Below, one piece after another: positions 1 through 64,000 of a DNA stretch of 64,000 bases. Source of the stretch: Thermoleophilia bacterium (lineage in GTDB: Bacteria > Actinomycetota > Thermoleophilia > RBG-16-64-13); NCBI GenBank assembly GCA_027493445.1, contig JAOSKU010000001.1:1878822-1942821 (forward strand), in the 5' to 3' direction. The notes below the pieces were generated by a model, which was not told where the DNA came from, ran no database searches, and saw nothing but the letters and a program-made list of their open reading frames with translations. Numbering within the stretch: the stretch's first letter is position 1; each line of letters opens with the position of its first letter. Made by a program: the position numbers and the translations under genes.

Positions 1-438
1 GCCAAGGAGAAACATCGGCGTAGCGTCGGCCGCTGCCCGTGCCGTCGCTGCTTCCAAAAGGTCAGGCCCGGGCGACCTGCCCAACGAACCCAAGCCGAGG
101 AGCTGGGCCCCGAATGCCAGCGGCGCCCCGTCAGGCAACCCGGTCGTCGTCTCTGCTTCCAGTGTGGCCGCGTAGGCCGGCACTCTCCGCCTGAGCATCG
201 CCGAGTGTCCGTTCACGAGCGCGTATACGTGCGCTCTGTGAGCAGCTGCGTCTTCCCAGATGAGGTCGAGTGCACGTCCGATGTCGGCGCGCGACACACG
301 CAAGCCCGCAACGTGAACGGTCTCGTCGCTGAACGCTCGTATGCCGTCGTGTTCGCCGCTGAGCGCTCGGCCATGTCCATGATGCTCTCGCGAGCTAGTC
401 ACAATCGGGCTCCTGGTCGTCTGAAACCCATTTGGCAT
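1..438 (-). CDS. possible 3'-partial hypothetical protein. The open frame runs off the left edge, with a candidate ATG at 438 preceded by AAAGGAAGG
   Basis: The minus frame is stop-free from about 560 to 1 with no recognisable motif. It may be a GC-driven spurious ORF. Confidence 0.2.
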   Translation of the reverse strand, partial: MPNGFQTTRSPIVTSSREHHGHGRALSGEHDGIRAFSDETVHVAGLRVSRADIGRALDLIWEDAAAHRAHVYALVNGHSAMLRRRVPAYAATLEAETTTGLPDGAPLAFGAQLLGLGSLGRSPGPDLLEAATARAAADATPMFLLG

Positions 439-765
439 CCTTCCTTTGCATCCTCGGCGTTCGGCCCATGTCGACCTAGCTCTTGGGCAGGCAGCGGGAC
501 GATTTCGTCATATCGACAAACCGAACACAAGAATCGCCGCGTCACAGAAGAACGCGGCATCTAAGCCTATGACCACAGTCAGACACCTTCGGGAAGGCGT
601 CTGACCTGCTGCTTCGACGGGCGGGTTACCCAAGCCCGTTATCAACCATGGACGAAGAGCGCAAGCTCACTTGGGGTCGAGACGTGTCCACGAGGGATAG
701 CGCCGGTTCACAATAGCAGTGGAAGAGATTGGTGATGACTTGGGCGTCAGGCTGGGGCACGGCTG

Positions 766-1647
766 TCAACTCGCCCGCAATTGATCGCGCAGTGCGCCGC
801 AAATCACTCGTGCGGTGTCCGCCACCACGAAGGCAGGCAGCAGTGCCTTGGGCGCGGAGAGCCAGGCGAAGCGCCAACGGTAGATCAAGCACGCGGGGGA
901 GCGCTTTGAGAAGAACATCCTAAAGAACTGCGTCCGTGACAACGCTTCGGTTCGAATGGACAGCCCCGACGACTCCACATCGGTTGAGACCGACGCTTCA
1001 TATGACATTAGCAGTAGATAGCCCGAGCGCGCTGCGCGTCGTGAGAACTCGTAGTCGGCGGCGTAGTGCGGCAGGCTCCTGGAGTTGAAGAGCCCGAGCT
1101 CGCGAAAACACGCCTCAGGTATCAACGTTCCGCGGCCTGGGAGGAACATCGGAACTGTCTGGCATAGTCCGTTGGCCCGACAGTCGAAGAGGCGCTTTCC
1201 ACCATTCAGCGACCAGCTCTTGGCAGTTAGCCACCTGATCATCGGGCCGCCATCGACGATCGTGTCGGGGGCCCTCAAGTCCACGCAGACCGACCCGACC
1301 AGGGCGGTCCCAACCGACTCCGCAAGATCCACCAGCTTGGCTACATAGTCTGGACTAATGGTAGTATCGTTGTTCAGCGTGAGAACGTAGTCGCCAGGTC
1401 GACACCTATCGAGAACCCACGAGACTCCCATGTTCGTCGCACCTGTCCACCAAAGGCTGCCGTCACCTTTCAGGATGACAACATTCGGAAACTGCGCATG
1501 AACAGCTTGGCTGGTGCCGTCCGTCGAACCGTCATCCACGAGTATGGTTGTTAGCTGTTCAAACCGCTGTTGCCGCAGAGATTCAAGACACCGAATAGTG
1601 TGACCTAGCCGATTGTGGACTGGGATGACGACATACACCTCGCTCAT
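766..1647 (-). CDS. family 2 glycosyltransferase (GT-A fold)
   Basis: N-terminal MSEVYVVIPVHNRL...LESL..Q, then DDGSTDGT, is the canonical GT2 signature. Confidence 0.8.
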   Translation of the reverse strand: MSEVYVVIPVHNRLGHTIRCLESLRQQRFEQLTTILVDDGSTDGTSQAVHAQFPNVVILKGDGSLWWTGATNMGVSWVLDRCRPGDYVLTLNNDTTISPDYVAKLVDLAESVGTALVGSVCVDLRAPDTIVDGGPMIRWLTAKSWSLNGGKRLFDCRANGLCQTVPMFLPGRGTLIPEACFRELGLFNSRSLPHYAADYEFSRRAARSGYLLLMSYEASVSTDVESSGLSIRTEALSRTQFFRMFFSKRSPACLIYRWRFAWLSAPKALLPAFVVADTARVICGALRDQLRAS

Positions 1648-3122
1648 ACCGATATCTCGGTTGGAACGCGAGTACGATTGTCGGCTCCACGGCTCGAGGT
1701 CACGACAGGCCGTCGAGCGCTGGCGTCACGACGCGTGAGATTCGCCCGGATTGCTCCCGCCAGACAGATGCCAACCAAGGTGAGCGAGTAGGGCTCGAAT
1801 GCATAGGCCACCCCGAATCCAGCGGATGCCCCCAAAGCAGCGAGCCCAATCTTCGCCAGTTCCGATGTTTTCCCTCCAGCCTCAACGCGGCTGGCCGAAG
1901 ACTTTGCTGAGCGCTGACAGGCAATCCATGCCTCTAGTCCTAGCCACAAGAGCAGCACCATGCCCACCAAGCCAAGGTGGACGAGTACCATCACGTACTG
2001 ACTATGCGGGAAGAGTTCTACTGTAGTGTTCATTTCAGGAACATAGGTGGCCCAATAGAGGCCAAGACCACGTCCAGCCAAGGGTGACGCGTAGAAGTAG
2101 TGAAGCGACGCCCTCCAAACCTGTTCGCGCCACATCGCAGTATCCTGAAGTGTGAGGACGGCATTAGTTCGCTCTCCCACAATACTCCATACATCTAGAA
2201 CGGTTGTGGCCGCGATTGCGGTAGCTGTAAAACAACCGAGGAGGAGCAGTCCGAGCCGTCGCACGATAGTTTTCAATCTGGAATCCAGGACCCAAAGGAT
2301 CCCAATTGCGACGATAGCGGCAAGCCATACTGAGCGGTGGGCATCGACCACAATTTCCAATCCGCCCAGCACGGTCAAAGGATAAAGAAGCATCTTTGGC
2401 CACAACACCCATGACCGGCAATACCATAGGGTGAGCAACCCAAGCAAGATTCCGAGTGACACGATGGCTGGAAATATGCGATGGGCTGGGCCAAATGTCC
2501 ATCCGTTCAGGTAAAGGACGGTAGGGGCTAACGCGATTGGCACCGCCACGGCAATGAAAGTGAACATCTTCATTGCTGCTTTAACCGTTCGGTCTCCATC
2601 CAAAGCAAGCACGAGGCATAGGGGAGCCGCAAGAACCAAATACCGGAAGCGTAATTCACCCGGAGCTGATATTCCTACAGCTGGAATATTCCGGATAGTT
2701 TCCAAGAATAACCATGAGGAGAAAGCCACTGTGGGAGCAAGAAGACGTCCCATCAGGAGGCGGGCTCTAATACTCCTCATGCGGAGCAGTGCCGCAACTA
2801 GCATCCCAGACATAACTGCATCCTGGAAACTGACCCCACCTCCAATGAGCAACGCATTAGGTTCAAATCCAGGTGTCATCTGGAAGATCGAATATCCGCC
2901 CATAGACAACAAGAGGAAAGCGACCGAGATCAATGGCCACCGGAAAGCAAGCCATGTGGCCGCCACCAAGCCAACTCCACCGTACACTACAAGAAGATGA
3001 CTGCCAAAGCCAATCATCCAACCGGCGAGCCAGACAATAAGAATACCGACGCAACTGAGTACTAGTCGGATTGTCATCCCACTCCGGTTGGAAGCAAGTC
3101 CTACATCGTTACTTCTGGTCAC
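1644..3122 (-). CDS. wzy: O-antigen polymerase/ligase-like polytopic membrane protein (Wzy type)
   Basis: 492 aa with at least 10 hydrophobic helices and a large loop. It lies within the glycan cluster and overlaps its neighbours by 4 bp. Confidence 0.6.
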   Translation of the reverse strand: MTRSNDVGLASNRSGMTIRLVLSCVGILIVWLAGWMIGFGSHLLVVYGGVGLVAATWLAFRWPLISVAFLLLSMGGYSIFQMTPGFEPNALLIGGGVSFQDAVMSGMLVAALLRMRSIRARLLMGRLLAPTVAFSSWLFLETIRNIPAVGISAPGELRFRYLVLAAPLCLVLALDGDRTVKAAMKMFTFIAVAVPIALAPTVLYLNGWTFGPAHRIFPAIVSLGILLGLLTLWYCRSWVLWPKMLLYPLTVLGGLEIVVDAHRSVWLAAIVAIGILWVLDSRLKTIVRRLGLLLLGCFTATAIAATTVLDVWSIVGERTNAVLTLQDTAMWREQVWRASLHYFYASPLAGRGLGLYWATYVPEMNTTVELFPHSQYVMVLVHLGLVGMVLLLWLGLEAWIACQRSAKSSASRVEAGGKTSELAKIGLAALGASAGFGVAYAFEPYSLTLVGICLAGAIRANLTRRDASARRPVVTSSRGADNRTRVPTEISV

Positions 3123-3730
3123 TTCTCGTACCTTTGCGCTCCTCTTCTGACAGCTCCAACAACGCGTGCCGGACTCCCTGCCACGATTGAACGGGCTGGA
3201 ACAGCCGAGGTCACAACCGCCCCAGCACCGACGACCGCACCCTCGCCCACATGCACTCCTTTGAGTATGATCGCACGCATTCCGACAAACACGTCGTTCT
3301 CAATGACCACCTCAGCAGCGAGTACGCCCCGCGTCTCATGCCGTCGCGGCACTATATGAACAGGGTGCAAGTCGGTGTCGGTGATCACGGAATCGGCGCC
3401 GAGCATAACTCGGTCACCGATGGTGACAGAGGACGCACAACAGACGGACGCCCCGCTCATGCCTACGTCGTCGCCGATCAAGATCGTGGCCCCTGGCTGC
3501 AACGCATCAATGACGCACGCGTGGGCTACACCCACCGCGGAGTACGTGCTTTCGGAGATCAAAACGAGGTTTCGCCCGGCGTGCACGTGAGCCCCTTTGA
3601 CACAACGCAGTATTGGCCAGCCATAAACCGAGACCCCGTTCCCAAAGGTGAATCCTTTCCTGCGTCTGACCAATGCAGACTGCACCCAGCGGGTCACCCG
3701 CCGTGCTCCTCGTATCCTATACAAAATCAC
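3119..3730 (-). CDS. hexapeptide-repeat (left-handed beta-helix) sugar O-/N-acetyltransferase
   Basis: Repeated [LIV]G..x..[LIV] hexapeptides (IGDDVGMSGASV, IGDRVMLGADSV, IENDVFVGMRAIILKGVHVGEGAVVGAGAVV). Confidence 0.7.
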   Translation of the reverse strand: MILYRIRGARRVTRWVQSALVRRRKGFTFGNGVSVYGWPILRCVKGAHVHAGRNLVLISESTYSAVGVAHACVIDALQPGATILIGDDVGMSGASVCCASSVTIGDRVMLGADSVITDTDLHPVHIVPRRHETRGVLAAEVVIENDVFVGMRAIILKGVHVGEGAVVGAGAVVTSAVPARSIVAGSPARVVGAVRRGAQRYEK

Positions 3731-4929
3731 GCTCTTGCTCTCTCGATGACGGCATCGGCGGTCCGAAGAATTCCTTCCCAGTAAGTTTCCAACTCTGGGA
3801 TCACTCGGTCTTCGCTGTAGCGCTCAAGATACCTCTGCTGTGCGTTTTCGCAGCGACGTCTCGTCTCGGCGTGATCGGTCAAAGCGGCCGCAAGGGTACG
3901 CTCGACTTCTGCCGCATTCCGAACGTCGCACAAATACCCGCACCTTCCTCCATCCAGGAGATCGGGGACATTGCCGCTTGAGCACCCAGCAACCACCGGC
4001 GTATTCGCTGCCATCGCCTCGAGAATCGTCATTCCAAAGGACTCCTCCAGGGCGGGGTGCACCATGAGCGTTGCAGTCGCGATCTCCGCCAAAGCACGAT
4101 CGTACGGAACCACTCCGAGGAATCTCACTCCATCAGCGAGGGCGTTCTCTCGGGCGAAGGATTCCGCAGCCTCCCCCGGCCCCATATCGTGGCCCACAAG
4201 GTGATACTCAGACGCGAGACCGCGTCGTCTCAGAGCGCCGAACGCACGAAGGCCCATGCTCACGTTCTTCCAGCCGTCGAATCCGTCCGAAACCGTTACC
4301 ACGCAGCCCTTGCGGCGCTTCGTGGGCCCGCCGTCGCGCACACCGGTGGCAACTGGCAAGAAGTTGGGAATCACCTGCATGTCACGCCCATGACGTCCAA
4401 ATGCCCTTTTCAGGTATTCCGAGTTCGCGACTCGGTGCTTGGCGCGCGTCGAAACATAGGCGCTGAGCAACCAGCGCAAGAACCTATAGGCGTCTCGCTT
4501 GTGCTTCAGGATCGTCCAGGCATGATCGTGGTAGTGAACAACGGTGGGCACACCAGAATCCAGCGCCGCTAGCGCGAACTCGTAGGACCACATGGCGTGA
4601 ACAAGATCGCACGGGTGCTGTGCCATCAGCGAGTTCAGCCACTGCCTCTCTTGCGCGAAAAAAGACACTGCAGACCTTGGGCGATAACGAGGAGCGACGC
4701 ACACGACCAGACGGCCCTGATCGATTACTGCAGGGCTCTCGACACCTTGAGACGTGGTATACAGGACGACGCTGTGCCCGCGCCGCAGCAGAGCGTTCAC
4801 GAAGTGCGATACTATCGGCGCTGGATAGCCCTCGGGAAGGACCGCCGGACGTCCACCTGGGTAATCCAGAAGATCCAGACTCATCGGTCCCGCAATGCCA
4901 ACGTTCAAAGTGTGCTCCGCGAGATCCAA
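3727..4929 (-). CDS. family 1 (GT4) glycosyltransferase
   Basis: C-terminal EESFGMTILEAMAANTPVVA motif (E-x7-E, GT-B fold). Confidence 0.8.
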   Translation of the reverse strand: MDLAEHTLNVGIAGPMSLDLLDYPGGRPAVLPEGYPAPIVSHFVNALLRRGHSVVLYTTSQGVESPAVIDQGRLVVCVAPRYRPRSAVSFFAQERQWLNSLMAQHPCDLVHAMWSYEFALAALDSGVPTVVHYHDHAWTILKHKRDAYRFLRWLLSAYVSTRAKHRVANSEYLKRAFGRHGRDMQVIPNFLPVATGVRDGGPTKRRKGCVVTVSDGFDGWKNVSMGLRAFGALRRRGLASEYHLVGHDMGPGEAAESFARENALADGVRFLGVVPYDRALAEIATATLMVHPALEESFGMTILEAMAANTPVVAGCSSGNVPDLLDGGRCGYLCDVRNAAEVERTLAAALTDHAETRRRCENAQQRYLERYSEDRVIPELETYWEGILRTADAVIERARA

Positions 4930-6017
4930 GGGTTCGGCACGGGGCGCACCGCCACGCCTTGGGTCTCTGCATCGGCGTGCGCCGCAAGGACATCTAACAT
5001 GTATATGAGAGTGCGATACGTAGTGAATCCACTCACTGCGATATTCCGGGCACGCTCGGCACGCTCTAGTGCAGCGTCAGGGTCCGCGGAGACCGCGAGG
5101 AACTGTTTCCAAGCCGTGTCCAGGTCGCGATACCAAAAGACTCCGGCGTCTGAGCCGAATACCTCGTCGTAGCCTTCGCCCTGGTAGTAGATTGACGGCC
5201 GTGCACTTGCCATGGCAATCGGTAGCCGGTCGGAAAAGTAATATCGCGTGAACCAGTTGTTGCACCCCAGTGAGGCAATCCCTAAGCCGTAAGCCTCCGC
5301 TTGCTTCTCGTAGTCAACCGGCCCTTGGGCACTCGCGCCTGTCCAACCGTGCCCAAAAACCGCGAATCGATTCCCAAGGCGTCGCTCGAACATGCGCACG
5401 AGTTTCCGACGCAGGATCGCGCCAGGCATGTCTTTGAACGGCAGCCGACTGCTGATTCGATTACCGATCATGACCAGGTCCCAATCGTATTCACTCCGCG
5501 CCGGCTGTGCGACGAATCGATCGTCGGTGCTCGCCGGGACATACCGGACATCCTCGCAACCAGCGCGATGGAGCAAGCCGACAAGCAGACCATCGCCTTG
5601 GACAAACGCGACATCGGAAACCGAGCAGAGCGCCAAGCACTCGCCTGGAAATGGGTTTCGATACGGGTGATACCAGTCCCCATCCCAGTAGCCGATGGCT
5701 GCCACCCCAACAGAGCGCAGGCGTGCGGCACAATTCGCAGCCGAATGAAGCCCCTGCGTGTGAGCCCACAGCACGATGTCCGCTCTCACTTCGTGCGCCC
5801 CTGCCACTACTTCGTCCGCTATCTCGTCGACAGTCAAACTCGAGTTCAAACGAGCAAGATACGGCACAACGCAGAATGATTCGACGATGCCTTCCTGCTG
5901 AAGACGCTCGAGGGCGTGGTACCAGTCGACAGCAGCCATGGGCCGCGACTCGTTGAGGACTAGCACCAACCGATGCTTGGATGAACCAACGGCCACGCCC
6001 GGAGGGCCGCCCATCAC
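4905..6017 (-). CDS. CgeB-like / DUF3880-type glycosyltransferase-like protein
   Basis: Resembles the CgeB family (spore-maturation / GT1-like). Family assignment is tentative. Confidence 0.4.
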   Translation of the reverse strand: MMGGPPGVAVGSSKHRLVLVLNESRPMAAVDWYHALERLQQEGIVESFCVVPYLARLNSSLTVDEIADEVVAGAHEVRADIVLWAHTQGLHSAANCAARLRSVGVAAIGYWDGDWYHPYRNPFPGECLALCSVSDVAFVQGDGLLVGLLHRAGCEDVRYVPASTDDRFVAQPARSEYDWDLVMIGNRISSRLPFKDMPGAILRRKLVRMFERRLGNRFAVFGHGWTGASAQGPVDYEKQAEAYGLGIASLGCNNWFTRYYFSDRLPIAMASARPSIYYQGEGYDEVFGSDAGVFWYRDLDTAWKQFLAVSADPDAALERAERARNIAVSGFTTYRTLIYMLDVLAAHADAETQGVAVRPVPNPWISRSTL

Positions 6018-6811
6018 AGCGACCTCAATCGCCCGAGGGCGCGCGTCAGCAAGGGCGCGCGGCGAGCATCGAGGTCTTCGTCGGGCGACCAGAATCCTCG
6101 TTTCGAGTAGTCGACAGTGATCCTATGTCGCTCGAAGAGATCGACTACCACATCGCGGTTCCAACGTCCTTTCACAATGCCCGTTGGCGTGTATGGAATC
6201 ATCTGGCCGATCTCGTCGTTGAACGCATCCCGGTTCAGGCAATAGATAGTACCGCCGAGACGAGACGCGCGTTTGGATCCCCATACCTCGAACTGCCAGG
6301 GCGTTTCGTGAGAGCGCAGGTACTTCAGCAATGCCACCTTCTTCCAAACCGCTGCCTGGAGCGTTAGGCGATATGCAGCGTTGCGGTCGACCTCCCAGAA
6401 CAGAGGGTCGTCCGTTGGACTCCACGGGCCGGAACCCCCGCATTCCATGAGCCGGACGCACTCGATTGGCTCGCGGTTCATGGCCTCGACGGCACGCTCC
6501 AATACATCTGTGCGTACGGGTCCGTTGAGGAAATAGTCATCCTGTAGGTAGACAATCAGGTCGGTCTCTATAGTGCTGAGTGCTCTCCTTACGGACTCTC
6601 CCCAAGCCAAGTGTTTTGGACTGCCGACGCCCACCCGGGTTGTCCGGATCGCCAATCCTTCCAAACAGAAGTCGCGCGTCTCCGTGTTCAGGACGATCAA
6701 GGGATAAGGAGGAGGCCAGTAGGCCTTTAGCAGCGTGAAGAAGGGTGGCCAGGTGTCGGAGAAAGAATCAGTGCTGTTGACAAACATGGTGTAGGCCGTT
6801 GTCTCTGACAT
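6014..6811 (-). CDS. hypothetical glycan-cluster protein with a DxD-like motif (QDDYFL), possibly a glycosyltransferase
   Basis: Good SD (GGGAGAGG) 7 nt before the ATG at 6811. The ORF extends to 6868 but that start lacks an SD. Confidence 0.4.
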   Translation of the reverse strand: MSETTAYTMFVNSTDSFSDTWPPFFTLLKAYWPPPYPLIVLNTETRDFCLEGLAIRTTRVGVGSPKHLAWGESVRRALSTIETDLIVYLQDDYFLNGPVRTDVLERAVEAMNREPIECVRLMECGGSGPWSPTDDPLFWEVDRNAAYRLTLQAAVWKKVALLKYLRSHETPWQFEVWGSKRASRLGGTIYCLNRDAFNDEIGQMIPYTPTGIVKGRWNRDVVVDLFERHRITVDYSKRGFWSPDEDLDARRAPLLTRALGRLRSL

Positions 6812-7373
6812 CAGACACCTCTCCCGGGCTGAATGTCTCCCGACCGAGGTGTGCGCACAACCCGGCAAGGATTCCCTGAGTCAAACACGTCTCATGGGGC
6901 ACGGCAGGCTACTGCCCTTCCCGTGCCTCCGATGCTCCCTCCCCCGGTGGGCAACGCTGACAGTGCCGTCACTTCGTCGTCGCGCACACCGCCTTGATCA
7001 CAGTGCATGGAATCCAAGTGTACCGAAGTCATCGGCGTCATCAATACTGGTAACTGCCGTTTTTCCAAAGCAACAGGCTCGCCGGAGTTGCAGGGCCCGC
7101 ACCTAAGACCTATGTGTCCCAAGGGCTAGCGCCCTCTCCGCACGAAAGTCGAGCCGACCAGACACTCGAAGCCAGATCTGGGCTGCGCCATGAGTGGGCA
7201 GCTGGATGGCGCTCCTGAGCATCGGCGCAATCGTGCGACGACCGAGCCCCCCGGTTAGCAGCCAAGGGCGCGACGTTGCGAGCATCCTTGGACCCTCCGG
7301 CCGATGCTTGGCTCCACGCTAACCATGACCTGCCACAGAGTGAGTCAACGAAACGCTTCGACGGGTATGGCAC

Positions 7374-9002
7374 TCACTCGGCTCCTTCTTCGACGGGACA
7401 CAGCCATGCCCTGTTACGCCTTGCGTACCATCTCATGAGGCGGCTCCCGCCCTCGTACATGCCGGGGCCGTACAGCCGGGAGTATAGACCCGAGAACTCC
7501 TTCTTCAGAAGCGGAGTAGGCGCAACGAGCGCTAGCCCGGCAACGGGGAGAAACCCCGCGAGAACCTCAACCAGCAGAACCGCAATCGCCGGAATGCCCA
7601 GTGCCTTCGCGCCCGCGTTCATCGGGACCCCGAGCGCTGCGACCATGATGCCTGCGAGGAGCATCACTCGATGCCTTCTGGCGAAAGCGCCCCGCGGCGA
7701 ATTCAGAATCTGGCGCGTGAGTAGCACGCATGCGAGCCAGTACGCTGCCTCGACCGCGCAGTATGCTGCAGCCACTCCGGACACTCCGTACGGGAGCGCG
7801 AGTGCCACCAATCCAACACCTACTACAAGGTACGCGACGTTCATCAGCAGTTTGGCGGTAAGCCGCGCGACAGAGTCAAACAAAACGCCCATCATGTGGG
7901 ACAGGAAAGTGAACGGCGCCGCGAGAGACATGAGGCGTAGCAGCGGCACGGCGGGCAGCCATTGCTGACCTAGCAGTACGGTGATTACTTCGCGCGCCGA
8001 CACGGCGACCATCACTGACAGAGGCACGGCGATAAGACCAGCAATCGAGTAGCTCGACAGGAAGGCGCCCCGCAGGCGTGATTGATCGTCTTGAACTGAG
8101 CTGAACGAAGGGAACAAGACCCGCGTCAATCCGGTGACGAGCTTCTCGGTTGAGTAGTTTGCCAAACGCTGGGCATTCGAGAAGTATCCTAAGGTTGAGG
8201 CTCCCAAGAATCTGCCTATCGCCACCGGCCCAATCGAGTAGCCGAGGAACTCAAAGAAGCTGATGACGGAAACGCGCCCTCCATAGCCGATCAAGGTGCG
8301 GTATCTCGATCCATCCATGCAAATGCCAATAGGGTGACGTACCGCGTTGTAGTTGAGGACTGCGGCTATCGCTGACTGGGATAGTAAGCCGAATACCACG
8401 CTCCAGACCCCATAGCCGAGTGCGGCAAGGGCCACACTCAAGGCACCGTACCCAATCAAATAGGAGAGCAACTCGTTCACCGCCAACCTGCGGAACGCTA
8501 ACCTTCTGCGCAGAAGGCTGGTTGACGTAACGGACAGGCCATCCAAGAGGAACATCAAGCTTACGACGCGAACCACTGACCCCGCAGCACGATCGTGGTA
8601 TACCAACCACGCCACCGATGGCCCGGCAAGCCAGAAGAAGACACTGAAGACAGCTCCAAGCGCGACGGCGACGGTTTGTGAAGCCAGGATGTCCTGATCG
8701 TAGATTCTTAGGCGCTGGACGAGCGCCGATCCCACGCCCATCTGCGCAAAGTACGACCCGAACCGAATGACCACGCCCGACATTGCCACAAGGCCAAATG
8801 CTTCGGGGCCAAGCAGCCGAGCCAGCGCGGCCGTCAGCCCAACCGCAGCTATTACGGATATTGCCGAAGAGGTATATGCCCATTTCACGCCCGAGAGCGC
8901 GCTCAAGGTCAGCGCTGAGCTCGCGCCGGTGTGCGGCTCGATTCCGGGCTCCCCGCGATTGCCCCCGCTATCGCGGTTTGCCACTGATGGGTCCTTCAGC
9001 AT
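7374..9002 (-). CDS. wzx: oligosaccharide/polysaccharide flippase (Wzx, MATE-like MOP superfamily)
   Basis: 542 aa and polytopic. The N-terminus LSGVKWAYTSSAISVIAAVGLTAALARLLGPEAFGLVAM matches the Wzx N-terminal signature. Confidence 0.7.
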   Translation of the reverse strand: MLKDPSVANRDSGGNRGEPGIEPHTGASSALTLSALSGVKWAYTSSAISVIAAVGLTAALARLLGPEAFGLVAMSGVVIRFGSYFAQMGVGSALVQRLRIYDQDILASQTVAVALGAVFSVFFWLAGPSVAWLVYHDRAAGSVVRVVSLMFLLDGLSVTSTSLLRRRLAFRRLAVNELLSYLIGYGALSVALAALGYGVWSVVFGLLSQSAIAAVLNYNAVRHPIGICMDGSRYRTLIGYGGRVSVISFFEFLGYSIGPVAIGRFLGASTLGYFSNAQRLANYSTEKLVTGLTRVLFPSFSSVQDDQSRLRGAFLSSYSIAGLIAVPLSVMVAVSAREVITVLLGQQWLPAVPLLRLMSLAAPFTFLSHMMGVLFDSVARLTAKLLMNVAYLVVGVGLVALALPYGVSGVAAAYCAVEAAYWLACVLLTRQILNSPRGAFARRHRVMLLAGIMVAALGVPMNAGAKALGIPAIAVLLVEVLAGFLPVAGLALVAPTPLLKKEFSGLYSRLYGPGMYEGGSRLMRWYARRNRAWLCPVEEGAE

Positions 9003-9829
9003 GCGGGAGAGGAGGTAGGGCCTCGGAATAGGAAGAAACCGCAGCCGTACTCAAGCGCCCTTGCGTCCCCTAGGCTCGCGTGCTCACGAAATGCACCTCC
9101 GTCGTCAACGAACGAAAACTCCATCAGCTCGCAGCCGGCGAACATCGCGACAACGGTCGCCGGATCGAATACTCGATGCGCGTTGAATACCACGCGCTCG
9201 CGGCCGACCGGGCAGCTCACGAAGAGATCGCCCCCGGGGGCTAGGACGCGGGACAGCTCTGCTGCGGCCTTTCGCGATCCGTCGGGGTCGATTAGGTCGC
9301 CATATCGGCCGAGCCCAATATGCTCGATCACATGGAGGCAGCTCAGTGATGTCACCGAACCCGTTTCGAGCGGCAGCGCACACAAGTCGCCAAAGCGCTG
9401 CTGCAGGTTCGGAACTTCGATGTCGATCGGCCGGATGTCGTAGTAGTCCAGGGGCAGCCAAGCACTCATCATCACGACGAACATGACCTGCGAGCCGACA
9501 TCGACGTGGTGGCCCCGACCCGCGGCTCGGATGCGTCGGGCCGCCCACCACGCCTGCACGACGTAGTGGTGGTCAACCGACTGACTCCCGCAGGACTCGC
9601 CGACCATCGCGCAAACCTCAGCAAGGGGTGCGCTACCTCCGGCTTGGTGGTAGCGCCAAAAGTCGAGCCAGAAGCGCGGGTAATCGGCCATGCGCATCCA
9701 GACCTGCAGATGCGACAACCGCCGCACTACATCCCTCGTTCGACGCGTGTGCGCCGCGACCGCGGGCCAGCGTTTCAATCGGCGAACAAATAAGTCCCGG
9801 GCGTCTGATGCTGCCGAGCGAGACATCAA
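8996..9829 (-). CDS. class I SAM-dependent methyltransferase (DUF268-like)
   Basis: CLHVIEHIGLGRYGD...LAPGGDLFVSCPVGRE matches the DUF268-type methyltransferase core. Confidence 0.6.
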   Translation of the reverse strand: MMSRSAASDARDLFVRRLKRWPAVAAHTRRTRDVVRRLSHLQVWMRMADYPRFWLDFWRYHQAGGSAPLAEVCAMVGESCGSQSVDHHYVVQAWWAARRIRAAGRGHHVDVGSQVMFVVMMSAWLPLDYYDIRPIDIEVPNLQQRFGDLCALPLETGSVTSLSCLHVIEHIGLGRYGDLIDPDGSRKAAAELSRVLAPGGDLFVSCPVGRERVVFNAHRVFDPATVVAMFAGCELMEFSFVDDGGAFREHASLGDARALEYGCGFFLFRGPTSSPAC

Positions 9830-10246
9830 CTACCGCCCGGCAACCACATCGGGGAGCGGCGGCGGCGTGGATGACTTTTCACCCTTATGCCCTGTTTCTT
9901 GCCACGGAACCCCAGCTGCTGGCACAGCTTGTCGTCGCTGGGCGGCTTTGGCGACATATTCAGCGGTCTCCACGGAGACCTGCTCGCGGGATTGCACCGC
10001 CAGCTCGTAGCTTTCGTCCGAGTGAGTCTCACTCACGATGCGGATGAGGCTAGTGTCGTGGGTCATGTGCCCGCAGCGCGCGAAAAAGCGCATACCCAAG
10101 TTCCGAGAACCGCAAATCAACGCCGATCGCGTATCCCCTTTCGAGAGGAGCTCAGGGAGGTAGTCTGCCTGCCGTCCGGTGATGCCGGCGATGCGTGCAG
10201 TTTTGAGCCCTCGGCCTGGTGCTTGTAGGTCATACGCAAGCCCTGC
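9830..10246 (-). pseudogene. gmd: GDP-mannose 4,6-dehydratase (gmd) N-terminal remnant, with no start codon and truncated after about 130 aa
   Basis: KTARIAGITGRQADYLPELLSKG...LIRIVSE..SDESYELAVQSREQVSVETAEY parallels the Gmd motifs ITGITGQDGSYLAELLLEKG, NLIRI..E.QPDEIYNLAAQSHVQVSFE.PEY. The frame has no ATG and ends after 96-130 codons. Confidence 0.55.
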
Positions 10247-10846
10247 CTAGCTCGATCTTAGGCCTCCGGGCAAGCAAAAACATCGCGATACGTCAAGGAG
10301 TTCATCCCACGTGTCATCGGGTATGATCCCCCCCCGGTATCGCGTCCTCGCGTCCCATAATCCCTGCACCAAGTCGGTACCTCGGCATCCCCCTCCCGTT
10401 GCTCCGCAACGCTTCCGGGAAGCCCCCAGCTCAAGCGCAGCAGGCCGTCGATGAAGCGGGCCGAGGTCGCCTTGGCTAGGCTACACGATAATGGTTTACC
10501 ATATCACACGCGAAGAGGTGAACCGGGCAGCACAGGCCGCCTCGCGGGTCCTGCTCTTCCCGACATCCAGGGATGCGTGTCGAAAACGTGGTTTCACCGA
10601 CTTTGCTCTCCGCCGGTCGCGCGAAGAGGAGAGCGAGGTAGCGGTCTCTTGCCACGGACGTTAGCAGAGCCACGGCGATGGTGCCCTTGTGCAAGTCCAG
10701 TCCCACAATGGTCAGAGAAGCTGTAGAGTTGTACATGGCCGGACCCCTTGATCGCATGTGGCTCGGCTCGGGGCCCATCTCCGAGCAATCCACGCCTATT
10801 GTGCGGCGCGAGGACCGGCCATTCCAAATTGACCAACGGAGGGCGC

Positions 10847-11692
10847 ATGAATACCCGCGCAATCGGAAAGAGGCTCTTGCCGCCGGCGCTCACGGACTTC
10901 GGGCAACGGCTGGGAATGCTGGGCGCCCGAGAGTGGGAATACGTTCCAGAGGGCTGGGCGCTGCGCGGGACGGGCGTGAGAGGATGGAACGTTGAGAAGG
11001 TGGTCGCCGAGGAGACGGCGAAGTGGCCCGGTTTCGTGGGTCTCGTAAACGGCACAGGTCCGCTCGGAATCGCACATGAGGCGCGAGCCGCATCCCAGCT
11101 TGACTACTCCGCTCACAACACCATTGCTGTTTTCGGCTACGTGCTCGCGAGAGCCGCGCACGCGAAGCACTCTATTGCGATCCTCGACTGGGGAGGCGGT
11201 CTCGGCCACTACTACGTGTTCAGCAGCGCGCTTCTCCCCGAGGTCGAGCTGGCGTACACCTGCAGAGACCTCCCCCTCATGTGCGCGGCAGGACGGCGAC
11301 TGCTGCCGGGCGTGACTTTCTGCGAGGATGATGCTTGCTGTCTCACTCGATCATATGACCTTGTCCATGCTGGCACTTCCCTCCAGTATTTTGAGGACTG
11401 GCGCGAGACTGCCAGCGCACTGGCCGGCGCGACATCCTCATACTTGTATGTGGCGCGCCTGCCCGTGGTAGAGGAGAGTGACTCGTTCGTTGTCTTGCAG
11501 CGCCCGTACCGATACGGTTATGAAACCGAGTATCTATGCTGGTACCTTCATCGTCGGGAGTTTCTGGCGCATCTCACATCCTGTGGACTCGAACTCGTAC
11601 GCGAATTCCTGATGATGGATCGGCCATTCGTCTATCATGCCCCTGAGCAGGGCGAGTACCGTGGCTTCCTATTCCGTCGGCGAGACCATTGA
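10847..11692 (+). CDS. LIC12133-family putative methyltransferase
   Basis: ILDWGGGLGHYY, and LVHAGTSLQYFEDW, match TIGR04325-type methyltransferases found in O-antigen loci. SD GGAGGG before ATG 10847. The ORF is open from 10748. Confidence 0.6.
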   Translation: MNTRAIGKRLLPPALTDFGQRLGMLGAREWEYVPEGWALRGTGVRGWNVEKVVAEETAKWPGFVGLVNGTGPLGIAHEARAASQLDYSAHNTIAVFGYVLARAAHAKHSIAILDWGGGLGHYYVFSSALLPEVELAYTCRDLPLMCAAGRRLLPGVTFCEDDACCLTRSYDLVHAGTSLQYFEDWRETASALAGATSSYLYVARLPVVEESDSFVVLQRPYRYGYETEYLCWYLHRREFLAHLTSCGLELVREFLMMDRPFVYHAPEQGEYRGFLFRRRDH

Positions 11693-11708
11693 AGGCGGAA
11701 GGCGTCGG

Positions 11709-12443
11709 ATGAGCGTGACTCGACGACTGCATGACGGGGAGAGCTTCGCGCCCGGCGTCATTGGAATCTTTGTTAATCCATTCTTCCTGGCTCGCCGCGG
11801 TCTCCATGAACAGCTGGTCACGCTGGCTCCGAGAATTCGCGGCCGCACGCTCGATGTCGGTTGCGGTCAAAAGCCCTATCGTGAACTCTTCGCCGCGGTC
11901 ACGAGCTACGTGGGGCTTGAGCTCGACACGCCGGAGAATCGCGCGGCCAAGGCTGCTGACGTCTATTACGACGGCTCCACGTTTCCTTTTGGGGACGACG
12001 AGTTCGATTCCGTCGTTGCCAGCCAAGTGCTCGAGCACGTTTTCGAGCCGGACGCGTTTCTGAGCGAGATCTGCCGAGTGCTCAAGCCTGGAGGTTCACT
12101 GCTAGTTACTGTCCCGTTCGTCTGGGACGAACACGAGCAGCCTAACGACTATGCTCGGTATTCGTCGTTCGGGCTGCATCACGTCTTAGAACGTAACGGT
12201 TTTCGCGTCATGGAGAGCCACAAGAGTGTCCTCGGGGTAGCCACCATCTTTCAACTCATCAACGCACTTGTGTACAAGCAAGCCAGTTCACACTCTCGCA
12301 GCACGGGCTGGCTGGCGGCTGGCATGCTTCTCATGGCTCCGCTAAGTGCTCTTGGCTGGCTGCTTGGGTGGCTGTGTCGGCCAGAGAGCAGCGACCTGTA
12401 TCTGGACAACGTCGTGCTGGCCTGCAAGGAGGTCAGTCCGTGA
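11709..12443 (+). CDS. class I SAM-dependent methyltransferase (Methyltransf_11-like)
   Basis: LDVGCGQKPY motif I and VLEHVFEPDAFLSEICRVLKPGGSLLVTVPF. SD GGAAGG before ATG 11709. Confidence 0.7.
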   Translation: MSVTRRLHDGESFAPGVIGIFVNPFFLARRGLHEQLVTLAPRIRGRTLDVGCGQKPYRELFAAVTSYVGLELDTPENRAAKAADVYYDGSTFPFGDDEFDSVVASQVLEHVFEPDAFLSEICRVLKPGGSLLVTVPFVWDEHEQPNDYARYSSFGLHHVLERNGFRVMESHKSVLGVATIFQLINALVYKQASSHSRSTGWLAAGMLLMAPLSALGWLLGWLCRPESSDLYLDNVVLACKEVSP

Positions 12444-13447
12444 GCCTTGCGCCCCCGTACGACTCCGCCGCTTTCGCTGGTGCCCGAGCGCTGGTCACTG
12501 GTGGACTCGGCTTCATCGGTTCGAACCTGGCACGCCGTCTCGTCGACCTCGGCGCCGAGGTTGTCCTGATGGATAATCTAGACCCCCGGTATGGCGGCAA
12601 TCGTTTCAATGTGGCCGGCATCGAGGATCGTGTCACCATCAATGTCTCCGACGTCCGGGATGACCAGAGCATGTTCCACCTGGTCCGCGGCCACGATTAC
12701 TTGTTCAACCTGGCCGGGCAGACGAGCCACATGGACTCTATGCAAGATCCGTACACGGATCTCGAGATCAATGTGCGAGCGCAGCTGTCTATCCTTGAGT
12801 CGTGCCGCAAACAGAATCCGGGGATCAAGATCGTCTTCGCCGGTACGAGACAGGTTTACGGCAAGCCGGAGTACCTTCCTGTTGACGAAAGACACCTATT
12901 GCGTCCAACCGACGTCAACGGTATCAACAAGATGGCAGGGGAGTGGTATCACATACTCTACAACAACGTGTATGGCATTCGTGCCTGCATCCTCCGGCTC
13001 ACCAACACCTATGGCCCCCGAATGCGGGTGAAGGATTCTCGGCAGACATTTCTCGGCATTTGGGTACGCAATGTCGTCGAAGGCAGGACGTTCGAAGTGT
13101 GGGGCGGGGAACAACTGCGGGACTTCACCTACGTGGACGATTGCGTAGAGGCGCTCCTCGCTGCGGCGGCAGGAAGCGCCGTCGATGGGCTGGCCCTCAA
13201 TGTAGGCGGTGCTAACGGACCGCATCAGCTCCAGGAGGTCGCAGAGCTCGTCGTCTCCGTCAGCGGGACTGGCGACTACGAACTCAAAGACTTCCCTGCA
13301 GACCGTGCCAAGATCGACATCGGCGATTACTACGCCGACGACGGACTTATTCGCACGGCGCTGGGCTGGGAGCCGCGCGTGAGTCTCGCAGAGGGACTGC
13401 GACGCACCGTCTCCTTCTACCGCCGGCACCTTGCTGAGTATGTGTAG
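12440..13447 (+). CDS. NAD-dependent nucleotide-sugar epimerase/dehydratase (extended SDR)
   Basis: ALVTGGLGFIGSNLARRLVDLGAEVVLMDNL Rossmann motif and a YxxxK region. GTG start forms a GTGA overlap with the upstream gene. Confidence 0.75.
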   Translation: MSLAPPYDSAAFAGARALVTGGLGFIGSNLARRLVDLGAEVVLMDNLDPRYGGNRFNVAGIEDRVTINVSDVRDDQSMFHLVRGHDYLFNLAGQTSHMDSMQDPYTDLEINVRAQLSILESCRKQNPGIKIVFAGTRQVYGKPEYLPVDERHLLRPTDVNGINKMAGEWYHILYNNVYGIRACILRLTNTYGPRMRVKDSRQTFLGIWVRNVVEGRTFEVWGGEQLRDFTYVDDCVEALLAAAAGSAVDGLALNVGGANGPHQLQEVAELVVSVSGTGDYELKDFPADRAKIDIGDYYADDGLIRTALGWEPRVSLAEGLRRTVSFYRRHLAEYV

Positions 13448-13468
13448 AACGTCGTGTGACGGTCGAAT

Positions 13469-14614
13469 TTGATCCCCCAGACCGACCCCCGCGCAAACTA
13501 TCTAGCCCACCGATCCGAGATCGATGCTGCAATCGCGGTCGTCCTTGATCGGGGAAGGTTCGTTCTCGGCGAGGAGGTCGCCGCCTTTGAACGCGAGTTC
13601 GCCGACTACTTGCAGGGCTCAGGAATGAGGGGCGTCGAGGCGGTTGGCGTGGCGAGCGGCACCGATGCTTTGCGGCTGGCGTTGCGAGCTTGTGGCGTCG
13701 GGACCGGCGACACCGTTATTACCGTGTCACACACGGCCGTTGCCACAGTGTCGGCCATCCAGCAGTGCGATGCGAAGCCGATATTGATCGATATCGAGCC
13801 TTCGACGATGACAATGGACCCGGTGGAACTGGAAGCCGCAATTGTCCGCTGCAAGGCTGCTGGCGCTCGCCCTTCAGCTGTGGTCCCTGTGCATCTGTAT
13901 GGTCATCCAGCCGCGATCAAGGAGATCGCGGCCGTAGCCGCACACTACGGCCTGCGAGTGATCGAAGACTGCGCGCAGGCGCACGGCGCTTCCGTCGATG
14001 GGCGGCATGTCGGAACCTTTGGAGACGCGGCCGCGTTCAGTTTCTACCCAACGAAAAATCTGGGCGCCTTCGGTGACGGTGGCGCGCTCGTGACCAATAA
14101 CCACGACATCGCTGAGCGCGTGCGCTCGCTGCGCGAGTACGGATGGCGCGACCGCTTCGTGAGCGTCGAGCCAGGTGTCAACAGCCGCCTCGATGAGATT
14201 CAGGCGGCGGTGTTGCGCGTGAAGCTTCCCCACCTCGACGCAGAGAACACGGCTCGTCGACGTTTCGCAGGCATCTATTCGGAGAAGCTCGCTCACACTG
14301 ACGCGGCTCTGCCAATCGAGGTGGCCGGTACCTGCCACGTGTTTCACCAGTACGTCATTCGCGTGACGCATCGGAACGCGGCGCGCGCTATTCTGAGCAA
14401 GCGGGGCATCAATACGCTTATTCATTATCCGGTACCCATCCACCTCCAGCCTGCCTATACTGGAGACATACGCATGCAAGACCCGCTGCGTCACACCGAG
14501 AAGGCGGCCAATGAGGTCTTGAGTCTCCCGATGTTCCCTGAGTTAGGTGATGAGCGCGCCGAAGAGGTGGCGGAGTCGGTCGCTCGCGCACTCACGGGTG
14601 ACAGCATGCCGTGA
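13469..14614 (+). CDS. DegT/DnrJ/EryC1/StrS-family PLP-dependent sugar aminotransferase
   Basis: SGTDALRLAL, FSFYPTKNLGAFGDGGALVTNN and the HLYG region are hallmarks of nucleotide-sugar 4- or 3-aminotransferases. Confidence 0.8.
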   Translation: MIPQTDPRANYLAHRSEIDAAIAVVLDRGRFVLGEEVAAFEREFADYLQGSGMRGVEAVGVASGTDALRLALRACGVGTGDTVITVSHTAVATVSAIQQCDAKPILIDIEPSTMTMDPVELEAAIVRCKAAGARPSAVVPVHLYGHPAAIKEIAAVAAHYGLRVIEDCAQAHGASVDGRHVGTFGDAAAFSFYPTKNLGAFGDGGALVTNNHDIAERVRSLREYGWRDRFVSVEPGVNSRLDEIQAAVLRVKLPHLDAENTARRRFAGIYSEKLAHTDAALPIEVAGTCHVFHQYVIRVTHRNAARAILSKRGINTLIHYPVPIHLQPAYTGDIRMQDPLRHTEKAANEVLSLPMFPELGDERAEEVAESVARALTGDSMP

Positions 14615-15598
14615 TGCATTTCTGCACCTATTTTGACGAGAATTATCTTGTCCGCGGGCTTGCTCTGTACCGTTCGCTGCAAGTCCACTGCAATCCGTTC
14701 GTCCTCTGGGTCCTTTGCTTTGACGAAGCCACCTACGGGGCGCTGTCGAAACTGGCTCAACCTGACCTACGGCCTGTGTCCCTGGAGGAGTTCGGAGGAG
14801 GGCGACCAGCCATTGATGCACGCCAAGAGGGGGCGTAGCAGCGTCGAGTACTATTTCACATGCACGCCGTCATGGCCGCTCTATCTGTTGAAAGCGGAAC
14901 CCGGCATTGAGACGCTCTCGTACGTGGATGCGGATTACCTCTTCTATTCTTGCCTGCAGCCCGCACTCGACGAAGTCGGCGAACGCTCCATCGGCATCAT
15001 CCGTCACCGGTTTCCTCCTCGCTTGCGAAAACTTGAGGTCTACGGCGTTTTCAATGTGGGCCTGCTCGTGATGCGAAACGATGTTGCAGCTCGCGAGTGT
15101 CTGAATTGGTGGAGGGAACGCTGCCTTGAGTGGTGCTATGACCGCGTGGAGCCAGGACGTTTCGCCGATCAGAAGTATCTTGACGATTTTCCCCGGCGCT
15201 TTTCGAGCGTGGGGGTAATCGAGCACAAGGGAGTTGGGCTTGCGCCGTGGAACTGGATGAACTACCGAATCGCGCACGAGGGGAATGGGGGCACGATCGA
15301 TGGGCAACCTTTGATCGCATACCACTTCCATGGCCTTCGGCTCTACGGAGAGAGATTCTATGACGTGCGTCTTGCGCGATACGGGCGGATGCCGCACGAC
15401 CTGCGGCGCTGGATCTACGGGGGCTATGTGAACGCTCTGCACTCCGCGCAGACGTGGGCCGGGAACGCACTGCCGGAGAGCGCGAAGAGAGCTGCACCGA
15501 TTCGCGCGGGGCACGGACTTCATCGGCTGGCTATCGCGGCAGCCCGTCGCGACTTGGTGCTGATCCGGAGGGGTCGCCGCTCGCTAACGAGCCGCTGA
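14611..15598 (+). CDS. glycosyltransferase of the MHFCTYFDxNYLxRGLALYxSL family, frame broken between about 14790 and 14835
   Basis: Frame 1 (14611-14838) carries the conserved N-terminus and frame 2 carries the remainder (VEYYFTCTPSWPLYLLKAEPG...DADYLFY). The break lies in the GG/GGGGG runs at 14794-14795 or 14829-14833. Confidence 0.6.
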
Positions 15599-16750
15599 CG
15601 CTGAACGCCGATCGGTGCCAAAGACGGATGCGAACGCTGCCTGGAACGCATCCGCCATGGCCGCCTGAGAGGTCTGAGCGACCCGGGCAAGCCCCGCGGA
15701 ACCCAAACGCACGCGCTCGCTCGGCGAGGTTAGCAGCCGGCGTAGCGCGACAGCGAGCTGCGACCGATCATGCTCTCGAACGACAAGCCCTGTGACGCCG
15801 TCCACGACGAGGCCGCCTGCGACGGCGCCTACGGCGTCCGATGCTATGACCGGTAACGCCTGACACATGGCCTCGTTGATGGCGAGACCCCAGCACTCCT
15901 TGATACTCGGAGAGGTGACGGAAGGCATGACGAAGACGTCGGCGGCCGCATATACGACAGGCATGCTGGCGGGCGGTACACCGCCCACGAGCTTGAGCTC
16001 CACTCCGGTAGCGGCTGCCTGGGCGGCAAGCTGCGCCGCGAGAGGACCTGTCCCTACGATGGCCACCACAGGTTGAAGGTCACGAACTGAGGCGGCGGCG
16101 GCAACGAGGTCATCAAGCCCTTTCTGAGCGACCAAACGCGCAACTGCAAGTATTAGCGGCCGACTGTCGGCACCAGCCTGGCGGCGGAACGCCTGCACTG
16201 CCTCGTCACCTACTGGACGGCCGTAGAATTCGTTATCCACCGCGTGCTCGGCGATGAAGACGCGTTCGGGCTGGACACCACTTCTTACCAGAAATCGCCT
16301 AACATGGCTCCCGTAGACGACCAGTGCATCCGAGTGTCGGTATAGGGTCCGTGTGAGCGGCCACGTGGCGCGGTGAAACGGTGTTGACGGGTGAGTCCAA
16401 AGCCCGGTCCACAGCAGGAATGGCTTATTCCGCAAACGCGTGATCGAGAAGGCAGTTGCTAACTCCGCTCGTCCGCTTAGCTCCATCAGCACGAGATCGT
16501 AGTCGCGCTTGGCCAACGCCACGGTGAGGGAGGGGTTGAGGCTCAAGTGCCGGGAAACGCGGCGACCTCTGCAGAGCGTTGCGTCAAGGCTAGCCGCGAG
16601 GCTTCCCGCGCTCTTCGCCAGATGCGCTTGCCAATATTGCTGATCTCCTTCAGAAAGGCAGATTATCTCAGCTCCAACCTGCGCTCGGAGTCGCGCCAAC
16701 AACGGCGTCGTGTAGTGGGTTGGAAAATCAACAATTATGAGCGGCCGCAT
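15584..16750 (-). CDS. family 1 (GT4) glycosyltransferase
   Basis: FVMPSVTSPSIKECWGLAINEAMCQALPVIASDAVGA is the GT-B E-x7-E region. SD AGGAG before ATG 16750. The ORF is open to 16810. Confidence 0.75.
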   Translation of the reverse strand: MRPLIIVDFPTHYTTPLLARLRAQVGAEIICLSEGDQQYWQAHLAKSAGSLAASLDATLCRGRRVSRHLSLNPSLTVALAKRDYDLVLMELSGRAELATAFSITRLRNKPFLLWTGLWTHPSTPFHRATWPLTRTLYRHSDALVVYGSHVRRFLVRSGVQPERVFIAEHAVDNEFYGRPVGDEAVQAFRRQAGADSRPLILAVARLVAQKGLDDLVAAAASVRDLQPVVAIVGTGPLAAQLAAQAAATGVELKLVGGVPPASMPVVYAAADVFVMPSVTSPSIKECWGLAINEAMCQALPVIASDAVGAVAGGLVVDGVTGLVVREHDRSQLAVALRRLLTSPSERVRLGSAGLARVAQTSQAAMADAFQAAFASVFGTDRRSASAAR

Positions 16751-17048
16751 AGCTCCTGCCGGTTGTGCTGTCAATATACGGTAACGTCGCGCGAAGCCGT
16801 ACGATCCCATATGGACTGTCGAAGAGAGAGCAATGTATCGTACCAGGATACCGGATCCGGTTCGACTCAGAGTTCATTTCTCAACGAAGGAACTTCCCCT
16901 CGCTCGGGCGAAACCGGTCCATCTGCTGCCAGAATGGGAAGGATGTCAACCGCGAGGGCATGGGTGACATCGCGGCCAATGGCATCATCCACGTATAGTT
17001 GTGACTGACGAGCTCAAGGGCCAGGCTTCTTCCCCCCCTTTTGCTAGA

Positions 17049-17957
17049 ATGGCTCACGGGCGGCACGGAAGCGGGGTTGACCACGACGTGAAGGGTATCT
17101 TGTTGGCGGGAGGTTCGGGGACGAGGCTCTATCCCGCCACCCGAGTGATGAGCAAGCAGCTCATGCCGGTTTACGACAAGCCGATGGTCTATTATCCCCT
17201 CTCCACCTTGATGATGGCTGGCATCCGGGAGATCCTCATCATCTCGACGCCCCAGGATCTGCCGCGCTTCGAGAAGCTCCTTGGGGACGGTTCTTGGCTG
17301 GGCATTTCTCTGAGGTACCTGGCTCAGCCTCGACCGGAGGGACTGGCTCAGGCTTTCATCCTCGGAAAAGGCTTTCTCGAGGGCGGACCGGCCTGTCTCA
17401 TCTTGGGCGATAATATCTTCTACGGCCAGGGCCTCATAGGGCGCCTGGAGGCTGCCACGCAGCTCGGCAGTGGAGCCATTATCTTCGGCTACCGGGTGAA
17501 CGACCCGGAGCATTACGGCGTGGTGGAGCTCCGCGAGGATGGCAGCGCCATCAGCATCGAGGAGAAGCCGGAGCACCCACGCTCGAACTACGCGGTCCCA
17601 GGTCTGTACTTCTACGATCACGAGGTCTGTGACATTGTCGCCGGCCTTGCGCCCTCCGCTCGCGGAGAACTTGAGATCACCGACGTCAATCGGACCTACC
17701 TTGAGCGCGGGTGCCTGCGGGTGGATAAGATCGGCCGCGGCATCGCTTGGTTGGATACGGGTACCCATGACGCCCTGCTGAAGGCGTCCCACTTTATCCA
17801 GGTGATAGAGGAGCGCCAGGGCTTGAAGGTAGCCTGCCTGGAGGAGATCGCCTATCGCCAGGGATACATCTCGAGAGAGGAGCTGCAAGCCCAGGCCGCC
17901 GTCATGGGAGGCAACGCCTACGGCATGTACCTTGAGCGAGTGGCCGAGGAGGGCTAA
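17049..17957 (+). CDS. rfbA: glucose-1-phosphate thymidylyltransferase
   Basis: [54 protein letters not shown] is near-identical to the RmlA consensus. The start is uncertain, with candidates at 17001, 17049 and 17088. Confidence 0.85.
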
Positions 17958-18257
17958 TGTTGGTATTGGAAGTCTTCGAAACCTCAGCCGACTCCTGACA
18001 GCGAATCAATGACTCAGGACACAACCACGCCCTGTTGCAACTCGAGAGACAGTCGATCGGCCCAAGAGCGCTCGAAACGCTCGTCACCGCACCTGGTGAT
18101 CTTCATGAGGGATTCGCGTTCGCCAGGGATGACCTGGACTCGCTTGACGATCAATCGACCAGAACGCCCACTACATGCCTGTCGTGGATGGCACGCTTCG
18201 GCTGGCCTCCACCACGGCCCCGGCGAACGGGCTAGTCCGGCCCGGGCGACCGCCAGG

Positions 18258-19280
18258 ATGCCGCAACCCGACACCGCGGGAGCCAGCGAAACCCCTTACT
18301 GTCCAACGACCATCCTGGTGACTGGCGGCTGCGGCTTCATTGGCTCCAACTTCATCAGGCACATTCTCGCCAGCGATTCCACTGTCAGTGTGGTGAATCT
18401 GGACGCCCTCACCTATGCGGGCAACCCCGACAACCTGGCTGATGTCGAGGCCGGTTTCCCCTCACGCTATCGCTTTATCCATGGGGACATCCGCCACCAT
18501 GGGGCCGTCCGCAAAGCCATGGCGGACTGCGACACCGTGGTCCACTTTGCCGCGGAGAGCCACGTCGACCGCTCCATCGTCCATGCCCGTGACTTCATCA
18601 CCACCAACGTCGAGGGTACCTACGTGCTGCTCGAGGAGGCGCATCGGGCGGGCATTCAGCGTTTTCTCCACATCTCAACGGATGAGGTATACGGCTCCAC
18701 CGAATCCGGGTCGTTCAGCGAGGATGACCCTTTGGCCCCCTCCAGCCCCTACTCGGCTTCCAAAGCGGCTGCGGATCTCCTGGTGCTATCGTATGGCACT
18801 ACCTTCGACCTGCCTGTTCTCATAACCCGCAGCACCAACAACTTCGGACCCTACCAGTTCCCGGAAAAGCTGATCCCCTTGTTCATCACTAACTTGCTGG
18901 AAGGATCGGTCGTACCTTTGTACGGGGACGGCCTGAACGTGCGCGACTGGATCTACGTGCTGGACAACTGCCGGGCCCTCGATACGGTACTTCGTCTGGG
19001 TGCGGTCGGCGACGTCTACAACGTGGGGGCGGCTAATGAGGTCACCAACCATTACGTCACCACCTCACTCCTTGAGTCGCTCGGCGCTGGCGAGGAGATG
19101 GTCAACTACGTTGCGGACCGTCCCGGACACGACCGCCGCTACTCGGTCACGACTCACAAGGTCCGGGGGCTAGGCTGGGCGCCAACCCGCGACTTCCGCC
19201 AGGCTCTATCAGAGACCGTCTCTTGGTACGTCAACAATCCGCATTGGTGGAAAAGGATGAAGGAGCGCGTGGCTTTCTAG
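18258..19280 (+). CDS. rfbB: dTDP-glucose 4,6-dehydratase
   Basis: ILVTGGCGFIGSNFIRHIL...LTYAGN...DICD region and the YSASKAA catalytic motif. The ORF is open from 18009, but the upstream 83 codons are unlike RmlB. Confidence 0.85.
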   Translation: MPQPDTAGASETPYCPTTILVTGGCGFIGSNFIRHILASDSTVSVVNLDALTYAGNPDNLADVEAGFPSRYRFIHGDIRHHGAVRKAMADCDTVVHFAAESHVDRSIVHARDFITTNVEGTYVLLEEAHRAGIQRFLHISTDEVYGSTESGSFSEDDPLAPSSPYSASKAAADLLVLSYGTTFDLPVLITRSTNNFGPYQFPEKLIPLFITNLLEGSVVPLYGDGLNVRDWIYVLDNCRALDTVLRLGAVGDVYNVGAANEVTNHYVTTSLLESLGAGEEMVNYVADRPGHDRRYSVTTHKVRGLGWAPTRDFRQALSETVSWYVNNPHWWKRMKERVAF

Positions 19281-19341
19281 GGCTGGAGAACTCGCCAGGT
19301 CTTCCACAGAAGTGGCCGGGCAAAACTGGACAGCCCTTTAG

Positions 19342-19689
19342 GTGATACCGCTCCCAGGCAGACGACCAGGAGGAGTATGCACGATGCACAGAAGACCGAG
19401 ACGGAATCACTCCCCGGCGTTCAAGGCCAAGGTGGCCCTGGAAGCCATCAGGGGTGAAGAGCCCCTCATCGTGATCGCTGAGCGGTTCGACGTGCACCCC
19501 AACCAGATCACCAAGTGGAAGCGGCAGCTCCTCGAGGGCGCAGCGACTGTCTTCGGGGAGGAAGAGAAGGCCAGGGAGGAGGGGCCCAGCGTCGCCGAAC
19601 TGCACGCGAAGATCGGCGAGCTCACCATGGAGTTGGGTTTTTTGTCCGGTGCGCTCGGTCGCATGAGCGGCCCGAGCGCAAGGCGATGA
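19342..19689 (+). CDS. IS3-family transposase OrfA (HTH)
   Basis: See the mobile-element entry above. Confidence 0.7.
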   Translation: MIPLPGRRPGGVCTMHRRPRRNHSPAFKAKVALEAIRGEEPLIVIAERFDVHPNQITKWKRQLLEGAATVFGEEEKAREEGPSVAELHAKIGELTMELGFLSGALGRMSGPSARR

Positions 19690-20050
19690 TCGACCGGACC
19701 TATCCTCTGTCGATCACGAGGCGGGCCGAACTTCTTGATCTCTCCCGCTCGAGCGTCTGCTACCAGCCCGCTCCGACGAGCGAGAGCGACCTGACCTTGA
19801 TGGCCGCCATGGACGAGATCCACCTGACCTACCCTTTTTATGGGATGAGGCGGATCCGGAACGAGCTCCGTGACCGGGGCTTCGTGGTGGGGCGCGGGCA
19901 CGTGGCCACCCTCATGCGGAAGATGGGCGTCCAGGCGCTCTATCCCAAGCGCCGGCTGTCCCTGCCGCACCCGGGGCACAGGATCTACCCCTACCTCCTG
20001 CGGGGGAGGGACATCGCCTGCGCCGGGGAAGTATGGGCGGCCGACGTCGA
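19342..20050 (+). mobile_element. IS3-family insertion sequence, 5' portion only. It carries orfA, a -1 slippery site and the N-terminal third of orfB, and is truncated by group II intron insertion at 20050/20051
   Basis: OrfA (19342-19689) has the HTH with FKAKVALEAIRGEEPLIVIAERF. The heptamer TTTTTTG lies at 19636-19642. The OrfB frame gives ERKAMIDRTYPLSITRRAELLDLSRSSVCYQP...GEVWAADV and then loses homology before the DDE W..DITY motif. Confidence 0.7.
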
Positions 20051-21068
20051 GCGCCACGAGGCGCTCTCCTACCGAGTGGAGGTGAAAGGACTCCACCGGC
20101 GGGCTGTCGCAGCAGCCCGCGCGAAGCTGAGGGCAGCCTGACCCTGGAGACGCAGGGAAGGGTGGCAAGCAGCCCTGACAACGACGGGACGGGTCGGCAC
20201 TGCCAGACGGCCCGGGTCCGGCAAGCAAGGCGGAAAGGTGTACGTAAGAAACCAGTGCTATAAGACCCCTAAAGTCGCACCACCAGCTCGAACCTGGCGG
20301 ATCTGGGCTGGGAAGCGGCGCGTACCCGCCGAGGCGGGGAACTCCTCTGCCGGTTCACATGTCGCTGGCAGGGAGGCCACACTGAAGAACTGCGGCGTAG
20401 GTGTGGCAAGGCCGCAGGGGCATAGCTGGGCACCTCCTCCGCCGATCGGTAGAAGAGTGAACGTGGGAACCCTCCGACGTCGCCCTCCCGCCCCGTGGTG
20501 GTGGGCAGGCCCGTCGTCGGCCGATGGCGCCGGAGGGGGCGGAGCCTGCATAGTAGTCCGAGGACGGGAAAGCCGTCCACATGGCGAAGGCAGGCAGCGA
20601 GTTCGCAGCAGAAGGACTGAAAAACCAGGAGGTCGCCCGTGAACACGGGTGCACCGTGGCCGAGCCTCCACGAGGCGGAAGCCCGGGTACTGGAGATTCA
20701 GACCAAGCTGCACCGCAGGGCCGGCGAAGACGAGGGTCGCCGGTTCGATGATCTTTTCAACCTCGTCTATGACCCGGCCTTCCTGCTCATAGCCTGGAGG
20801 CGGGTCCGGGAGAACAAGGGCGCCCGCACTGCTGGCGTCGACGGTGAGTCCGCTTGCAGCATCGAGACTCGTCGCGGCGTCGAGGCCTTCCTTTGCGATC
20901 TGCGCGGCCAACTCAAGGCCCGCACGTTTTGGCCTCAGCCTGTACGGGAGCGACTGATTCCCAAACCGGGGTCGCGGAAGCGACGTCGTCTGGGCATCCC
21001 CACCGTGCGGGATCGAGTAGTGCAGGCCGCCTTCAAGCTGGTGCTCGAACCCATCTTCGAGGCGGATT
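20051..21068 (+). mobile_element. group II intron copy 1, 5' part. Ribozyme domains I-III are followed by the start of the domain IV intron-encoded protein (RT domains 0-2, CDS 20639-21068). It is interrupted by the second intron
   Basis: The RT fragment shows GVDG, RLIPKPGSRKRRRLGIPTVRDRVVQ and LEPIFE. About 590 nt upstream (20051-20640) is paralogous to 21069-21670. The 5' end GAGCGCCACGAGGCGCT resembles the GUGCG consensus. Confidence 0.65.
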
Positions 21069-22527
21069 GTGCGCCACGAGGCGCTGTTTCACCGGGGGAG
21101 GTGAAAGACCTCCCTGGCTGGCCGTCGCAGCGGCCGGTTGGAAGCTGACGGCAGCCCGAGCTTGGGAGTGCAAGCATCGGGTGGGAGCAGCCGTGACGAC
21201 GTAGCGGAGGCGTGGTACTGCCAGACACGCCGGCCGCGCTAGCAAGATGGGAAGGGATAGCGATCGCGAACGAGTGCCTGACGCCCCTTGATTCGAAAAC
21301 GACCCAGAACCTGGTGGATGCGGGTCGGGGGCAGCGCTGCGGCGGCCGTAGTTTGTGGCCGCTGCTCTTGGGTGCCGCTTACTAGGTGCGGCGCGCGAGA
21401 CCGTGGGGAAGGGCTGCGGCGTACCCACGGTGAGGCTGCAGGGGTAAAGCTCGGTCCCGCCCCCGTCAACCGGTGGGCAGTGAACGTGGGAACCCTCCCG
21501 GTATCGCCCTCCCCGAAGGCCAGACAGGTCGTCGGCGGGCAGGCGCACTGTCAGCTGATGGTGCCGGGAGGGGGCAGAGCCCTCGTAGTAGTCGGAGCCC
21601 GGGAGAGCCGGGCACAGGGCGAAGGAGGGCAGCAGACTTGGCACGCGGTCCGGTCGCAAGGAGGTCGGCGGTGAATACCGTCGCGCCGTGGCCGTCGGTC
21701 TTGGAGGCCGAAGCCCGGGTACTTCATGTCCAGACCAAGTTCCACAAGTGGGCAGCAACCGATCAGACTCAGCAGTTCCACGATCTGTTCAACCTCGTTG
21801 GTGACCGGGCGACCCTGGTGGTGGCCTGGCAGCGGATACGGACGAATCGTGGCTCCCGCACGGCTGGAGTGGATGGAATCACCCGCCGCGACGTCGAGCA
21901 ACGCGTCGGCGTTGAGCGGTTTTTGGATGGCATCCGCTTGTCCTTGAAAGACGGGTCGTATCGGCCCCAACCGGTCCGTGAGCGCATGATCCCCAAGGCT
22001 GGCGGCAAGCTACGTCGGCTGGGGATCGCCACGCTGCGCGACCGGGTCGTGCAGATGGCGCTGAAGCTCGTGCTGGAACCGATCTTCGAGCCAGACCAGT
22101 ACCGGTCGAGCTACGCCTACCGGCCGGGACGCCGCGCTCAGGACGCCGTCGCCGAGATTGTTCACTTGGTGAACAACGGCTATGAGTGGGTGGTCGAGGG
22201 TGATGTGGAGGCCTGCTTCGATTCCATCGAGCATCGCTTGGTGGTGAAGCAGTTGCGTACTCGCCTCACCGACCATCGAGTCCTGGGGCTGTGCAAGGCG
22301 TTCCTGAAGGCCGGGGTGCTCACTGAACTGGGGCGGCTCCAACGAACGGTCACCGGCACGCCGCAGGGGGCATTATCTGCCCACTGTTTGCTAACCTGGC
22401 GCTGCACGCCGCTCTCGACGAGCACTTTGCCTCGGTGTGGGCGGCGCAGTCGAGGTATCGCAACCAGCGCACCTACCTGCGCTCCAAGGGGCAGGCCACC
22501 TATCGACTCATCCGCTATGCGGACTTA
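21069..22527 (+). mobile_element. group II intron copy 2, 5' part. It starts GTGCGCC inside the RT gene of copy 1. Its own RT (CDS 21671-22527, RT0-RT5) has a frame slip at the G run 22366-22370 and is broken in the YADD motif by an IS
   Basis: The RT shows GVDG, RLGIATLRDRVVQ, SYAYRPGRRAQDAV, ACFDSIEH and GTPQG, and after a one-base frame correction GIICPLFANLALH...RYAD, before the sequence is replaced. SD AAGGAGG precedes GTG 21671. Confidence 0.7.
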
Positions 22528-23940
22528 TGTTGAGCTCAACATAAGTCCGTGGGGGTATCCATTTAACCGGAGTAATCGAGATCGGCAGTTCTCCACGGGC
22601 GGTTCGCTGGAGGGCGCTCCAAGCTCGGGGGATGCCCGCGCGCCCGGGGTGGCGCAGGCGGTACTGCCCGGGGCCGCGGGCTGGCGATGAGGTCCTGGTA
22701 GCGCACCGGGTCGTGGCCGACGGCGAGATCGAGCAGCCGGTAGAACAGCATCCCGCTTGAGATTCACGGCGGCCAGTTCCTCGTCGGGCACCTTGATGCC
22801 CTTCTCGTAGGTGTTTTGGTCGAGTTCACAGCGCACCCGCAGTCCGGAGCGGGTCACGGTGGCCGCGATCAGGTTGACGATGACTTCGTGACTGATCAGA
22901 GGTTTGCCCCGCCAGTTCTGGGTGATGAACGAAAACAGGCGGTGCTCGATCCGGTTCCACTTGCTGGTGCCCGGGGAAGGTGAGAGACCCCGATCGTGAG
23001 CCCCGTCTCGTTGGCCAACTTCTGCAGTTCGACCTTCCACAGCCGGAGACGGTAGCCGTTGCTTCCCCCGCAGTCGGCGGTGATGAGGAGTCGGTGGGCG
23101 TCGGGGTACCTCTCTTTACCCATCGAGTGCCACCAGCGGAGAATGCTCTGCACGGCGAAAGCCGCGGTATCGTGGTCGGTGCCCACGCTGACCCAGCCCA
23201 GGTTGCCCGCCAGATCGTAGATCCCATAGGGGTTCGCCTTTCCCAACTCGGGGACCATGAAATCATGCACGCGCACCGCTTCTGGATCCCCCTTCGGACG
23301 CAGTTCTCGGCCCCCGTTCTTGAAGTCGCCCACCAGCTCCTTCTTCTTGGTGTCCACGGAGATGACCGGGTCGTTGCGGGCTTGGTACTCCTTGACCTTC
23401 TCGTTTAGGTGTCGAAACTGAGCGTCTCGATCGGGATGGGACGAGCCTTCCCGGGTCTTGCGGTTCCCCTGGAGGCTATAGCCCATGTCGTGCAGCAGTT
23501 CGGCGACCATGCGATGGCTCGTCTGGTGCCCCATCCGCGTGAGCTCATCGGCCAGGCGGCGAACGCTCTTTAAGGTCCAGCGCAAGGGCGACTCCGGATC
23601 GCCTCGGGTCTCCGGTTCCACCAGGCGCTCCAGGTCGTCGCGAAGGGTCGGATCCGTGTCCACGGTGCGCTTGCGTCCGCCGCCCTCTCGCCGGATGCGC
23701 CCGCGCGGCGCGAGGTCCGGATGGGCAAGCTCCCGAGATCCCGCCGTGATCGCCCGCCGCGAAACCCCCGTCACCCGGGCCACGAGCGTGTTCCCGCCCC
23801 GGCCGGCGGCCAACGCTTCCGCCGCGGCCACCAGGCGTCGGCTACGCTCATCTAGGAAGGGGGCCAAAAGCTCGAATCGTTCTTTGATGCCGGCCTCTCC
23901 ACCCATGCGGTGAAGCGTAGCACGGTCGGGCCGGTTTCGC
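22522..23940 (-). mobile_element. ISAzo13-family insertion sequence, truncated at the transposase C-terminal end. The transposase CDS is 22525-23906 with a frame slip at 22973-22976
   Basis: N-terminal HTH region, then VSHLPPGTSKWNRIEHRLFSFITQNWRGKPL, which is the ISAzo13 hallmark (YPPGTSKWNKIEHRLF). The expected distal FHGEWNY motif is absent. Confidence 0.65.
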
Positions 23941-24080
23941 TACTGTTATTTTGTGACAGGCCCTTAGAGGCGCCTAGCCTCTCGCTCTAGAAGCGTTCTC
24001 AAGGCTACAAACCGCGATCGGGCCCGAGCGAGCAGGGCTCCGTGCCCCCTCGTTATGCAGGTACGGTCTCCACTAATTGA

Positions 24081-25030
<950 letters not shown>

Positions 25031-25085
25031 CCGGTCTGGGGTCGTGGGCACGGCCTGTCCCCTTGCTTCCACCCACCCTAAGGGC

Positions 25086-25500
25086 CTAGCCCGATAGGGC
25101 CTCAGCCAGCCTGGCCGCCCGGGCCTTCTTGAAGGCGATGAGCCCGCAGGCCAGCATGAGCAGGGCCAGGTGGATCTCCTCCTTCTTGGACCAGCGGATG
25201 AGCAACGCCCGGTTACGATTGAGCCAGGAGTGACAGGCCTCCACCACGAGAGCGGCGGGCCCGCCAGCCGGGGGTCTTCGCCTTCTCTTGGATCTCCTCC
25301 CCCCGGCTACGGATGTGGGGGTGAGTTTGCAGTCGGGCAGGAGGGCCCGCACCTCGGCGCAGTCGTATCCCCGGTCCAGGCAGAGACCTTGAGGTGCTTC
25401 TTGCGTGGGCTCGGGCCGGGGGCGATGGGGATGGAATCAAGCGTGGCCTTCAGGAGCAGGTGGTCGTTGCGGTTGGCCCCGATATCTTATGGCCCTGGGC
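25086..25500 (-). pseudogene. IS5-family transposase C-terminal fragment (frameshifted and truncated)
   Basis: LDRGYDCAEVRALL... and ...VEACHSWLNRNRALLIRWSKK...LACGLIAFKKA are IS5-family C-terminal motifs, split over two frames. Confidence 0.5.
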
Positions 25501-25519
25501 CCGTAGTTCTTCGGCGAGG

Positions 25520-25888
25520 TTACTCAGACTCTTGGCCTTCGGAGCGCAGGGGCTGCTCGGGGTCGCCGCGGCTGTCCGTGTCTACCTGGCGCTCCAGATC
25601 GCCAAGCAGGCTGGGGTCCTTCTCCACCAGGGGCTTGCGGCCCGCACCCGGGCGACGAACCCGGCCGGGCTCAAACCTCTCCCCGCGCTTAAGCTCACCG
25701 CGGCCGCGCCGGATGGTGGAGCGCGCCATTCCAGTCGCTCGCGCAACCGCCGCCGTCCCGCCCCGCCCCTGGGCGTTGGCCTCCGCCGCCGCCCACAGCC
25801 GCATCCCGCGCTCGTCGAGCCGGACGGCAAGCATCTGGAATAGGCGATGGTAGCTCATTCCAACGACTTCCCCGATCAGAGGGAACAA
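25520..25888 (-). pseudogene. second ISAzo13-family transposase copy, N-terminal 120-aa fragment
   Basis: LAVRLDERGMRLWAAAEANAQGRGGTAAVARATGMARSTIRRGRGEL is collinear with the N-terminus of the 22525-23906 transposase (LAPFLDERSRRLVAAAEALAAGRGGNTLVARVTGVSRRAITAGSREL). Confidence 0.55.
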
Positions 25889-26098
25889 GCCACGCCCACC
25901 GTACGTATAGAAAGGCCTCGTCCCGCCTCTTGAATGGGCACAAAGCCATCTAGCAGGCCGCTGAAATACCCCGGTTGGAGCCCCTCCGATGTGCTCCGTT
26001 GCTCGGCTGCTTGACCCACGAACGGTCGGTTCTCGGATTGCCCGGGCGAAGACCGGGATTATGCCCCCTGGAGAGGCCGATTCCCCGCCCCTTTTTCC

Positions 26099-27268
26099 CT
26101 ATCTGGCGATGCACTCCGGAAGCAGCGATCTCATTCTCACCAGGTTGTAGGCGGCGGCCGTGAACTGGAAGATCCATCGGGCCTTGGCCCGCCCGCGGTG
26201 CCGGAGCTTGTGAAGCAGTCCGACTGTCTTCATCCAGCCGAAGGCCTCCTCCACCAGCTTGCGCTTCTTCTGGCTGAGGGCGTATCCCTCCCACCGTGTC
26301 GTGCGGCCATCGATGGCCGAGTACTTCTCTTTGCGAGCCACATGCGGGGTAACAACGTTAGTCCGTAGTTCGCCCACGAAGTCCTTGGTGTCGTAGTTCT
26401 TGTCGGCTGCGACAGTGAACCGGCCCTTGGTCTTTTTGCGCTCCTCCTTCACCAGCTCAAGACCCATCTCCCGCTCGGCGGTACCGGTGGCCCGGGAGAG
26501 ATCGGCCTGGACGATGAGACCGTGGCGGTTCTCGGTGAGGAGATGGCCGGCATAAGCGAGCCGGGCCGCTTCTCCGGGAGAGTGTTTGGCAAGAAGAGCT
26601 TCCGGATCGGTGGTGGAAGCGTGGGTGTCATTCCGGCGCCGCTCGCCGTGGAAATCCACACTCGGGTTGCGGTCGCGGCCTGCGCTTTCCGAGACTGGCT
26701 CGGCGGGGCTCGGGTCCTCCCCTGCACCCGGGTCATCTTTGCCTGGCCCCCGGCCGCCCTCCTGGCCCTCGGCCAATTCCTGTTTGGGCCGGAAGCTCTT
26801 GAGGGAGGCCGCCGCTTCCACCAAGGTGCCGTCCAGGCTGAAGTGCTCCCGGGAAAGGAGTTTCCCCGCCTGGGCCTGCTTCCTCACCTCCAGGAAGAAG
26901 GCCTCGGCCACCTCGCCCTCAAGCAGGCGCTCCCGGTTTTGGGTGAAGGTGGTGGGATGCCAGACGGGCTCGTTTAGATCGAGGCCCACAAACCAGCGAA
27001 AGAGCAGGTGATACTCGAGGTGTTCGCAGAGCTTGCGCTCCGAAGGGATGGCGTAGAGCACCTGAATAAGCAGGGCTCGCAGAAGGTACTCGGGCGGGAT
27101 GGAGGGGCGGCCGGCTTCACAGTAGATCTTGTCAAAGAGGGGGGAGAGACCGCAAAGCGCCTTATCGGTCATCTTGCGGATGGCCCGCAAGGGGTGATCT
27201 TTGGGGATGCGCTCCTCCAAGGGACCCAAGAATACAAACGACGGCTGCCTTGCCTCTTCTCCCCGCAT
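26099..27268 (-). CDS. IS5-family DDE transposase (DUF772 N-terminal region plus DDE_Tnp_1), apparently intact
   Basis: 389 aa. LRALLIQVLYAIPSERKLCEHLEYHLLFRWFVGLDL (DUF772) and C-terminal ...DKNYDTKDFV..., ...GWMKTVGLLHKLRHRG... Confidence 0.7.
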   Translation of the reverse strand: MRGEEARQPSFVFLGPLEERIPKDHPLRAIRKMTDKALCGLSPLFDKIYCEAGRPSIPPEYLLRALLIQVLYAIPSERKLCEHLEYHLLFRWFVGLDLNEPVWHPTTFTQNRERLLEGEVAEAFFLEVRKQAQAGKLLSREHFSLDGTLVEAAASLKSFRPKQELAEGQEGGRGPGKDDPGAGEDPSPAEPVSESAGRDRNPSVDFHGERRRNDTHASTTDPEALLAKHSPGEAARLAYAGHLLTENRHGLIVQADLSRATGTAEREMGLELVKEERKKTKGRFTVAADKNYDTKDFVGELRTNVVTPHVARKEKYSAIDGRTTRWEGYALSQKKRKLVEEAFGWMKTVGLLHKLRHRGRAKARWIFQFTAAAYNLVRMRSLLPECIAR

Positions 27269-27383
27269 CCCAACCCCCTCGCTTTATGCCAGTTTGCAGG
27301 GTAAACACTACCAAAAAGGGGCGCAAAAAGATAGGAAGTTGAGGCAATCGGAGGGCTAGGCGGGGGACTTTTTCAGCAGCCTG

Positions 27384-27557
27384 TTAGGCAGTCTTCCTCC
27401 CCCGAGCGGGCTTGGGAGGGAAGGAGACAAGGCGCTCAGGGTGCTGCTGCTCATGTTTCCGCAGATCGGCTGCCATGGCACGCAGATCGTAGCCAAACTG
27501 CTTGGCGTATTCCTGGCGAAGACGTCGCGTTTCTTCAACGATTGGATCGGCCTGCAT
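27384..27557 (-). CDS. small (57 aa) conserved-looking protein immediately downstream of the PIN gene, a candidate antitoxin/partner
   Basis: MQADPIVEETRRLRQEYAKQFGYDLRAMAADLRKHEQQ.... The start codon abuts the stop of the PIN gene. Family not recognised with certainty. Confidence 0.4.
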   Translation of the reverse strand: MQADPIVEETRRLRQEYAKQFGYDLRAMAADLRKHEQQHPERLVSFPPKPARGRKTA

Positions 27558-27559
27558 GG

Positions 27560-28045
27560 TTAGCCCTCCATGAGTTCCTCGGGTGTGCAGATCACAGGGC
27601 AGGCATAGCCTTCCTCTTCCACCAGCGTTTCGATCCGATGGCGGAGCAAGGCGTTCGCAAGATGCTTGTGGTTCCACGTCAGAAGATAGTCGATGCCGTT
27701 GACGGCGGCTACGGCGATGTGAAGGGCATCGGCCCCGGACTCTCGCGGGATCAACCCACTTGACACGAGGTATTCAGCGAGGGAAACGGCGGGATCGCTG
27801 ACCGCCAGGATGCCCATTCCCTGAACCACCGCGAGGCGCCCACGAGAGGCGTCCGAGTCACCTCGGCCCGCCTCTTGCTCCACGAGCTCAGAGACAACCA
27901 ATTCAAAGCGACAGGATCGCTCATCCCACCATTGACGGGTCAGCTCCTGATGGGCAGCTACGACCACGTCACGACTGGGGCGACTCGTCAGGTAGCTGAT
28001 AACACTGGTCTCGATGTACACCCGCTGCTTCATCGCCAAGAGCAT
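27560..28045 (-). CDS. PIN-domain nuclease (VapC-like toxin family)
   Basis: RVYIETSVISYL N-terminus (first acidic residue), GADALHIAVAAVNGIDYLLTWNHKHLAN C-terminal PIN motifs. Confidence 0.6.
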   Translation of the reverse strand: MLLAMKQRVYIETSVISYLTSRPSRDVVVAAHQELTRQWWDERSCRFELVVSELVEQEAGRGDSDASRGRLAVVQGMGILAVSDPAVSLAEYLVSSGLIPRESGADALHIAVAAVNGIDYLLTWNHKHLANALLRHRIETLVEEEGYACPVICTPEELMEG

Positions 28046-28793
28046 ATCAGATGCCGATTCGTGCTCAGTTTCGGCCGGTCCGGTGACAGGCTCAGCCGGC
28101 CGAAGTCGTTCGAACGATCTCCCGTTCGTGGGCCAGGCTATGCGCGCGTCGGCAACGCGGGCATCTCAGGCTTCTGAGTCCTTCCCCTTGCGCTTGATCA
28201 GGCCGGAAATGTCGAGTTAAGAGCGGCGACCACCCGCTCGGATACAATCCACATCTCTTCTTGGTCCAGGCGAACGGCCCGCCGGAGGAGGCTTCCTTGC
28301 GCACCGGGGCGACGCTCTCCCCGCAGGAGCCGGCCATACCAGCCAGGGCGCGCTCGATGGGTGTCGGCAACGGAATTGATGGGCGCCACGGTTCAAGTTG
28401 GACGAGAATATGGCCGCACGTGCGGCAGCGGGTGTCGCCGACCTACGATCGTCCTCTCCCCCAACTCCGCAGGCACCACATGACCGCGCGAGCGATGCAC
28501 CTACGGGCGTGCCGCCCGTTCGAGCATGTTCCGAGGCAAGATACGGCTTTGGTTGCATGGCGCCCAGGGAACCGGCCATGCGATCTTGACATCGCGGGAA
28601 TACGCGGTGCTTACAGGAAGACCGCAGCCATGTGGAAGGCCACCACTGGAGGAAGGTCGTTCGCCGGCGGATGTCGCAGCATGCCCGAGACGAACTCCGG
28701 CGGCGCCGAATTCCAGTACACCTTCTGGGAGAAGCGGTCGCAAGCCCGCAACAAATCGTTGCGGTACATTGGCATCTATGTCATATTACTGCT

Positions 28794-29435
28794 ATGAAGT
28801 ACGACGAGCTTCTTGAGATCCTCGGTGATGCACCCGTCTTTGATTCGTCTCTGTTGCGCGCGGGCGACGTCGACCCCGCCGGCGTGGCGAGCCAGCTCTC
28901 GCGCTGGGTCTCAACCGGAAGGCTGCTGCAGCTGCGCCGGCGCGTCTACGCCGTGCCGGCGGCCCGTCGTCGCCGGGCGCCTTATGCGTTCGAGACGGCG
29001 AACCTGCTCGTGCGCCCGTCCTACGTGAGTCTGGAGGCCGCCCTCAGCTTCCACGGGATGATCCCTGAGGCCGTGTTCACCACGACCAGCATCACAAGCG
29101 CACGGCCGGCACTCTATCGCACCCCCCTCGGCGATTTCGACTACCGCCACGTCTCGGAGGCTCTCTTCTGGGGCTACCAGAACACCGAGGTCGCCCCCGG
29201 GGTGAGCGCGCTGGTGGCCCGTCCCGAAAAAGCGCTGCTCGATCTGGTGTACCTGCGACCTCGCGGTGACGACCCCGCGTTCCTGCACGAACTGCGCCTC
29301 GAACGGCTGGAGCGACTGGACACGGCCGCTCTCGAAGGCATGGCGCAGCGTACCGGAAGACCCAAGCTGGCGCGGGCTGCGTGCCGGATCGCCGGGATCG
29401 CCGCCCGATACGCTGAAGAATACGAGACGCTGTGA
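28794..29435 (+). CDS. abiEi: AbiEi-family antitoxin/transcriptional regulator (type IV TA)
   Basis: MKYDELLEILGDAPVFDSSLLRAGDVDPAGVASQLSRWVSTGRLLQLRRRVYAV is the AbiEi_4 N-terminal domain. Confidence 0.75.
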   Translation: MKYDELLEILGDAPVFDSSLLRAGDVDPAGVASQLSRWVSTGRLLQLRRRVYAVPAARRRRAPYAFETANLLVRPSYVSLEAALSFHGMIPEAVFTTTSITSARPALYRTPLGDFDYRHVSEALFWGYQNTEVAPGVSALVARPEKALLDLVYLRPRGDDPAFLHELRLERLERLDTAALEGMAQRTGRPKLARAACRIAGIAARYAEEYETL

Positions 29436-30241
29436 AGGAACATGCCATCGGCATCGTCAGACGAACGGATATGGCCGGCGGCCTCAACCTCCTGCGCGAG
29501 TACGTGCAGTCCCGCATACTGGGCGTGATGCAGGAGGCCGGGGCGATGATACCTCTCGCCTTCATGGGAGGCACGGCCCTGAGGTTCATCTACCGGATTC
29601 CCCGTTACTCCGAGGACCTGGATTTCACAGTGGAGCACGCCACCGAGGGATACAGGCTGCGAACCCTGGCTTCGCGCATCGAACGCCGCCTACAGCGCGA
29701 GGGCTACACGGTACGCGTGCGAATCAGCGACTCCCGCGCGGTTGCCATGGCGATGGTGGGGTTCGTGGGGTTGCCTGCCGAAGCAGGTCTGTCCCCTCAC
29801 GCCAATCAGGTCCTGTGGGTCAAAATCGAAGTGGACACCACCCCGCCGGCGGGTGCCGGCCTGGCCGTGAGCGTGGTCGACCGATTCGGGCTGCTGCGGC
29901 TCCAACATCATGACCTGCCCTCGCTGTTCGCAGGCAAGGTGGCCGCCGTCCTGGCGAGGAGCTACACGAAAGGGCGGGACCTCTACGATCTGATGTGGTA
30001 TCTCACGCGTGGGGAGGGAGTCGAGCCCAACTTCGTGCTGCTCGCCAATGCGTTGCGGCAGACCGCTCCGGGCATGGTCAAGGCGGTCGAGGCAGATTGG
30101 CGAGGTGCCGTCCGAAGGAGGCTCGAGCATGTGGATTGGCAGGACGCGAGACGTGATGTCGCGCCCTTCCTCGAGCAGGGACGAGACGTGGAGCTCATCT
30201 CGGCTGAGACGTTCGCGGCCCTGTTGAGAGGCGCCGAGTAA
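29432..30241 (+). CDS. abiEii: AbiEii/AbiGii-family nucleotidyltransferase toxin (DUF1814)
   Basis: LAFMGGTALRFIYRIPRYSEDLDFTVE nucleotidyltransferase motif. 4-bp overlap with abiEi. Confidence 0.75.
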   Translation: MKEHAIGIVRRTDMAGGLNLLREYVQSRILGVMQEAGAMIPLAFMGGTALRFIYRIPRYSEDLDFTVEHATEGYRLRTLASRIERRLQREGYTVRVRISDSRAVAMAMVGFVGLPAEAGLSPHANQVLWVKIEVDTTPPAGAGLAVSVVDRFGLLRLQHHDLPSLFAGKVAAVLARSYTKGRDLYDLMWYLTRGEGVEPNFVLLANALRQTAPGMVKAVEADWRGAVRRRLEHVDWQDARRDVAPFLEQGRDVELISAETFAALLRGAE

Positions 30242-30467
30242 TCGGCGGCCCGGTCGCTCCGGGCGCCCCTTGCCACCTTCGGCTCCTGCATGCGGCGCCC
30301 GATGTCGCGCGAGACAGCGTGCACAGCGGCGGCCCTGGTCTTGAATGATGTGTTTGACAGCGGATTATGCATGGCTGTATCGTGAATTATGCAGGGTCGC
30401 TTCCGTGGCACGATCGCATTCCGGAGCTGCCCCCGCCACTGAATGTCAGAGAAGGGCTGCGATTTCC

Positions 30468-31589
30468 ATGGTCGCGCGGTTCACTGCGGTGCCCAAGGTG
30501 GATGAGGTAATCCTGCATCCGTTGGAGATACCGCTCGCGCATCCCTTTTCCACCTCCCAAGCGACCCAGCAGACCGGCCGCTTCATCCTGGTGGAAGTCC
30601 GGGCGGAGGGGCTGGTTGGTTTCGGGGAGGCTGACCCGCGCCCCCACATTACCGGGGAGACGGTCGCAAGCGCAATGGCCGTACTGGAACGCGAATTCAT
30701 CCCCGCCGCTCGTTCGCGCTCGGTTGCCGACCTGGTCGGTCTCCACGCCTCCATGGCGCCGGTCAAGCTGAACTTCTGTGCCAAAGCCGCTCTCGATATC
30801 GCCTTCCACGACCTGCTGGGCCAGGCTCTCGGCCTACCCGTGCGCGATCTCCTGGGAGGGTCGGCGCGGGAGCGGGTGGTGCTGAACGCATGGTCCGGAT
30901 TGTCGCAGGACCCGGAAGCCACCGCCGAGGAGCTTCTCTCCAAGGTAGCCGCGGGGTATGACCGGGCGGTCAAGGTCAAGGTGGGCAACAACCAGACGGC
31001 AGAGACTCAGCTGCTCGAACGGCTCGTTTCCCGGCTGCCGCCGAGTGTCGCCCTGATCGTCGATGCGAATCAAGCCTGGTCATACCCTGAAGCCCGGCAG
31101 CGGCTCTCGCGGCTCGCCGAGCTCGGAGTCACAATCGCCGAGCAACCAGTCGGGTGGCGAGACGTGGCCGGGCTCCGCCGGCTCAACCAGTGTCTGCCTC
31201 TGGCCGTCATGGCCGACGAGAGCGCCTGGACCGCGGCCGATGCGTTTCGCCTCTTGGCCGACGAGGCCGCCGGCATGCTCAACCTGAAACTTCTCAAATG
31301 CGGCGGGCTGCAGCCGGCGCGTGAGTTCCTATCTGTGGCGCAGGCCGCCGGTGCGCCCTGCATGGTCGGGAGCACCGTGCAGACGGCCGTGAGCGCGGCT
31401 GCCCAGGCCCATCTGGCCGCGGCCTCTCCCATTGTGACTCTGGCCGACATCGTTACCCCCAGCGACTTCCTGGTTGAGGACGTGGCAAGCGGCTTCGAAG
31501 TACGCGCCGGGGCGGCCGTGATCGGCGACAAGCCTGGCCTGGGAATCGAGATCGACAGACGGCTCCTTGAAAAGTACCGATTGGAGTAG
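30468..31589 (+). CDS. enolase-superfamily enzyme, mandelate racemase / muconate lactonizing (dipeptide epimerase or N-succinyl-amino-acid racemase-like)
   Basis: KVKVG, IVDANQAW, MADES and LKLLKCGGL metal/acid-base motif positions of the MR/MLE subgroup. The ORF is open from 30345. Confidence 0.7.
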   Translation: MVARFTAVPKVDEVILHPLEIPLAHPFSTSQATQQTGRFILVEVRAEGLVGFGEADPRPHITGETVASAMAVLEREFIPAARSRSVADLVGLHASMAPVKLNFCAKAALDIAFHDLLGQALGLPVRDLLGGSARERVVLNAWSGLSQDPEATAEELLSKVAAGYDRAVKVKVGNNQTAETQLLERLVSRLPPSVALIVDANQAWSYPEARQRLSRLAELGVTIAEQPVGWRDVAGLRRLNQCLPLAVMADESAWTAADAFRLLADEAAGMLNLKLLKCGGLQPAREFLSVAQAAGAPCMVGSTVQTAVSAAAQAHLAAASPIVTLADIVTPSDFLVEDVASGFEVRAGAAVIGDKPGLGIEIDRRLLEKYRLE

Positions 31590-32760
31590 GCGTGGAGATC
31601 TCGATCAAGGAGAGAGTCTGCGCGATGGTCGACGAGCTCCGGGGGAGCTGTTGGAGGTCTCCCGCCTGATCCATGAGAACCCCGAAACCCGCTTCGAGGA
31701 GCACAGGGCGGTGGAGTGGCTTTGCGCTGTGCTGGAATCGCGTGGTCACGCCGTCGAACGAGGAGTTGCTGGCCTGCCAACCGCTTTCCGAAGCTCGATG
31801 GAGCTGGCCGGTCAGGGACGAGTGGTGGCGTTTGTGGCCGAGTACGACGGTCTTCCCGTCATCGGTCACGGGTGTGGTCACAATCTCATCGCCGGAGCCT
31901 CGCTTGGCGCGTTTCTCGCCTTGGAGGCGGTGGGGGCGCACCTCCCCGGAACAGTCTCGCTACTGGGGACCCCCGGGGAGGAAGGCGGAGGGGGCAAGGT
32001 GACGATGCTCTCCCGAGGCGCCTTTGCCGGCTGCGATGCGGCACTCATGTTCCATCCCGCGCCGTTCACGGTCATGATCCCGGCCACCCTGACCACGGCC
32101 GACGTCACCGTTTCGTTTCGCGGCCGAGCGTCGCATGCAGCGGCGAATCCTGAGAATGGGATCAACGCGCTGGACGGTGTCATCAACACCTTCAACAGCA
32201 TGAACGCACTGCGCGGCTACATGCGCAGGGACGCGCGGGTCCATGGGATCATCACTCGCGGGGGCGAGAGCCAGAACGTCATACCTGAGGCGGCGGAAGC
32301 GGTCTTCAGCGTGCGGGCGAAGGACGTTGCGTATCGAAGCGCGCTGGTTCAGGAGCTCAAGCGGTGTGCTGAGGGTGCTGCGTTGGCCTCAGGAGCACGA
32401 GTCACGGTTACCAACCGAGGGGTTCGCAATTCGCTCACGACGAATCGCCGTCTGATCTCGTTCTTCACGGCGAATCTCGTCTCGCTGGGAGAGAGAACGA
32501 GGGCCGGCCAGCCGCGCCCTTTCTCCACCGATATGGGCGACGTCAGTCACTCTGTGCCCTCTATTCACCCGACGATCTCGATCTGCGAGGAAGGCGTGTC
32601 CCTGCACTCCACCGAGTTCGCACGTGCGGCCGGGTCGGAGCGAGGCCGCGAGGTGATGCTAACAGCAGCCAAGGCTCTGGCCATGACTGCCGTCGATCTG
32701 CTCACAGCCGTGCAGGAACCGCATTCCCGCCGGCGCGCCGCGGCCGGCGAGAGGAGGTGA
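31567..32760 (+). CDS. M20-family amidohydrolase (N-acyl-L-amino acid amidohydrolase / hippurate hydrolase-like)
   Basis: LIHENPETRFEE...GHGCGHNLIAGASLGA...G.PGEEGGGGK are the M20D metal-binding motifs. Confidence 0.75.
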   Translation: MKSTDWSRRGDLDQGESLRDGRRAPGELLEVSRLIHENPETRFEEHRAVEWLCAVLESRGHAVERGVAGLPTAFRSSMELAGQGRVVAFVAEYDGLPVIGHGCGHNLIAGASLGAFLALEAVGAHLPGTVSLLGTPGEEGGGGKVTMLSRGAFAGCDAALMFHPAPFTVMIPATLTTADVTVSFRGRASHAAANPENGINALDGVINTFNSMNALRGYMRRDARVHGIITRGGESQNVIPEAAEAVFSVRAKDVAYRSALVQELKRCAEGAALASGARVTVTNRGVRNSLTTNRRLISFFTANLVSLGERTRAGQPRPFSTDMGDVSHSVPSIHPTISICEEGVSLHSTEFARAAGSERGREVMLTAAKALAMTAVDLLTAVQEPHSRRRAAAGERR

Positions 32761-32819
32761 TGTCGGTCGGGTGGTGACACGTACCGGGCCTGTTGACGGC
32801 GTCTAGATAGGAGCTGTGC

Positions 32820-34709
32820 ATGAAGGGCGGTTACTGCGGCAAGATACTTAGAGTCGATCTGGATGCAGAGAACTTCACTGACGAACCGCTGCCCGAGGAT
32901 CCGGTTCTGCGCAAGTTCGTCGGAGGGTGGGGACTCGGTCTGTATTTCTATAGCAGGGAGTACAAGCCAGGCTTCGGATTCAAGGACCCGCGCACCCCTC
33001 TCATCTTCACGACCGGTCCGCTTACGGGCACCAGGGTTCCCTCGGCTACGAACACGACGGCCGTCACTTTGAACTCGGAGACCGGCTACACCACAGCCCG
33101 ATCACACTCGCACGGAGCTTTCGGACAGAAGCTGAAGGCGGCGGGCTATGACGGCATCATCATCACCGGGCGGGCGAAGAAGCCAGTGTATCTTTGGATC
33201 GACGACAGCGGTCCGAGGCTCTACGACGCGGCCGGCGTCTGGGGCCTTGACACGCATGATACAGAGGACGCCGTCAAGGCCGAGCGAGGTATCGAGGAGG
33301 GGCGCAAAGCAAGCGTTGCCGCCATCGGCCCGGCTGGCGAGAACGTCTGCCACGGAGCTCTGATCCAGAACGACAAGCATCACTCTTTCTCCCATGCCGG
33401 CACCGGAGCGGTCATGGGCGCCAAGAACCTCAAGGCAATCGGAACGGCGGGGACCGCCAAGGTGCCCGTACATGACCCGGCAGCGCTCAAGGAGTCGGCC
33501 AAGCTCTGGCGGGAGAGCCTGCTCGGCTGCGAGATGGGGCAGTTCTGGGTAGCCGGTGGCAAGGATGCAGCAGGCCGGCACTCGGTGTGGGAGTACGATA
33601 AGAGGGAGAGCCTCATCTCGGCCCAGAACTTCCAGCGGGTAAGCCCACCCGAGTGGCTTGATGACATCGAAGACATCGCCGAGGTGCGCAAGAAAGGTTG
33701 CCCGGGGTGTCCGCTCGGCTGTTCCTATGAGGTCGAGATCCACAAAGGGCCTTTTGCGGGCCAGGTCTTCACTCCTTCCGGCGGCGGCGAGAACATGGAG
33801 GGGAGCGCCTCGATCATCGGCGTCTACGACACCGCGCGGGTCTACATGCTCACCGACACCAATGATCGGATGGGGTTCGAAGCCGGAGCCGCGGGGACCA
33901 CACTGGCGCTTGCCATTGAGGCATACAAGAAAGGGCTACTGACCAGGGAGGACACTGATGGTCTCGAACTCCGTTGGGGCGACGCGGACCTAGGCGCGGC
34001 CCTGATCCGCAAGATGGCCCACCGCGAAGGTGCGTTTGGGGAGATTTTGGCACTTGGAGCACCCGGACTTGCCCGGCGCATCGGCGGTGAGGCCCTCGAC
34101 ATGGTGGCCCATGTGAAGGGCGGCAGCATCAACCACCACGACTGGCGGGCCTCCTGGGGCATCTTCTTTGGTCAGATCGTCGGCGGCGCCTCCGGCTGGC
34201 CGGCCCCGGGCGTCACGAACTTCACCACGGAGCCTTCGATTGGCTACGATACCTTCCAGGAGCCGCTGACCCCGGAGGGCAAGCCCCTCGCCTCCCGCAT
34301 GACGGGCATGCTCAAGTTCTATAACGACTCCGTCGGCACTTGCTGGAACTCCCTCTGGGGAGTGCCGCGCAGCCTGCAGTCAACCACGGAGTGCATCGCG
34401 GCGGCCACCGGTTGGGACTTCACCCCAGAGGAGGCGCTCACGTTGGGAGAACGGCTGATGAACCTGGAACGGGTGTGCAACCTGCGAAACGGCTTCACAA
34501 AGACGGACGACTTCGACATCGGCCCGCGCCTTCTGCAGGCCCCCACTGAGGGACGGGCGAAGGGCCGCTCAATCAAGCCCTTCTTGCCTGGGATGATCGA
34601 CGAATACTATGAGCTCATGGGCTGGGATGTGAAGACGGGCCGGCCTTACCGGGCAACCCTCGAGCGTCTCGGGTTGGAGGAGTACGCTCTGTTCGTCTGG
34701 ACTGACTGA
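32820..34709 (+). CDS. aldehyde:ferredoxin oxidoreductase family (tungsto/molybdopterin enzyme)
   Basis: N-terminal MKGGYCGKILRVDLDAENFTDEPL is the AOR signature. 629 aa. Confidence 0.8.
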   Translation: MKGGYCGKILRVDLDAENFTDEPLPEDPVLRKFVGGWGLGLYFYSREYKPGFGFKDPRTPLIFTTGPLTGTRVPSATNTTAVTLNSETGYTTARSHSHGAFGQKLKAAGYDGIIITGRAKKPVYLWIDDSGPRLYDAAGVWGLDTHDTEDAVKAERGIEEGRKASVAAIGPAGENVCHGALIQNDKHHSFSHAGTGAVMGAKNLKAIGTAGTAKVPVHDPAALKESAKLWRESLLGCEMGQFWVAGGKDAAGRHSVWEYDKRESLISAQNFQRVSPPEWLDDIEDIAEVRKKGCPGCPLGCSYEVEIHKGPFAGQVFTPSGGGENMEGSASIIGVYDTARVYMLTDTNDRMGFEAGAAGTTLALAIEAYKKGLLTREDTDGLELRWGDADLGAALIRKMAHREGAFGEILALGAPGLARRIGGEALDMVAHVKGGSINHHDWRASWGIFFGQIVGGASGWPAPGVTNFTTEPSIGYDTFQEPLTPEGKPLASRMTGMLKFYNDSVGTCWNSLWGVPRSLQSTTECIAAATGWDFTPEEALTLGERLMNLERVCNLRNGFTKTDDFDIGPRLLQAPTEGRAKGRSIKPFLPGMIDEYYELMGWDVKTGRPYRATLERLGLEEYALFVWTD

Positions 34710-34723
34710 AGGAGAGGGATGAC

Positions 34724-36034
34724 ATGAAGCGGCGTATCATTTGGGCCCTGGCGGCGGCCCTCCTGCTTACCATTGGTCTACTCTCTGGTTCCTGCGCCGG
34801 CGAGGAAGCCACAACGACAACATCCGCCGAGGAGCCTGCCACTACAGAGTCCACGGCTCCGAGCACCACGGCGGCCGCCCTTGACCGGCCGGTCAAGATT
34901 GGCGGTACTCTTCCACTGTCCGGGCCCGCGGCGGGGGACGGGCAGCGCTTCCTGGACGGGCGCAAGCTGGCGGTCAAGAAGATCAACGCGGCCGGAGGGG
35001 TGCTCGGCCAGCAAATCGAGCTGGTGGTAGTCGACGACGGCTTCGAGCCGGCCAAAGTGCCCTCTCTGTACGAGAACCTGGTCCGGCAGGACAAGCTGGA
35101 CGTGCTGCTGTCGTCCTACGGAGCGCCCATGACAATGCCGGCGATGGCGGTCGCCGACAAGTATGACAAGCTTGTGCTGAGCGGCTACTCGTCCTCGACC
35201 GGGCTCATGGAGCAGTATGGGGGCAAGCGCTTCTTCACCGTAGCGGCCCAGCCCAAGGACAAGATGTACGTCAACTGGTTCTACCGGGGCCTGACCGACT
35301 TCCTTGCGGATTTCGATTCCTGGAATACGAAAGCCGACGTCCAGAAGCCCACCAAGATAGCCGTGCTCAACGAGAATCAGCTCTGGGGGATTGAGCAGCA
35401 TGACTTGTGGAAACCGCATGCCGAGCAACAAGGCTGGGAGATCGTCGTCGACGAGTTCGTGGAGATGAACCAGATGGAGTTCTCCTCCCTGATCTCGAAG
35501 ATCAAGTCGGCGAACCCCGACGTGATCATGACAGAGTTCTTCTACTTCCGTTCGGTGCCCTTCGTGAAGCAGCTGAAGGAGCAAGGCGTCAAGGCTGACT
35601 TCGTCGCCTGCAGCGAGGCAGGGACGACTGCCGATTGGGCCGACGAGACCAAAGGCGCCGGCGCCGTCGGCAACAACGTCATCACTTTCGACTACCTTCC
35701 CGCCGCCTACACCGGCGGCGGTAGTGAGGAGTTTCGCGCCGACTTCAAGGCCGAGTACGGCCGCGACCCTGGCTTTCTCGAGGCAGCCGGCTACGCTGAG
35801 GTCCAGGTGCTGGCGCAGGCCATCGAGACCGCGGGCAGCATCGAGACGGACGCGCTGCGGGACGCCCTGCTCAGCGGAAGCTTCGAGACTGTCTACACCT
35901 CGGCGAAGTTCGACAGCATGGGCCTGAACGCCGAGTTCAATCCGGTCGTAGGGCAATGGATCGACGGTCGGCTTGAGAGTGTCTACCCGAAGGACGCAGC
36001 CACCGCGGAGCTGGTCTATCCCTTTGCCCAGTGA
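34724..36034 (+). CDS. ABC transporter substrate-binding protein, branched-chain amino acid (LivK/LivJ) type, lipoprotein
   Basis: N-terminal lipobox LLSGSCAG, a Thr/Ala-rich linker, and periplasmic binding protein type 1 features. Confidence 0.7.
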   Translation: MKRRIIWALAAALLLTIGLLSGSCAGEEATTTTSAEEPATTESTAPSTTAAALDRPVKIGGTLPLSGPAAGDGQRFLDGRKLAVKKINAAGGVLGQQIELVVVDDGFEPAKVPSLYENLVRQDKLDVLLSSYGAPMTMPAMAVADKYDKLVLSGYSSSTGLMEQYGGKRFFTVAAQPKDKMYVNWFYRGLTDFLADFDSWNTKADVQKPTKIAVLNENQLWGIEQHDLWKPHAEQQGWEIVVDEFVEMNQMEFSSLISKIKSANPDVIMTEFFYFRSVPFVKQLKEQGVKADFVACSEAGTTADWADETKGAGAVGNNVITFDYLPAAYTGGGSEEFRADFKAEYGRDPGFLEAAGYAEVQVLAQAIETAGSIETDALRDALLSGSFETVYTSAKFDSMGLNAEFNPVVGQWIDGRLESVYPKDAATAELVYPFAQ

Positions 36035-36133
36035 ATCTCCATCGAGTGCTCTTCGGTGGACAAGCGCCGGCCTTCGCCGGCGCTTGTCCACCCGGCTTGC
36101 CGTCTGCCGCGGCTGTGACTGGACCAGACGAGG

Positions 36134-37023
36134 ATGCACGTGAGTTCGTTTGCCGAAGCCGCTTTTCAAGTGGTGGTCTTCGGCCTGCTGGCCGGGAGCA
36201 TTTATAGCCTTCTCGGACTCGGCCTCACGCTCATCATGGGTGTGGGCAAGATCCTTAACATCAGCCATGGGGACCTGGGTATTCTGGGCGCCTATGCGGC
36301 CTACGCGGCCTTCATCGGCTGGGGTGTCGATCCCCTGCTCATGCTGGTGGTTGTCATCCCCTTGCTCGGCCTTCTGGGCGGGGGATCCAGCGTTTTGTGA
36401 TCAGCCCAGCCATCACCGACCCCAAGTTCCGGACCACCGCCTCGGTCATGATCACCTACGGACTGGCCCTGGTCATCGCTAATGGGCTCACGGTGACGGC
36501 CTCGCCCAGCTACCGTTTTCTCAGCCTGAGCTACGCCTATTCCGGCGTCGAGGTGCTCGGCACCACCATCAATGTCCCGCGCCTGCTGGTGCTGGTCACT
36601 GCGTTCGTTGTCATGGCGCTGCTCGTGGCTCTGCTTCGCACCCGGCTCGGAAAGGCGATTCTGGCATCGGCGCAAGACCAGACCCTGGCCATGTTGGTCG
36701 GGGTGAACAACCGGCGGGTCGCAGCCCTTACGTTCGCCATCTCCTCTGGGCTCGCCGCAGTAGCCGGCGTCCTGTATATCCTCAACAACCCCCTCTATCC
36801 CGCCGTCGGCCTCGGTCTGACTATCAAAGGCTTGACCGTCATGGTGCTTGGCGGCATCGGCAATGTCCCCGGGGCGATGGTCGCCGGGCTCATTCTCGGT
36901 CTGGCCGAGTCCTTCACGTCGTTCTACATCGGCGACCTCTACCGGGACGTCATCGCATACTTGGTGCTCATCGTCGTGCTCCTCGTTCGTCCGAGCGGCA
37001 TCTTCCGGAGTCTGGAGGGATGA
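36134..37023 (+). CDS. livH: branched-chain amino acid ABC permease (LivH type), frame broken at G run 36380-36384
   Basis: 36134-36400 and 36397-37023 join as ...LLGLLGGGIQRFVISPAITD... if one G is added. Confidence 0.7.
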
Positions 37024-37051
37024 CCGACCAGGTGCCGGAGCGGAGAGCTTT

Positions 37052-38014
37052 GTGATCGGGCGCTACGGCATTGCGGGGGCATACGGCCTGGGTATGGCTG
37101 GAGCGGCTCTCGTCCTGGCGTTGCCCATCTTCGCACCGGGGATGGTCGGCTATGCGATCGGGCTCTTCATGTACGCCACCCTGGCAATGGGCTGGAACCT
37201 GCAGGGCGGCTACCTGGGCGATCTTTCCTTTGGCCACGTCGCGTTTTTCGGCCTGGGCGGGTATGGGGTTGCCCTCCTCATCGAGAACCACATCCTCGAC
37301 TGGGGCCCAATCAACGTGATTGTTGGTGCTCTCGGAGCGGCAGCTTTTGCAGCGGTGATCGGCGTACCGTTCCTGAGACTCAAGGGCTTCTACTTCGCCA
37401 TCGGAACCCTCGGCCTGTCGGGACTCCTTGCCCTGGTGTTCAAGAACCTGCTCGAGGATGTCACCCATGGTGCCGCGGGCATCATGGTGCCTGCGCCTCA
37501 GCCCTACCATATCGAGACCTTCTACTACTCCATACTAGGGATTGCTGTTCTCACCCTGGTCGGGTCCGCGATCCTCATACGTTCGCGAGTTGGCCTTGCT
37601 TTCCGCGCCGTGCGTGACAACCCGGAGGCCGCCTATTCACTGGGGATTCACGTGACGTTCTACCGTGTGCTCGGCTTCGCCGTGAGCGCTTTCGTCGTAG
37701 GGTTGGTGGGGGGCTTCTACGCCTACTACACCAACTACCTGAATCCGGACGGCATGTTCGCCGCCACCGTCAGTTTTGAGATGCTGGTCATGGTGTTCCT
37801 GGGTGGAGCCGGAACTCTGGGCGGCCCCCTTCTCGGTGCCGTTGTCTTCTATGTCCTCCAGGAAGTGGGACGGCAATACATCGGGCAGGGCTTCTACATC
37901 CTGCCGGCCTTGATTCTCATCATCGTGTTCATGTTCCTGCCCAGTGGACTCATGGGAGTGCCCCTGGGCCGCCGCCCGCGTTTTGGATTCTCCCGGAAGG
38001 TAGGCCGCAGGTGA
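37052..38014 (+). CDS. livM: branched-chain amino acid ABC permease (LivM type)
   Basis: Polytopic. The start is uncertain. The ORF is open from 36848 and overlaps livH. Confidence 0.65.
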   Translation: MIGRYGIAGAYGLGMAGAALVLALPIFAPGMVGYAIGLFMYATLAMGWNLQGGYLGDLSFGHVAFFGLGGYGVALLIENHILDWGPINVIVGALGAAAFAAVIGVPFLRLKGFYFAIGTLGLSGLLALVFKNLLEDVTHGAAGIMVPAPQPYHIETFYYSILGIAVLTLVGSAILIRSRVGLAFRAVRDNPEAAYSLGIHVTFYRVLGFAVSAFVVGLVGGFYAYYTNYLNPDGMFAATVSFEMLVMVFLGGAGTLGGPLLGAVVFYVLQEVGRQYIGQGFYILPALILIIVFMFLPSGLMGVPLGRRPRFGFSRKVGRR

Positions 38015-38751
38015 GCCTGCTCGAAGCACGTAGTATCGGAAAATCATTCGGGGGCGTGGTAGCGCTGGACGGCGTTGACATGGAGCTCCACGAGGGAGAG
38101 ATACTTGGGCTTATCGGACCGAACGGTTCGGGCAAGACAACGTTGTTCAATGTGCTGAGCGGCTTCTACAAGCCGGACCGCGGCTCTGTCCGCTACCGCG
38201 GTCGAGACATCACCGGGTGGCGCCCGGACCGGATATGCCGGGTCGGCATTGGCAGGACCTTCCAGCTGATCCACCCTTTCGAAACCATGAGCGTTCTGGA
38301 GAACGTGCTCGTCGGAGCGACCTTCGGCAAGCGCGGCCGGGAGCATCGCGGCTGCCGACAGCGCGCCTCGGAGGTTCTTGCTGAGGTGGGGTTGGCGACC
38401 AAAGCGCAGGGGGCCGTCGGCAGTCTCACCATGGCCGAGCTTCGGCACCTGGAGCTGGCCCGCGCGCTTGCCACGGCTCCTCGGGTGCTCTTCTTGGACG
38501 AGGCCATGGCCGGTCTGACCAACACCGAAACCGAGGATCTGATGCGGGAGGTGCGGGCTATCAGGGATCGGGGGGTGACGGTGTTCATCATAGAGCACGT
38601 GATGAAGGCCATCATGGGACTCTCGAACCGAGTAATGGTGCTGGAGTCGGGGAGGAAAATCGCCGAGGGCGCCCCCGAGGACGTGGTGAGCGACCGGCGG
38701 GTGATAGAGGCGTACCTGGGCAAGGACGGAGCGACACATGCTGCGGGTTGA
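38011..38751 (+). CDS. livG: ABC transporter ATP-binding protein (LivG type)
   Basis: Walker A GPNGSGKTT, signature LSGGQ-like and Walker B LFLDE. Confidence 0.8.
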   Translation: MSLLEARSIGKSFGGVVALDGVDMELHEGEILGLIGPNGSGKTTLFNVLSGFYKPDRGSVRYRGRDITGWRPDRICRVGIGRTFQLIHPFETMSVLENVLVGATFGKRGREHRGCRQRASEVLAEVGLATKAQGAVGSLTMAELRHLELARALATAPRVLFLDEAMAGLTNTETEDLMREVRAIRDRGVTVFIIEHVMKAIMGLSNRVMVLESGRKIAEGAPEDVVSDRRVIEAYLGKDGATHAAG

Positions 38752-39442
38752 GAACCTGTGCGCTGGCTACGGGCCAACTCGTGTGCTCTGGGACGTGGGA
38801 CTCGCCGTGGAGGAGCACGAGACGGTCATCATTGCGGGTTCCAACGGCGCCGGCAAGAGCACCCTTCTCAAGTGCATAGCGGGTGTGATGGAGCCCCAGG
38901 CAGGCGCGATCACCTTCAAGGAGCAGCGAATCGAGGGCCGCCCCGCGTACGACTTGGTGGCCCGGGGGCTCAGCTTGATACCGGAGGGGGGCCGAGTATT
39001 CCCCCACATGAGCGTAGCGGACAATCTCCAGATGGGAGCGCACCTGCTCAGAGATCGGGCTGCTCGGCAGGCGGCTCTGGACTCTGTCTACCATCTCTTC
39101 GCGGATCTGTACGAGAAGCGAAATCAGTATGCGCGCACCTTGAGCGGAGGGCAAAGGCAGATGCTGGCGATAGGCATAGGTCTCATGAGCCGACCAGCGC
39201 TTCTGATGGTGGACGAACCTTCCTCGGGTCTTTCTCCGCTCCTGGTGGGCTACTTGATGGACATGCTTACGAAGGTCACGGATTCGGGCCTGAGCGTGTT
39301 GCTTGTCGAGCAGAACATCCGCTCCGCCCTCGAGATAGCCGACCGGGGATACGTCATGGAGAACGGACGGATCATCATGGAGGGGACCAGTTCCGCGTTG
39401 AAGGAAAATGATTTCGTGCGCGAGGCCTACCTGGGCTTGTAG
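38738..39442 (+). CDS. livF: ABC transporter ATP-binding protein (LivF type)
   Basis: GSNGAGKST, LSGGQRQMLAIG and LLMVDEPSSGL. Confidence 0.8.
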   Translation: MLRVENLCAGYGPTRVLWDVGLAVEEHETVIIAGSNGAGKSTLLKCIAGVMEPQAGAITFKEQRIEGRPAYDLVARGLSLIPEGGRVFPHMSVADNLQMGAHLLRDRAARQAALDSVYHLFADLYEKRNQYARTLSGGQRQMLAIGIGLMSRPALLMVDEPSSGLSPLLVGYLMDMLTKVTDSGLSVLLVEQNIRSALEIADRGYVMENGRIIMEGTSSALKENDFVREAYLGL

Positions 39443-39448
39443 GAGCCG

Positions 39449-39640
39449 GTGCGAGGCAGGCGCCTCGTCGCTCCGGGGTTGCTCTGGTACGAGATGAGCG
39501 AGGTGCCCCAACTCGCTCTCGACAGTGGACTCACCGCTTGTGACGCCGCGTATCTTTCGCTGGCGCAGTCACTCCGGGCGCCCCTTGCCACCTTCGACCG
39601 GCGGCTGGGGGACGTCGCGACGCAGGCGACGGGCACAGCA
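39449..39640 (+). pseudogene. possible VapC (PIN) C-terminal remnant
   Basis: ...LTACDAAYLSLAQSLRAPLATFDRRL matches the PIN C-terminal consensus (sYDAaYlaLAr.lgaPLvTlDrrL). Nothing PIN-like lies upstream. Confidence 0.3.
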
Positions 39641-39646
39641 GGAGGA

Positions 39647-40039
39647 CTAGACCTCCGCCGCGCGCTTGATCTTCCCGATCGAAAGGAACATCGCCCGGTA
39701 TCTGGTGCGAGAGGTGGGTCCGCCGCTGACTGTGTCGAGGGCGACAAAGCCGAGCTGTTCGTAGAACGACACGCGATTGGCCAGAGCAGCCACGAGTATC
39801 CCCAGGCAGCCCACCCGGCGCCGCTGCTCCAGCGGCGCCCGCAGCATCATGTCCCGCACAAGGGCGCGCCCGAGCCCCAGGCCCTGGTGGCGGAGGTCGA
39901 CCGCCAAGCGAGCCAAGCGAACAACCGGCAGCGGACACTGTGTCCGTGCCGGCGGCCTTTGCTGCAGCCCCAAACGGCCGGAGGGCGCGTGACCTTCCCG
40001 CAGCTGGCCCTGCGGCTGCCAGATCGTGTCCTCCCGCAA
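39647..40039 (-). CDS. GNAT-family N-acetyltransferase
   Basis: LARLAVDLRHQGLGLGRALVRDMM...FYEQLGFVALD is the GNAT motif A/B region. The start is uncertain. Confidence 0.55.
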   Translation of the reverse strand: MREDTIWQPQGQLREGHAPSGRLGLQQRPPARTQCPLPVVRLARLAVDLRHQGLGLGRALVRDMMLRAPLEQRRRVGCLGILVAALANRVSFYEQLGFVALDTVSGGPTSRTRYRAMFLSIGKIKRAAEV

Positions 40040-40077
40040 CCTTGCAAATCAGGTAACGCAGCTCCATAATTGCATAC

Positions 40078-41265
40078 ATGATCGAACGCAGACTAGCTTC
40101 CGAACTCGACCGGCGCCTGGAGCAGGTGCCCGCCGTGGCCTTGCTCGGACCGCGGCAGGCCGGCAAGACGACGCTGGCCCTGGCCGTGGGCCAGGCGCAT
40201 GGGGCGCTGTACATCGACCTCGAGTCGGAACGCGATCGGGCCAAGCTCAGCGAGCCTGAGCTCTATCTGGCCGATCACTTCGGGCGGCTGGTGATCCTCG
40301 ATGAAATCCATCGCGCGCCCGACCTGTTCCCATCGCTGCGTGGTCTGATCGACCGGGCGCGCCGCGAAGGCCATCGCAACGGTCTCTATCTGCTGCTCGG
40401 ATCAGCCTCGTTGGATCTGCTCAAGCAATCGGGCGAGACTCTGGCCGGACGTATCAGCTACCTCGGATTGAGCCCCTTCTCCGTGCTTGAGATCCGCGGG
40501 CAGCCGATCGAGAGGCCCATCGAGCGGCTCTGGCTGCGTGGCGGCTTTCCGGAGAGCTTCCTGGCCGCGGATGACGCCCAAAGCCTGCGCTGGCGGGAAG
40601 ACTTCATCCGCACCTACCTGGAGCGTGACATCCCCCAGTTCGGACCGCGGATCGCCGCCGAGACCCTGCGCCGCTTCTGGACTATGCTCGCCCATCATCA
40701 AGGCGGCCTGCTCAACGTGGCGCAATTGGCGCGCAACCTGGGCGTGGACGGCAAGACCGCGGCCCGCTATATCGACCTGCTCTCCGACCTGCTGCTGGTG
40801 CGGCGACTGCCGGCCTGGCACACGAACCTGGGCAAGCGGCTCGTCAAATCGCCCAAGGTCTACGTGCGCGACAGCGGTCTTCTGCATGCACTGCTAGCCA
40901 TCGGCGACAAGGACACCTTGCTGAGCCATCCCGTGGTGGGCGCAAGCTGGGAAGGCTTCGTCATCGAGAACCTGCTCGCCTCGGCACCGCGGGGCGTCCA
41001 GGGCTACTTCTACCGCACCAGCGGCGGCGCCGAGATCGACCTGCTGCTGGCCTGGCCCGACGGTCGCCTGTGGGCCGTGGAGGTCAAGCGCAGCCTCACG
41101 CCCCGACCGGAGCGCGGCTTCCACGCCGCCTGCGCCGACCTTGGGCCCGAGCGCCGGTTCGTGGTGTATCCAGGGCGGGAAACCTACCCCATCGCCGCCG
41201 AAACCACGGCCGTGCCCTTGGAGGAACTCGCCCGGCGTCTGGGGCAGCAGGTAAATCACCCTTGA
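40078..41265 (+). CDS. AAA-family ATPase with DUF4143 domain (COG1373-type)
   Basis: Walker A GPRQAGKTT, Walker B LVILDEIH, and a C-terminal DUF4143-like region. Confidence 0.65.
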   Translation: MIERRLASELDRRLEQVPAVALLGPRQAGKTTLALAVGQAHGALYIDLESERDRAKLSEPELYLADHFGRLVILDEIHRAPDLFPSLRGLIDRARREGHRNGLYLLLGSASLDLLKQSGETLAGRISYLGLSPFSVLEIRGQPIERPIERLWLRGGFPESFLAADDAQSLRWREDFIRTYLERDIPQFGPRIAAETLRRFWTMLAHHQGGLLNVAQLARNLGVDGKTAARYIDLLSDLLLVRRLPAWHTNLGKRLVKSPKVYVRDSGLLHALLAIGDKDTLLSHPVVGASWEGFVIENLLASAPRGVQGYFYRTSGGAEIDLLLAWPDGRLWAVEVKRSLTPRPERGFHAACADLGPERRFVVYPGRETYPIAAETTAVPLEELARRLGQQVNHP

Positions 41266-41384
41266 CAGCGAGTGTTGACCGGCTTCACCTTTGCTGTTAG
41301 CATATAAGTGCAAGCCGCATATAGTTTGTAGGCGGTGCATTCACTTGTTTCCCCGGATCTTCTGGCGAGCAGGAGGTGAGAAAC

Positions 41385-41797
41385 ATGGAAGGCTGCGGTA
41401 GACGAGGGCCCCGAGGTCCTGGCGGCGGCCGTTACCGCCGGGCGGTGCTCGAGCCCGCCATCCTGCTCTCCCTGCTCTCTGAGGAGCGGCACGGCTACGA
41501 CCTGATCGAGCCGGTCGAAGGGCTGGTAGCGGGGAGGTGTGCGTTGACCCCGGCAGCGTGTATCGGCTGCTGCGGGGCATGGAAGACGAAGGGCTCGTAT
41601 CCTCCGCTTGGGAGATCACCGCCCGCGGGCCCAATCGACGCACCTATACGATCACGGGGCAAGGTCGGGAAGCGCTGGCGGCGGCCGCCGAGGAGCTTCG
41701 GCGGCGAGCGCGGGCTTTAGCTGCGCTCGCCCAGGCGGCTGAGTTGGGCCTCGCGGGTGAGAGGCCGGCCGAACGAGTGAGCGCGAGAGAGGAGTAG
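41385..41797 (+). CDS. PadR-family transcriptional regulator, frame broken at G run 41531-41534
   Basis: ...AILLSLLSEERHGYDLIEPVEGLVAG then, after adding one G, EVCVDPGSVYRLLRGMEDEGLVSSAWEITARGPNRRTYTITGQGREAL. SD AGGAGG 10 nt before the ATG. Confidence 0.65.
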
Positions 41798-41799
41798 TC

Positions 41800-41979
41800 A
41801 TGCCTCGCCACGATGGAACAGGACCGGAAGGTAAGGGCCCGGGCACGGGGCGCATGCTCGGCAACTGCGTCGTGTACGCCGCCGACTTCTTCCGCAACCT
41901 TCGGCGCAGGCCGCTGAGACCCCTGCGCCGGCTGCGGGAACCGCCGGCAGACTCCAACAGGCAACGGAACCGGGAATGA
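41800..41979 (+). CDS. DUF5320-like small protein (59 aa)
   Basis: MPRHDGTGPEGKGPGTGRMLGNC resembles the DUF5320 N-terminus MPRGDGTGPMGMGPMTGRG. It is coupled to PadR with a 2-nt gap and overlaps the GntR start (ATGA). Too short to appear in the ORF track. Confidence 0.45.
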   Translation: MPRHDGTGPEGKGPGTGRMLGNCVVYAADFFRNLRRRPLRPLRRLREPPADSNRQRNRE

Positions 41980-42719
41980 GCGCGCGGCTGCTTCAGGAGC
42001 ACGAGCAGCGATGCGGCCTCGAGCGTCCCCGTCTTGCCGACCTGCTGGCGGGCCGGATAGCGGAGACCGTCAGAAAAGAGGGTCTGCAAGACGGCGGGCG
42101 TCTCGGTTTTGAGCATGAGCTTCTGGAGCGCTACGACACCAGCCGGGCGGTTCTGCGAGAGGCCTTGCGCATGCTGGAGCGGGACGGAGTGGTGGCCACG
42201 AAACCGGGGCCGCGCGGCGGCGTCTTCGGTAGTACGCCCGACAGCGCCGGCGTCGTCCGCCTACTGGAGCTCTACAGCGACTTCCATGGTGTTCCCTCCG
42301 TCCAGCGCGAGCAGGCCCTGGTCGAGCTCGAGGTAGTGGCAGCTCAGCTGGCCGCCGCGCGCAGAACCAACGCGGACTTGGCCGATCTCAATCGGATCCA
42401 TAGGGCGTCGCTCCGGAGTGGCCGCACTGGGCACGACGCGGGCAGCACGCGGGCCTATCTCGATTTCCACGGAATCATCCTCCGTGCTGCGCACAACTCG
42501 ATCGTGCACCTCCTGCGTAACGCTCTGCTGGATCTCAGCCCCACGCCTCTCTGGGTCCGACCCAAGGATGAAGGCGCAAAGGCCGTGCCCTCCGCGCACC
42601 AGGAGATCCTGGAAGCGATCGCCGAGAGCGACCCTTCTCGCACCGGCTCCTGCATGCGGCGCCACCTCGAGGGGCGTCTGCTCCCTGGCCCTCGACCGGC
42701 CCGGGAAGATCGCGGCTGA
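41976..42719 (+). CDS. GntR-family (FadR/FCD subfamily) transcriptional regulator
   Basis: A GntR wHTH-like region near the N-terminus and a C-terminal FCD-like helical domain. Confidence 0.6.
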   Translation: MSARLLQEHEQRCGLERPRLADLLAGRIAETVRKEGLQDGGRLGFEHELLERYDTSRAVLREALRMLERDGVVATKPGPRGGVFGSTPDSAGVVRLLELYSDFHGVPSVQREQALVELEVVAAQLAAARRTNADLADLNRIHRASLRSGRTGHDAGSTRAYLDFHGIILRAAHNSIVHLLRNALLDLSPTPLWVRPKDEGAKAVPSAHQEILEAIAESDPSRTGSCMRRHLEGRLLPGPRPAREDRG

Positions 42720-43277
42720 ACGCGCGACCGGAGACAGCTGCGGGCAGAGGCGGGCCCAGGGGGCCGCGGGCCGCTTCACCTGGCTCATCAGGAGACGCAA
42801 TGCCGGTTTCCATGACACCACAACACGGCGCGGTCAGCTGTCTGCGTCCTGCTTCCGGAGAGCGACGGCTACTCCAAAGTCCCGCCACCGGCCGGCCGCC
42901 AATTCCCGATGCTGGACGGTCATGGTTCGAGCAGGGCTTCCACGATAGCGACGATCCGGTCGCGGATCACGGGATCGTCCACCCCGCGCGAACGGTTCCC
43001 CTGCAACGGCGGATGTTGATCAGGGAATCGAACTCGATGCGGTCCGGGCCGGGGCCATGATCTCCAGATCCGTGGTCGAAATGGGGTTGTCGATGATCTT
43101 CACCGCCCGAATTTAGCAGGCCTGGGCATCTGTGCGTCGAGGCCACGCTGTCGAGTGCGGCCTGGCCGCCACCGGGAGGCGACGACTCAGCCTTGGAGCA
43201 TATGCCACCATTGACCATAATGAATGCCAAATGGCGACAGTTGGAGAGCCGGCAGCAGTGGGTAGAGGAGCGTAATC

Positions 43278-43733
43278 ATGCCTACGGCCACAGTTGTTCC
43301 CCGATCCCTTCTTTCGGTTGAAGCCCTGCTCGGTGGCCAGGGCGTGTTGCAGGCCAAGCCCCGCTCCTCGATGGATTGGGTGGCGGTCATACGCCGGGGC
43401 ATCCCAGCACCGGCGGTGCAGTCGCTCACGAAGTCACTCCGCATGACCCAGGCCGAACTGGCGACAGCTCTGGGCATCTCCGAGCGCACGTTGGCCCGCC
43501 GGAAGAGGGAGGACACATTCAACAGCGAGGAGTCGGCCAAGCTGGTACGGCTGGCGCGGGTCGTCGAGCGGGCCCAAGAGGTGTTCGAAGACTTCGATGC
43601 GGCCCTGGACTGGGTGAAATCGCCGAATGCGGCCCTGGCCGGTGCGACTCCGCTCAGCCTGCTCGACATCGATATGGGCGCGGAAAGCGTCCTGGACACG
43701 CTGGGACGCATCGAACACGGCGTCTTTGGCTGA
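43278..43733 (+). CDS. ParS/Xre/MbcA-type antitoxin (DUF2384) for RES toxin
   Basis: HTH MTQAELATALGISERTLARRKRE and C-terminal ...ALDWVKSPNAALAGATPLSLLD, the toxin-binding domain. Confidence 0.7.
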   Translation: MPTATVVPRSLLSVEALLGGQGVLQAKPRSSMDWVAVIRRGIPAPAVQSLTKSLRMTQAELATALGISERTLARRKREDTFNSEESAKLVRLARVVERAQEVFEDFDAALDWVKSPNAALAGATPLSLLDIDMGAESVLDTLGRIEHGVFG

Positions 43734-43743
43734 CCGAGGGTCC

Positions 43744-44204
43744 ATGCGCACCGTCTGGCGGTTGGTCACGGCCCGCTTCGCGGAATCGGCCTTCACCGGC
43801 GACGGCGCACGGCTCTACGGTGGGCGCTGGAATCGAAAGGGCGTTGCCCTTGTCTATACGTCCGGCTCCCAATCGTTGGCCATGTTGGAGATGCTGGTAC
43901 AGGACGACCCCCTGCGCGCCCGCTACGTCATGATCCCGGCGACCATCCCCCGAGGAGTCGCGATCGAACGGGTCGCGGTTGAAACCCTTCCCCCCGGCTG
44001 GCGGGAACTCGGGGCCCGCGAGCAGCTGCAGGCCATCGGCTCGGAATGGGCCAAGAGCGGGTCGAGTGCTGTGCTGGCCGTGCCCAGCGCCGTGATCCCC
44101 GCCGAGCATAATTACCTGCTCAACCCCCTGCATCCGCTTTCGCCAAGATCGAGATCGGCGAGCCGCAGACGTTCATCACCGACCTGCGGCTGATCAAGGA
44201 ATGA
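43744..44204 (+). CDS. RES-domain toxin (NAD+ -targeting family), frame broken near the T run 44138-44140
   Basis: R (GGRWN), E (LEMLV) and S motif. The true C-terminus ...NPLHP.FAKIEIGEPQTFITDLRLIKE is recovered after a 1-nt insertion. Confidence 0.7.
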
Positions 44205-44310
44205 GCGCAGGGCAAAGATGGCCCCCTGGAACGGGCTGGCGGAATCGCTGCGATCTCGACCGGCCCCCGGGGTTCCCTTCCAGTCGCCATGGCGGGCCCA
44301 CGAGACATAT

Positions 44311-44338
44311 TTGGCAGCAAAGCTTTCAGTGCTAGCAT
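44311..44338 (+). promoter_or_regulatory. sigma70-like promoter candidate. TTGGCA, 16-nt spacer, TAGCAT
   Basis: It lies about 40 nt upstream of the AGGAGG RBS of the RHH antitoxin gene. Confidence 0.3.
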
Positions 44339-44380
44339 GATGGTGGCCCCAGCCATCCGGAGGAGGCGCACCTGGCCGTC

Positions 44381-44563
44381 TTGACAATACGCGGCCTGCC
44401 TGAAGAGGTGCGCGGCCTCCTGCGCCTGCGGGTCGCCAAAGCGGGCCGCAGTACGGAGGCGGAGGTCCGCGCCATCCTGGTGGAGGCCAAGATCCCCGCC
44501 TACACGGCCGATGGCGCCTGGCTATCCCTGGACACGGGCATCCGCGTGAAGACCATCCGGTGA
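44381..44563 (+). CDS. ribbon-helix-helix antitoxin (FitA/VapB, Arc/MetJ-like), with no cognate toxin gene adjacent
   Basis: (M)TIRGLPEEVRGLLRLRVAKAGRSTEAEVRAIL matches the LTIRNLDDEL..RLR.RAA.HGRSMEEEVR.IL consensus. TTG start. Confidence 0.55.
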   Translation: MTIRGLPEEVRGLLRLRVAKAGRSTEAEVRAILVEAKIPAYTADGAWLSLDTGIRVKTIR

Positions 44564-44593
44564 GACAGGCGAAATCGCGCATCCACCATCGGA

Positions 44594-47365
44594 TCAGCTT
44601 GGTTCGCCCGTCACCGTCACACTTCCCTTCTGGATCCAGCCCGAGTCCAGCCCGCCGTCGTCTTCGGCGCGCAGCCACACGGTCTTCTGACCGAGGAAGG
44701 TGCTCTTGAAAGTCATGGACACCGCGAGCGTGAGGGGGGTGCCCGACTTGACCATGGAGCTCTGAGCGAGATCGATGGCCACCCGCTCGTTCTCCAGAGT
44801 ACCGGTTGTGCCCAAGGTGCCGCTCAACCAGGCCGTGTTGGCCGCGTTTCGCAGAAAGATCTTGTTGCGGTTCTCGTCTAGGTAGATGTACACCCCGCCG
44901 ACCCCGGTGATCGCCGTGCCCACGATCATCCGCATCCGCTTCAGGTTGGTCGCCCCGTTGGGATCGGCAAAGACGGCGGTGAAGATCTGGGCCTGCCCGG
45001 CCGGTAGATCTGCGAGCACGGCCGGATCCAAGGAGACGACCGCGGGCGCGCCCGTGGGCGCGTCGGCGGCAAAGGAGGCCGCGATGGTGTGATCGGCGCC
45101 GATGTCGGCGAAGTCGTAGGTGCCGATCGGCCCCACCGAGGCTCCGTCCACCACCACGTCGGAGATGTGGTAGCCGGCGTCGGGGGTGATGGTGAAGGTC
45201 AGGGAGGCCCCCGGGTTCACCGTCTGGGCGGTCGCCGGGGATATCTGACCGCCGGGGCCGGCGGAGGGGGTGATGGTGTAGGTGGTCGCGGCGGCGGCAA
45301 AGGAGGCCGCGATGGTGTGATCGGCGCCGATGTCGGCGAAGTCGTAGGTGCCGACCGGCCCCACCGAGGCTCCGTCCACCACCACGTCGGAGATGTGGTA
45401 GCCAGCGTCGGGGGTGATGGTGAAGGTCAGGGAGGCCCCCGGGTTCACCGTCTGGGCGGTCGCCGGGGATATCTGACCGCCGGGGCCGGCGGAGGGGGTG
45501 ATGGTGTAGGTGGTCGCGGCGGGCGCCGCGGTCACCGTCACACTTCCCTTCTGGATCCAGCCCGAGTCCAGCCCGCCGTCGTCTTCGGCGCGCAGCCACA
45601 CGGTCTTCTGACCGAGGAAGGTGCTCTTGAAAGTCATGGACACCGCGAGCGTGAGGGTGGTGCCCGACTTGACCATGGAGCTCTGAGCGAGATCGATGGC
45701 CACCCGCTCGTTCTCCAGAGTACCGGTTGTGCCCAAGGTGCCGCTCAACCAGGCCGTGTTGGCCGCGTTTCGCAGAAAGATCTTGTTGCGGTTCTCGTCT
45801 AGGTAGATGTACACCCCGCCGACCCCGGTGATCGCCGTGCCCACGATCATCCGCATCCGCTTCAGGTTGGTCGCCCCGTTGGGATCGGCAAAGACGGCGG
45901 TGAAGATCTGGGCCTGCCCGGCCGGTAGATCTGCGAGCACGGCCGGATCCAAGGAGACGACCGCGGGCGCGCCCGTGGGCGCGTCGGCGGCAAAGGAGGC
46001 CGCGATGGTGTGATCGGCGCCGATGTCGGCGAAGTCGTAGGTGCCGATCGGCCCCACCGAGGCTCCGTCCACCACCACGTCGGAGATGTGGTAGCCGGCG
46101 TCGGGGGTGATGGTGAAGGTCAGGGAGGCCCCCGGGTTCACCGTCTGGGCGGTCGCCGGGGATATCTGACCGCCGGGGCCGGCGGAGGGGGTGATGGTGT
46201 AGGTGGTCGCGGCGGCGGCAAAGGAGGCCGCGATGGTGTGATCGGCGCCGATGTCGGCGAAGTCGTAGGTGCCGACCGGCCCCACCGAGGCTCCGTCCAC
46301 CACCACGTCGGAGATGTGGTAGCCAGCGTCGGGGGTGATGGTGAAGGTCAGGGAGGCCCCCGGGTTCACCGTCTGGGCGGTCGCCGGGGATATCTGACCG
46401 CCGGGGCCGGCGGAGGGGGTGATGGTGTAGGTGGTGCCCGTGACCTGGACCACGTAGGTGTCGCCGCCCCCCATGTCAGCGTAGTCGCTGGGGGACACCT
46501 CTACGAGCACCGTTCCCGCCGCGTCCATGACGCGGAGGCGGTCCAAGGGAAAGAGCAGGCTCTGGCAATCGACCACCGCTGCCCCAGCGCTCTCAGTGGC
46601 TGAGGCCGTCTTTCCGCCCGAGGCGGCCTCCACCAATCCCCCGGCGGGAACTCCCTGGACCGTGACGTGATAGTCGGTGCGGGCCTCGAGCCAATCTGCG
46701 TCACCCGCCTTGGTGCTCGTCCCCCATCCGACCCGGTCAACAGCAACTTCGTTGTGGAGCCCTGCATCGACGACACCGTCGAGGCTGGAGCCGAAGCGCG
46801 CCACGATATGCCCGGTCTCGGTCTTGAGCAGCCTCGCGTGAGTGTAGACGTCCGCCGTCATGGGTTCAGCGCTGGACACGCCCAAATCGGTGGACGTGCC
46901 GCCGGAGTAACGGCCGACACTCCAAGGCCCCCCGGGAGTGTTCACGTCGTATTCTAGGCGGTACCCGGCCCAGTTGTTCGAGCCTGACTTCGCGGTGGCA
47001 TGCGCCAGATACAGGTAGATATTCCCGCCATTCGCGGGGTCGGTATTCCGAGTCCGCGCGGTCACCACTCGCGCGCCCGTCTGCCCGAGACGGGCCACCT
47101 TGTCTGATGTAGTTGTGTTGTGGACCAGCGCACCCCCCGTGACTGCGAAACCCGTGAGTGATCTGATCGCCTGGTAGTTGAGGAGGGTGTCGCTGTCGAA
47201 ATCATCGAGCTCGATGAGTCCGGATGAGAGACGGGTCATCGTGGCCGTGGCTGCAAGCGCCGGAGTCGCCGCGACTCCGATGGCCGCCAGCAGCACGATC
47301 ACCAGAACCACGGCCACCTGGCCGGAGTGCCGCCAAGTGCGCCGAAAAGCCGCTGCCAGTGTCAT
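44594..47365 (-). CDS. secreted cell-surface protein. It has four divergent InlB-B-repeat (PF18998-like) domains and two copies of an unknown ~140-aa domain
   Basis: Signal peptide MTLAAAFRRTWRHSGQVAVVLVIVLLAAIGVAATPALA. Four repeats of TYTITPSAGPGGQISPATAQTVNPGASLTFTITPDAGYHISDVVVDGASVGP.GTYDFADIGADHTIAASF. SD GAGGAGG before ATG 47365. The ORF is open to 47398. Confidence 0.7.
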   Translation of the reverse strand: MTLAAAFRRTWRHSGQVAVVLVIVLLAAIGVAATPALAATATMTRLSSGLIELDDFDSDTLLNYQAIRSLTGFAVTGGALVHNTTTSDKVARLGQTGARVVTARTRNTDPANGGNIYLYLAHATAKSGSNNWAGYRLEYDVNTPGGPWSVGRYSGGTSTDLGVSSAEPMTADVYTHARLLKTETGHIVARFGSSLDGVVDAGLHNEVAVDRVGWGTSTKAGDADWLEARTDYHVTVQGVPAGGLVEAASGGKTASATESAGAAVVDCQSLLFPLDRLRVMDAAGTVLVEVSPSDYADMGGGDTYVVQVTGTTYTITPSAGPGGQISPATAQTVNPGASLTFTITPDAGYHISDVVVDGASVGPVGTYDFADIGADHTIAASFAAAATTYTITPSAGPGGQISPATAQTVNPGASLTFTITPDAGYHISDVVVDGASVGPIGTYDFADIGADHTIAASFAADAPTGAPAVVSLDPAVLADLPAGQAQIFTAVFADPNGATNLKRMRMIVGTAITGVGGVYIYLDENRNKIFLRNAANTAWLSGTLGTTGTLENERVAIDLAQSSMVKSGTTLTLAVSMTFKSTFLGQKTVWLRAEDDGGLDSGWIQKGSVTVTAAPAATTYTITPSAGPGGQISPATAQTVNPGASLTFTITPDAGYHISDVVVDGASVGPVGTYDFADIGADHTIAASFAAAATTYTITPSAGPGGQISPATAQTVNPGASLTFTITPDAGYHISDVVVDGASVGPIGTYDFADIGADHTIAASFAADAPTGAPAVVSLDPAVLADLPAGQAQIFTAVFADPNGATNLKRMRMIVGTAITGVGGVYIYLDENRNKIFLRNAANTAWLSGTLGTTGTLENERVAIDLAQSSMVKSGTPLTLAVSMTFKSTFLGQKTVWLRAEDDGGLDSGWIQKGSVTVTGEPS
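44612..46447. repeat. direct tandem duplication of 2 x 921 bp, near-identical (one substitution seen, at 44733 vs 45654)
   Basis: 44886-45092 and 45807-46013 translate identically on the opposite strand. Copy boundaries lie at GTCACCGTCACACTTCCC, about 44612 and 45533. Confidence 0.85.
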
Positions 47366-47666
47366 CGAGCCACCTCCTCGGAACAGGGAGCCTTGCATGC
47401 GCCCATCCTGTTCTCGGTTTCCCAGCGCCCACCCCAGCCGGTGGCCGCGAGAGACCGAACCGTGCGAAGCGCTTCAAACGCGCTCTCGACAGATCCTCGC
47501 CGTACCTTTTCTTATACCATAGAGGAGCACAGGCCGGATGGGAAACTCGAACTCTTACCTTTCGCCTCCACCCCACCTTTACTTCCCCGCGAAGCAGTAC
47601 TAGCATGGCGGGTAGGGCGTCGATGCTCCGTAGTCCCGCACCTGGACCTGGGAAGGAGGTGCTGCG

Positions 47667-47942
47667 GTGTCGGAAGAAGAGCTCGGGGCGGAACAGGAGA
47701 TCGGGGTTGTCACCCACTACTTCAGCAGGATAGGCGTGGGAGCCATCCGGCTGATAGGCGGGACTCTGAGGCTGGGTGACTCCATCCACATCCTCGGCCA
47801 CACCACCGACCTCGAACAGGTGGTGGAGTCCATGGAGATCGAGCACCAGCTGGTGACCGAGGCGCAGACCGGCCAGGAAGTGGGCATCCGAGTCTTGGAC
47901 CACGTACGCGACCACGACAAGGTCTTCAAGGTGATCGAGTAG
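47667..47942 (+). CDS. translation-elongation-factor-like small beta-barrel protein (EF-Tu domain-2-like)
   Basis: EIGVVTHYFSRIGVGAIRLIGGTLRLGDSIHILGHTTD...VESMEIEHQLV resembles the 90-aa elongation-factor-like proteins. Confidence 0.45.
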   Translation: MSEEELGAEQEIGVVTHYFSRIGVGAIRLIGGTLRLGDSIHILGHTTDLEQVVESMEIEHQLVTEAQTGQEVGIRVLDHVRDHDKVFKVIE

Positions 47943-47984
47943 CCGCCAGGGCGGCGACAGCGGCCGGCCTAGCGGGCGCAGCGC

Positions 47985-50354
47985 TTGCCCGCGGGGGTGG
48001 GCACTCGCTACAGTGAGCGGGTGACCACCTCTTCCTCAGTATCCCGCTCCACCCGCGGGCGCCTCGGTCTGGGCCTGGCCGCCTTCCTGGCGGCCGTAGA
48101 GCTGGGCCTGGCCTTCCGCGCCGGGTCGTACTTCCCCCGTTCGTGGTTGCCCCTGGCCCTGGCGGTCGCCGCGGTCGCGTTGGTGCTGGTGGGCTTCGGA
48201 CCGCGCCCTCACTTCAGCCGAGGGCAGGCTTTGCTGCTGGGGGCGTTCGGTCTGCAGGCTGTCTGGACCGGCGTGAGCCTGGCCTGGGCCGGCAGCTCCA
48301 CCAACGCCTGGCAGGAAGCGGACCGGACCCTGCTCTACGTGATCGGTGTGGGTTTGGCCGCCCTCGCCGTGCGCTGGGCCGGCAGCCGGGGTCTACGCTG
48401 GCTGGCGGCTCTGCTCTTGGGAGCCATCGGCGTGGTGGCCCTGGCCACGCTCGGGCGGCTGGCCGCAGGAAGCGAGCTCGTACGGCTCTTCACGGGCGGG
48501 CGCCTGCAGTACCCGGTGACCTACTGGAACGGCCTGGCCGCCCTGCTCATGATGGGTTTCTGGCTGGCGCTGGGGCTGAGCACCGCTCCCCGGCGGGCGT
48601 GGTGGCGGCAGGCCCTGCTCCTGGGGACAGCGGTGGCCCTGGCCGAGGTGGCGCTGCTGCCTCAGTCCCGGGGAGCCCTCTGGAGCTTCTTCCTGGTTGC
48701 GCCCTGGCTGCTGGTACTGAGCGCCCACCGCTTCCGGGCGGTGGCCAACCTGGGCTTCGTCTGCCTCACGGTGGCGCTGGCCTGGCCCAAGCTGATCGGA
48801 GTGTTCCAGCCGGCCCGGCTGGCGGCTCGAGGAGGGGGCGCGCAGGCGGGCGCAGCCGGGGTCGTTCCCCTGCCTACGGCGGTGGAACAGGCGTTGCTGG
48901 CGTTGCTGCTTTCGGTGCTGGCCGCGGCGGCCTTCGGAGCAGTGAGCACGCTGGTGGAGGCCCGCCTCTCCCCCCTCGAGCGCCGCTGGGCGCGGGCCAT
49001 CGGCGCCGGACTGGTGATGATGGCCCTGGTGGTGGCCGGCTTCGGGGTGGTGGGTCTGCAGCGGGCCAAGGGCGACCTGAGCGAACTAGCTCGCGACACG
49101 TGGAGTCAGGTGGCCGCAGACCGAGGGCCGGGGGGAGAGACGAGCTCCCGTTTCAGCGACGTAGGGCTGAATGGCCGCCTCGAGCAGTGGCGTATCGCTT
49201 GGCGGGCCTTCGAGGAGCAGCCCCTGCTGGGCTTGGGCGCCCAGAACTACGAGTTCTACTTCTTCCAGCACCGCACCACGGGGTTGGCGGTGCGCCAGCC
49301 GCACAGCCAACCGATGCAGCTGCTGTCGGAGCTGGGACTGCCGGGGGCGGCCCTGTGGCTGCTCTTCGTGGGCGGCGTGCTGATCCGCGGGACGCGTGTG
49401 CGCTTCCGGATGACCCGGGGAGTGAACCGGGCGGCGGTCACGGCCGCTCTGCTGGCGGTGGGCTCTTGGTTCATCCACTCCTCGGCCGACTGGCTCTGGC
49501 AGCTGGGGGGAGTCTCCTGGCCGGCGGTGCTCTTGCTGGGCGGACTGCTGGCGGTGAGGAGCGGGGAGACGGAGACCGGGACGCGCGAAGCGAGCGGGGG
49601 ACGCAGAGCCGGCGGCCGCGGGGCCGCGGAGGGGAGCGGAGCGGGCGGGAGCGGAGCGGGCGGGCGGATACTACAGGGCGTGGTGATCACGACGGCGGCG
49701 GCGCTGCTGGTGTCGGGCTCGGTCTCTTACCTTTCGCTGCGCTACTTGGCTCTGGCCTCGGCGGGCAATGGCACGCCCGAACAGGCACTCGCGGCGACTC
49801 ACACCGCCGGACAGCTGGATCCATTCACACCTGAGGGAGCGATGGCCGAGGCCCAGGTGTATCGGGAGGCGGCCCGGGCAGCGGCCGCCTCATCGGGTCC
49901 CGCCCGGGCCTGGGCGGCTCTGGACAACCTGGCCCTGGCAGCCGCCGCCCGGCAACGGGCGGCCGAACGCGAGCCACTGAGCTGGTTCATCGCCTACCAG
50001 ACCGGCCTCGCCCTGCTTGAGTACCGGGAGGCGGCCATCGAGGCGGGCGCACTCGACGCCCCAGGGGATGGGCCGCTCGACTCCGGCTCCGGCGAGGCGC
50101 CGGCCGCGGGGGCTTGGTCGTTGCTCCGCGGCCTCGCCCGATCCCCAGCCGCCGGTCCGGGAGAAGCCCCGGGCTCGCTGGCCTCCACGCAGGACCGCCG
50201 CGAGACGGTGGCGCGCTTCCGGGCGCTCACCCAACGGGAACTGACCGACCTGGCCCTCTCCTACCTGGAGCAGGCCGAAGGACTGAACCCCAGGGAGCAG
50301 CTGGTGAGCCGGGCCGTCGAGCGCAGCCGTGGAGGGGAGCCGAGTGAGCACTGA
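47985..50354 (+). CDS. O-antigen ligase family (Wzy_C) polytopic membrane protein with a ~300-aa Ala-rich, TPR-like C-terminal extension
   Basis: Wzy_C hallmark NYEFYFFQHRTTGLAVRQPHSQPMQLLSELGLPGAALWLL. About 10 TM helices. Confidence 0.65.
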   Translation: MPAGVGTRYSERVTTSSSVSRSTRGRLGLGLAAFLAAVELGLAFRAGSYFPRSWLPLALAVAAVALVLVGFGPRPHFSRGQALLLGAFGLQAVWTGVSLAWAGSSTNAWQEADRTLLYVIGVGLAALAVRWAGSRGLRWLAALLLGAIGVVALATLGRLAAGSELVRLFTGGRLQYPVTYWNGLAALLMMGFWLALGLSTAPRRAWWRQALLLGTAVALAEVALLPQSRGALWSFFLVAPWLLVLSAHRFRAVANLGFVCLTVALAWPKLIGVFQPARLAARGGGAQAGAAGVVPLPTAVEQALLALLLSVLAAAAFGAVSTLVEARLSPLERRWARAIGAGLVMMALVVAGFGVVGLQRAKGDLSELARDTWSQVAADRGPGGETSSRFSDVGLNGRLEQWRIAWRAFEEQPLLGLGAQNYEFYFFQHRTTGLAVRQPHSQPMQLLSELGLPGAALWLLFVGGVLIRGTRVRFRMTRGVNRAAVTAALLAVGSWFIHSSADWLWQLGGVSWPAVLLLGGLLAVRSGETETGTREASGGRRAGGRGAAEGSGAGGSGAGGRILQGVVITTAAALLVSGSVSYLSLRYLALASAGNGTPEQALAATHTAGQLDPFTPEGAMAEAQVYREAARAAAASSGPARAWAALDNLALAAAARQRAAEREPLSWFIAYQTGLALLEYREAAIEAGALDAPGDGPLDSGSGEAPAAGAWSLLRGLARSPAAGPGEAPGSLASTQDRRETVARFRALTQRELTDLALSYLEQAEGLNPREQLVSRAVERSRGGEPSEH

Positions 50355-50385
50355 AGAGTCCGGCCCCTCCGGGCAGGCTGACCCC

Positions 50386-51306
50386 ATGACCGCCCGCGCA
50401 CCTGACACCGGCGCACCACCGCCACCCAGCACCGCGGACCTCCCGGCCGCCCTGGAACTGCCTCAGCCGACCGCCCTGGTCGGCGTGGCCGGGACGCCGC
50501 CGGCCGGCGCGCCGTGGCCCACGGTCGCGCCGCCCGCACGCCTGGCCCCCGGAATCGCGGACCGCCTGCGCGACAGGCGCCCGGCCCTATTCCTCGATTA
50601 CGACGGCACCCTCACCCCCATCGTGTCCCGTCCCGAGCTGGCCCGACTGGCCCCCGAGACTCGGGAGGCGGTGCGCGCCCTGGCCACCGCCGGACATCCG
50701 GTGGCCGTGGTCAGCGGACGAGATCTCGACGACGTGCGCGCTCTGGTCAACCTGCCCCAGCTGGTCTACGCGGGCAGCCACGGGTTCGACATCGCCGGGC
50801 CGGGCGGCCTGCGTCTGCAGCACCCCGAAGCCCTGCGGCTCCTGCCCCACCTGGACGGCGCCCAGGATCTCCTCGCCGCCCGCCTGGCCGGCGTGCCTGG
50901 CGTACAGATCGAGCGCAAGCGTTTCAGCCTGGCGGTCCACTACCGGCAGGTCGCACCCGGGAACATACCGGCCCTGGAGCAGGCCGTGGCCGAAGCCGCC
51001 CACCCCGGCCTGCGCCGCGCCGGGGGCAAGATGGTCTTCGAGCTGCAACCGGCCCTCGACTGGCACAAGGGCCGAGCGGTGGAGTGGGTGCTCGATTCCC
51101 TGGACCTGAACCGTCCCCAGATCCTGCCCCTCTACCTGGGTGACGACCTCACCGACGAGGACGCGTTCCGCGCCCTGCAAGGGCGCGGCCTGGGCATCGT
51201 GGTACGGGACCAACCGCCCCGGCCCACGGCCGCCGACTACGCCTTGGCCGATCCCGCGGAGGTGCGTCTGTTCCTCGAGGCGCTCGCCCGGGTCTGGCCG
51301 GGGTAG
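50386..51306 (+). CDS. otsB: trehalose-6-phosphate phosphatase (HAD-IIB)
   Basis: LFLDYDGTLTPIV, VAVVSGRDLDDV and LGDDLTDEDAF. The ORF is open from 50329 and overlaps the upstream gene. Confidence 0.7.
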   Translation: MTARAPDTGAPPPPSTADLPAALELPQPTALVGVAGTPPAGAPWPTVAPPARLAPGIADRLRDRRPALFLDYDGTLTPIVSRPELARLAPETREAVRALATAGHPVAVVSGRDLDDVRALVNLPQLVYAGSHGFDIAGPGGLRLQHPEALRLLPHLDGAQDLLAARLAGVPGVQIERKRFSLAVHYRQVAPGNIPALEQAVAEAAHPGLRRAGGKMVFELQPALDWHKGRAVEWVLDSLDLNRPQILPLYLGDDLTDEDAFRALQGRGLGIVVRDQPPRPTAADYALADPAEVRLFLEALARVWPG

Positions 51307-51321
51307 TCAAGAGCCGGGCGC

Positions 51322-52699
51322 TCAGGCCACCGGTGCTCTCCCCGCCAACTGCGCCCCCAGCCGCTTGGCCAGGGCCATGATCGTCAGCATGGGCGGCATT
51401 CCCGGGGCTACCGGCAACACGCCGGCATCGCACACGAAGAGGTTGGCCACCTCTGTCTGCAGGTCGCGGTCGACCACCACCCCGATGGCCGCCGTCCCCC
51501 GGATGCGCCCCCTGCACCGCGCTGACCTGGATCGAATGGGGATCGGCCCCCGCGCGCACGAGGATCTCTCGCGCCAGCCCTGAGCCGCGCTCCAGCCGCG
51601 CTCGGTCGGCAGGGGTCGGCCGCTTGCTGACCGAGCCATCGGCCAGCACGCGGCCGCTGGGATCGTCGGCTATCTTGGTCATGATTCCCAGCAGCCGTCC
51701 GGGGCGCAGGCGAAGACCGGCCGTCCCGGCCTCGATCAAACGCACCCGCCGGGGCACGTTCACGTACGGCGAGAGGATGAACCCCTCCTCCCGGAACTGG
51801 CGCGCCACCAGCGCCATGGCCGGCTCGTGCAGCTGATTGAGGCCCCGGGTGACGCCGTAGGTGTTGATCAGGAGGTCCATGAACAGACCCTCCCCGGCCC
51901 GCGCCAACCCCGAGCGGAGCAAGATCGCGGGCGTGCCCAGCCCCCCGGCGGCCACGATCACCGTCGACGCCCCCAAGATCACCTCCCCCTCCGGCCCGGT
52001 GGCCACCACCCCGACGGCCGAACCCTGCCGCACGACCACCCGCTCCACCTTGTGGCGGTAGAGGACGCGGGCGCCCCAGCGCTGGGCCTGAAGCAGGTAG
52101 CGGGCCGCGGTCCACTTGGCGTCGTGGGCGCAGCCCAGGGTGCACACGCCGCAGGCCTTGCAGGCGCCTGCGTCGATGACCTTGGGCATGGGCTCCAGGA
52201 CCACGCCCACCTCGGCCGCCGCCGCCCGCAGGGTTTGCGAGGCCTCCGAGAGCAGGCTTTCGGCGATGGGGGCCGCCCCGGTCTCGGATTCGACCTCGGC
52301 GAGCTCGGCCTGCAGATCGAGACCCAGCCCGGAGAGCTCCCTCTCCAGACAGCGGGTCATGTTGCCGCAGGCCACTACGGTGGAGCCCCCGGCGGCCAGG
52401 GCCCGCCACAGGATCACGCCCTCCCTCGACCTCGCCGGCATATGAAGCACCGGGCTGGCGTCGTAGATGCGGGCGGCATCGGCGAAAGTGCCCAGGCGGA
52501 ACGCCGGCGGCCCCCCCTCCACTACCAGGACATCGGCACCCCGGCGGGCCAGCTCCCGGGCCAGAGTGGCTCCTCCGGCCCCGGAGCCCACCACCACATA
52601 CTCGTGCTTCTCCGCACGCAGCCCAACCACCTCCCGCGGTGGACGCCAGCGATATTTCGAGCTTCTTCGCATAAGAAGTGTAGTTGTTCGCCCGCCCAT
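51322..52699 (-). CDS. GMC-family FAD-dependent oxidoreductase, frame broken at C run 51496-51500
   Basis: N-terminal [32 protein letters not shown], and C-terminal [13 protein letters not shown]...[11 protein letters not shown]...MALA in the second frame. The [11 protein letters not shown] insert is unusual. Confidence 0.6.
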
Positions 52700-52830
52700 G
52701 AGCAAGCCCCGCCTGTGAGCATCGAGACCGGGGAGAGCGGAGTCCGGACGGCGGCTGTGGCGGCGGCTGGGGCGCGCGGGCGGTGGCCGCTGCGTGGCCG
52801 CGGCCCAGGGATCGGGGAGGGGCCTTGGGC

Positions 52831-53757
52831 TCAGGCTCCCTCGCGGGCCACCGGGTTGGTGAGAGCGCCGATGCCGTCGATCTCCACGGTCACCTGGTCG
52901 CCCTCGACAAGCCAGCGGGGCGGTCGCCGGGCGAACCCCACGCCGGCGGGCGTACCCGTCACGATCAGATCTCCCGGCTCCAGGGTCATGGTGCGGCTGA
53001 TGTGGCTCACCAGATCGGCCACCGTGAAGACCATCTGCGCCGTGCTGGATTCCTGCATCAGCTCGCCGCTCACCCAGCAGCGAATACTTAGAGCTTGAGG
53101 ATCGGGGATCTCGTCGGCCGTCACCAGCCAGGGACCCGTGGGCAGGAACGTATCGATCGCCTTGCCCCACAGCCACTGGCTGATGCGGCGCTGCATGGAC
53201 CGGGCCGAGACGTCGTTGGCGCACAGGTAGCCGCCCACATAGCTCAGAGCGTCCTCGCGCCCGACCCGGGCGCAGCGCCGGCCGATGACCACACCGAGCT
53301 CGGCCTCGTAGTCCACCATCTCCACCCCGGACGGGATGACGATGGCCTCCCCCGGACCGATCACCGAGTTGGCGAACTTGGGGAAGAGCACGGGTACTTC
53401 GGGCACCACCTGGCCCGACTCGGCGGCGTGATCCCGGTAGTTGAGGCCGATGCACACGACCTTGCCCGGCCGAGAAACCGGTGCCCTCAGGCGCAGCGAC
53501 GACAAGGGCGCCGCGGAGATCGACGAGGTTACCGTGGCCGCCGCTGTGTGGGCCTCCGAGGCGGGAGTGGCCGCCGCGGCAATGGGGGATGTCGTCGCGG
53601 GCCGCGCGGCCGCCGAGGCCGTGGCGGTCTCGGCGGCCGCCGCCCGGGCCCGCTCCGCCGTGAGCCCCTCCAGGTAGGCCACGAGGTCGTTACCCAGTGG
53701 CACTACGAGGTCGCCCTCCACTCGGCCGAAGCCACCCTCGAAGCTCACCAGACGCAC
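52831..53757 (-). CDS. fumarylacetoacetate hydrolase (FAH) family protein
   Basis: N-terminal VRLVSFEGGFGRVEGDLVVPLG, a ~50-aa Ala/Thr-rich insert, and the FAH catalytic region KVVCIGLNYRDHA...DYEAELGVVIG. GTG start. Confidence 0.7.
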   Translation of the reverse strand: MRLVSFEGGFGRVEGDLVVPLGNDLVAYLEGLTAERARAAAAETATASAAARPATTSPIAAAATPASEAHTAAATVTSSISAAPLSSLRLRAPVSRPGKVVCIGLNYRDHAAESGQVVPEVPVLFPKFANSVIGPGEAIVIPSGVEMVDYEAELGVVIGRRCARVGREDALSYVGGYLCANDVSARSMQRRISQWLWGKAIDTFLPTGPWLVTADEIPDPQALSIRCWVSGELMQESSTAQMVFTVADLVSHISRTMTLEPGDLIVTGTPAGVGFARRPPRWLVEGDQVTVEIDGIGALTNPVAREGA

Positions 53758-53759
53758 GC

Positions 53760-54494
53760 CTACCCCCGACCCAAGACCCGTTCCCGGATGGCCTTCGCCC
53801 CTTTCTCGAGGGTGCTCGCCACCAGGAAGCCGGCCAGCAGCAGCACGCTGGCGAACATCTCCGCCGGATAGAGCCCGGTTGTGTTCCCCAGCCGGGCGCG
53901 GGAGCCGGCGAAGGCGATGACCAGAGTGCCGGCCGCGATCAGCACGTTGGCCCACATGCGGTAGGCGTACTCCTTCTTTCGCGCGAAACGATAGATGGAG
54001 AGCACCGCCCCGCCCAGCAGGAAGATGCTCCCCGGGATGTTGAAGAAGAGCGACATGATGCGCGGGAAGGAGCCGCTGGGGCCGAGCGCCTCTCCCCCGA
54101 CGGTGATGCCCGGCTCGAGCCTGTCCAGGCGCAGGTCGGCGGTCAGCACCCCCGCCAGGAAGACCACCAGGGCCACCAGGGTGAAGGCCAGGTAGAGGTC
54201 GCCCCACCGGCGGCGCCGGGCCACCAGGTAGAGCGAGCCCAGTCCCAGGAACCCCACCAGCGACGCAGCCAGGACGATGTAGAACCGGTAGATAGTGGGA
54301 TCCCAGGCGTGGCGGTACTCCGACCAGGCCTCCATGGCGGCGGCGACCGCATAGAAGAGCAGGCCCGCGGTCCAGGCCGCTTGGTGCGGCCGCCGCCGCG
54401 CCCACCACTGTTGGAACACCAGCCCCGTGAACACGAACCCCAGAACGGCCGTAGCCAGCGCCCAGGCCCAATGTGACCAAAACGCCTGCGACAC
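53760..54494 (-). CDS. hypothetical integral membrane protein (about 7 TM)
   Basis: Hydrophobicity pattern only. Confidence 0.4.
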   Translation of the reverse strand: MSQAFWSHWAWALATAVLGFVFTGLVFQQWWARRRPHQAAWTAGLLFYAVAAAMEAWSEYRHAWDPTIYRFYIVLAASLVGFLGLGSLYLVARRRRWGDLYLAFTLVALVVFLAGVLTADLRLDRLEPGITVGGEALGPSGSFPRIMSLFFNIPGSIFLLGGAVLSIYRFARKKEYAYRMWANVLIAAGTLVIAFAGSRARLGNTTGLYPAEMFASVLLLAGFLVASTLEKGAKAIRERVLGRG

Positions 54495-54704
54495 AGCCCC
54501 CTCCCCTAGCCGCCACCCGCGCCGGCGGGCGGCGCGCTTCCGCCGCTCATCGTACCGCCTGGCCGTGGCCGGCGCCAGCAGGCGCCGGCCCCCATAAAGT
54601 TAACGCAGGCCTTCCTCAACGTTTCCACACCCGTTACATCGCAGCCCGCTCGGTCTCCTATGCTGGCGCTAGCGAGCAACAGGGCAACAGTGAAAGGGGG
54701 ACCC

Positions 54705-55499
54705 ATGTCCCGGCACCCGAGCTACGGCACCGTGGATGTCGTGCCGCTCCCGGCACGGCCTGGCCTCCAGGTGGGGGGCGGACACCGACCCGTCCTGCTG
54801 GCCCGCTTCGATCCGACGCGCGATCTGAGCGCGTCCACACTACTCGCGACAGACCCGGGGATCGACGGCATCGACGTCGACATCCAGATGTGCAAGACAG
54901 GTGAGCCGGTGGTCTTCTCCCGAGACAGGATCGGCATCTTCGACGGGCACGCCGGCTACGTCAGCGAAGGAAGCCTGGACAGCGCCAAGGCATTGGCGGC
55001 GAAGACCGGAGAGCGGGTGCTCGCACTCTCGGAGCTGCTGAGCCTGATCGCCGACCCCCACTCCCCGGTCCTGTCCGTGCGCCTCCTTCGCCGGGGGACC
55101 GCCATCCCAGTGCTGCAAGTCCTCGAAAGAGCAGCGGCCCGCGGCCGCCTGCGATGGGATCGCGTCCTCGTCTGCTCGCCCATCCTGAACGAGCTCGCGC
55201 AGCTGAAGTACCTGAGCCCAGGCGTGACCACCGCATTCGTGACGGAAACCGCGGAGGCTAACTACGACATGGTCCACACCCAGTTCCAGCCCGACTGCTT
55301 CTTCATCGCTCACGAGCACGCCGACCTCATCCGGGTCTCGTTCCTGCACGACCTGGGGGCCCGTGTCTTCGTCTGGAAAGTGAGCACCGAGACTGAGATC
55401 GACCGAGCGGTGAGCCTGGGAGTGGACGGCATCGTAACCGACCGTCCCATCCCGTGGCGCCCGAGAGCGGTGGGCCGACCGGAAGCGTCGACCTGGTGA
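54705..55499 (+). CDS. glycerophosphodiester phosphodiesterase (GDPD/GP-PDE) family protein
   Basis: C-terminal VSLGVDGIVTDRP hallmark and an internal GDPD-like region. Confidence 0.55.
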   Translation: MSRHPSYGTVDVVPLPARPGLQVGGGHRPVLLARFDPTRDLSASTLLATDPGIDGIDVDIQMCKTGEPVVFSRDRIGIFDGHAGYVSEGSLDSAKALAAKTGERVLALSELLSLIADPHSPVLSVRLLRRGTAIPVLQVLERAAARGRLRWDRVLVCSPILNELAQLKYLSPGVTTAFVTETAEANYDMVHTQFQPDCFFIAHEHADLIRVSFLHDLGARVFVWKVSTETEIDRAVSLGVDGIVTDRPIPWRPRAVGRPEASTW

Positions 55500-56245
55500 G
55501 ACCGGTCCTGGACAAAGTCGAGAAACGACCCCTCCAACCGGTCGAGGGCCAGACGATCGTCGTCGTGGAGGACGACGCCACTCTCTCCGAGCTCCTGAAC
55601 TACAATTTGCGCCAGGCCGGCTACCTGGTCGTCCAGGAGTGTGGCGGCCGCGCCGCCATCAAGAAGGCCACCGAGGCCGAAGTCGACCTGGTGCTCCTCG
55701 ACGTGATGCTCCCCGGGCAGGACGGTGTCAGCGTCGCGCGCGCCCTCAAGGCGGCGCGCCCCCGGCTGCCCGTGATCTTGCTGACGGCCTGCGATGGGAA
55801 AGACGCAGTGCTGGCCGGCTTCCAGGCCGGGGCCGACGACTATGTCACCAAGCCGTTCGACATGGACGAGCTGCTGGCCCGGATCCGGGCCCGCCTGCCT
55901 CGGAGGATCCCGGGGGCCGGCTATCCCGAGCCGGCCACATTACTGGAAGGGTTCGAGCTGGACAGCACCGCCCACGTCCTCCGCTCGTCCGCGGGCGAAC
56001 TCTGTCTGCGACCGAAAGAACACGACCTGCTGGCCTTGCTCTTCTCGTCCCCCGGACACCTTTTCCCCCGGAACGAGATCGTGGAGCGAGTGTGGGGACA
56101 TCGCTACCTTCCGGGCTCGCGCACGCTCGACGTCCACATTGGATGGCTCAGGGAGAAGATGGCCCTCCTGGATCGTGAGGGCCCTTCCATCCAGACCATC
56201 CGGGGGGTGGGCTACCGCCTGGTCGCCCGATCTCCAGACTCTTAA
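55496..56245 (+). CDS. OmpR/PhoB-family response regulator (REC domain plus winged helix)
   Basis: TIVVVEDD...DLVLLDVMLPGQDG...DDYVTKPF plus a C-terminal winged helix. GTGA overlap start at 55496 (alternatively 55454). It lies next to pstS. Confidence 0.75.
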   Translation: MRPVLDKVEKRPLQPVEGQTIVVVEDDATLSELLNYNLRQAGYLVVQECGGRAAIKKATEAEVDLVLLDVMLPGQDGVSVARALKAARPRLPVILLTACDGKDAVLAGFQAGADDYVTKPFDMDELLARIRARLPRRIPGAGYPEPATLLEGFELDSTAHVLRSSAGELCLRPKEHDLLALLFSSPGHLFPRNEIVERVWGHRYLPGSRTLDVHIGWLREKMALLDREGPSIQTIRGVGYRLVARSPDS

Positions 56246-56325
56246 CCGAGGTTTTGCCGCGCGTTAACATCGGGGGCCCGCGAGCTTGGTAGGTTGGCTA
56301 CGTCACGAGAGGAGCATGGATTCGG

Positions 56326-57492
56326 ATGAACAAGGAGGAAGAGGTGCACAAACGTAGCAAGCCGGCGTACTTGGCAGGCCTGGCTCTGGTCGCGCTGCTC
56401 GGCGCCCTGGCTCTGGCCGGCTGCGGCGGCGATGATACCTCGACGAGCGAGACCACCGCCCCGCCCACCACCACAGCAGCAGAGACGGTCACGACCAGCG
56501 GCAAGACCACCACCACGGCCGCCGCCCTGCAGGCCAGCCTGAGCAGCGCGGGCGCCACGTTCCCCGAACCGCTCTACCTGGAGTGGATCGGCGCGTTCCA
56601 GTCGGATGTCCAGCCGGACGTGAGCATCAACTACCAGGGCATCGGCTCGGGCGGGGGCATCCAGCAGTTCACACAGCTGACCGTCGACTTCGGGGCCAGC
56701 GACGCCCCCATGAAGGACGAGGAGATCGCCGCGGCTGAGGCCGCAGCCGGGGCCAAGGTGCTGCACATTCCCACTGTATTCGGCGCGGTCACGCTGGCCT
56801 ACAACCTGGAAGGCGTTACCGATCTCCAACTGGACCAGGACACCCTGGCCGGTATCTTCCTGGGCGACATCACCATGTGGAACGACCCGATGATCGCGGC
56901 GCTGAACTCAGGCGCAACTCTTCCCGATGAGGCCATCCAGGTGGTCCACCGCTCCGATTCCTCGGGCACGACCAGCATCTTCACCGGTTACATGACCCAG
57001 ATCTCCCCCACCTGGGAGACCGAGGTAGGCCCGGGCAAGGAGGTTCAGTGGCCGGTCGGCATCGGTGGTCAGGGCAATGACGGCGTGGCCGCCGTAATCC
57101 AGCAACAGGGCGGCAGCATTGGGTACGTGGAGCTCTCCTACGCCCTGGAATCCAGGCTCCCGGTGGCCACGCTCAAGAACAAGGCGGGCAACTTCGTCAA
57201 GCCCTCGCTGGAATCTACCTCGGCGGCCGCCGTGGGCGTCACCTTCCCGGCCGACCTGCGCTTCTCGCTGAGCGACAGCGAGGCTTCGGGCGCGTACCCC
57301 ATCGTGGGCGCCACCTGGATCCTGGCCTACGACAGGATGCAGGATCCGGCCAAGGCCGAGGCCCTGAAGGCCTTCCTGACTTGGGCCCTCACGGACGGTG
57401 ACAGCATCGCCCAGGAGCTCAACTACGCGCCGCTTCCCGAGGAGCTGCAGAGCCTCGCGCTGGAGAAGGTTGACGCGATCAGTGTGAAGTAG
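56326..57492 (+). CDS. pstS: phosphate ABC transporter substrate-binding lipoprotein
   Basis: Lipobox LALAGCGG. ...SINYQGIGSGGGIQQF..., and VHRSDSSGTTSIFT. Confidence 0.8.
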   Translation: MNKEEEVHKRSKPAYLAGLALVALLGALALAGCGGDDTSTSETTAPPTTTAAETVTTSGKTTTTAAALQASLSSAGATFPEPLYLEWIGAFQSDVQPDVSINYQGIGSGGGIQQFTQLTVDFGASDAPMKDEEIAAAEAAAGAKVLHIPTVFGAVTLAYNLEGVTDLQLDQDTLAGIFLGDITMWNDPMIAALNSGATLPDEAIQVVHRSDSSGTTSIFTGYMTQISPTWETEVGPGKEVQWPVGIGGQGNDGVAAVIQQQGGSIGYVELSYALESRLPVATLKNKAGNFVKPSLESTSAAAVGVTFPADLRFSLSDSEASGAYPIVGATWILAYDRMQDPAKAEALKAFLTWALTDGDSIAQELNYAPLPEELQSLALEKVDAISVK

Positions 57493-57541
57493 AAAGCGCG
57501 CTCAGGAGTCGCCGCGGACCCACCCCCCCGCGGCCAATCAC

Positions 57542-57572
57542 GGCGGAAGCGGCGCCCGGCGCCGCTTCCGCC
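57542..57572 (+). terminator. GC-rich hairpin. 14-bp perfect stem GGCGGAAGCGGCGC / GCGCCGCTTCCGCC with a 3-nt loop, and no U tract
   Basis: It lies about 50 nt after the pstS stop. Confidence 0.45.
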
Positions 57573-57634
57573 GCCTCCATTCCGGGGTTGCACACGCCGG
57601 TTGGAGGGGTATCTCAATATCCGGAGGATCTCGA

Positions 57635-57988
57635 ATGAAGAGCCGCAAAGAACAGCCTACCTGCTGCCCCTGTCTCGTTCCCATGGCAATCGCCGAGCTT
57701 GCCCGTAGGCAGGCCGAGGCTCGCGCCCAGTATCCCGTGACTCGGGGCGAGATCCGCCTGCCACGATCCACCGCGCAGATCGTCCTCGAACACGCGATCT
57801 TTCTCCTCATCCTCAACTGGAACCTGGCTTTGGTGAACCTGTCCCGCACCCCCGACGCTCTCTGGTTCCCGTGGGCCGCGCTCATCTCCGCCGGGTTGTT
57901 GCTGTTCGACGTGGTCGGACTGGCCTTCCACCGGAGGATTCAGACCGTCCTGGACGCGCGGCGGGCGGCGGCACCCCTGCGAATGTGA
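57635..57988 (+). CDS. small hypothetical membrane protein (2 TM)
   Basis: ORF with two hydrophobic segments. Confidence 0.3.
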   Translation: MKSRKEQPTCCPCLVPMAIAELARRQAEARAQYPVTRGEIRLPRSTAQIVLEHAIFLLILNWNLALVNLSRTPDALWFPWAALISAGLLLFDVVGLAFHRRIQTVLDARRAAAPLRM

Positions 57989-58038
57989 CCCCGTGGCCAG
58001 CCTGGCTCCGGCGCCGTCGCCCTGGTACCATGCACGCC

Positions 58039-59592
58039 ATGTCTGAAGCCATGCGCTACCACGACACTCGCGGCCTCGACCCCTCGCGCCCCACCTTCAC
58101 CGAGGTGGTCATCAAGGGGATCGCCCAGGGCGGGGGCCTCTACGTGCCCGACGCCCTGCCTAGCCTCAACCTCGACCAGATCTTGAATCTCTGCCGTCTG
58201 TCCTACGCCCAGCGGGCGGACGAGATCTTCCGGCTCTTCGGGGTCGACGTGCCCTCCGAGCGCACCGCCGCCTTGCTGGCTCAAGCTTTCGGGGACAACT
58301 TCGACCACCCGGCGGTCGCGCCCGTCGTAGCGATCACCCCGGAGATACACGTGCTGGAGCTCTGGCACGGGCCTACCTCCGCCTTCAAGGACATGGCCCT
58401 ACAGTGCATGCCCCACTTCTTCAGCGAGGCCATCGCCATGCGCCGGGCGGCCGGCCACGACGTGCCCGACTACCTGGTGCTGGTGGCCACCTCGGGCGAC
58501 ACGGGTAAAGCCGCACTCGAGGGTTTCGCCGACCGCCCCAGCACGCGCATCGCGATCTTCTATCCGGCGGAAGGCGTCTCCGATATCCAGCGCAGGCAGA
58601 TGGTGACCCAGCGGGGCGGCAACGTGGCCGTCTTCGGGGTCCACGGCAACTTCGACGACTGCCAGGCGGCCGTCAAAGCCGCCTTCAACGACGCTCCCTT
58701 CAACGACGCCCTGCGCGCCGCCCTCCACACCGAGCTCTCCTCCGCCAACTCCATCAACTGGGGCCGGCTGCTCCCCCAGATCGTCTACTACGCCAGCGCC
58801 TACGCCGATATGGTGGCCGCGAGCGCCCTATCGGCCGGCGACCCGCTGGACGTCTGCGTGCCCACGGGCAACTTCGGCAACATCCTGGCCGCGTTCTACG
58901 CCAAACGCATGGGCGTTCCCCTGGGGCGACTCCTCTGCGCTTCGAACGAGAACAACGTGCTGAGCGACTTCATCGACACCGGCGTCTACGACATCGCCGA
59001 GCGGGCTTTCGTGCAGACGCCCTCCCCCTCGATGGACATCCTCATCAGCTCCAACCTGGAACGTGCCCTCTACGAGCTCGGCCGGGACCCCGAACGTGTG
59101 CGCGGTTGGATGAACGACCTGGCCGCCACGCGCCGCTTCCAGATCGACGACGGCACCTACGCCTCCCTGCGCGAGCACTTCGTGGGGGACTACTGCTCCA
59201 ACGAGGAGAGCCTGGCCACCATCGCCCGCATCCACGCGGCCACCGGCTACCTGCTCGACCCCCACACCGCCGTGGCCTGGACGGTGGCCGAGAAGCACCG
59301 CGTCGACGGTCCCGTGCTGGTGGTGGCCACGGCCCACTGGGCCAAGTTTGGCGAGGATGTCTACCGGGCCCTCAGCGCCGTCCCCTACGACGCCCCCCTG
59401 CCTGCCGGGGCAGCCGGCATGAGCGGCCTCGAGCTGCTGCGCGAGGTGCGGAGACTGGCTCCGGGGCAGCACGTGCCTGCCCCCCTGGCCGAGCTCGACA
59501 CGCTCCCCGAACGCTTCACCAAGACCGTGGAAGGTACCCGCCAGGGGGTCGAGGACGCCGTGCGGGAGTGGCTCGAAGCAGCCGCGGAGTAG
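58039..59592 (+). CDS. thrC: threonine synthase (long form)
   Basis: N-terminal MRYHDTRG, and SAFKDMALQ with the PLP lysine. About 517 aa. Confidence 0.8.
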   Translation: MSEAMRYHDTRGLDPSRPTFTEVVIKGIAQGGGLYVPDALPSLNLDQILNLCRLSYAQRADEIFRLFGVDVPSERTAALLAQAFGDNFDHPAVAPVVAITPEIHVLELWHGPTSAFKDMALQCMPHFFSEAIAMRRAAGHDVPDYLVLVATSGDTGKAALEGFADRPSTRIAIFYPAEGVSDIQRRQMVTQRGGNVAVFGVHGNFDDCQAAVKAAFNDAPFNDALRAALHTELSSANSINWGRLLPQIVYYASAYADMVAASALSAGDPLDVCVPTGNFGNILAAFYAKRMGVPLGRLLCASNENNVLSDFIDTGVYDIAERAFVQTPSPSMDILISSNLERALYELGRDPERVRGWMNDLAATRRFQIDDGTYASLREHFVGDYCSNEESLATIARIHAATGYLLDPHTAVAWTVAEKHRVDGPVLVVATAHWAKFGEDVYRALSAVPYDAPLPAGAAGMSGLELLREVRRLAPGQHVPAPLAELDTLPERFTKTVEGTRQGVEDAVREWLEAAAE

Positions 59593-59689
59593 ACGGCGCC
59601 GGCTCCTGCCCAGTGCGGGATCCCAGATAGGTGCGTTTCCCGGCACGCGCCGGGACGCTTTCGACGCAACGCCGCGGGAGCCGCCACCC

Positions 59690-60100
59690 TCACGAAGGGA
59701 GAAGCACGAGCTCCAGACCGGGTATGCCCTCGAAGTCTCTGGCGTTGCGGGTGAGGAACCCATAGCCGTGCTGGATCGCCTGGCTGGCCAGCCACACGTC
59801 CTGCACGCGGTAGCGATGATGGCGGCCCTGCCGGCGGAGTTGAGCCGCGATGTCGCCGAAGATCTCGCCAGTGATTCCATCGATCAGGAGGGTCGGCTTG
59901 CGACGCAATCGGCGCAACGCGGCGAGTCGCTTCTGCCGAATGTCCGGATCTGAGGCCAGCTCCGCCCCATATGCAAGTTCCGCCAGCGTGACCGGTGAGA
60001 GGTAGATGGGTTCGCTTGCGGTGATGGAGGCCACGTCGCTTGGAGACAGCCGTCCCTGCTCCACATCGATCCAGATGCAGGTGTCGATCAGGACGCCCAC
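59690..60100 (-). CDS. vapC: PIN-domain toxin VapC
   Basis: VLIDTCIWID N-terminus. The ORF is open to 60142, overlapping the antitoxin. GTG start at 60100 or 60094. Confidence 0.7.
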   Translation of the reverse strand: MGVLIDTCIWIDVEQGRLSPSDVASITASEPIYLSPVTLAELAYGAELASDPDIRQKRLAALRRLRRKPTLLIDGITGEIFGDIAAQLRRQGRHHRYRVQDVWLASQAIQHGYGFLTRNARDFEGIPGLELVLLPS

Positions 60101-60107
60101 GCGGTGA

Positions 60108-60386
60108 TCAGCTACCGGAGCCGTGAGTCCCCCACGGGTCACGGGCCTCCTCGCTCAGCGCTCCACGGCGGCGGCTCTCGTCCAGCCACCCGGCCGCTGC
60201 ATCCTCGGGGAGGGTGCGGTAGAGATCGGCCATGGCCTCCAGAGCGGTCTGACGCCCGGGGACAGGAAGGATCAGCGCCACCTGCTGCTGGTTGCGCTCC
60301 ACGACGATCTCCTCCTGGTCGCTCACCAGCTGGTCGAGCACTTGGCGGAGATTGCGGGCCAGCTCCGTCGCAGTGATCGTGCGCAC
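60108..60386 (-). CDS. Phd/YefM-type antitoxin
   Basis: MRTITATELARNLRQVLDQLVSDQEEIVVERNQQQVALILPV. Confidence 0.7.
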   Translation of the reverse strand: MRTITATELARNLRQVLDQLVSDQEEIVVERNQQQVALILPVPGRQTALEAMADLYRTLPEDAAAGWLDESRRRGALSEEARDPWGTHGSGS

Positions 60387-60462
60387 GACATGCCTCCTCC
60401 AATGCAGATTCTCTGTGTTGATCTGATTTTACGCTACTCTGCCAGGCTACGCCACATCACGC

Positions 60463-62166
60463 TCACTCGGCTTCGAGGGCCTGCAGCGCGTTCTCCAGGA
60501 GCTGCGCCGCCTCGCCCCGGGTCATCGAGCCCCAGGGGTCAAGGGCCCCCAGGGGCAGCCCCTCCAGCAGCCCGCTCGCCTCGGCCGACCGGGCGGTATC
60601 TCGGTGAGGGACGTCGAGATCGTCGTCCCACGCGCCGCGGAAGCCGGCGGACGCCACCGCCAGCACGCCCGGCGCCTCCGCCTGGAGGGCGCGCACCACC
60701 ATGGTCACGGCCTGCCCGCGGGTGATCTCGCCCCGCGGAGCGAAGGTGCCTGCGTCGAGGCCGGTCACGAAACCCCGCGCGGCCGCCACGGCGATGTAGT
60801 TGTCGGGGTAGAGGGTGCCCGGGCCGCCGTCTTCCACGTCGGCGAAGGGGCAGACGTCGGCCTCGCCGACCGGCGCCCGAAAGGCCAGCACCAGCATCTT
60901 GGCGAACTGCTGGCGCCAGAGGGGATCGAAGGCGCCCATGTCGCCGCCGGCGTACCCCTGCATGATGCCGCGGGCGCGCAGATCGGCCAGGGCCTGGTCG
61001 TAGGTGTGAGGCTGGTAGGGGTTCACACCCTGGTCGGGCCGGCCCACGTGGGCGGAGAGCTCCTCCCACACCTGGCGCAGCCGGGCGCGCTCGGTTGCGG
61101 TGAGACCCAGGTCGGAGCCGGAGTCGAGGCGCGGATGGGCGGGAAGCACGCGGTACTGGGTTCGGCCGCCGCTCCAGGACTGCTGCACGTAGACCGGCAG
61201 GTAGCGTAGCCCGGTGACGCGGGCGCCCTCGGCGTCTTTCTCGACGTCGGCGTAGAGCAGCAGGCCGCTGTCCCGGTAGCGCAGGCGCTGAGTAGAGACG
61301 AAGTTGCCCAGGGAGTAGGCGGCGTAGCGATACCCTCCCCCCGGCACGCTCACCCGCTCGATGGGCTGGACGACGTGAGGGTGGGCTCCCACCACCAGGT
61401 CGACCCCGCCCCGCAGCAGGGCGGTGGCGAGCGCACGCTGCTGCTCGGTGGCGTAGCGCTGGTACTCGTTCCCGAAGTGGAGAAAAGCCACCACCACATC
61501 GGCGCCCTCGGCCCGCGCCCGAGCCGCCTCGCCGAGCACCGTCTGCTGGGAGAGCAGGTTGACCGCATGGGGGCGGCCGGCGGGCAGCGGGAGACCGTTC
61601 AGGTAGTCGGTGTAGTTCAGGAAGGCCACTCGCACCCCGCGCACGCCGACGCTGAAGACCCGGGCCTGCTCGGCGGCAGTGCGGTTGGTGCCCACGTGGG
61701 CTAGGCTGGCCCGGTCGAGAGCGTCGAGGGTGTTGACCACGCCCGGCCAACCCATGTCCAGGCTGTGGTTGTTGGCGGTTCCCATGAGGTCGAAGCCGGT
61801 GGCCCGCAACGCGGGGGCCAGGTCGGCGGGCGAGTTGAAAGTGGGGTACCCGTGGTAGCCGTAGGCAGCCCCGGCCAGCCGGGTCTCGAGGTTGGCCACG
61901 GCGTAGTCGGCCTCCCGTACGTAAGGGGCGATAGGCGCGAAGATCCGCTCGAACTGGTAGCGGCCGGTGCCCGGATCGTACACCGAGTCGCCCAGGGGCT
62001 TGTGCATGAGTAGGTCGCCGGCGAAAACCAGGGTGATATGGGTGAGACCGGCGGCGGTCTGGGCTACGTCGGCGCGGGCGACGGTACTCCCCGACAGGAG
62101 CAAGACCATGCAGGCCAAGGCCAGCGGGGCCAGGAGACGCCACAGCCCTCGGCGTGTGGCGGTCAT
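60463..62166 (-). CDS. CapA-family (PGA_cap metallophosphatase-like) protein fused to three C-terminal SLH domains, with a signal peptide
   Basis: N-terminal ...LVFAGDLLMH... CapA region, and C-terminal repeats such as ...YPDNYIAVAAARGFVTGLDAGTFAPRGEITRGQAVTMVVRAL that are SLH-like. Confidence 0.6.
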   Translation of the reverse strand: MTATRRGLWRLLAPLALACMVLLLSGSTVARADVAQTAAGLTHITLVFAGDLLMHKPLGDSVYDPGTGRYQFERIFAPIAPYVREADYAVANLETRLAGAAYGYHGYPTFNSPADLAPALRATGFDLMGTANNHSLDMGWPGVVNTLDALDRASLAHVGTNRTAAEQARVFSVGVRGVRVAFLNYTDYLNGLPLPAGRPHAVNLLSQQTVLGEAARARAEGADVVVAFLHFGNEYQRYATEQQRALATALLRGGVDLVVGAHPHVVQPIERVSVPGGGYRYAAYSLGNFVSTQRLRYRDSGLLLYADVEKDAEGARVTGLRYLPVYVQQSWSGGRTQYRVLPAHPRLDSGSDLGLTATERARLRQVWEELSAHVGRPDQGVNPYQPHTYDQALADLRARGIMQGYAGGDMGAFDPLWRQQFAKMLVLAFRAPVGEADVCPFADVEDGGPGTLYPDNYIAVAAARGFVTGLDAGTFAPRGEITRGQAVTMVVRALQAEAPGVLAVASAGFRGAWDDDLDVPHRDTARSAEASGLLEGLPLGALDPWGSMTRGEAAQLLENALQALEAE

Positions 62167-62370
62167 CGCGGCGTCGACGGCGGCCGGCTCATGCCCCTCC
62201 TTTTCTGCGCGTCCGGCTCAGGGTAGAACAAGCAGCCGCCAAAAGTCCAGAGGATGTGTCCGTTAGGGCGGGCTGGGCGCCTCTGTCCGGCTGCTGTGAG
62301 CTACTCTGCCGTGCGGGCGGATAGTGACCATGGTACTATGACCATGGTCATATAGCATGGGAGGTGCCTC

Positions 62371-62604
62371 TTGGCCGAGACCGTCTCGAAATCAAAGTTC
62401 AAAGCCAGGGCGCTCGAGTACCTGCGCCACGTGGAGCAGAGCGGCCAGGAGCTGATCATCACCGACCGCGGCCGCCCGGTTGCGAAGGTGGTTCCCTTGT
62501 CCACGGACGTCGACAGCCTGCTCGCACCTTTTCGCGGCGCGCTGAGCTGGTACAAGGAGCCCACGGAGCCCGTGGGCGAGGACGATTGGGAGGCCCTGAA
62601 GTGA
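62371..62604 (+). CDS. Phd/YefM-type antitoxin
   Basis: KFKARALEYLRHVEQSGQELIITDRGRPVAKVVPL. Confidence 0.7.
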   Translation: MAETVSKSKFKARALEYLRHVEQSGQELIITDRGRPVAKVVPLSTDVDSLLAPFRGALSWYKEPTEPVGEDDWEALK

Positions 62605-62996
62605 TTCTGCTGGACACTCATGCCTGGATCTGGTGGCTCGCTCAACCCCACTCTCTTTCGCCCGCGGCCCGCGCGGCCATCGAGGGAAGCATCGAGGGCG
62701 AAGGGGTAGGGGTGTCAAGCATCAGCGTCTGGGAGCTCGCCCTTCTGGTGCACAAGGGACGCTTGGGCCTTGCGATGGACCCGGCCGCCTGGGTCGAAGC
62801 CTGCGAGGCGCTCCCGTTTCTGGCCTTCTACCCCGTGGACAACACGGTGGCCCTGCGGGCGGTCTCCTTGCCGCCCGCGTTTCACGCCGATCCGGCCGAT
62901 CGCATGATCGTCGCCACCGCTCTGGTTTACGGAATGAGGGTGGTGACCAAGGACGAGCGCATGCGGGCATCCGGGCTCGTTGGCGCCATCTGGTAG
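62601..62996 (+). CDS. vapC: PIN-domain toxin VapC
   Basis: (V)ILLDTHAWIWW. GTGA overlap with the antitoxin stop. Confidence 0.7.
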   Translation: MILLDTHAWIWWLAQPHSLSPAARAAIEGSIEGEGVGVSSISVWELALLVHKGRLGLAMDPAAWVEACEALPFLAFYPVDNTVALRAVSLPPAFHADPADRMIVATALVYGMRVVTKDERMRASGLVGAIW

Positions 62997-63223
62997 GGGC
63001 GGCTGGGGCCGCGAACCGTGCGCCTACATCCTCGCGATGGCGGCGCCGAAAACGAGCGCGCTCGGGCCCGAGTCCGGCGGCCTCACTGGAAGGCGGCGTG
63101 GGTCCACCCTCCGCGCACGGCACGAAGGTCAATACGAACACCACCGGAAGCCCGAGCGGAAGGACGCCGCGGTGCTGTCTCCGAGATCCCCTCACCGGTC
63201 CGCGTAGTCGATCGAGCGGTCTC

Positions 63224-64000
63224 TTATATCACGTCGAAGACGTGGTCCAGGAGCATCACGCAGGTGCAGCCCGCCAGGTCGGCCACGTTTGCCGAGGCGG
63301 TGACGCCGCCCATGGTCCGGGCCGCCACCACCGGGTCGGTGCCCGGGGGCAGGTTGTCCACCGTCTGCACGAACAGCACCACGCCCCAGCGGTCCGGAGG
63401 CTCGGTCTTCGCCAGGTCGAGGTGCCCGGTGTAGACGAAACGGTACTCGTCCCGCTTCTTGCGCGGAGCGGGCGCGGCCACCCAGGCGCACATGCCCACG
63501 AGGAAGCCCTCCCCGCCGCCTCCTCCGACGTCGACCCGCTGGATGTTCGGACCGCTCAGGCTGAGCACCTGCAGCTTTCCCTGCTCGGCGGTGCCGGCGG
63601 CGCTGTCGAGCAGCAGACCGGAGGCGTCGTAGGCCCGGACCTCCACCGGCCGGGCCATGTGGAACACCTCGAGCGTGACCTTCGAGGCCGGGGGCAGTTC
63701 CACGCGCATGCCCTGCCAGGGTATCTGGAGCACGGTGACGGCCTGTGGGTCGCCCGCCGGCCAGGGCCCCACGAAACGGCCGGGTTGCCCGGCACTGAAC
63801 CGGAAGACGTCCACCGAGAAGGGAAAGTGGGCCGGTTGGCCGGGCTTGGCTGGAGGCGGGAACCCGTGGAAGCAGACCTCCTTCCGCGGCTGTGTCTCGC
63901 ACTCCCCCGGGCTCAGCACGCGCGACATCAGGCGGTCGCGGTGGTCGCTCGGGAAGCAGTGAGCCACCACGAAGTAGTCGGCGGCGTACGCGGTGCGCTG
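63224..64000 (-). CDS. hypothetical protein, 5'-partial (runs off the window end)
   Basis: Open frame continues upstream of 63970 to the window edge. No recognisable motif. Confidence 0.3.
   Translation of the reverse strand, partial: QRTAYAADYFVVAHCFPSDHRDRLMSRVLSPGECETQPRKEVCFHGFPPPAKPGQPAHFPFSVDVFRFSAGQPGRFVGPWPAGDPQAVTVLQIPWQGMRVELPPASKVTLEVFHMARPVEVRAYDASGLLLDSAAGTAEQGKLQVLSLSGPNIQRVDVGGGGGEGFLVGMCAWVAAPAPRKKRDEYRFVYTGHLDLAKTEPPDRWGVVLFVQTVDNLPPGTDPVVAARTMGGVTASANVADLAGCTCVMLLDHVFDVI

What the first reader, a model, noticed from the sequence alone, without database searches (positions are those of the whole stretch)
9830..10246. Decayed GDP-mannose 4,6-dehydratase fragment at the head of the minus-strand glycan operon
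The frame upstream of the DUF268 methyltransferase has no start codon but encodes ...ARIAGITGRQADYLPELLSKG...LIRIVSE..SDESYELAVQSREQVSVETAEY. This is collinear with the Gmd Rossmann and SDR motifs (ITGITGQDGSYLAELLLEKG, NLIRI...QPDEIYNLAAQSHVQVSFE.PEY), though heavily substituted. It ends after about 130 codons. The cluster therefore once used a GDP-deoxyhexose (rhamnose or fucose type) and has since lost it. It now relies on the dTDP route (rfbA, rfbB plus aminotransferase). That is a visible example of O-antigen locus remodelling.
Basis: partly seen in the sequence, partly recalled or inferred. Interest (0 to 1): 0.5.

Follow-up and report, generated by a model that had tools for sequence, protein, structure and literature searches.

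The report
Dead GDP-mannose dehydratase gene stub
A roughly 290-base stretch in front of a surface-sugar gene operon is the broken first third of a GDP-mannose 4,6-dehydratase gene, an ordinary gene remnant of a kind already well known in such loci.

Summary
Window 10231..9944 on the minus strand (core 10204..9944) is homologous to residues about 4-114 of GDP-mannose 4,6-dehydratase (Gmd), and to no other sugar dehydratase. The supporting scores are:
- PDB: the nine best hits are all Gmd (best E 1.5e-5).
- NCBIfam: TIGR01472 gmd is the only hit (E 9.7e-10, 38 bits against a cutoff of 415).
- Exhaustive phmmer over 1.84 billion proteins: best non-self hit E 3.7e-10.
- tblastn with an intact Gmd: E 1.5e-11.

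It is a pseudogene stub:
- It has no in-frame start codon before TTG 10120.
- The GxxGxxG motif is degraded to GITGRQA.
- 14 of the 34 columns that are at least 95% conserved in Gmd are substituted.
- About 15-20 codons are deleted.
- Two compensating frameshifts are likely (p about 0.002).
- The C-terminal roughly 250 codons, which carry the catalytic residues, are absent in every frame.
- The DUF268 methyltransferase gene starts 115-215 nt downstream.

Two other assemblies carry the identical DNA, so this is not a sequencing error. The window has no intact gmd or fcl.

The historical claim, that this cluster once made a GDP-deoxyhexose, is plausible but unproven. No close relative with an intact gmd was found, and gmd lies near DUF268 genes in only 5 of 160 loci.

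This is an ordinary finding of low interest.

The parts
9944..10231 (-). gmd pseudogene remnant, homologous to Gmd residues about 4-114. The conservative core is 9944-10204.
   Evidence: tblastn with the intact L007 Gmd matches 10231..9944 at E 1.5e-11. Frameshift-aware profile alignment places profile positions 4-106 on 10204..9944. TIGR01472 E 9.7e-10. PDB hits are all Gmd.
10166..10186 (-). Degenerate NADP-binding Rossmann motif: GITGRQA in place of the Gmd motif GITGQDG, with the third glycine lost.
   Evidence: Translation. Alignment with 103 Gmd N-termini.
10098..10142 (-). Segment that matches Gmd better in a different frame: ERGYAIGVDLRFSEL against EKGYEVHGIKRRSSS. This implies two compensating frameshifts, near 10143 and near 10100, next to a deletion of about 15 codons.
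   Evidence: Frameshift-aware alignment gains 7.8 score units over the single-frame path. Only 4 of 2500 shuffles of this segment reach that gain.
10231..10233 (-). Out-of-frame ATG that may be the former gmd start codon (reads MTYKHQAEGSK...). A 1-nt shift before codon K at 10204 would join it to the Gmd frame. This is inference only.
   Evidence: ORF 10117..10239. Sequence.
9830..9943 (-). Tail of the open frame with no Gmd similarity in any frame. Its codon-position GC pattern is not that of a coding sequence in this frame. It lies downstream of the point where Gmd homology ends and ends in TAG 9832-9830.
   Evidence: Three-frame local alignments against three Gmds give only non-collinear matches at the level of noise. 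GC1/2/3 is 0.79/0.61/0.55, against about 0.65/0.48/0.70 for real genes.
8996..9829 (-). DUF268-family methyltransferase, the first intact gene of the minus-strand operon. The likely true start is GTG 9727, and the frame is open back to TTG 9829.
   Evidence: Pfam PF03269 E 1.4e-14. A gene caller used the 243-aa form in L001 and L002. Homologues align from residue about 16 of that form.

Best explanation
This is a non-functional 5' remnant of a GDP-mannose 4,6-dehydratase gene (gmd). It sits in the roughly 1-kb spacer between two divergent polysaccharide-synthesis operons.

What is shown: a rearrangement removed the 3' two-thirds of gmd, from about codon 115 onward, including the catalytic Thr/Glu and YxxxK region. 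The DUF268 methyltransferase, Wzx flippase, glycosyltransferase and Wzy genes now lie downstream of that point.

What is inferred: the rearrangement was most likely a recombination or cassette replacement of the kind that shuffles O-antigen and capsule loci. The stub then drifted without selection. It lost its start codon and its cofactor-binding glycine. It picked up a deletion of 15-20 codons, probably two frameshifts, and substitutions at 14 of 34 near-invariant positions.

It makes no enzyme. Its only plausible present role is passive, as part of the untranslated leader or promoter region of the minus-strand operon. That role is also inferred, not tested.
For: Homology specific to Gmd is shown.

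Disabling lesions:
- No start codon before 10120.
- GxxGxxG is broken, and identity to the Gmd consensus is 52-53%, against a median of 82% for real Gmd N-termini.
- Only 17-20 of the 34 columns that are at least 95% conserved are kept.
- An internal deletion and likely frameshifts.
- No homology beyond 9944 in any frame, and no other gmd or fcl in the window.

Identical DNA occurs in Logan assemblies of SRR11288141 (19,824 bases, 0 mismatches, 1 gap elsewhere) and SRR25580095 (1,969 bases, 100%).

The only protein-database relative of the small ORF is its own identical copy.

The stub still has a coding-like codon-position GC pattern of 0.63/0.49/0.71, as expected of a former gene.

Gene remnants are a recognised anomaly of O-antigen clusters, read as marks of fairly recent rearrangement. 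Nine of 178 E. coli serogroups show them (PMC7685785), and Yersinia pseudotuberculosis carries a tyv remnant at a recombination junction (PMC5399914).
Against: The 139-codon frame contains no stop codon, which is mildly unexpected for fully neutral DNA. A gene caller did call an 87-aa ORF there (P0001).

No intact ancestral arrangement was found in any relative, so the direction and timing of the rearrangement are inferred.

No insertion-sequence end or repeat marks the breakpoint.
Confidence: 0.9

Rival explanations
1. The remnant did not decay in place. It arrived already broken, as a passenger at the edge of a horizontally transferred cassette or as a scrap of the donor's locus. On this view the present cluster in this lineage never used a GDP-sugar.
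For: DUF268 methyltransferase relatives are 56% identical or less and are scattered over many phyla, which suggests a mobile gene. Only 5 of 160 DUF268 loci have gmd within 6 kb, and never adjacent. Transposases and a group II intron lie close to the cluster.
Against: The GC content and codon-position pattern of the remnant match its neighbours. There is no mobile-element end at the junction. This is still the same object, a dead gmd stub; only its history differs.
Confidence: 0.3
2. The open frame, or its 87-96-aa ORF starting at ATG 10093 or TTG 10120, is expressed as a small protein. Alternatively the stub has been co-opted as a regulatory leader of the glycan operon.
For: There is no stop codon in 139 codons. 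A gene caller predicted the 87-aa ORF in two assemblies. The position is directly upstream of the operon. An ops-like GGCGGTAG overlaps the end of the frame.
Against: The only homologue in 5.8 billion clustered proteins is the identical copy. The ORF would begin in the middle of a Rossmann fold and could not fold as an SDR. The 8-mer occurs 6 times in the window against 2.4 expected, and there is no JUMPstart match in Rfam. No sigma-70-like promoter or terminator was found. Spurious ORFs of this length are common at 62% GC.
Confidence: 0.05
3. The fragment is an artefact: either a chance resemblance or a sequencing or assembly error that splits an intact gmd.
For: None beyond the low Pfam score of 16 bits.
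Against: E is 3.7e-10 in an exhaustive search of 1.84e9 proteins. TIGR01472 is the only family hit. Two other assemblies carry identical DNA. The missing roughly 250 codons are not present in any frame, and the next gene starts within about 215 nt.
Confidence: 0.01

Closest known systems
GDP-mannose 4,6-dehydratase (Gmd; NCBIfam TIGR01472, Pfam PF16363, extended SDR family)
   Same: The N-terminal 110 residues align collinearly. They include the Gmd-specific GITGQDG-YLAELLL Rossmann segment and the LIRI..PDEIYNLAAQSHV.VSFE.PEYT segment. No other sugar-nucleotide dehydratase family scores.
   Different: Only about 30% of the length is present. It has no start codon, and the cofactor motif is broken. 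The catalytic Thr/Glu and Tyr-XXX-Lys region is absent. It scores 38 bits against the 415-bit family cutoff, so it is not a functional member.
Gene remnants in O-antigen and capsule gene clusters (for example the tyv remnant in the Yersinia pseudotuberculosis Abe module, galF/gnd remnants flanking the Y. kristensenii O:11 cluster, and remnants in 9 of 178 E. coli O-antigen clusters)
   Same: It is a truncated, decayed sugar-pathway gene at the edge of an operon in a polysaccharide locus with mobile elements nearby. Such remnants are conventionally read as the scar of a cassette replacement.
   Different: The organism is unidentified. It has about 62% GC and encodes an SLH-domain protein in the window, so it is not an enterobacterium. 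No partner locus with the intact gene is available, and no IS element lies at the junction itself.

Membership tests
GDP-mannose 4,6-dehydratase (functional enzyme, TIGR01472) | Sequence homology to Gmd that is specific over other SDR sugar dehydratases | tested here: met
   TIGR01472 is the only NCBIfam hit (E 9.7e-10). The top nine PDB hits are all Gmd. Best non-self hit in the exhaustive search is E 3.7e-10.
GDP-mannose 4,6-dehydratase (functional enzyme, TIGR01472) | Whole-protein score above the curated equivalog cutoff of 415 bits, and a full length of about 340-370 aa | tested here: not met
   The score is 38.2 bits. Only Gmd residues about 4-114 are represented.
GDP-mannose 4,6-dehydratase (functional enzyme, TIGR01472) | Intact GxxGxxG NADP-binding motif (GITGQDG) | tested here: not met
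   The sequence reads GITGRQA, with the third glycine replaced.
GDP-mannose 4,6-dehydratase (functional enzyme, TIGR01472) | Catalytic Thr/Glu and Tyr-XXX-Lys residues of the SDR active site | tested here: not met
   The region that would carry them (Gmd residues about 125-165) is absent in all three frames downstream of 9944 and anywhere else in the window.
GDP-mannose 4,6-dehydratase (functional enzyme, TIGR01472) | A translatable ORF with a start codon ahead of the Rossmann motif | tested here: not met
   There is no ATG, GTG or TTG between the stop at 10249-10247 and TTG 10120.
Pseudogene or gene remnant at a polysaccharide-locus junction | Significant homology to a known gene together with disabling lesions (truncation, lost start, indels, substitutions at invariant sites) | tested here: met
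   14 of 34 near-invariant columns are substituted, and identity to the consensus is 52-53% against a median of 82%. There is a deletion and likely frameshifts. The 3' end is truncated.
Pseudogene or gene remnant at a polysaccharide-locus junction | A relative with the intact gene at the same position, which would show the ancestral state | tested here: not met
   No close relative of the locus exists in genome contigs or metagenome contigs. DUF268 relatives are 56% identical or less, and gmd is never adjacent.
JUMPstart / ops (RfaH-dependent antitermination leader) | An ops 8-mer within a JUMPstart-like conserved leader upstream of a polysaccharide operon | tested here: not met
   GGCGGTAG is present at 9830-9837 on the minus strand, but there are 6 copies in the window against 2.4 expected. 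Rfam gives no JUMPstart match even at E<=10.

The most novel reading that the evidence does not exclude
The dead gmd stub may be retained because it now serves as the promoter or 5' leader of the DUF268-wzx-GT-wzy operon, or because it encodes an expressed 87-96-aa peptide. On that reading a pseudogene has been co-opted to control surface-glycan expression.
Probability: 0.05. Interest if true: 0.35.

Novelty: new member of a known kind. Interest (0 to 1): 0.12.

Why it matters
It matters little beyond annotation. The stub should be labelled a gmd pseudogene rather than a hypothetical 87-aa protein. It marks a past rearrangement of this glycan locus. It cautions against predicting GDP-fucose, GDP-rhamnose or GDP-perosamine type sugars for this polysaccharide. 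It also offers a small worked example of how far a gene scrap can decay (about 53% identity to the consensus, lost start, frameshifts) and still be assigned to its exact enzyme family.

Tried and rejected
1. The word-indexed protein search with the fragment found only its own identical 87-aa copy. The exhaustive search was needed to reach Gmd.

2. I looked for the ancestral arrangement through the DUF268 neighbour in genome contigs and metagenome contigs. The 160 loci are all 56% identical or less, and only 5 have gmd 2-6 kb upstream. No synteny evidence came of it.

3. I looked for an extension of Gmd homology past 9944 in other frames. Only non-collinear matches at the level of noise appeared.

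4. An RfaH ops / JUMPstart leader was rejected.

5. The promoter and terminator consensus scan of 9500-11000 found nothing.

6. I looked for repeats or IS ends at the breakpoint. Only short matches at the level of chance appeared.

7. My first guess was that IVGLDLHKGTIAVALL at about 10680 on the minus strand is an IS110 transposase scrap. There is no Pfam, NCBIfam, plasmid or PDB support.

8. A second remnant, the ACT domain of prephenate dehydratase at 10479-10784 on the minus strand, remains unproven. PDB 2qmx gives E 0.22, and E. coli PheA aligns the same region at a pairwise E of 0.95. There are no profile hits, and the only database relative is itself.

9. An exact-sequence look-up of the Wzx protein failed, probably because the gene caller chose a different start.

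Full report
**What is in the sequence**

Read on the minus strand, window 10246..9830 is an open frame of 139 codons. It is bounded by TAG at 10249-10247 and TAG at 9832-9830. The first possible start codon in this frame is TTG at 10120, which lies downstream of the Rossmann-type motif.

**Is the Gmd resemblance real and specific?**

Yes. Five independent searches agree.
- A phmmer search of all PDB chains returned 11 hits at E<=10. Nine are labelled GDP-mannose 4,6-dehydratase, and a tenth (5uzh, a structural-genomics entry) aligns like one. The best E is 1.5e-5. No dTDP-glucose dehydratase or other SDR appeared.
- Pfam's broad PF16363 model gave only 16 bits.
- The specific NCBIfam equivalog TIGR01472 (gmd) was the sole family hit, at E 9.7e-10 and 38 bits.
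- An exhaustive phmmer scan of 1.84 billion representative proteins gave 158 hits at E<=1e-3, with the best non-self hit at 3.7e-10. All nine hits I checked carry TIGR01472 over the matching stretch.
- tblastn with an intact 369-aa Gmd taken from a fetched locus (L007, where it is followed by a GDP-fucose-synthase-like gene) matched window 10231..9944 at 39% identity and E 1.5e-11.

**Anatomy of the remnant**

Homology covers Gmd residues about 4-114, on window 10231/10204..9944.

I aligned the fragment with 103 Gmd N-termini.
- The fragment is 52-53% identical to the consensus, where real Gmds have a median of 82%.
- Of the 34 columns that are at least 95% conserved, it keeps 17-20 and has substitutions at 14.
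- The cofactor motif GITGQDG reads GITGRQA.
- HYGD reads RCGH.
- YNLAAQSHV reads YELAVQSRE.
- About 15-20 residues between the KGY and HYGD motifs are missing.

A frameshift-aware profile-to-DNA alignment that I wrote confirms the extent, with profile positions 4-106 on 10204..9944. It also shows that 10142..10098 matches Gmd better in another frame: ERGYAIGVDLRFSEL against EKGYEVHGIKRRSSS. The score gain was reached by only 4 of 2500 shuffles of that segment. Two compensating frameshifts are therefore likely, and the unbroken 139-codon frame is partly accidental.

An out-of-frame ATG at 10233-10231 may be the former start codon. This is inference only.

Downstream of 9944, three-frame alignments to three Gmds give only non-collinear noise. 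The codon-position GC pattern there stops looking like coding sequence in this frame, whereas the homologous part still has the coding-like 0.63/0.49/0.71 pattern of its neighbours.

The window contains no other Gmd-like or Fcl-like gene beyond generic SDR paralogues.

The DUF268 methyltransferase gene begins at 9727 (the gene caller's choice) or at most 9829. The roughly 250 missing codons are therefore physically absent.

**Not an assembly artefact**

The same DNA occurs in a 23-kb Logan contig from SRR11288141, which matches 19,824 bases with 0 mismatches and 1 gap that lies outside the fragment. It also occurs in a 2-kb contig from SRR25580095, at 100% over 8400-10368.

**Context**

The minus-strand operon downstream of the stub encodes:
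- the DUF268 methyltransferase
- a Wzx-type flippase
- an unassigned protein
- two glycosyltransferase-like proteins
- a hexapeptide acyltransferase
- a Wzy_C protein
- a GT2 glycosyltransferase.

The divergent plus-strand operon encodes:
- two methyltransferases
- an SDR epimerase/dehydratase
- a DegT aminotransferase
- an unassigned protein
- RmlA (TIGR01207, above cutoff), after an intervening minus-strand GT4
- RmlB (TIGR01181, above cutoff).

The scanned ORFs include no rmlC or rmlD.

Mobile elements lie just beyond rmlB: an IS3-type helix-turn-helix ORF, a group II intron reverse transcriptase, an ISAzo13-type transposase and an IS5-like transposase.

**History: what is shown and what is inferred**

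It is shown that a gmd gene once stood here and was truncated at about codon 115. It is also shown that the stub has accumulated disabling lesions.

The mechanism is inferred: the truncation came from a cassette replacement or deletion typical of polysaccharide loci.

That claim is that this cluster used a GDP-deoxyhexose and later switched to the dTDP route.
- The DUF268 gene's nearest relatives in 185,579 species genomes and in the JGI metagenomes are 56% identical or less, and they are scattered across phyla.
- Only 5 of 160 such loci carry gmd within 6 kb. In each it is upstream and co-directional but not adjacent.
- No locus shows the intact ancestral arrangement.
- The stub could have been imported already broken.
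- A working gmd elsewhere in the genome cannot be excluded from 64 kb.

**Rivals**

- A chance match or an assembly error is excluded by the results above.
- A functional small protein or a co-opted leader is unlikely. The only database relative of the ORF is its identical copy. The ORF would start in the middle of the fold.
- The ops-like GGCGGTAG at 9830-9837 occurs six times in the window against 2.4 expected, and Rfam finds no JUMPstart.
- No promoter-like or terminator-like sites were found.

**Comparison with what is known**

Gene remnants are a catalogued anomaly of O-antigen gene clusters, taken as signs of relatively recent rearrangement.
- Nine of 178 E. coli serogroups have them (PMC7685785).
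- In Yersinia pseudotuberculosis, a tyv remnant marks the recombination junction that created the Abe module (PMC5399914).
- The Y. kristensenii O:11 cluster is flanked by galF and gnd remnants (PMC5399914).

The present case is one more example, in an unidentified organism of about 62% GC.

It is homologous to Gmd but is not a member of the functional family. It fails the cutoff score, the length, the start codon, the cofactor motif and the catalytic-residue tests.

**Verdict**

This is an ordinary pseudogene scar, of low interest.

Noticed in passing
window 10479-10784 (-): The ORF upstream of the gmd stub was called as a 100-aa protein, P0151, in other assemblies. It weakly resembles the ACT regulatory domain and C-terminus of prephenate dehydratase. 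PDB 2qmx gives E 0.22 and is collinear over 83 residues, and the ORF ends about where the enzyme would. E. coli PheA aligns the same region at a pairwise E of 0.95. There are no Pfam or NCBIfam hits. If real, the 1-kb spacer would hold two adjacent gene scraps (pheA 3' end and gmd 5' end). It is not significant as it stands.
   Followed up: partly
window 9830-9837 (-): The 8-mer GGCGGTAG, identical to the RfaH ops core, overlaps the stop codon of the remnant frame just ahead of the DUF268 gene. There are 6 copies in the window against 2.4 expected, and there is no JUMPstart match. It is probably chance.
   Followed up: yes
window 19384-27268: A cluster of mobile elements lies just beyond rmlB: an IS3-type HTH_Tnp_1 ORF (about 19384-19689), a group II intron reverse transcriptase (21473-22690), an ISAzo13-type DDE transposase (22896-23906) and an IS5-like transposase (26099-27268). 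The Logan contig L001 ends at window position about 19824, as expected at a repeated element.
   Followed up: partly
window 18009-19280 (+): The RmlB ORF is 423 aa, but family homology starts at residue about 101. The roughly 100-residue N-terminal extension has no family match. Either the start is mis-set or there is an extra domain.
   Followed up: no
loci L003-L162 (DUF268 relatives): Relatives of the DUF268 methyltransferase are at most about 56% identical. They occur in Proteobacteria, Nitrospira, Planctomycetes, Verrucomicrobia, Bacteroidota, Cyanobacteria, Bacillota, Actinobacteria and even an archaeal MAG. This points to a widely exchanged glycan-modification gene.
   Followed up: partly
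window 47985-50354 (+) and 60463-62166 (-): The window has a second, much larger Wzy_C (O-antigen ligase/polymerase-like) protein of 789 aa, and a PGA_cap capsule-synthesis protein fused to S-layer-homology repeats. The SLH domain hints that the host is not a classical proteobacterium.
   Followed up: no
proteins P0002, P0007, P0016, P0038, P0050 (search hits): Many of the top representative hits to the fragment are themselves chimeric or frameshifted metagenomic gene calls. Examples are a Gmd N-terminus fused to FeoB, Fcl or UDP-glucose dehydrogenase sequence. Outlier clusters in the 50% representative library are enriched for broken gmd calls.
   Followed up: no

Follow-up and report, generated by a model that had tools for sequence, protein, structure and literature searches.

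Consensus errors at short G/C runs as the very probable source of most frame breaks in a 64-kb stretch of a Thermoleophilia genome

Most of the frame breaks in the window, i.e. the whole 64-kb stretch of DNA that was analysed, are best regarded as consensus errors, since the genes are intact in short-read assemblies of this strain. Miscalled G/C runs very probably explain all breaks except the one in the RES toxin gene; the break in an ISAzo13 transposase is probably of the same kind, and the reverse transcriptase (RT) and the IS copy are in addition true relics. The first-pass annotation had listed seven frame breaks, all of which are present: codon-usage scoring changes frame in all seven genes, and the eight homopolymers named were found without exception at their positions. 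Its view that these breaks are artefacts and not pseudogenes is proven for the putative glycosyltransferase (GT), RT, livH, padR and GMC oxidoreductase genes, is likely although unproven for the ISAzo13 transposase, and was refuted for the RES toxin. Furthermore, the list of seven is incomplete, as it lacks a frame break at 31641–31645 and three non-coding errors.

Comparison with contigs of the same strain

The window was compared with Logan contigs of its own strain, which come from at least nine further public sequencing runs (named runs: SRR11288141, SRR11288142, SRR25580095, SRR25580096, SRR25580097, SRR25626492 and SRR8536199). We take these contigs to be short-read assemblies, given their exact agreement with each other and with the window across runs and their breaks at repeats. 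They cover 57,466 nt of the 64-kb window (seven named runs), and over this length we found 0 substitutions and nine indel sites, which affect G/C only. At seven of the nine sites bases are missing from the window, hence there is a deletion bias. Sorted by true run length, errors amount to 1 in 17.9k at length 1, 1 in 367 at length 4, 2 of 119 (1.7%) at length 5, 4 of 23 (17%) at length 6 and one of four at length 7. G/C runs of at least 4 nt make up 4.0% of the window bases but contain eight of the nine proven error sites, and the association of error sites with G/C runs is far beyond chance expectation.

Six of the nine proven errors are coding and result in apparent frameshifts (327-aa hypothetical protein, RT, M20 peptidase, livH, padR and GMC oxidoreductase); the other three are non-coding (21327–21331, 41351–41354 and 54497–54501). 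Intact genes were called directly on the short-read contigs at the error sites, where each coding site regains a full-length protein that is collinear with its family; in the restored coding frames the Pfam match crosses the junction unbroken for RT, livH, PadR and GMC. The unbroken protein versions are found in two to six short-read contigs apiece, and the broken forms MCZ7663153.1, MCZ7663157.1, MCZ7663168.1, MCZ7663171.1, MCZ7663172.1 and MCZ7663178.1 are confined to one NCBI contig of 4,601,372 nt. The expectation that annotation would be misled by such breaks was borne out, as GenBank lists the fragments as separate proteins. At the sites 31641, 41351 and 41531 the DNA-level alignment comes from one run (SRR11288141) each. 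A second strain in ENA, which is 98–99% identical, also has 7 G in the GMC gene and 6 C at 54497; the ENA contigs of this strain carry SPAdes-style node names. Exact patterns of the GMC junction, in which the length of the G run was left variable, gave no match in GTDB representative contigs or JGI metagenome contigs.

Genes affected by the miscalled runs

As had been proposed, a single-base edit yields a continuous ORF in all seven listed genes, but the true change in the GMC gene comprises two bases. The repaired proteins were also said to be collinear with their families, which is valid for the six that match Pfam profiles unbroken after repair, namely RVT_1, DDE_Tnp_ISAZ013 (positions 1–300 of 308), BPD_transp_2 (3–269 of 269), PadR (1–74 of 75), RES (1–155 of 157) and GMC_oxred_N together with GMC_oxred_C; the 327-aa protein has no Pfam match. 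Sites are given below on the plus strand unless stated otherwise.

At 14794–14795 the window has GG instead of a true single G, and this inserted base splits the gene of the 327-aa hypothetical protein (14614–15598). Contigs L007/L025, L008 and L009 from three runs read TTCGAGGAGG and are otherwise identical to the window over 19.8 kb. Hence, of the two break sites considered for this gene, the GG is the correct one; at GGGGG 14829–14833 the short-read contigs equal the window. Since a true single G was called GG, the error is not a classic homopolymer undercall, and the statement that all breaks are situated at homopolymers does not apply here. A one-base insertion at this site was rejected as repair, because it leads to the wrong frame and a deletion is required. 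The unbroken 327-aa protein is encoded on four Logan contigs, and its only representative in GenBank is a fragment of 260 aa (MCZ7663153.1). The label glycosyltransferase found no support, as the 327-aa protein gave no sequence match in Pfam, NCBIfam or PDB.

The error that had been overlooked in a coding region is located at 31641–31645, where the window has GGGGG and the true run in contig L003 comprises 6 G. As a result, an M20 peptidase gene (31592–32760) is out of frame in its first 16 codons. The intact gene in L003 matches Peptidase_M20 and M20_dimer, and the break at codon ~17 is outside the Pfam match. Four Logan contigs encode the unbroken 389-aa peptidase, and GenBank contains an N-terminally shortened version of 369 aa (MCZ7663168.1). 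For livH and padR the first-pass annotation had named the correct runs and their one-base shortage. GGGGG at 36380–36384 has 6 G in L003 and L004, and its error splits the livH-type permease gene (36134–37023), whose unbroken 296-aa product is found in five Logan contigs; in GenBank it is represented by two pieces of 86 and 208 aa (MCZ7663171.1 and MCZ7663172.1, respectively), which come from the 4.6-Mb contig only. Likewise, GGGG at 41531–41534 is GGGGG in L001, and its error splits padR (41385–41797). The unbroken 137-aa PadR occurs in six Logan contigs, and an 86-aa C-terminal piece is listed in GenBank (MCZ7663178.1). Upstream of padR, the same contig L001 has CCCCC where the window has CCCC in an intergenic position (41351–41354).

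In the GMC-family oxidoreductase gene (51322–52699, minus strand), the window has CCCCC at 51496–51500 (GGGGG on the gene strand) instead of a true run of seven, i.e. two bases are missing. The run has 7 G in L019 and L020 from the same strain and in L010 from a relative. This run had been described as either one base long or two bases short, and it is the latter version, with five called and seven true, that is correct. The exact 459-aa protein repaired by two additional G is present in two Logan contigs. Finally, at 54497–54501 the window has CCCCC and the true run 6 C according to L011, L012, L013 and L015 (four runs); the ENA contigs L010 and L014 have 6 C as well. This site is intergenic, 3 nt upstream from where a minus-strand gene (53760–54494) starts.

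Truncated mobile elements and the RES toxin gene

The group II intron-type RT gene (21671–22533) breaks at 22366–22370, where the window has GGGGG and the true run 6 G, as found in L016, L017 and L018 from three runs; the run had indeed been called one G short. After repair the RT stops after YAD at ~22528, which results in 287 aa compared to 502–509 aa in full-length members of the cluster, so that the truncation is judged from the sequence to be genuine even after indel correction. The repaired 287-aa form is found in four Logan contigs, and the unrepaired form of 339 aa with a false C-terminal tail only in GenBank (MCZ7663157.1). An Rfam search of the whole window at the gathering threshold gave no RNA family, and specifically none of the domains of a group II intron. 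At 21327–21331, upstream of the RT ORF, the window has GGGGG where L016 and L017 have GGGG, i.e. one base was inserted. A 153-aa gene call spans this site in L016, which we take to be spurious.

The ISAzo13-family transposase relic (22748–23967) is truncated at its 3' end at 22748 with the loss of the last 21 codons, and even after indel correction this copy is regarded as a genuine relic. Its frame breaks at 22973–22976 on the minus strand, where the window has GGGG (CCCC on the gene strand). Short-read contigs end at 22579 and 23938, and the comparison is therefore with a collapsed multi-copy consensus, which has a run of five; the proposed one-base shortage agrees with this consensus, and the status as an error is probable only. 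Compared to the collapsed IS contigs L021–L024 (23964/23967–22748), the relic shows two differences, the run at 22973 and a SNP at 23140. Intact 408-aa transposase copies (P0017 and P0018) are located on the same 4.6-Mb contig, and the two 100%-identical 408-aa copies as well as L021–L024 have CCCCC in frame at the 22973 site. The protein collection searched contains neither the fragment of 336 aa nor the repaired version of 460 aa. Taken together, the break is probably an assembly error. It may also be a true copy-specific deletion, an explanation which we regard as possible but on the unlikely side: with its truncation and a private SNP the relic would already be non-functional and free to decay, its run can be compared with the multi-copy consensus alone, and both protein forms are absent from the collection. 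However, the same undercall from five to four G/C is proven twice in the window (41351 and 41531), and a rough estimate gives, in view of the single substitution, more expected artefacts than expected real indels in the 1.2 kb.

Programmed frameshifting was rejected for this transposase, because the intact copies consist of a single 408-aa ORF without overlapping frames. All matches listed in the homologue search (at least 120) are likewise single ORFs, nearly all of ~400–410 aa. The programmed -1 frameshifting known from the IS3 family has its counterpart elsewhere in the window, in an IS3-like orfA/orfB pair (19342–20141) with a -1 overlap at GGGTTTTTTG. Short reads confirm the change of frame in this pair, which does not belong to the seven listed breaks.

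The case of the RES toxin gene (43744–44193) is different. It had been ascribed to a sequencing artefact, specifically to a missing T in TTT 44138–44140. However, the short-read contigs L005 and L006 carry the same deletion and are 100% identical to the window over 42920–44639, and the 149-aa RES form is on record in three Logan contigs. What was lost is a G adjacent to G44136, within 44134–44140, where a relative has CTGGCT and the window CCGCT. This relative (L010, 92–98% identical and 92% locally), in which alone an intact version was seen, has a RES protein of 153 aa, reads CTGGCTTTC and ends FAQIEIGEPQTFITDLRLIKE, so that the shifted frame appears to be derived. The frameshift swaps the last ~20 residues, which results in 149 aa instead of 153 aa, and the Pfam RES profile is covered at positions 1–145 of 157 in the window form and at 1–155 of 157 in L010. 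Repaired forms were absent from the protein collection searched. Hence, this one-nucleotide deletion is real. It resembles slipped-strand frameshift pseudogenes in that one G of a GG pair was lost, the C-terminus was changed and the change is reproducible across runs; among the seven listed genes this applies to RES only, and it does not apply to GT, RT, M20, livH, padR or GMC. Instead of simple decay, the C-terminal frameshift might have been selected because it weakens or inactivates the toxin in an Xre-RES pair of which the antitoxin was kept, and we find this idea rather improbable. If true, it would be a natural example of toxin disarmament.

Origin and consequences of the errors

Could all breaks be genuine frameshift pseudogenes in a metagenome-assembled genome (MAG) strain that differs from the sequenced runs and is decaying by slipped-strand mutation? 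The RES frameshift is real, truly degraded mobile elements abound in the region from 19.3 to 27.4 kb, and true slippage mutations likewise prefer homopolymers. Nevertheless, this possibility is very remote, because real divergence should lead to more substitutions than indels and 57.5 kb contain nine indels and 0 substitutions. Moreover, the error rate climbs with run length to 17–25%, three sites are intergenic, and the broken proteins are confined to one long-read contig. It is scarcely credible, too, that the run-length differences reflect phase variation within the population, by which genes are switched on and off at G/C tracts. Such tracts resemble contingency loci, and some of the affected genes are plausibly dispensable, for example the surface-polysaccharide cluster protein and the PadR regulator. 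However, tracts in contingency loci usually comprise 8 nt or more, and those in the window just 4–7 nt; furthermore, the "off" length occurs in no short-read contig of any run, and intergenic and housekeeping-type sites are affected equally.

Consensus errors in the deposited sequence offer the far better explanation. The window is part of a 4.6-Mb single-contig Thermoleophilia MAG in GenBank (locus tags M5U22_), the consensus of which miscounts short G/C homopolymers and usually loses one base. The platform was probably of the nanopore type, with long reads and absent or ineffective short-read polishing, as we infer only from contig size and error profile. The genes behind the six coding errors are intact in the organism, and the tenth difference, in the ISAzo13 copy, would probably represent the same kind of error. 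The RES deletion, in turn, is a real one-base loss fixed in the strain, and the RT and the ISAzo13 copy are genuine truncated relics regardless of the indels, in a mobile-element graveyard at 19.3–27.4 kb.

Homopolymer consensus error is a known kind of artefact, and gene-splitting homopolymer indels are a documented residual error of ONT assemblies without short-read polishing (PMC9262707). The window shares with the errors of ONT R9.4.1-era consensus sequences and MAGs (Sereika et al. 2022, PMC9262707; IDEEL test) the differences in homopolymer length only, the deletion bias, the run-length dependence, the split genes and the multi-megabase single-contig MAG. In contrast, its errors occur already at runs of 5–7 nt and in G/C only, one of them is a single G read as GG, and the platform is inferred here.

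For the deposited MAG this amounts to approximately one consensus indel per 6 kb, with six to seven of the ~60 genes in the window broken or mis-started. Extrapolated, several hundred genes of the MAG would be affected if the rate holds genome-wide. The association with homopolymers by itself cannot tell error from mutation, since the RES break looked alike and yet is real. Hence, the value of the result is one of quality control: the fragments are present in GenBank and nr, and from there they can bias the counting of pseudogenes, the analysis of pangenomes and the alignment of protein families.

Frame breaks compared with same-strain assemblies

Same-strain contigs were recovered from public assemblies via exact-protein look-ups of intact neighbouring genes (Logan SRR11288141, SRR11288142, SRR25580095, SRR25580096, SRR25580097, SRR25626492 and SRR8536199; SRR8536198 supplied one IS contig). 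They cover positions 1-19824, 20168-22579, 23938-25978, 27360-44639, 46406-53611 and 53621-62323 of the window, in total 57,466 nt, over which we found 0 substitutions and 9 indel sites, every one in a G or C run. A lone mismatch 3 bases from the end of one contig (L013) was set aside, since other contigs do not share it. The first-pass annotation had read seven frame breaks, all at homopolymers, as probable sequencing artefacts. This interpretation was largely right, with five proven assembly errors and one probable (the ISAzo13 transposase), but it failed for the RES toxin, a real mutation, and was off in places on position and direction. Moreover, four errors were missed, one of them gene-damaging.

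The eight named homopolymers are present, and codon usage, scored as log-odds with the long ORFs of the window as training set, points to a change of frame within one strand at every one of the seven genes. As predicted, single-base edits yield continuous ORFs, and six repaired proteins match their own Pfam profile without interruption at the junction: the reverse transcriptase, RT (RVT_N and RVT_1), the ISAzo13 transposase (DDE_Tnp_ISAZ013, 1-300/308), the products of livH (BPD_transp_2, 3-269/269) and padR (PadR, 1-74/75), RES (1-155/157) and the GMC oxidoreductase (GMC_oxred_N and GMC_oxred_C). The 327-aa 'glycosyltransferase' had no match in Pfam, NCBIfam or a PDB sequence search; hence, this label is unverified.

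The RT gene (22366-22370) and livH (36380-36384) are indeed one G short (5 G, true 6 G), as is padR (41531-41534; 4 G, true 5 G). For the 327-aa protein, of the two sites proposed, the break is at GG 14794-14795 and not at GGGGG 14829-14833; the true sequence is a single G, and one base must be removed, not added. For the GMC oxidoreductase (51496-51500; 5 C, true 7 C), two short was the correct alternative and one long was not. The missed sites are located upstream of the RT ORF (21327-21331; 5 G, true 4 G), in an M20 peptidase gene (31641-31645; 5 G, true 6 G) and in intergenic sequence (41351-41354; 4 C, true 5 C; and 54497-54501; 5 C, true 6 C). Short-read contigs encode the intact 327-aa protein (four contigs), LivH (296 aa, five), PadR (137 aa, six), M20 peptidase (389 aa, four) and GMC oxidoreductase (459 aa, two), and an RT without frameshift (287 aa, four).

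Error profile and its cause

When the G/C runs of the 57.5 kb covered by the comparison were binned by true length, 1 of ~17,900 was miscalled at length 1, 1 of 367 at length 4, 2 of 119 at length 5, 4 of 23 at length 6, 1 of 4 at length 7 and 0 of 1 at length 8, while A/T runs of at least 5 gave 0 of 12. Deletions make up 7 of the 9 error sites. The association with runs is not chance, because G/C runs of at least 4 hold just 4.0% of the window bases. The absence of substitutions together with nine length-dependent run miscalls is the pattern expected of a long-read consensus that was polished poorly or not at all, and not that of strain divergence. Leftover homopolymer indels that split gene calls are a documented shortcoming of nanopore assemblies that lack short-read polishing (PMC9262707). 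A metagenome yielding a single 4.6-Mb contig implies long reads; the sequencing platform itself we infer.

True run-length polymorphism coexists with these artefacts. A second, 98-99% identical strain was found in an ENA assembly with SPAdes-style node names (contigs L010 and L014), and it differs from the window strain by real indels at 54701 (GGG vs GGGG) and 62318; the same-strain Logan contigs side with the window.

The RES frameshift and mobile-element relics

Over 42920-44639, contigs L005 (SRR25580096) and L006 (SRR25626492) show 100% identity with the window, and their gene calls give the same 149-aa RES protein, a form found in three Logan contigs; both repaired 153-aa forms are absent from the searched protein collection. 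In the second strain, RES is intact at 153 aa, with CTGCATCTGGCTTTC (L010) in place of the window's CTGCATCCGCTTTC; hence, one G beside G44136 was lost in the window lineage, and not a T in TTT 44138-44140 as had been proposed. Against the RES profile, the frameshifted protein aligns over 1-145/157 and that of the relative over 1-155/157. The C-terminal change is real and fixed.

Collapsed IS contigs (L021-L024, 1.3 kb) align to the window ISAzo13 copy from 23964/23967 down to 22748 and differ solely by a SNP at 23140 and CCCCC vs CCCC at 22973-22976, a comparison with a multi-copy consensus that cannot show this copy's own run length. Because two other runs in the window show a proven undercall from 5 to 4, it is fairly probable that the four-base run is an artefact. 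Since homology ends at 22748, this copy is without the last 21 codons (FHGEWNYAIAPSEPPIGSFIS), which are present in two intact 408-aa copies (P0017, P0018) on the same 4.6-Mb contig; it is a relic whatever its run length.

The RT frameshift is an artefact, yet the truncation of the gene is genuine: the repaired protein ends ...YRLIRYADLC*, and full-length proteins of its cluster have 502-509 aa. At 20639-22533, two truncated group II intron-type RT genes stand in succession, a 169-aa fragment (20639-21148) ending inside the finger motifs and the 287-aa RT (21671-22533) cut after YAD, which suggests nested or serial mobile-element insertions; Rfam gave no intron domain there at threshold. A perfect 24-nt palindrome, ACTTATGTTGAGCTCAACATAAGT (~22524-22547), marks the point where the RT breaks off, and ~200 nt of unassigned sequence separate it from the truncated ISAzo13 end. 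All short-read contigs here end at 22579, so another repeat may begin there. A truncated IS3-family element (19342-20141) carries orfA with HTH_Tnp_1 and orfB with HTH_21 only, without integrase core; the two share a -1 frame overlap at GGGTTTTTTG (19635-19644), which looks like a programmed-frameshift slippery site, and this frame change, located at a T6 run, is real because short-read contig L007 confirms it. On the minus strand follow a second ISAzo13-like transposase, present as an N-terminal fragment (25520-25888; N-terminal sequence similar by eye to the ISAzo13 transposase, no transposase match in Pfam), and an apparently intact IS5/DUF772-DDE_Tnp_1 transposase (26099-27268). Short-read assemblies fragment across 19.3-27.4 kb, a mobile-element graveyard.

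Other regions and the deposited proteins

In the gene for a 934-aa surface-type protein with Flg_new_2 / InlB B-repeat domains (44594-47398), 921 nt are duplicated in tandem almost perfectly (44610-44909 and 45531-45830 agree at 100%). The short-read contigs of this strain end at both edges (44639, 46406); hence, its copy number rests solely on the long-read assembly. All short-read contigs also end at the very GC-rich, Ala/Pro-coding 53611-53637, where L010, a scaffold with Ns elsewhere, is ~66 nt longer; this variable or hard-to-sequence linker is beyond short-read checking in the window. G+C content increases from 55-61% in the cluster for polysaccharide biosynthesis (1-19 kb; DegT, GT4, Wzy_C, Polysacc_synt) to 68-74% past 48 kb, and horizontal transfer may have brought in this low-GC surface-polysaccharide island.

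The broken products are themselves deposited in GenBank, only on the 4,601,372-nt contig 'MAG: Thermoleophilia bacterium' (locus tags M5U22_), to which an intact neighbour gene product (MCZ7663177.1) links the window. LivH is present there in two pieces, MCZ7663171.1 (86 aa) and MCZ7663172.1 (208 aa), and PadR as the 86-aa MCZ7663178.1; MCZ7663157.1 (339 aa) is the RT carrying a false tail, MCZ7663168.1 (369 aa) is the N-terminally shortened M20 peptidase, and MCZ7663153.1 (260 aa) corresponds to the hypothetical protein. This class of artefact is already well known and holds no biological novelty; its practical use is as a warning that the deposited MAG and its nr proteins carry about one indel per 6 kb.

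Follow-up and report, generated by a model that had tools for sequence, protein, structure and literature searches.

Organization of the locus

The 64-kb window (the whole stretch of Thermoleophilia DNA that was analysed) holds one spot at which only the left (5') halves of stacked mobile elements are found. From left to right, these are the 5' part of an IS3-family insertion sequence, the 5' parts of two group II introns, which we called intron A and intron B, a RIT-type end, an IS1595-family end and an ISAzo13 element. The stack does exist and goes deeper than in an initial annotation, which saw an IS3 split by one intron, itself split by a second, and this in turn by an ISAzo13-family element. 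The interruptions do fall exactly at the 5' ends of the introns, but "split" is not the right word for elements of which the 5' halves alone are present. Domain V/VI and further reverse transcriptase (RT) pieces were searched for in the whole 64 kb with Rfam, with a scan for the domain V motif and with a full-length RT as tblastn query. Neither these nor a 3' exon turned up, in agreement with the initial annotation, which had seen no domain V/VI or 3' exon after the second RT; the IS3 query was too divergent to bear on the 3' half of orfB. More IS debris lies in the window at 25.0-27.3 kb.

The IS3-family element and intron A

The remaining 5' part of the IS3-family element (19342-20048, plus strand) was recognized by the Pfam domains HTH_Tnp_1 and HTH_21 and by the NCBIfam IS3 profile, and its left inverted repeat lies somewhere within 19281-19383. 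Its orfA, with frames read directly, extends from the ATG at 19384 to 19689, and the -1 frameshift heptamer T_TTT_TTG at 19638-19644 is intact; orfB is represented by its N-terminal part with HTH_21 and by the codons up to ...EVWAADV. The profile (369 positions) is matched at 2-81 and 84-223 and homology ends at 20048, so that the frame break announced at 20050/20051 exists but was placed 2 nt off. The rve/DDE domain and the right end of the element are absent after 20048; in the 64-kb search, the IS3 query, taken from L012, was too divergent and missed even the window's own IS3 fragment. Where full-length orfB relatives read ...WAxDITYIPMARGF, the window instead reads ...WAADV^ERHEAL (the caret marks a junction here and below).

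The 5' part of intron A (20049-21068, plus strand), identified by its RT profile, EBS/IBS pairing and domain I covariation, begins at this junction with GAGCG at 20049, within GAGCGCCACGAGGCGCT which occupies 20049-20065. The 5' domains of its ribozyme, upstream of the RT ORF, cover 20049-20638, and codons 1-143 of its RT (RT-A) cover 20639-21068, ending in ...LEPIFEAD^. The 5'-exon target (20037-20048, plus strand) consists of IBS2 GCGGC (20037-20041) and IBS1 CGACGUC (20042-20048), and was assigned by pairing with EBS2 GUCGC (20274-20278) and EBS1 (C)AUGUCG (20358-20364), which match it at 5/5 and 6/7 positions, respectively. In the DDE motif of IS3, the target corresponds to the codons W-A-A-D-V.

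This site is a recurrent one. GAGCG introns occupy the same IS3-family orfB codon boundary, D(I/V)^TY, in four other, independent genomes (L008, L011, L012 and L023), where the 5' exons read ...W-x-x-D-(I/A)^. In three of these (L012, L011 and L008), the 3' exon picks up again within the IS3-type DDE region (TYCRTFAGWVY... in L012), so that splicing gives an intact motif, and in IS3 elements related to that of the window the intron A site reads D-I-T-Y-I-P. The four IS3-homing introns are also the closest relatives of intron A, with a nucleotide identity of 75-79%. The 5' end GAGCG departs from the GUGYG consensus at one position, the second, and this counts as a point against the explanation preferred here; the departure is common to the four IS3-resident relatives and is therefore a trait of the lineage rather than a sign of decay.

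Intron B and its target in the RT of intron A

The 5' part of intron B (21069-22524, plus strand) was delimited by its RT profile and by alignment to full-length B-type introns. It starts with GTGCG at 21069, and GTGCGCCACGAGGCGCT is found at 21069-21085, where the initial annotation had already located the second 5' motif. RT-A indeed loses homology at this point, matching only profile positions 4-95 of TIGR04416 (E = 3e-26). The ribozyme 5' domains of intron B, upstream of its RT ORF, span 21069-21670 and are followed by RT-B (21671-22524), which matches TIGR04416 over positions 3-184 (E = 4e-62) and reaches R-Y-A-D as previously read, the last codon being GAC at 22522-22524. A frameshift between 22366 and 22375 (GTPQG^GIICPLFANL) had been missed. 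Nucleotide identity to full-length B-type introns bearing Rfam domain V/VI is 73-79%.

The 5'-exon target of intron B lies inside RT-A (21056-21068, plus strand) and comprises IBS2 UUCGAG (21056-21061) and IBS1 GCGGAUU (21062-21068), corresponding to the RT-A codons F-E-A-D-(F). EBS2 UUCGAA (21292-21297) pairs with it at 6/6 positions, and the EBS1 loop ACUAGGU (21381-21387), which is decayed, at only 4/7; in the relatives of intron B in L097 and L099, the EBS1/IBS1 pairing is 7/7. The failure of EBS1 to pair with its own exon makes homing by the window's own copy of B a presumption, and counts against the explanation preferred here. The same target, TTCGAR-GCGGAYT^, holds B-type introns in five other contigs (L001, L002, L097, L099 and L100), and TTCGAR-GCGGAYT^GTGCG has six independent occurrences, within RT ORFs of different host introns; it can be written TTCGAGGCGGAYT^TC, and the uninterrupted form TTCGAGGCGGAYTTC is kept in RTs of sister lineages. 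In the B-type RTs the EPxFEAD^F motif is changed to FEPDQY, so they are probably not themselves targets of lineage B. L001 is a complete twintron, with inner and outer domain V/VI and an outer RT that resumes as F-LPCSFGFRP. Of the two junctions that bound an inner intron, the window shows the 5' one, EPIFEAD^GTGCG, while the 3' one is missing from it.

Both breaks in the host frames fall exactly at intron 5' ends, and full-length relatives confirmed the junctions, since their flanks are contiguous where the intron is absent. The initial annotation considered the locus a "safe haven" for successive invasions. Because the target of each lineage recurs in unrelated genomes, site-specific homing replaces this reading: both intron junctions are recurrent homing sites, canonical for their respective lineages, and not chance insertions.

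Ribozyme and RT evidence for group II identity

The two intron segments, described earlier as paralogous, are so: 20049-21068 and 21069-22100 align end to end, with ~65% identity over the first 640 nt. We aligned domain I of 25 introns, including both window copies, and obtained 105 pairs which are 96.1% paired, compared with 35-45% for slid controls. Compensatory changes occur at 73 of these pairs, a number reached by none of 500 shuffles. Across the lineages that home into ISL3, IS3 and RT sequences, EBS2 and the exon covary; the pairing of EBS2 with IBS2 is perfect in both window introns, and the conserved 5' end (GTGCG in B, GAGCG in A) stands exactly at the exon/intron junction. The EBS/IBS pairing and the strong covariation of domain I support a real ribozyme. 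Both introns also have an RT/maturase in domain IV; the two RTs score below the full-length TIGR04416 cut-off because they are truncated. The RTs of their relatives are 477-499 aa long and carry RVT_1 plus GIIM, with no endonuclease domain on record.

The Rfam group II models gave no match in the window, even at E <= 10, an outcome of a kind that had been put forward as refuting the nest. It remains a negative result, but an uninformative one, because full-length relatives that have domain V/VI likewise go undetected by the D1-D4 models in their 5' parts. These relatives, in both lineages, score above the gathering threshold of RF00029, and the sole D1-D4 match among them is to the unrelated outer host intron of L001, which indicates that the D1-D4 models do not cover this clade. 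The null result in the window is thus explained by this lack of coverage together with the missing domain V/VI. The latter also implies that neither intron copy is functional.

The right side of the stack

The 25 nt that follow RT-B (22525-22549, no strand assigned), TTATGTTGAGCTCAACATAAGTCCG, were recognized as a RIT-type terminal motif (that of a tyrosine recombinase trio) by their palindrome and by homologous ends. Together with the CGGAC of the RT, they make a perfect 30-nt palindrome at 22520-22549. In Kutzneria (L064), the same motif stands after the same Y-A-D codon of an RT, directly 5' of three tandem Phage_integrase ORFs, and two plasmids, one of Aromatoleum and one of E. coli, also have it beside annotated tyrosine-recombinase trios. 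The link to RIT elements comes from this homology to the trio ends in L064, L102 and L103. No recombinase genes of a RIT element were found in the 64-kb window, which keeps the terminal palindrome alone; the segment looks typical of a RIT-type end, but the assignment is based on 25 nt and a single complete case at that codon of an RT, which counts against the explanation preferred here.

The next segment (22551-22747, minus strand) is the 3'-terminal 197 nt of an IS1595-family insertion sequence, identified through homologues of a 62-aa peptide and through the element end, which was defined from six intact copies. The second transposase ORF is represented in it by the last 62 codons, and the element end reads ...TTAAATGGATACCCCC; the peptide has 110 homologues, several of them with PF12762 and downstream of Zn_ribbon_IS1595/DDE ORFs. 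Finally, positions 1-1218 of the 1293 of an ISAzo13-family element occupy 22748-23964 (minus strand; NCBIfam ISAzo13 equivalog, E = 5e-132), so that the right limit of 23940 given initially was ~24 nt short of the element's end. The element has kept its left inverted repeat and has lost the final 75 nt, in which the right repeat would lie. The transposase gene (ATG at 23906) carries one 1-nt indel near 22974 and lacks ~20 C-terminal residues. The copy is 99.8% identical to the intact 1293-bp copies L085-L088, with homology running from 23964 down to 22748, and the same 4.6-Mb contig is reported to encode an intact 408-aa ISAzo13 transposase (P0122).

According to the initial annotation, it was ISAzo13 that cut the YADD box of RT-B and thereby formed the fourth level of the nest, the 3' parts being merely not visible. 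There is indeed an ISAzo13 transposase gene on the opposite strand, less than 230 nt from the truncation point of the RT. However, ISAzo13 homology ends at 22748, 223 nt away from the RT end, and RT-B is instead followed by the RIT-type palindrome and then by the IS1595-family end. Moreover, the ISAzo13 copy is without its own right terminal repeat, its boundary is an internal microhomology junction and no transposon end, and nothing RT-like is found on its far side within the 64 kb. Since intact ISAzo13 copies do not reach across 22525-22747, we ruled out this insertion and give it practically no credence.

The nature of the boundary emerged when the window was compared three ways with intact ISAzo13 and intact IS1595-like copies. 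The interiors of the two elements are joined at a shared octamer, GCGGGATG (junction at 22740-22756, minus strand), and the two fragments are co-oriented, both on the minus strand. This internal 8-nt microhomology join marks the boundary as the scar of a deletion and not of an insertion. Inversions mediated by IS copies are common, and the 3' halves could have been carried elsewhere in the 4.6-Mb genome, rather than deleted, by recombination between dispersed IS copies that inverted or translocated a segment; the several ISAzo13 copies of the genome (P0121 and P0122) and the IS debris at 25.0-27.3 kb would fit such an event. The critical junction, however, joins two different elements in the same orientation at a direct 8-nt microhomology, which is the geometry of a deletion, and the missing RT or domain V fragments are absent from the 64-kb window, so we hold displacement to be quite unlikely.

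The source is a metagenome-assembled genome, and the proneness of repeat-rich junctions to misassembly counts against the preferred explanation. ISAzo13 is a multi-copy repeat, as are the introns, and the ends of these repeats coincide exactly with the breaks of several short-read contigs; some junctions might be assembly chimeras of repeated-element copies, in which case the stack never existed as one molecule. Chimeras would not place the two intron junctions precisely at homing sites that recur independently, with EBS/IBS pairing to match, and the cultured Kutzneria genome has the RIT motif after the same RT codon. In addition, assemblers join at long identical repeats and not at an 8-nt microhomology, and the contig is 4.6 Mb long. 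An assembly artefact is, on this evidence, very improbable. We are fairly confident instead that the locus is a decayed twintron-in-IS nest truncated by a deletion.

Everything that remains there is inactive, because domain V/VI is missing, frameshifts disrupt RT-B and the ISAzo13 transposase, and EBS1 of intron B is decayed.

A proposed history of the locus

We infer an order of events in which the introns arrived by retrohoming and a single deletion caused the truncation. An IS3-family element would have inserted downstream of a dTDP-glucose dehydratase gene, after which a lineage A intron (GAGCG, without endonuclease domain) would have retrohomed into orfB between the D-V and T-Y codons, guided into the DDE motif by EBS1/EBS2 pairing with the 5' exon. 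A related intron of lineage B, for which the EPxFEAD^F motif would be a dedicated target, may then have retrohomed into the RT ORF of A, between GAT-T and TC.

The relative order of these two insertions is inferred, and nesting by itself fits either order: the A::B twintron could have formed elsewhere and retrohomed into IS3 as a composite, so that nesting order would not be time order here. Composite twintron mobility is discussed as one proliferation route in Thermosynechococcus (PMC2882425). Against this, B sits inside the RT ORF of A and so leaves A without an RT of its own, dependent on one provided in trans, and folding and reverse splicing would be required of a composite RNA of 4 kb. 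B-type insertions at different loci also have different host introns, which fits independent insertions of B better; we therefore regard composite mobility as unlikely.

Following successive insertion of A and B, a RIT-type tyrosine-recombinase element would have integrated after the first D codon of the YADD box of B, and an IS1595-family element would have transposed 25 nt inside the RIT end. The ISAzo13 copy would have stood further right and never inserted in the RT. A deletion between direct copies of GCGGGATG, one in ISAzo13 and one in the IS1595-family element, would finally have removed the right end of ISAzo13, the intervening host DNA if any, most of the IS1595-family element and the body of the RIT element, as well as the 3' halves of B, A and IS3; probably one deletion took away all of these 3' halves. 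Successive site-specific insertions followed by one deletion make, in our judgement, a likely history of the locus as a whole.

Related nested systems

Nesting of group II introns and IS-resident introns of this sort are already known. In Methanosarcina acetivorans (Dai and Zimmerly 2003), as far as the summary in PMC4424553 describes them, group II introns are nested and, as in the window, were then pruned by recombination or deletion. The window departs from that account in belonging to a bacterium (Thermoleophilia, Actinomycetota), in having as target one defined codon boundary of the RT motif EPxFEAD^F, in having an IS3 element as the outermost host and RIT-type and IS1595-family DNA elements in the stack, and in the survival of 5' halves alone. 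The twintrons and IS-resident introns of Thermosynechococcus elongatus (Mohr et al. 2010, PMC2882425) follow a logic that exactly matches that of the window. Their inner introns are ORF-less and separate the first ATG of the host intron ORF from the second, whereas the inner intron of the window has an RT gene of its own and lies in RT domain 2; the clade of the window is known here from sequence alone.

RIT elements have three overlapping tyrosine recombinase genes and a flanking inverted repeat with an overlapping palindrome, and are frequently found within mobile elements of other kinds, for instance in a transposase gene (Van Houdt et al. 2012, PMC3414803). The palindrome TTATGTTGAGCTCAACATAA adjoins RIT-like trios in L064, L102 and L103, and the window, unlike these elements, retains 25 nt only. 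Integration into a group II RT at its YADD codons goes unmentioned in PMC3414803, and is represented here by two cases only. Finally, RmInt1 of Sinorhizobium meliloti, which homes into ISRm2011-2, resembles intron A, within the account given in PMC1802570, in having no endonuclease domain, a homing site in an IS transposase gene and EBS/IBS recognition. The host of RmInt1 is the ISRm2011-2 transposase and that of intron A an IS3-family orfB; in contrast to RmInt1, intron A starts with GAGCG and its position is exactly within the DDE motif of IS3, at D(I/V)^TY.

The IS3 host and the two intron segments

The nest lies directly downstream of rmlA- and rmlB-like genes, the second of which stops at 19280, and it forms the start of an IS-rich stretch reaching ~27.3 kb. 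Its outermost layer is an IS3-family element on the plus strand whose orfA begins with the ATG at 19384 and is joined, judging from the frames read in the sequence, to the orfB frame by a -1 slippery heptamer of textbook form, T_TTT_TTG, at 19638-19644. The orfB homology corresponds to positions 84-223 of the 369 positions of the NCBIfam IS3 profile. Full-length orfB relatives (46-57% identical) go on ...QVWAxDITYIPMARGF..., while the window instead reads ...EVWAADV followed by ERHEAL, the GAGCG of intron A coming immediately after VWAADV, which confirms that the frame is broken at the start of this intron. The IS3 orfB of locus L012, used as a tblastn query, was too divergent to match anything in the window, its own IS3 fragment included, and the junction was defined instead by a phmmer search with the window's own orfB fragment.

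The motif GAGCGCCACGAGGCGCT, which the initial annotation had placed at the IS3 break, is indeed present, but at 20049-20065, 2 nt to the left of the position first given; the second motif, GTGCGCCACGAGGCGCT, was found at 21069-21085 as described. The proposed paralogy of intron A (20049-21068) and intron B (21069-22524) holds, their alignment spanning ~1020 nt with ~65% identity in the first 640 nt. RT-A (20639-21068) is cut at the start of intron B, as had been claimed, matching the group II RT/maturase model only at positions 4-95 and ending ...LEPIFEAD. RT-B, from 21671, covers model positions 3-184 and ends R-Y-A-D, with GAC at 22522-22524; its ORF, which shares 99% identity with a protein that NCBI lists for a 4.6-Mb contig of a Thermoleophilia MAG, contains a frameshift between GTPQG and GIICPLFANL (22366-22375) that had been missed. 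Neither a further RT piece nor a domain V was found in the 64 kb by tblastn with a full-length RT and by a domain V motif scan, and no group II model was matched by Rfam in 19300-24100, in agreement with the earlier statement that no domain V/VI follows.

Evidence for ribozyme structure

The covariance-model search did not recover the claimed introns: on 19300-24100, Rfam gave no group II match at gathering threshold or at E <= 10, the sole matches, to RNase MRP and Ms_IGR-4, being due to chance. In place of Rfam, covariation was analyzed on homologues, the relatives being gathered via RT homology. Full-length relatives present an Rfam domain V/VI above gathering score (L008, L011 and L012 for intron A; L001 and L004 for intron B), and the sole match of the Rfam D1-D4 models among the relatives is the unrelated outer intron of L001, so that these models do not cover this clade. 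The alignment comprised the first ~430 nt of 25 introns, both window copies included, for which RNAalifold gave 105 pairs in 20 helices, including the long-range stem closing domain I. In this alignment 96.1% of cells were paired, versus 35-45% with slid partners, and compensatory changes were present in 73 pairs versus 22-33, with none of 500 shuffles reaching the observed values. This covariation shows that the 5' segments of both introns are conserved structured RNA. Single-sequence folding of 21069-21670 gave an uninformative z-score of -1.67. In L024, a run of ~19 G breaks a domain I helix ~115-140 nt into the intron starting at 3398, and is either an artefact of sequencing or assembly or a homopolymer insertion.

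The IS3 target of intron A

A 5'-motif scan of the fetched loci found introns starting with GAGCG right after ...LWVADI (L008 and L012), ...VWSWDI (L011) and ...IWIWDA (L023), and these four IS3-resident introns are the nearest relatives of window A, with 75-79% nucleotide identity. The L012 intron (3382-5580) has ...CCCCTAC at its 3' end, after which the exon restarts ACCTAC..., so that splicing restores D-I joined to T-Y-CRTFAGWVYAAFVIDVYSRRIVGW; L011 and L008 are alike. The IS3/A junction is best read as a homing site. In window A, EBS2 GUCGC (20274-20278) pairs with GCGGC of the 5' exon (20037-20041) and EBS1 (C)AUGUCG (20358-20364) with CGACGU(C) (20042-20048); in L008, L011 and L012, GAUGUC is perfectly paired with GACAUC. 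The GAGCG start, with an A at position 2 where the consensus is GUGYG, occurs in 5/5 IS3-resident introns (window 20049, L008 3409, L011 3410, L012 3382, L023 3434); their closest non-IS3 relatives (L024, L009) start GTGCG and other members of the clade start TTGCG, CTGCG or GCGCG (L015, L030, L033, L005, L029, L010).

Intron B, a probable parasite of RT genes

Five other contigs (L001, L002, L097, L099 and L100) have B-type introns, 73-79% identical to window B at the nucleotide level, at exactly the position of window B, within host RTs that clearly differ from one another. The sequence at the insertion site is in every case ...TTCGA(A/G)GCGGA(T/C)T followed by GTGCG, coding LEP(I/V)FEAD up to the insertion point, the B-type target form being TTCGAGGCGGACT upstream of that point and TC downstream. 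The A/B junction, too, is best read as a homing site. L001 offers a complete twintron, whose inner intron (3432-5587) has ...CTCCAT as its 3' end, the outer RT restarting TC-CTG... (F-LPCSFGFRPKRSAHDAL), and both introns have their domain V/VI. This twintron, at 2509-6634 of a metagenome-assembled contig (GCA_037024815.1), is apparently intact; its outer intron has an Rfam D1D4-4 match besides its own domain V/VI, and its inner B-type intron a 488-aa RT besides its own.

The EBS2 of B (GAUUCGAAAAC; window 21290-21299) pairs with UUCGAR in 6/6. EBS1 AGUCUGU of L097 and L099 pairs 7/7 with GCGGACU, and the corresponding loop of window B, ACUAGGU (21381-21387), only 4/7; this weakened pairing and the RT frameshift identify window B as a decayed copy. 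Another loop, at ~21350 (AGUUUGU, 7/7 with wobbles), was considered as the EBS1 of B and rejected, the homologous loop in relatives showing no covariation with the exon and the downstream loop covarying.

The uninterrupted target TTCGAGGCGGAYTTC (EPIFEADF) is kept in sister lineages, and every B-type RT examined reads FEPDQY, FEPGQY or FEWDQY, with changed IBS1 positions (B-type version of the region: TTCGAGCCGGACCAG). The recurrent site in the RTs of other introns, together with the altered motif in B-type RTs, argues for B being a specialist lineage that targets RT genes in related introns and suggests that B-type introns are probably not self-targeting.

The right side of the nest and its probable deletion

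The initial annotation had the YADD box of RT-B cut by ISAzo13, which does not stand: ISAzo13 homology ends at 22748, and a RIT-type end and an IS1595-family end lie between. The 25 nt separating RT-B from the IS1595-family end, TTATGTTGAGCTCAACATAAGTCCG (22525-22549), form with the RT's CGGAC a perfect 30-nt palindrome. In Kutzneria (L064), this motif stands after the same Y-A-D codon in the RT of another intron, with three tandem Phage_integrase ORFs directly downstream. Two plasmids, Aromatoleum EbN1 plasmid 2 and one from E. coli, also have it beside annotated trios of tyrosine recombinases. In RIT elements, an inverted repeat with an overlapping palindrome flanks ritA and ritC (PMC3414803). 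A scar of hairpin repair, the other origin considered for the palindrome, was rejected in view of the presence of the motif at RIT element ends. The two RTs carrying the palindrome differ and their genomes, a Thermoleophilia MAG and Kutzneria viridogrisea, are unrelated; the outer arm of the palindrome, GTCCG, is complementary to the RT's CGGAC, and RIT elements may integrate site-specifically into the active-site codons of RTs. A palindrome scan of metagenomes returned one match (L090), on an unrelated low-GC contig, where no RT adjoins it and no recombinase is visible, which brings no support for YADD specificity. At both RT sites (window 22520-22549, L064 4797-4834) the sequence reads TAYGCSGAC followed by TTATGTTGA..., the palindrome coming exactly after the first D codon of YADD.

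The IS1595-family 3' end (22551-22747, minus strand) consists of the last 62 codons and the element end. The 62-codon peptide has 110 homologues, several with PF12762 and downstream of Zn_ribbon_IS1595/DDE ORFs, and six intact copies share the end ...TTAAATGGATACCCCC. ISAzo13, on the minus strand from 23964 down to 22748, corresponds to positions 1-1218 of the intact copies, which it matches at 99.8% with one indel; the last 75 nt, which include the right repeat, are missing. Intact copies measure 1293 bp and code for a 408-aa transposase, and one is on record from the same genome. The DNA from 23965 on is unrelated to ISAzo13, and no pair of ISAzo13 terminal inverted repeats was found within 22450-24100 because the right end is deleted. 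TAA/TTA apparently flank ISAzo13 copies, as in L086 (CTAA before GGGCC...GGGCCC, TAAC after it) and in the window, where TTA stands right after the left repeat (23964-23966); this suggests a target duplication of 3 bp, so that the exact end of ISAzo13 is uncertain by 1-3 nt. A second case of ISAzo13 beside an intron, differently arranged, is found on another metagenome contig (L089, 1-2785): a copy of 92% identity immediately precedes a group II RT gene of the same strand, which codes for RVT_1 and then GIIM.

On the minus strand, the 22747/22748 junction reads ...AAGCGGGATGC joined to TGTTCTACC...; the corresponding sequence is ...AAGCGGGATGCCTTCC... in intact ISAzo13 and ...CCGCGGGATGGTGTTCTATC... 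in intact IS1595-like copies. The two fragments meet at the shared GCGGGATG and have the same orientation, which gives this junction the geometry of a microhomology-mediated deletion. Before it, the locus would probably have consisted of an IS1595-family element inside a RIT element, itself inside B, inside A, inside IS3, followed by host DNA and then by ISAzo13; one deletion with an end point within ISAzo13 and the other within the IS1595-family element would have taken out every 3' half at once. The initial view of a four-level nest ending in ISAzo13 is confirmed in part as an observation, and its interpretation is partly supported.

Targets of the clade and relation to known nests

In the relatives, the domains recorded are RVT_1 and GIIM, and an endonuclease domain is not among them. 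Other members of the clade occupy conserved motifs in genes of further mobile elements. They are found in IstB of IS21 after LDELG (L006), in the ISL3 transposase after DPFHV(V/A)R (L007, L034), in IS66 (L016), in an IS5-type DDE_Tnp_1 gene after RWVVER (L024), in IS256/Mutator (L026) and in a DUF222/HNH gene (L064), and EBS2 covaries with these exons, e.g., CGUGGA : UCCACG in the ISL3 lineage. A further reading is given slightly less than even odds: the window samples an endonuclease-less clade, whose typed loci are mainly from Actinomycetota and which diversified as a parasite of mobile elements, each lineage being retargeted via its EBS loops to a conserved motif in a different mobile-element gene, D(I/V)TY with insertion before T in the case of IS3; B would be a dedicated parasite of sister introns homing between D and F of EPxFEADF, its own version, FEPDQY, being probably a non-target; and RIT elements, possibly integrating specifically into the YADD-coding sequence of RTs, would be a DNA-level hyperparasite.

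It is established that bacterial group II introns insert into other mobile elements and are often truncated, and twintrons are known in bacteria and archaea, with up to five introns nested in Methanosarcina by site-specific homing into introns (PMC4424553). According to Mohr et al., the insertion site that some introns evolved to use is a conserved one, carried by an IS or by another intron (PMC2882425). The window nest is not a new kind of system but another instance of these, distinguished by its particular targets and by the added layers of DNA elements. The locus is dead DNA that does not affect its host, and its value is that of a clean record of selfish elements serving as mutual landing pads. 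Each of the two intron junctions appears to be a dedicated homing site within a conserved motif, hard to mutate, of another mobile element, and such targets guarantee a site that is harmless, self-renewing and horizontally travelling. The B lineage, with the site lost in its own RT, would constitute a compact natural case of retroelement hyperparasitism and target immunity, whose target and guide sequences are short, well defined and open to direct testing. Such stacks also mislead gene prediction and intron detection; in the window they escape Rfam as well as the profile cut-offs, and the junction rules found here therefore help annotation.

Right flank and rest of the window

To the right of ISAzo13, a 5'-truncated ORF fragment (~24115-24294), for which Pfam gave no match, is putatively the C-terminal half of a HigA-like antitoxin. 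Next come overlapping DUF433 (85 aa) and DUF5615/PIN-like (121 aa) ORFs (24411-25030), in a toxin-antitoxin-like arrangement. Three transposase sequences follow on the minus strand: a C-terminal remnant of IS5 type with a weak DDE_Tnp_1_2 match (25086-25352), the N-terminal part of another, divergent ISAzo13-like transposase (25544-25840), 54% identical to residues 11-109 of the intact 408-aa ISAzo13 transposase P0122, and a 389-aa DUF772/DDE_Tnp_1 ORF (26099-27268). Further on, 44610-46443 contains large near-perfect direct repeats, one of 300 nt present twice with 100% identity, 921 nt apart, and one of 241 nt present four times with 98-100% identity and spacings of 228 and 693 nt, which probably represent a repetitive gene or a recent tandem duplication. 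The GC content is 71-74% in 48001-54000, compared with 60-67% in the remaining window.

Follow-up and report, generated by a model that had tools for sequence, protein, structure and literature searches.

The main paper on RIT (recombinase in trio) elements is reportedly Ricker 2013. A RIT is defined by neighbouring ritA, ritB and ritC genes that usually overlap. These elements are ritA-ritB-ritC tyrosine-recombinase transposons (Van Houdt 2009/2012, PMC3414803; Nielsen 2017, PMC5737581) whose Rit proteins are "simple" Xer-like tyrosine recombinases (PMC8138268), and their ends have been described as a "28-9 bp" inverted repeat with an overlapping palindrome, as 34-bp inverted repeats and as 47-51-bp imperfect palindromes (PMC3414803, PMC5737581). 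Genes interrupted by published RITs are IS66 tnpA, the Tn6049 transposase gene and radC (PMC2864759, PMC3414803). Hairpin intermediates have been speculated for these elements (PMC5737581), and no experiment has ever reproduced their transposition (PMC10214605). Among Xer sites, CTX attP1 has the XerD arm TTATGTTGAGG (PMC3089051), and pdif has the form ACTTCACATAA-N6-TTATGTTAAAT (PMC12907356).

The 64-kb window (the whole stretch of DNA that was analysed) contains a perfect palindrome that is probably the orphan junction site of a RIT element once inserted in a reverse transcriptase (RT) gene, probably that of a group II intron. The features of the locus are as follows.

21671-22524, + strand: RT pseudogene, probably of a group II intron, carrying a frameshift near 22366-22372 and interrupted behind the first D of YADD (Pfam RVT_1 and RVT_N; TIGR04416; tblastn with P0192)
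22519-22524, + strand: X hexamer GCGGAC, which encodes Ala-Asp in the RT YAD(D) and is the putative 6-bp crossover region in its copy on the target side (RT homology end; X direct repeats in complete RITs)
22520-22549, no strand: perfect loopless palindrome, CGGACTTATGTTGAG abutting CTCAACATAAGTCCG (sequence; single-stranded DNA folding)
22525-22544, no strand: 20-bp core of two inverted XerD-arm-like 10-mers, TTATGTTGAG at 22525-22534 and CTCAACATAA at 22535-22544 (RIT junction palindrome; exact matches in at least 120 contigs)
22545-22550, + strand: X' hexamer GTCCG(T), putative inverted X copy facing the element, with T22550 as its sixth base and as the terminal base of the IS1595-like element (RIT-end comparison; IS tip)
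22550-22747, - strand: 3' end (198 bp) of an ISXO2-like element of the IS1595 family, with the last 61 transposase codons, stop at 22563-22565 and right inverted repeat ...CTCCGGTTAAATGGATACCCCCA (75-89% identity to PF12762 proteins; seven copies)
22748-23964, - strand: ISAzo13-family element, positions 1-1218 of ~1293, frameshifted, without the last 75 bp and the right inverted repeat (99.8% identity to full-length copies L001-L004; Pfam PF07592)

The interrupted reverse transcriptase

Homology to the RT stops exactly at 22524, the end of X, both in tblastn with the intact homolog P0192 and against the TIGR04416 profile; the profile is matched over positions 3-214 of 353 with 243 bits, under its 300-bit cut-off since the RT is truncated. 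The RT C-terminus, 3' half and maturase part were sought across the 64-kb window by tblastn with P0192 and were not found. As the first-pass annotation had it, the left arm of the palindrome supplies the final codons of the disrupted gene, the frame reading ..LIRYAD-L-C-stop. At locus L145 a complete rit trio interrupts a related but independent RT (P0284) after YAD, at the same codon as in the RT of the window, and a further RT (P0292) likewise ends after YAD. The RIT at L145 has a different core, CTATGCGGAC abutting ATCCGCATAG, so that the core discussed here is not common to all RIT lineages. As a separate observation, the variant 10-mer CTATGCGGAC of L145 is similar to the RT codons C-TAT-GCG-GAC, either by target mimicry or by coincidence.

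Sequence and fold of the palindrome

The palindrome had been annotated as perfect and loopless, which it is, and as 28 bp long; it extends over 30 bp, the 28-mer itself lying at 22521-22548, one base away from where it had been placed. Its centre (22534/22535) is GAGCTC, itself within the perfect symmetry. A loopless palindrome with arms of at least 15 nt is expected by chance about 6e-5 times per 64 kb, and the runner-up in the window has arms of 9 nt. The 20-bp core, as a single string TTATGTTGAGCTCAACATAA, has a GC content of 30% versus ∼60-65% locally, and the 30 bp as single-stranded DNA fold with -15.1 kcal/mol (z = -5.1). The X and X' hexamers beside the core are complementary at five of six positions.

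A search of the 64-kb window for repeats showed that neither half-site recurs there and gave nothing else of relevance, and an Rfam scan of the whole window gave no match, thus no intron RNA domain or other known RNA at the palindrome. The 28-mer had 0 matches in a metagenome scan, as did the junction of the palindrome with the IS1595-family fragment (CTCAACATAAGTCCGTGGGGG) in the genome contig collection, while a scan with the RIT end bearing the spacer GTCCGN returned two chance matches, both in contigs of 39% GC.

Several candidate identities were dropped: given the site-specific architecture, the arms call for no origin from P-nucleotides or hairpin opening; IdeR, HAIR and other operator boxes misfit in spacing and sequence; and a match to the integron attC core (GTTRRRY / RYYYAAC) is a by-product of the palindrome.

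Neighbouring insertion sequences

The palindrome had been placed at a junction between the RT and an ISAzo13-type element, whose abutted terminal inverted repeats (an IS circle or tandem junction) were proposed to form it. Abutted inverted repeats do yield loopless palindromes, and an ISAzo13 transposase gene does lie nearby on the opposite strand. The four full-length copies of this element, however, have the ends AGGGCCTGTCA.../...TGACGGGCCCT, which bear no relation to the palindrome, and the copy in the window, being truncated at its 3' end, stops at 22748, 198 bp short of the palindrome, with the IS1595-family fragment intervening. These comparisons refute the proposal and leave it next to no likelihood. 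The minus-strand open reading frame 22525-23040 does run through the palindrome, if only mechanically, but it is not ISAzo13 transposase there, homology to the full-length copies stopping at 22748. What stands from the original description is a mobile-element junction at which two inverted terminal binding sites abut without a spacer; the owner is a RIT element instead. The remark that the palindrome does not resemble a terminator also holds.

The IS1595-family fragment directly abuts the palindrome with its tip, T22550. Its 61-aa open reading frame matched nothing in Pfam or NCBIfam, and a large protein search was the sole source of its family identity; the homologs so found carry PF12762 and PF12760. 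The features of the family (an ISXO2-like DDE transposase, terminal inverted repeats and an 8-bp duplication) were seen in homologs and other copies, the window holding the last 198 bp only. Seven independent copies defined the element ends, with inverted repeats TGGGGGTATCC.., and the 8-bp target duplications, and revealed a target preference for ATA-N8-TAT. There was thus some truth in the suggestion that the palindrome is an AT-rich target hotspot, given that RIT core sites resemble this preferred target. A MITE with terminal inverted repeats across 22535-22747 was also considered and dropped, its ends not matching.

The core across genomes

At least 120 contigs of species-representative genomes, from many phyla, contain an exact copy of the 20-bp core, against ∼0.5 expected. 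Of 124 occurrences, 77 have two further TTATGTGAAG-like 10-mers on one side, placed at exactly +6 and +23; the remaining orphan cores (47/124), the window's site among this type, are without them. Tyrosine-recombinase genes lie within 1.5 kb on 36 of the 45 RIT-type sides that have at least 1.5 kb of sequence, and on none of 64 orphan sides. The genes beside the core encode three tandem Phage_integrase proteins (ritA/B/C), and plasmid records annotate integrase runs adjoining it, including plasmid 2 of A. aromaticum EbN1, a published RIT carrier (PMC3414803).

Overall, the insertions are arranged as target-X(6 bp)-core-X'(6 bp)-10mer-N7-10mer-ritABC-10mers-X-target. Most RIT ends carry X' as the reverse complement of X, the modal perfect extension past the core being exactly 6 nt. 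Complete insertions have the core at one end only, and X is in them a direct repeat of 6 bp from the target, repeated exactly at the far end in 11 of 17 cases; the target gene is continuous across the complete element, as in L082 (MDNHYHLLL), L031 (LLLLDEIGYL) and L124 (HTFRHSFASHLL). L138, in Granulicella rosea DSM 18704 (NZ_FZOU01000004, around 402.6-405.8 kb), is likewise a complete RIT. The RIT 10-mers equal the published XerD arms of CTX attP1 and pdif, and TTATGTTGAG(G) is found in CTX attP1.

This distribution bears on two further explanations. The source of the window is a MAG, and chimeric reads can make perfect palindromes, yet the arms here are just 15 nt and the flanks unrelated, and the same core with its X/X' grammar recurs in more than 120 independent assemblies, among them finished plasmids and isolates (Granulicella rosea DSM 18704, Gemmiger formicilis ATCC 27749 and Sporolactobacillus nakayamae), which makes an assembly or sequencing artefact, whether fold-back chimera or hairpin, highly improbable. 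A host functional site unrelated to RIT (a chromosomal dif/Xer site, an operator, or a target-site palindrome from the IS1595-like insertion) would suit the XerD-arm-like half-sites and the AT-rich symmetry, as in many operators. We nonetheless consider it very unlikely: dif has XerC and XerD arms 6 bp apart whereas two XerD-like arms abut here without a spacer, the location is inside a disrupted RT amid dead insertion sequences, the seven other IS1595-like copies show ordinary 8-bp duplications and no palindrome, and the core is strongly associated with rit trios. Set against the dif-type layout of an 11-bp XerC arm, a 6-bp centre and an 11-bp XerD arm, the locus fails to conform, offering flanking hybrid sites with poor outer arms.

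A relic site and its probable history

The palindrome of the window, with X and X', follows the grammar of a bona fide RIT junction: the core is identical, target homology ends with X, and elsewhere that core accompanies rit trios. Six Rit proteins used in tblastn against the 64-kb window found nothing below E = 0.4, and the paired 10-mers (TTATGTGAAG-N7-TTATGTGAAG) were found neither beside the palindrome nor elsewhere in the window; the IS1595-like tip starts at the expected start position of 10-mer a. The window therefore holds a relic site and not an element, and the RIT itself is what we infer. The family that left this palindrome behind is a known one, though poorly understood.

From the sequence architecture we derive a model of circle junction and crossover. 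The free form of a RIT, probably circular, would have a fully symmetric junction of two mirror-image dif-like core sites (10-6-10) set back to back. Strand exchange would take place in one 6-bp spacer X, and exchange in a single spacer would leave the abutted outer arms, i.e. the palindrome, at one end of the integrated element, which reads target-X(6)-(TTATGTTGAG)(CTCAACATAA)-X'(6)-(10mer a)-N7-(10mer b)-ritABC-(b')-N7-(a')-X(6)-target.

For the window, a RIT would have entered the RT gene at GCGGAC, the hexamer that encodes Ala-Asp in YADD, to give RT-GCGGAC-core-GTCCG(C)-RIT. An IS1595-family element may then have inserted into the inner edge of the palindrome, with the target octamer TAAGTCCG, before illegitimate deletions presumably took the RIT body, most of the IS1595-family element, the 3' end of ISAzo13 and the 3' half of the RT. 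This order, IS1595 insertion and then deletions, is the most likely history; the other IS end and the target duplication are gone. Counting against the insertion step, the IS1595-like element sits 2 nt off the position predicted by its target preference.

The orphan could instead be a direct product of RIT recombination, in which the inner core site was paired with a second site, ACGGAC, at the IS1595-like tip, so that the RT 5' half was joined to the IS end and the RIT carried away. In many orphan or two-palindrome cases the flanks never adjoined one another, with the same gene half head-to-head at the same codon (L075, L121, L138, L098, L099, L111, L132 and L134), and the flanks of these eight loci indicate that RIT sites do mediate such joins; moreover, the foreign flank starts at exactly +6 from the core in the window as in all orphans. 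Such joins, however, normally pair targets of the same type, whereas here an RT would be paired with an IS tip, and the secondary target would have to coincide to the base with the IS terminus; the preference of the IS1595-like element for ATA-N8-TAT, with its 8-bp duplication, is a simpler account of an IS at a RIT core. Direct recombination thus seems to us unlikely at this locus, and we favor insertion followed by deletions.

The 30-bp relic retains two XerD-arm-like half sites and is predicted to be capable of extruding a hairpin with a 13-14-bp stem. A broader reading, which we offer tentatively and with more doubt than confidence, is that each RIT palindrome is a pair of dif-like sites set back to back for a dedicated trio of Xer-like recombinases to read, that RIT lineages home via the 6-bp spacer into catalytic-motif codons of the enzymes of other mobile elements, and that orphan palindromes are still active recombination sites, which mark, and could still drive, rearrangements joining unrelated DNA. 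The catalytic motifs concerned are HUH of Y1 transposases, Walker B of IstB, RH of tyrosine recombinases and YADD of group II intron RTs.

For the window, the result is mainly corrective: the palindrome is a known-family scar amid dead insertion sequences, neither a new structure nor an ISAzo13 junction. The picture of RIT ends is sharper than in PMC3414803 and PMC5737581, with a strict 10-6-10 Xer-like grammar, a 20-bp core identical in different phyla, a single palindrome in each integrated element, a target repeat of 6 bp and recurrent insertion at catalytic-motif codons of other mobile elements. The concrete prediction of a junction and a crossover site makes RIT transposition directly testable. 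Should the broader reading be true, RITs would parasitize other mobile elements in a site-specific manner, under a site grammar that can be tested.

Comparison with known systems

The circle or tandem-dimer junctions of IS3, IS30, IS256 and IS21 likewise abut inverted termini into a palindromic junction, but they involve DDE transposases and a 2-9-bp spacer and are transient, whereas RIT arms are stable in the integrated element. Telomere-resolvase (protelomerase) sites also have a palindrome perfect through its centre and enzymes of tyrosine-recombinase type; the likeness appears to be one of resemblance only, and RITs are not known to have linear hairpin-ended forms. Tn916-type elements, Tn554, SE and GInt share with RITs a 6-bp target-derived sequence at both junctions that is also carried in the element, and presumably a circular intermediate; unlike RITs, they are without a 20-bp perfect end palindrome and a third, inverted copy of the hexamer.

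The RIT core site as we infer it has the 10-6-10 form and 6-bp central region of dif, pdif and CTX attP, but the RIT palindrome is two XerD-like arms abutted, with no central region and no XerC-type arm, and RIT sites are tied to a dedicated recombinase trio rather than to host Xer. Compared with RIT elements themselves, the window differs in retaining just the junction palindrome and two 6-bp spacers; it shares with them the exact core that stands at rit trio ends in many phyla, at fixed spacing to the terminal 10-mers, and the habit of interrupting the genes of other mobile elements.

A loopless palindrome between two mobile-element remnants

The sequence CGGACTTATGTTGAG|CTCAACATAAGTCCG at 22520-22549 is a perfect inverted repeat with a spacer of 0 and arms of 15 nt; the first-pass annotation had recognized the loopless palindrome and made it 28 bp, one base per arm short of its real 30 bp. 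In a scan of every window position, the next-best loopless palindromes have arms of at most 9 nt, and the chance expectation for such an arm length in 64 kb is ∼6e-5. No second copy of the half-site occurs in the window with two mismatches allowed. The AT-richness already remarked on for this GC-rich setting is borne out, with 30% GC in the central 20 bp compared to 60-65% in the surrounding region, and folding as single-stranded DNA gives -15.1 kcal/mol (z = -5.1). This palindrome works like, and derives from, the end of a RIT ("recombinase in trio") element, and its parts and right-hand neighbor are as follows.

22519-22524: target-side hexamer X, GCGGAC, the Ala-Asp codon pair of YADD; reverse transcriptase (RT) homology stops with X
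22525-22544: core, directly after X
22545-22550: element-side hexamer X', GTCCG(T), directly after the core
22550-22747, minus strand: IS1595-family fragment of 198 bp, coding for the last 61 transposase residues (PF12762, ISXO2-like)

The left flank is a predicted group II intron RT. It contains RVT_N and RVT_1 (Pfam) and, once a single frameshift near 22366-22372 had been repaired before the profile search, matches NCBIfam TIGR04416 (group II intron RT/maturase) over profile positions 3-214 of 353, to the last residue. Aligned by tblastn, the intact homolog P0192 matches up to 22524, at the first D codon of YADD, and no further; from there the frame reads L-C-stop within the palindrome, in line with the earlier proposal that the left half supplies the last RT codons. 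No RT C-terminus or maturase was found elsewhere in the window by tblastn, and no intron RNA was matched by Rfam.

The right flank had been read as ISAzo13, with the palindrome formed from abutted IS termini at an RT/ISAzo13 junction. Four full-length copies of this IS (L001-L004; 1293 bp, ends AGGGCCTGTCA.../...TGACGGGCCCT) give a different extent: their 99.8% identity to the window runs only from 23964 down to 22748 (IS positions 1-1218), which rules out an ISAzo13 junction at the palindrome. The reported frame does run across the palindrome; since the match ends at 22748, its last 75 codons are not transposase. The intervening 61-residue fragment is 75-89% identical to many database proteins. 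Seven independent IS1595-like copies (L005-L011) delimit the element as TGGGGGTATCCATTTAACCGGAG...CTCCGGTTAAATGGATACCCCCA; it has TGGGGGTATCCATTTAACCGGAG as its inverted repeats, duplicates 8 bp of target, and shows an apparently palindromic target preference of roughly ATA-N8-TAT. In most copies the transposase is broken into at least two called genes (e.g. 253 + 107 aa in L010). The IS1595-like tip in the window is T22550, directly adjoined by the 30-bp palindrome, and begins at the position expected for the start of 10-mer a of a RIT end. At 22747/22748, ISAzo13 (cut at position 1218) meets the IS1595-like fragment with only ∼3 nt (ATG) in common, a microhomology that speaks for illegitimate deletion, not transposition, as the origin of the junction.

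Decayed mobile DNA surrounds the site. Remnants at 19342-20050, 24080-25030, 25520-25888, and 26099-27268 include an IS3-family fragment (HTH_Tnp_1 and HTH_21 only), a HigA-like antitoxin fragment, a second ISAzo13-like N-terminal fragment, and an IS5/IS1182-like transposase (DUF772 + DDE_Tnp_1); a small two-gene pair lies at 24411-25030. Two partial group II introns stand in tandem at 20051-22524, ∼1020 bp apart, with patches 70-100% similar. The first RT, at 20639-21067, breaks off after ..EPIFEAD. The CAPRG.. that comes next resembles the second intron's 5' end (GTGCGCCC..), an arrangement that would amount to a nested intron (twintron). Farther away, a 934-aa minus-strand ORF (44594-47398) with repeated TYTITPSAGPGGQISP.. 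modules contains direct repeats of 241 nt (four copies) and 300 nt (two copies, 100% identical). It looks like a repeat-domain protein with recent internal duplication, probably a surface protein.

The core at RIT ends across phyla

Searched for without mismatches in one genome per bacterial species, the 20-bp core TTATGTTGAGCTCAACATAA was retrieved from at least 120 contigs compared to about 0.5 expected. The matches listed include isolate genomes and come from Desulfobacterota, Elusimicrobiota, Verrucomicrobiota, Planctomycetota, Acidobacteriota, Actinomycetota, Firmicutes, and Proteobacteria. Two extra 10-mers (consensus TTATGTgaAGT) stand on one side at exactly +6 and +23 in 77 of the 124 occurrences listed. 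Of the 45 matches listed whose 10-mer side extends for 1.5 kb or more, 36 have tyrosine-recombinase genes that start no farther than 1.5 kb away on that side, as compared to none of 64 sides of the 47 listed orphans (core copies without the 10-mers). These genes stand three in a row and encode Phage_integrase proteins, and the corresponding runs on finished plasmids are annotated as integrases.

The window has no rit genes, and its palindrome is thus an orphan; it is not itself a RIT element, because both the three recombinase genes and the paired 10-mers of the termini are absent. Readings as a dif site and as an artefact were also rejected. Seven loci (L039, L042, L044, L063, L077, L091, and L094) have correct 10-mer pairs and no recombinase genes within several kb, and may be non-autonomous or decayed RIT ends. 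Seven orphans (L051, L085, L086, L110, L126, L129, and L130) from Lentisphaerota, Victivallales, and unclassified bacterial MAGs are enclosed in a longer perfect palindrome, TTCAGAnnTCCTG-core-CAGGAnnTCTGAA, with arms up to 24 nt.

Complete RIT insertions have the core at one end only in 21 of 24 examined, adjoining ritA in some and ritC in others. The integrated layout is target-X-[TTATGTTGAG][CTCAACATAA]-X'-[a]-N7-[b]-ritABC-[b']-N7-[a']-X-target, where X is a 6-bp direct repeat of the target (exact in 11 of 17 cases). Without the element and one X, the translated target gene reads across: ..MDNHYHLLL.. in L082, ..LLLLDEIGYL.. in L031, and ..HTFRHSFASHLL.. in L124. X' is mostly the reverse complement of X, and past the core the palindrome most commonly stays perfect for exactly 6 nt of each arm (28 of 77 cases listed). 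The XerD-binding arms of CTX phage attP1 (..TTATGTTGAGG; PMC3089051) and Acinetobacter pdif (ACTTCACATAA-GAAATT-TTATGTTAAAT; PMC12907356) have the same sequences as the RIT 10-mers, which makes a'-X-TTATGTTGAG and CTCAACATAA-X'-a putative dif-like 10-6-10 core sites, in keeping with the placement of Rit proteins among the simple Xer-like recombinases (PMC8138268). In the free form the two core sites would stand back to back, b'-N7-a'-X-a*|a*'-X'-a-N7-b, and crossover within one spacer would integrate the RIT and leave abutted arms at one end.

Target genes and recurrent insertion at YADD

DNA flanking RIT palindromes very often codes for the catalytic motif of an enzyme from another mobile element, with the cut recurring at one codon. 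Among the 164 flanks listed (L021-L140), 41 finish with the HUH motif of IS200-like Y1 transposases (..A(W/Y)xLMxNH(x)), 9 begin with the IstB Walker B motif LDE(L/I)GY, at least 4 begin with the tyrosine-recombinase motif RHSFA, and none ends in the RT motif YAD. Three RITs with palindromes at both ends (L075, L121, and L138) and many orphans (L040, L098, L099, L111, L132, and L134) are flanked by head-to-head copies of one target-gene half with the same codon cut. These copies point at each other and have diverged to about 75% identity; in L138 the inverted homology extends to ArdC-like genes more than 1 kb away. The arrangement hints at inversions or joins that RITs brought about between separate insertions, and recombination between copies integrated via two mirror sites would yield exactly such flanks.

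RIT insertion at the RT YAD codon is recurrent, judging by the homologs. RTs P0284 and P0292 terminate in ..RYAD-LCGHPH.., and on the P0284 contig (L145) a complete rit trio (403/308/311 aa) directly follows YAD, with an imperfect variant palindrome CTATGCGGAC|ATCCGCATAG, then ATCCGC, then TTATGCCGAG-N7-TTATGCCGAG at 4190-4330. RT cuts at YAD number three: the window, L145, and P0292. The L145 RIT is of a different lineage from the window-core RITs and sits in another RT, with the YAD codon shared; its half-site is identical to window RT codons C-TAT-GCG-GAC (22515-22524), which could be target mimicry or coincidence. Many same-clade database RTs (P0193, P0226, P0261, P0281, P0282, P0296, P0297, P0305, and P0309) stop right after YADD with tails CVPRTLKE.. 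or CAPRRRGE.., and in L146 (6001-10720) more RT/maturase genes follow the RT; other group II introns therefore also seem to home to the YADD codons.

History of the locus and comparison with known RIT ends

We favor a history in which an IS1595-like element inserted into the inner core site of a RIT, whose ..ATAA-N6-TTAT.. resembles the ATA-N8-TAT target; deletions would then have fused its last 198 bp to the shortened ISAzo13 and lost the RIT. RIT-mediated recombination could instead have joined the RT straight to the IS tip, a less likely course because it requires a secondary target matching the IS terminus to the base and a flank of a different type.

RIT ends have been described loosely, as imperfect palindromic repeats of 47 and 51 bp with a 42-bp direct repeat (PMC5737581) or as 34-bp terminal inverted repeats (PMC10214605), and RIT transposition has never been experimentally reproduced (PMC10214605). 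The window palindrome is a fresh instance of this already known end, not a new type of structure. The wider patterns may go beyond published knowledge: a 20-bp core that is exact across phyla, sites with an Xer-like grammar, and insertions that hit catalytic-motif codons in the enzymes of other mobile elements.
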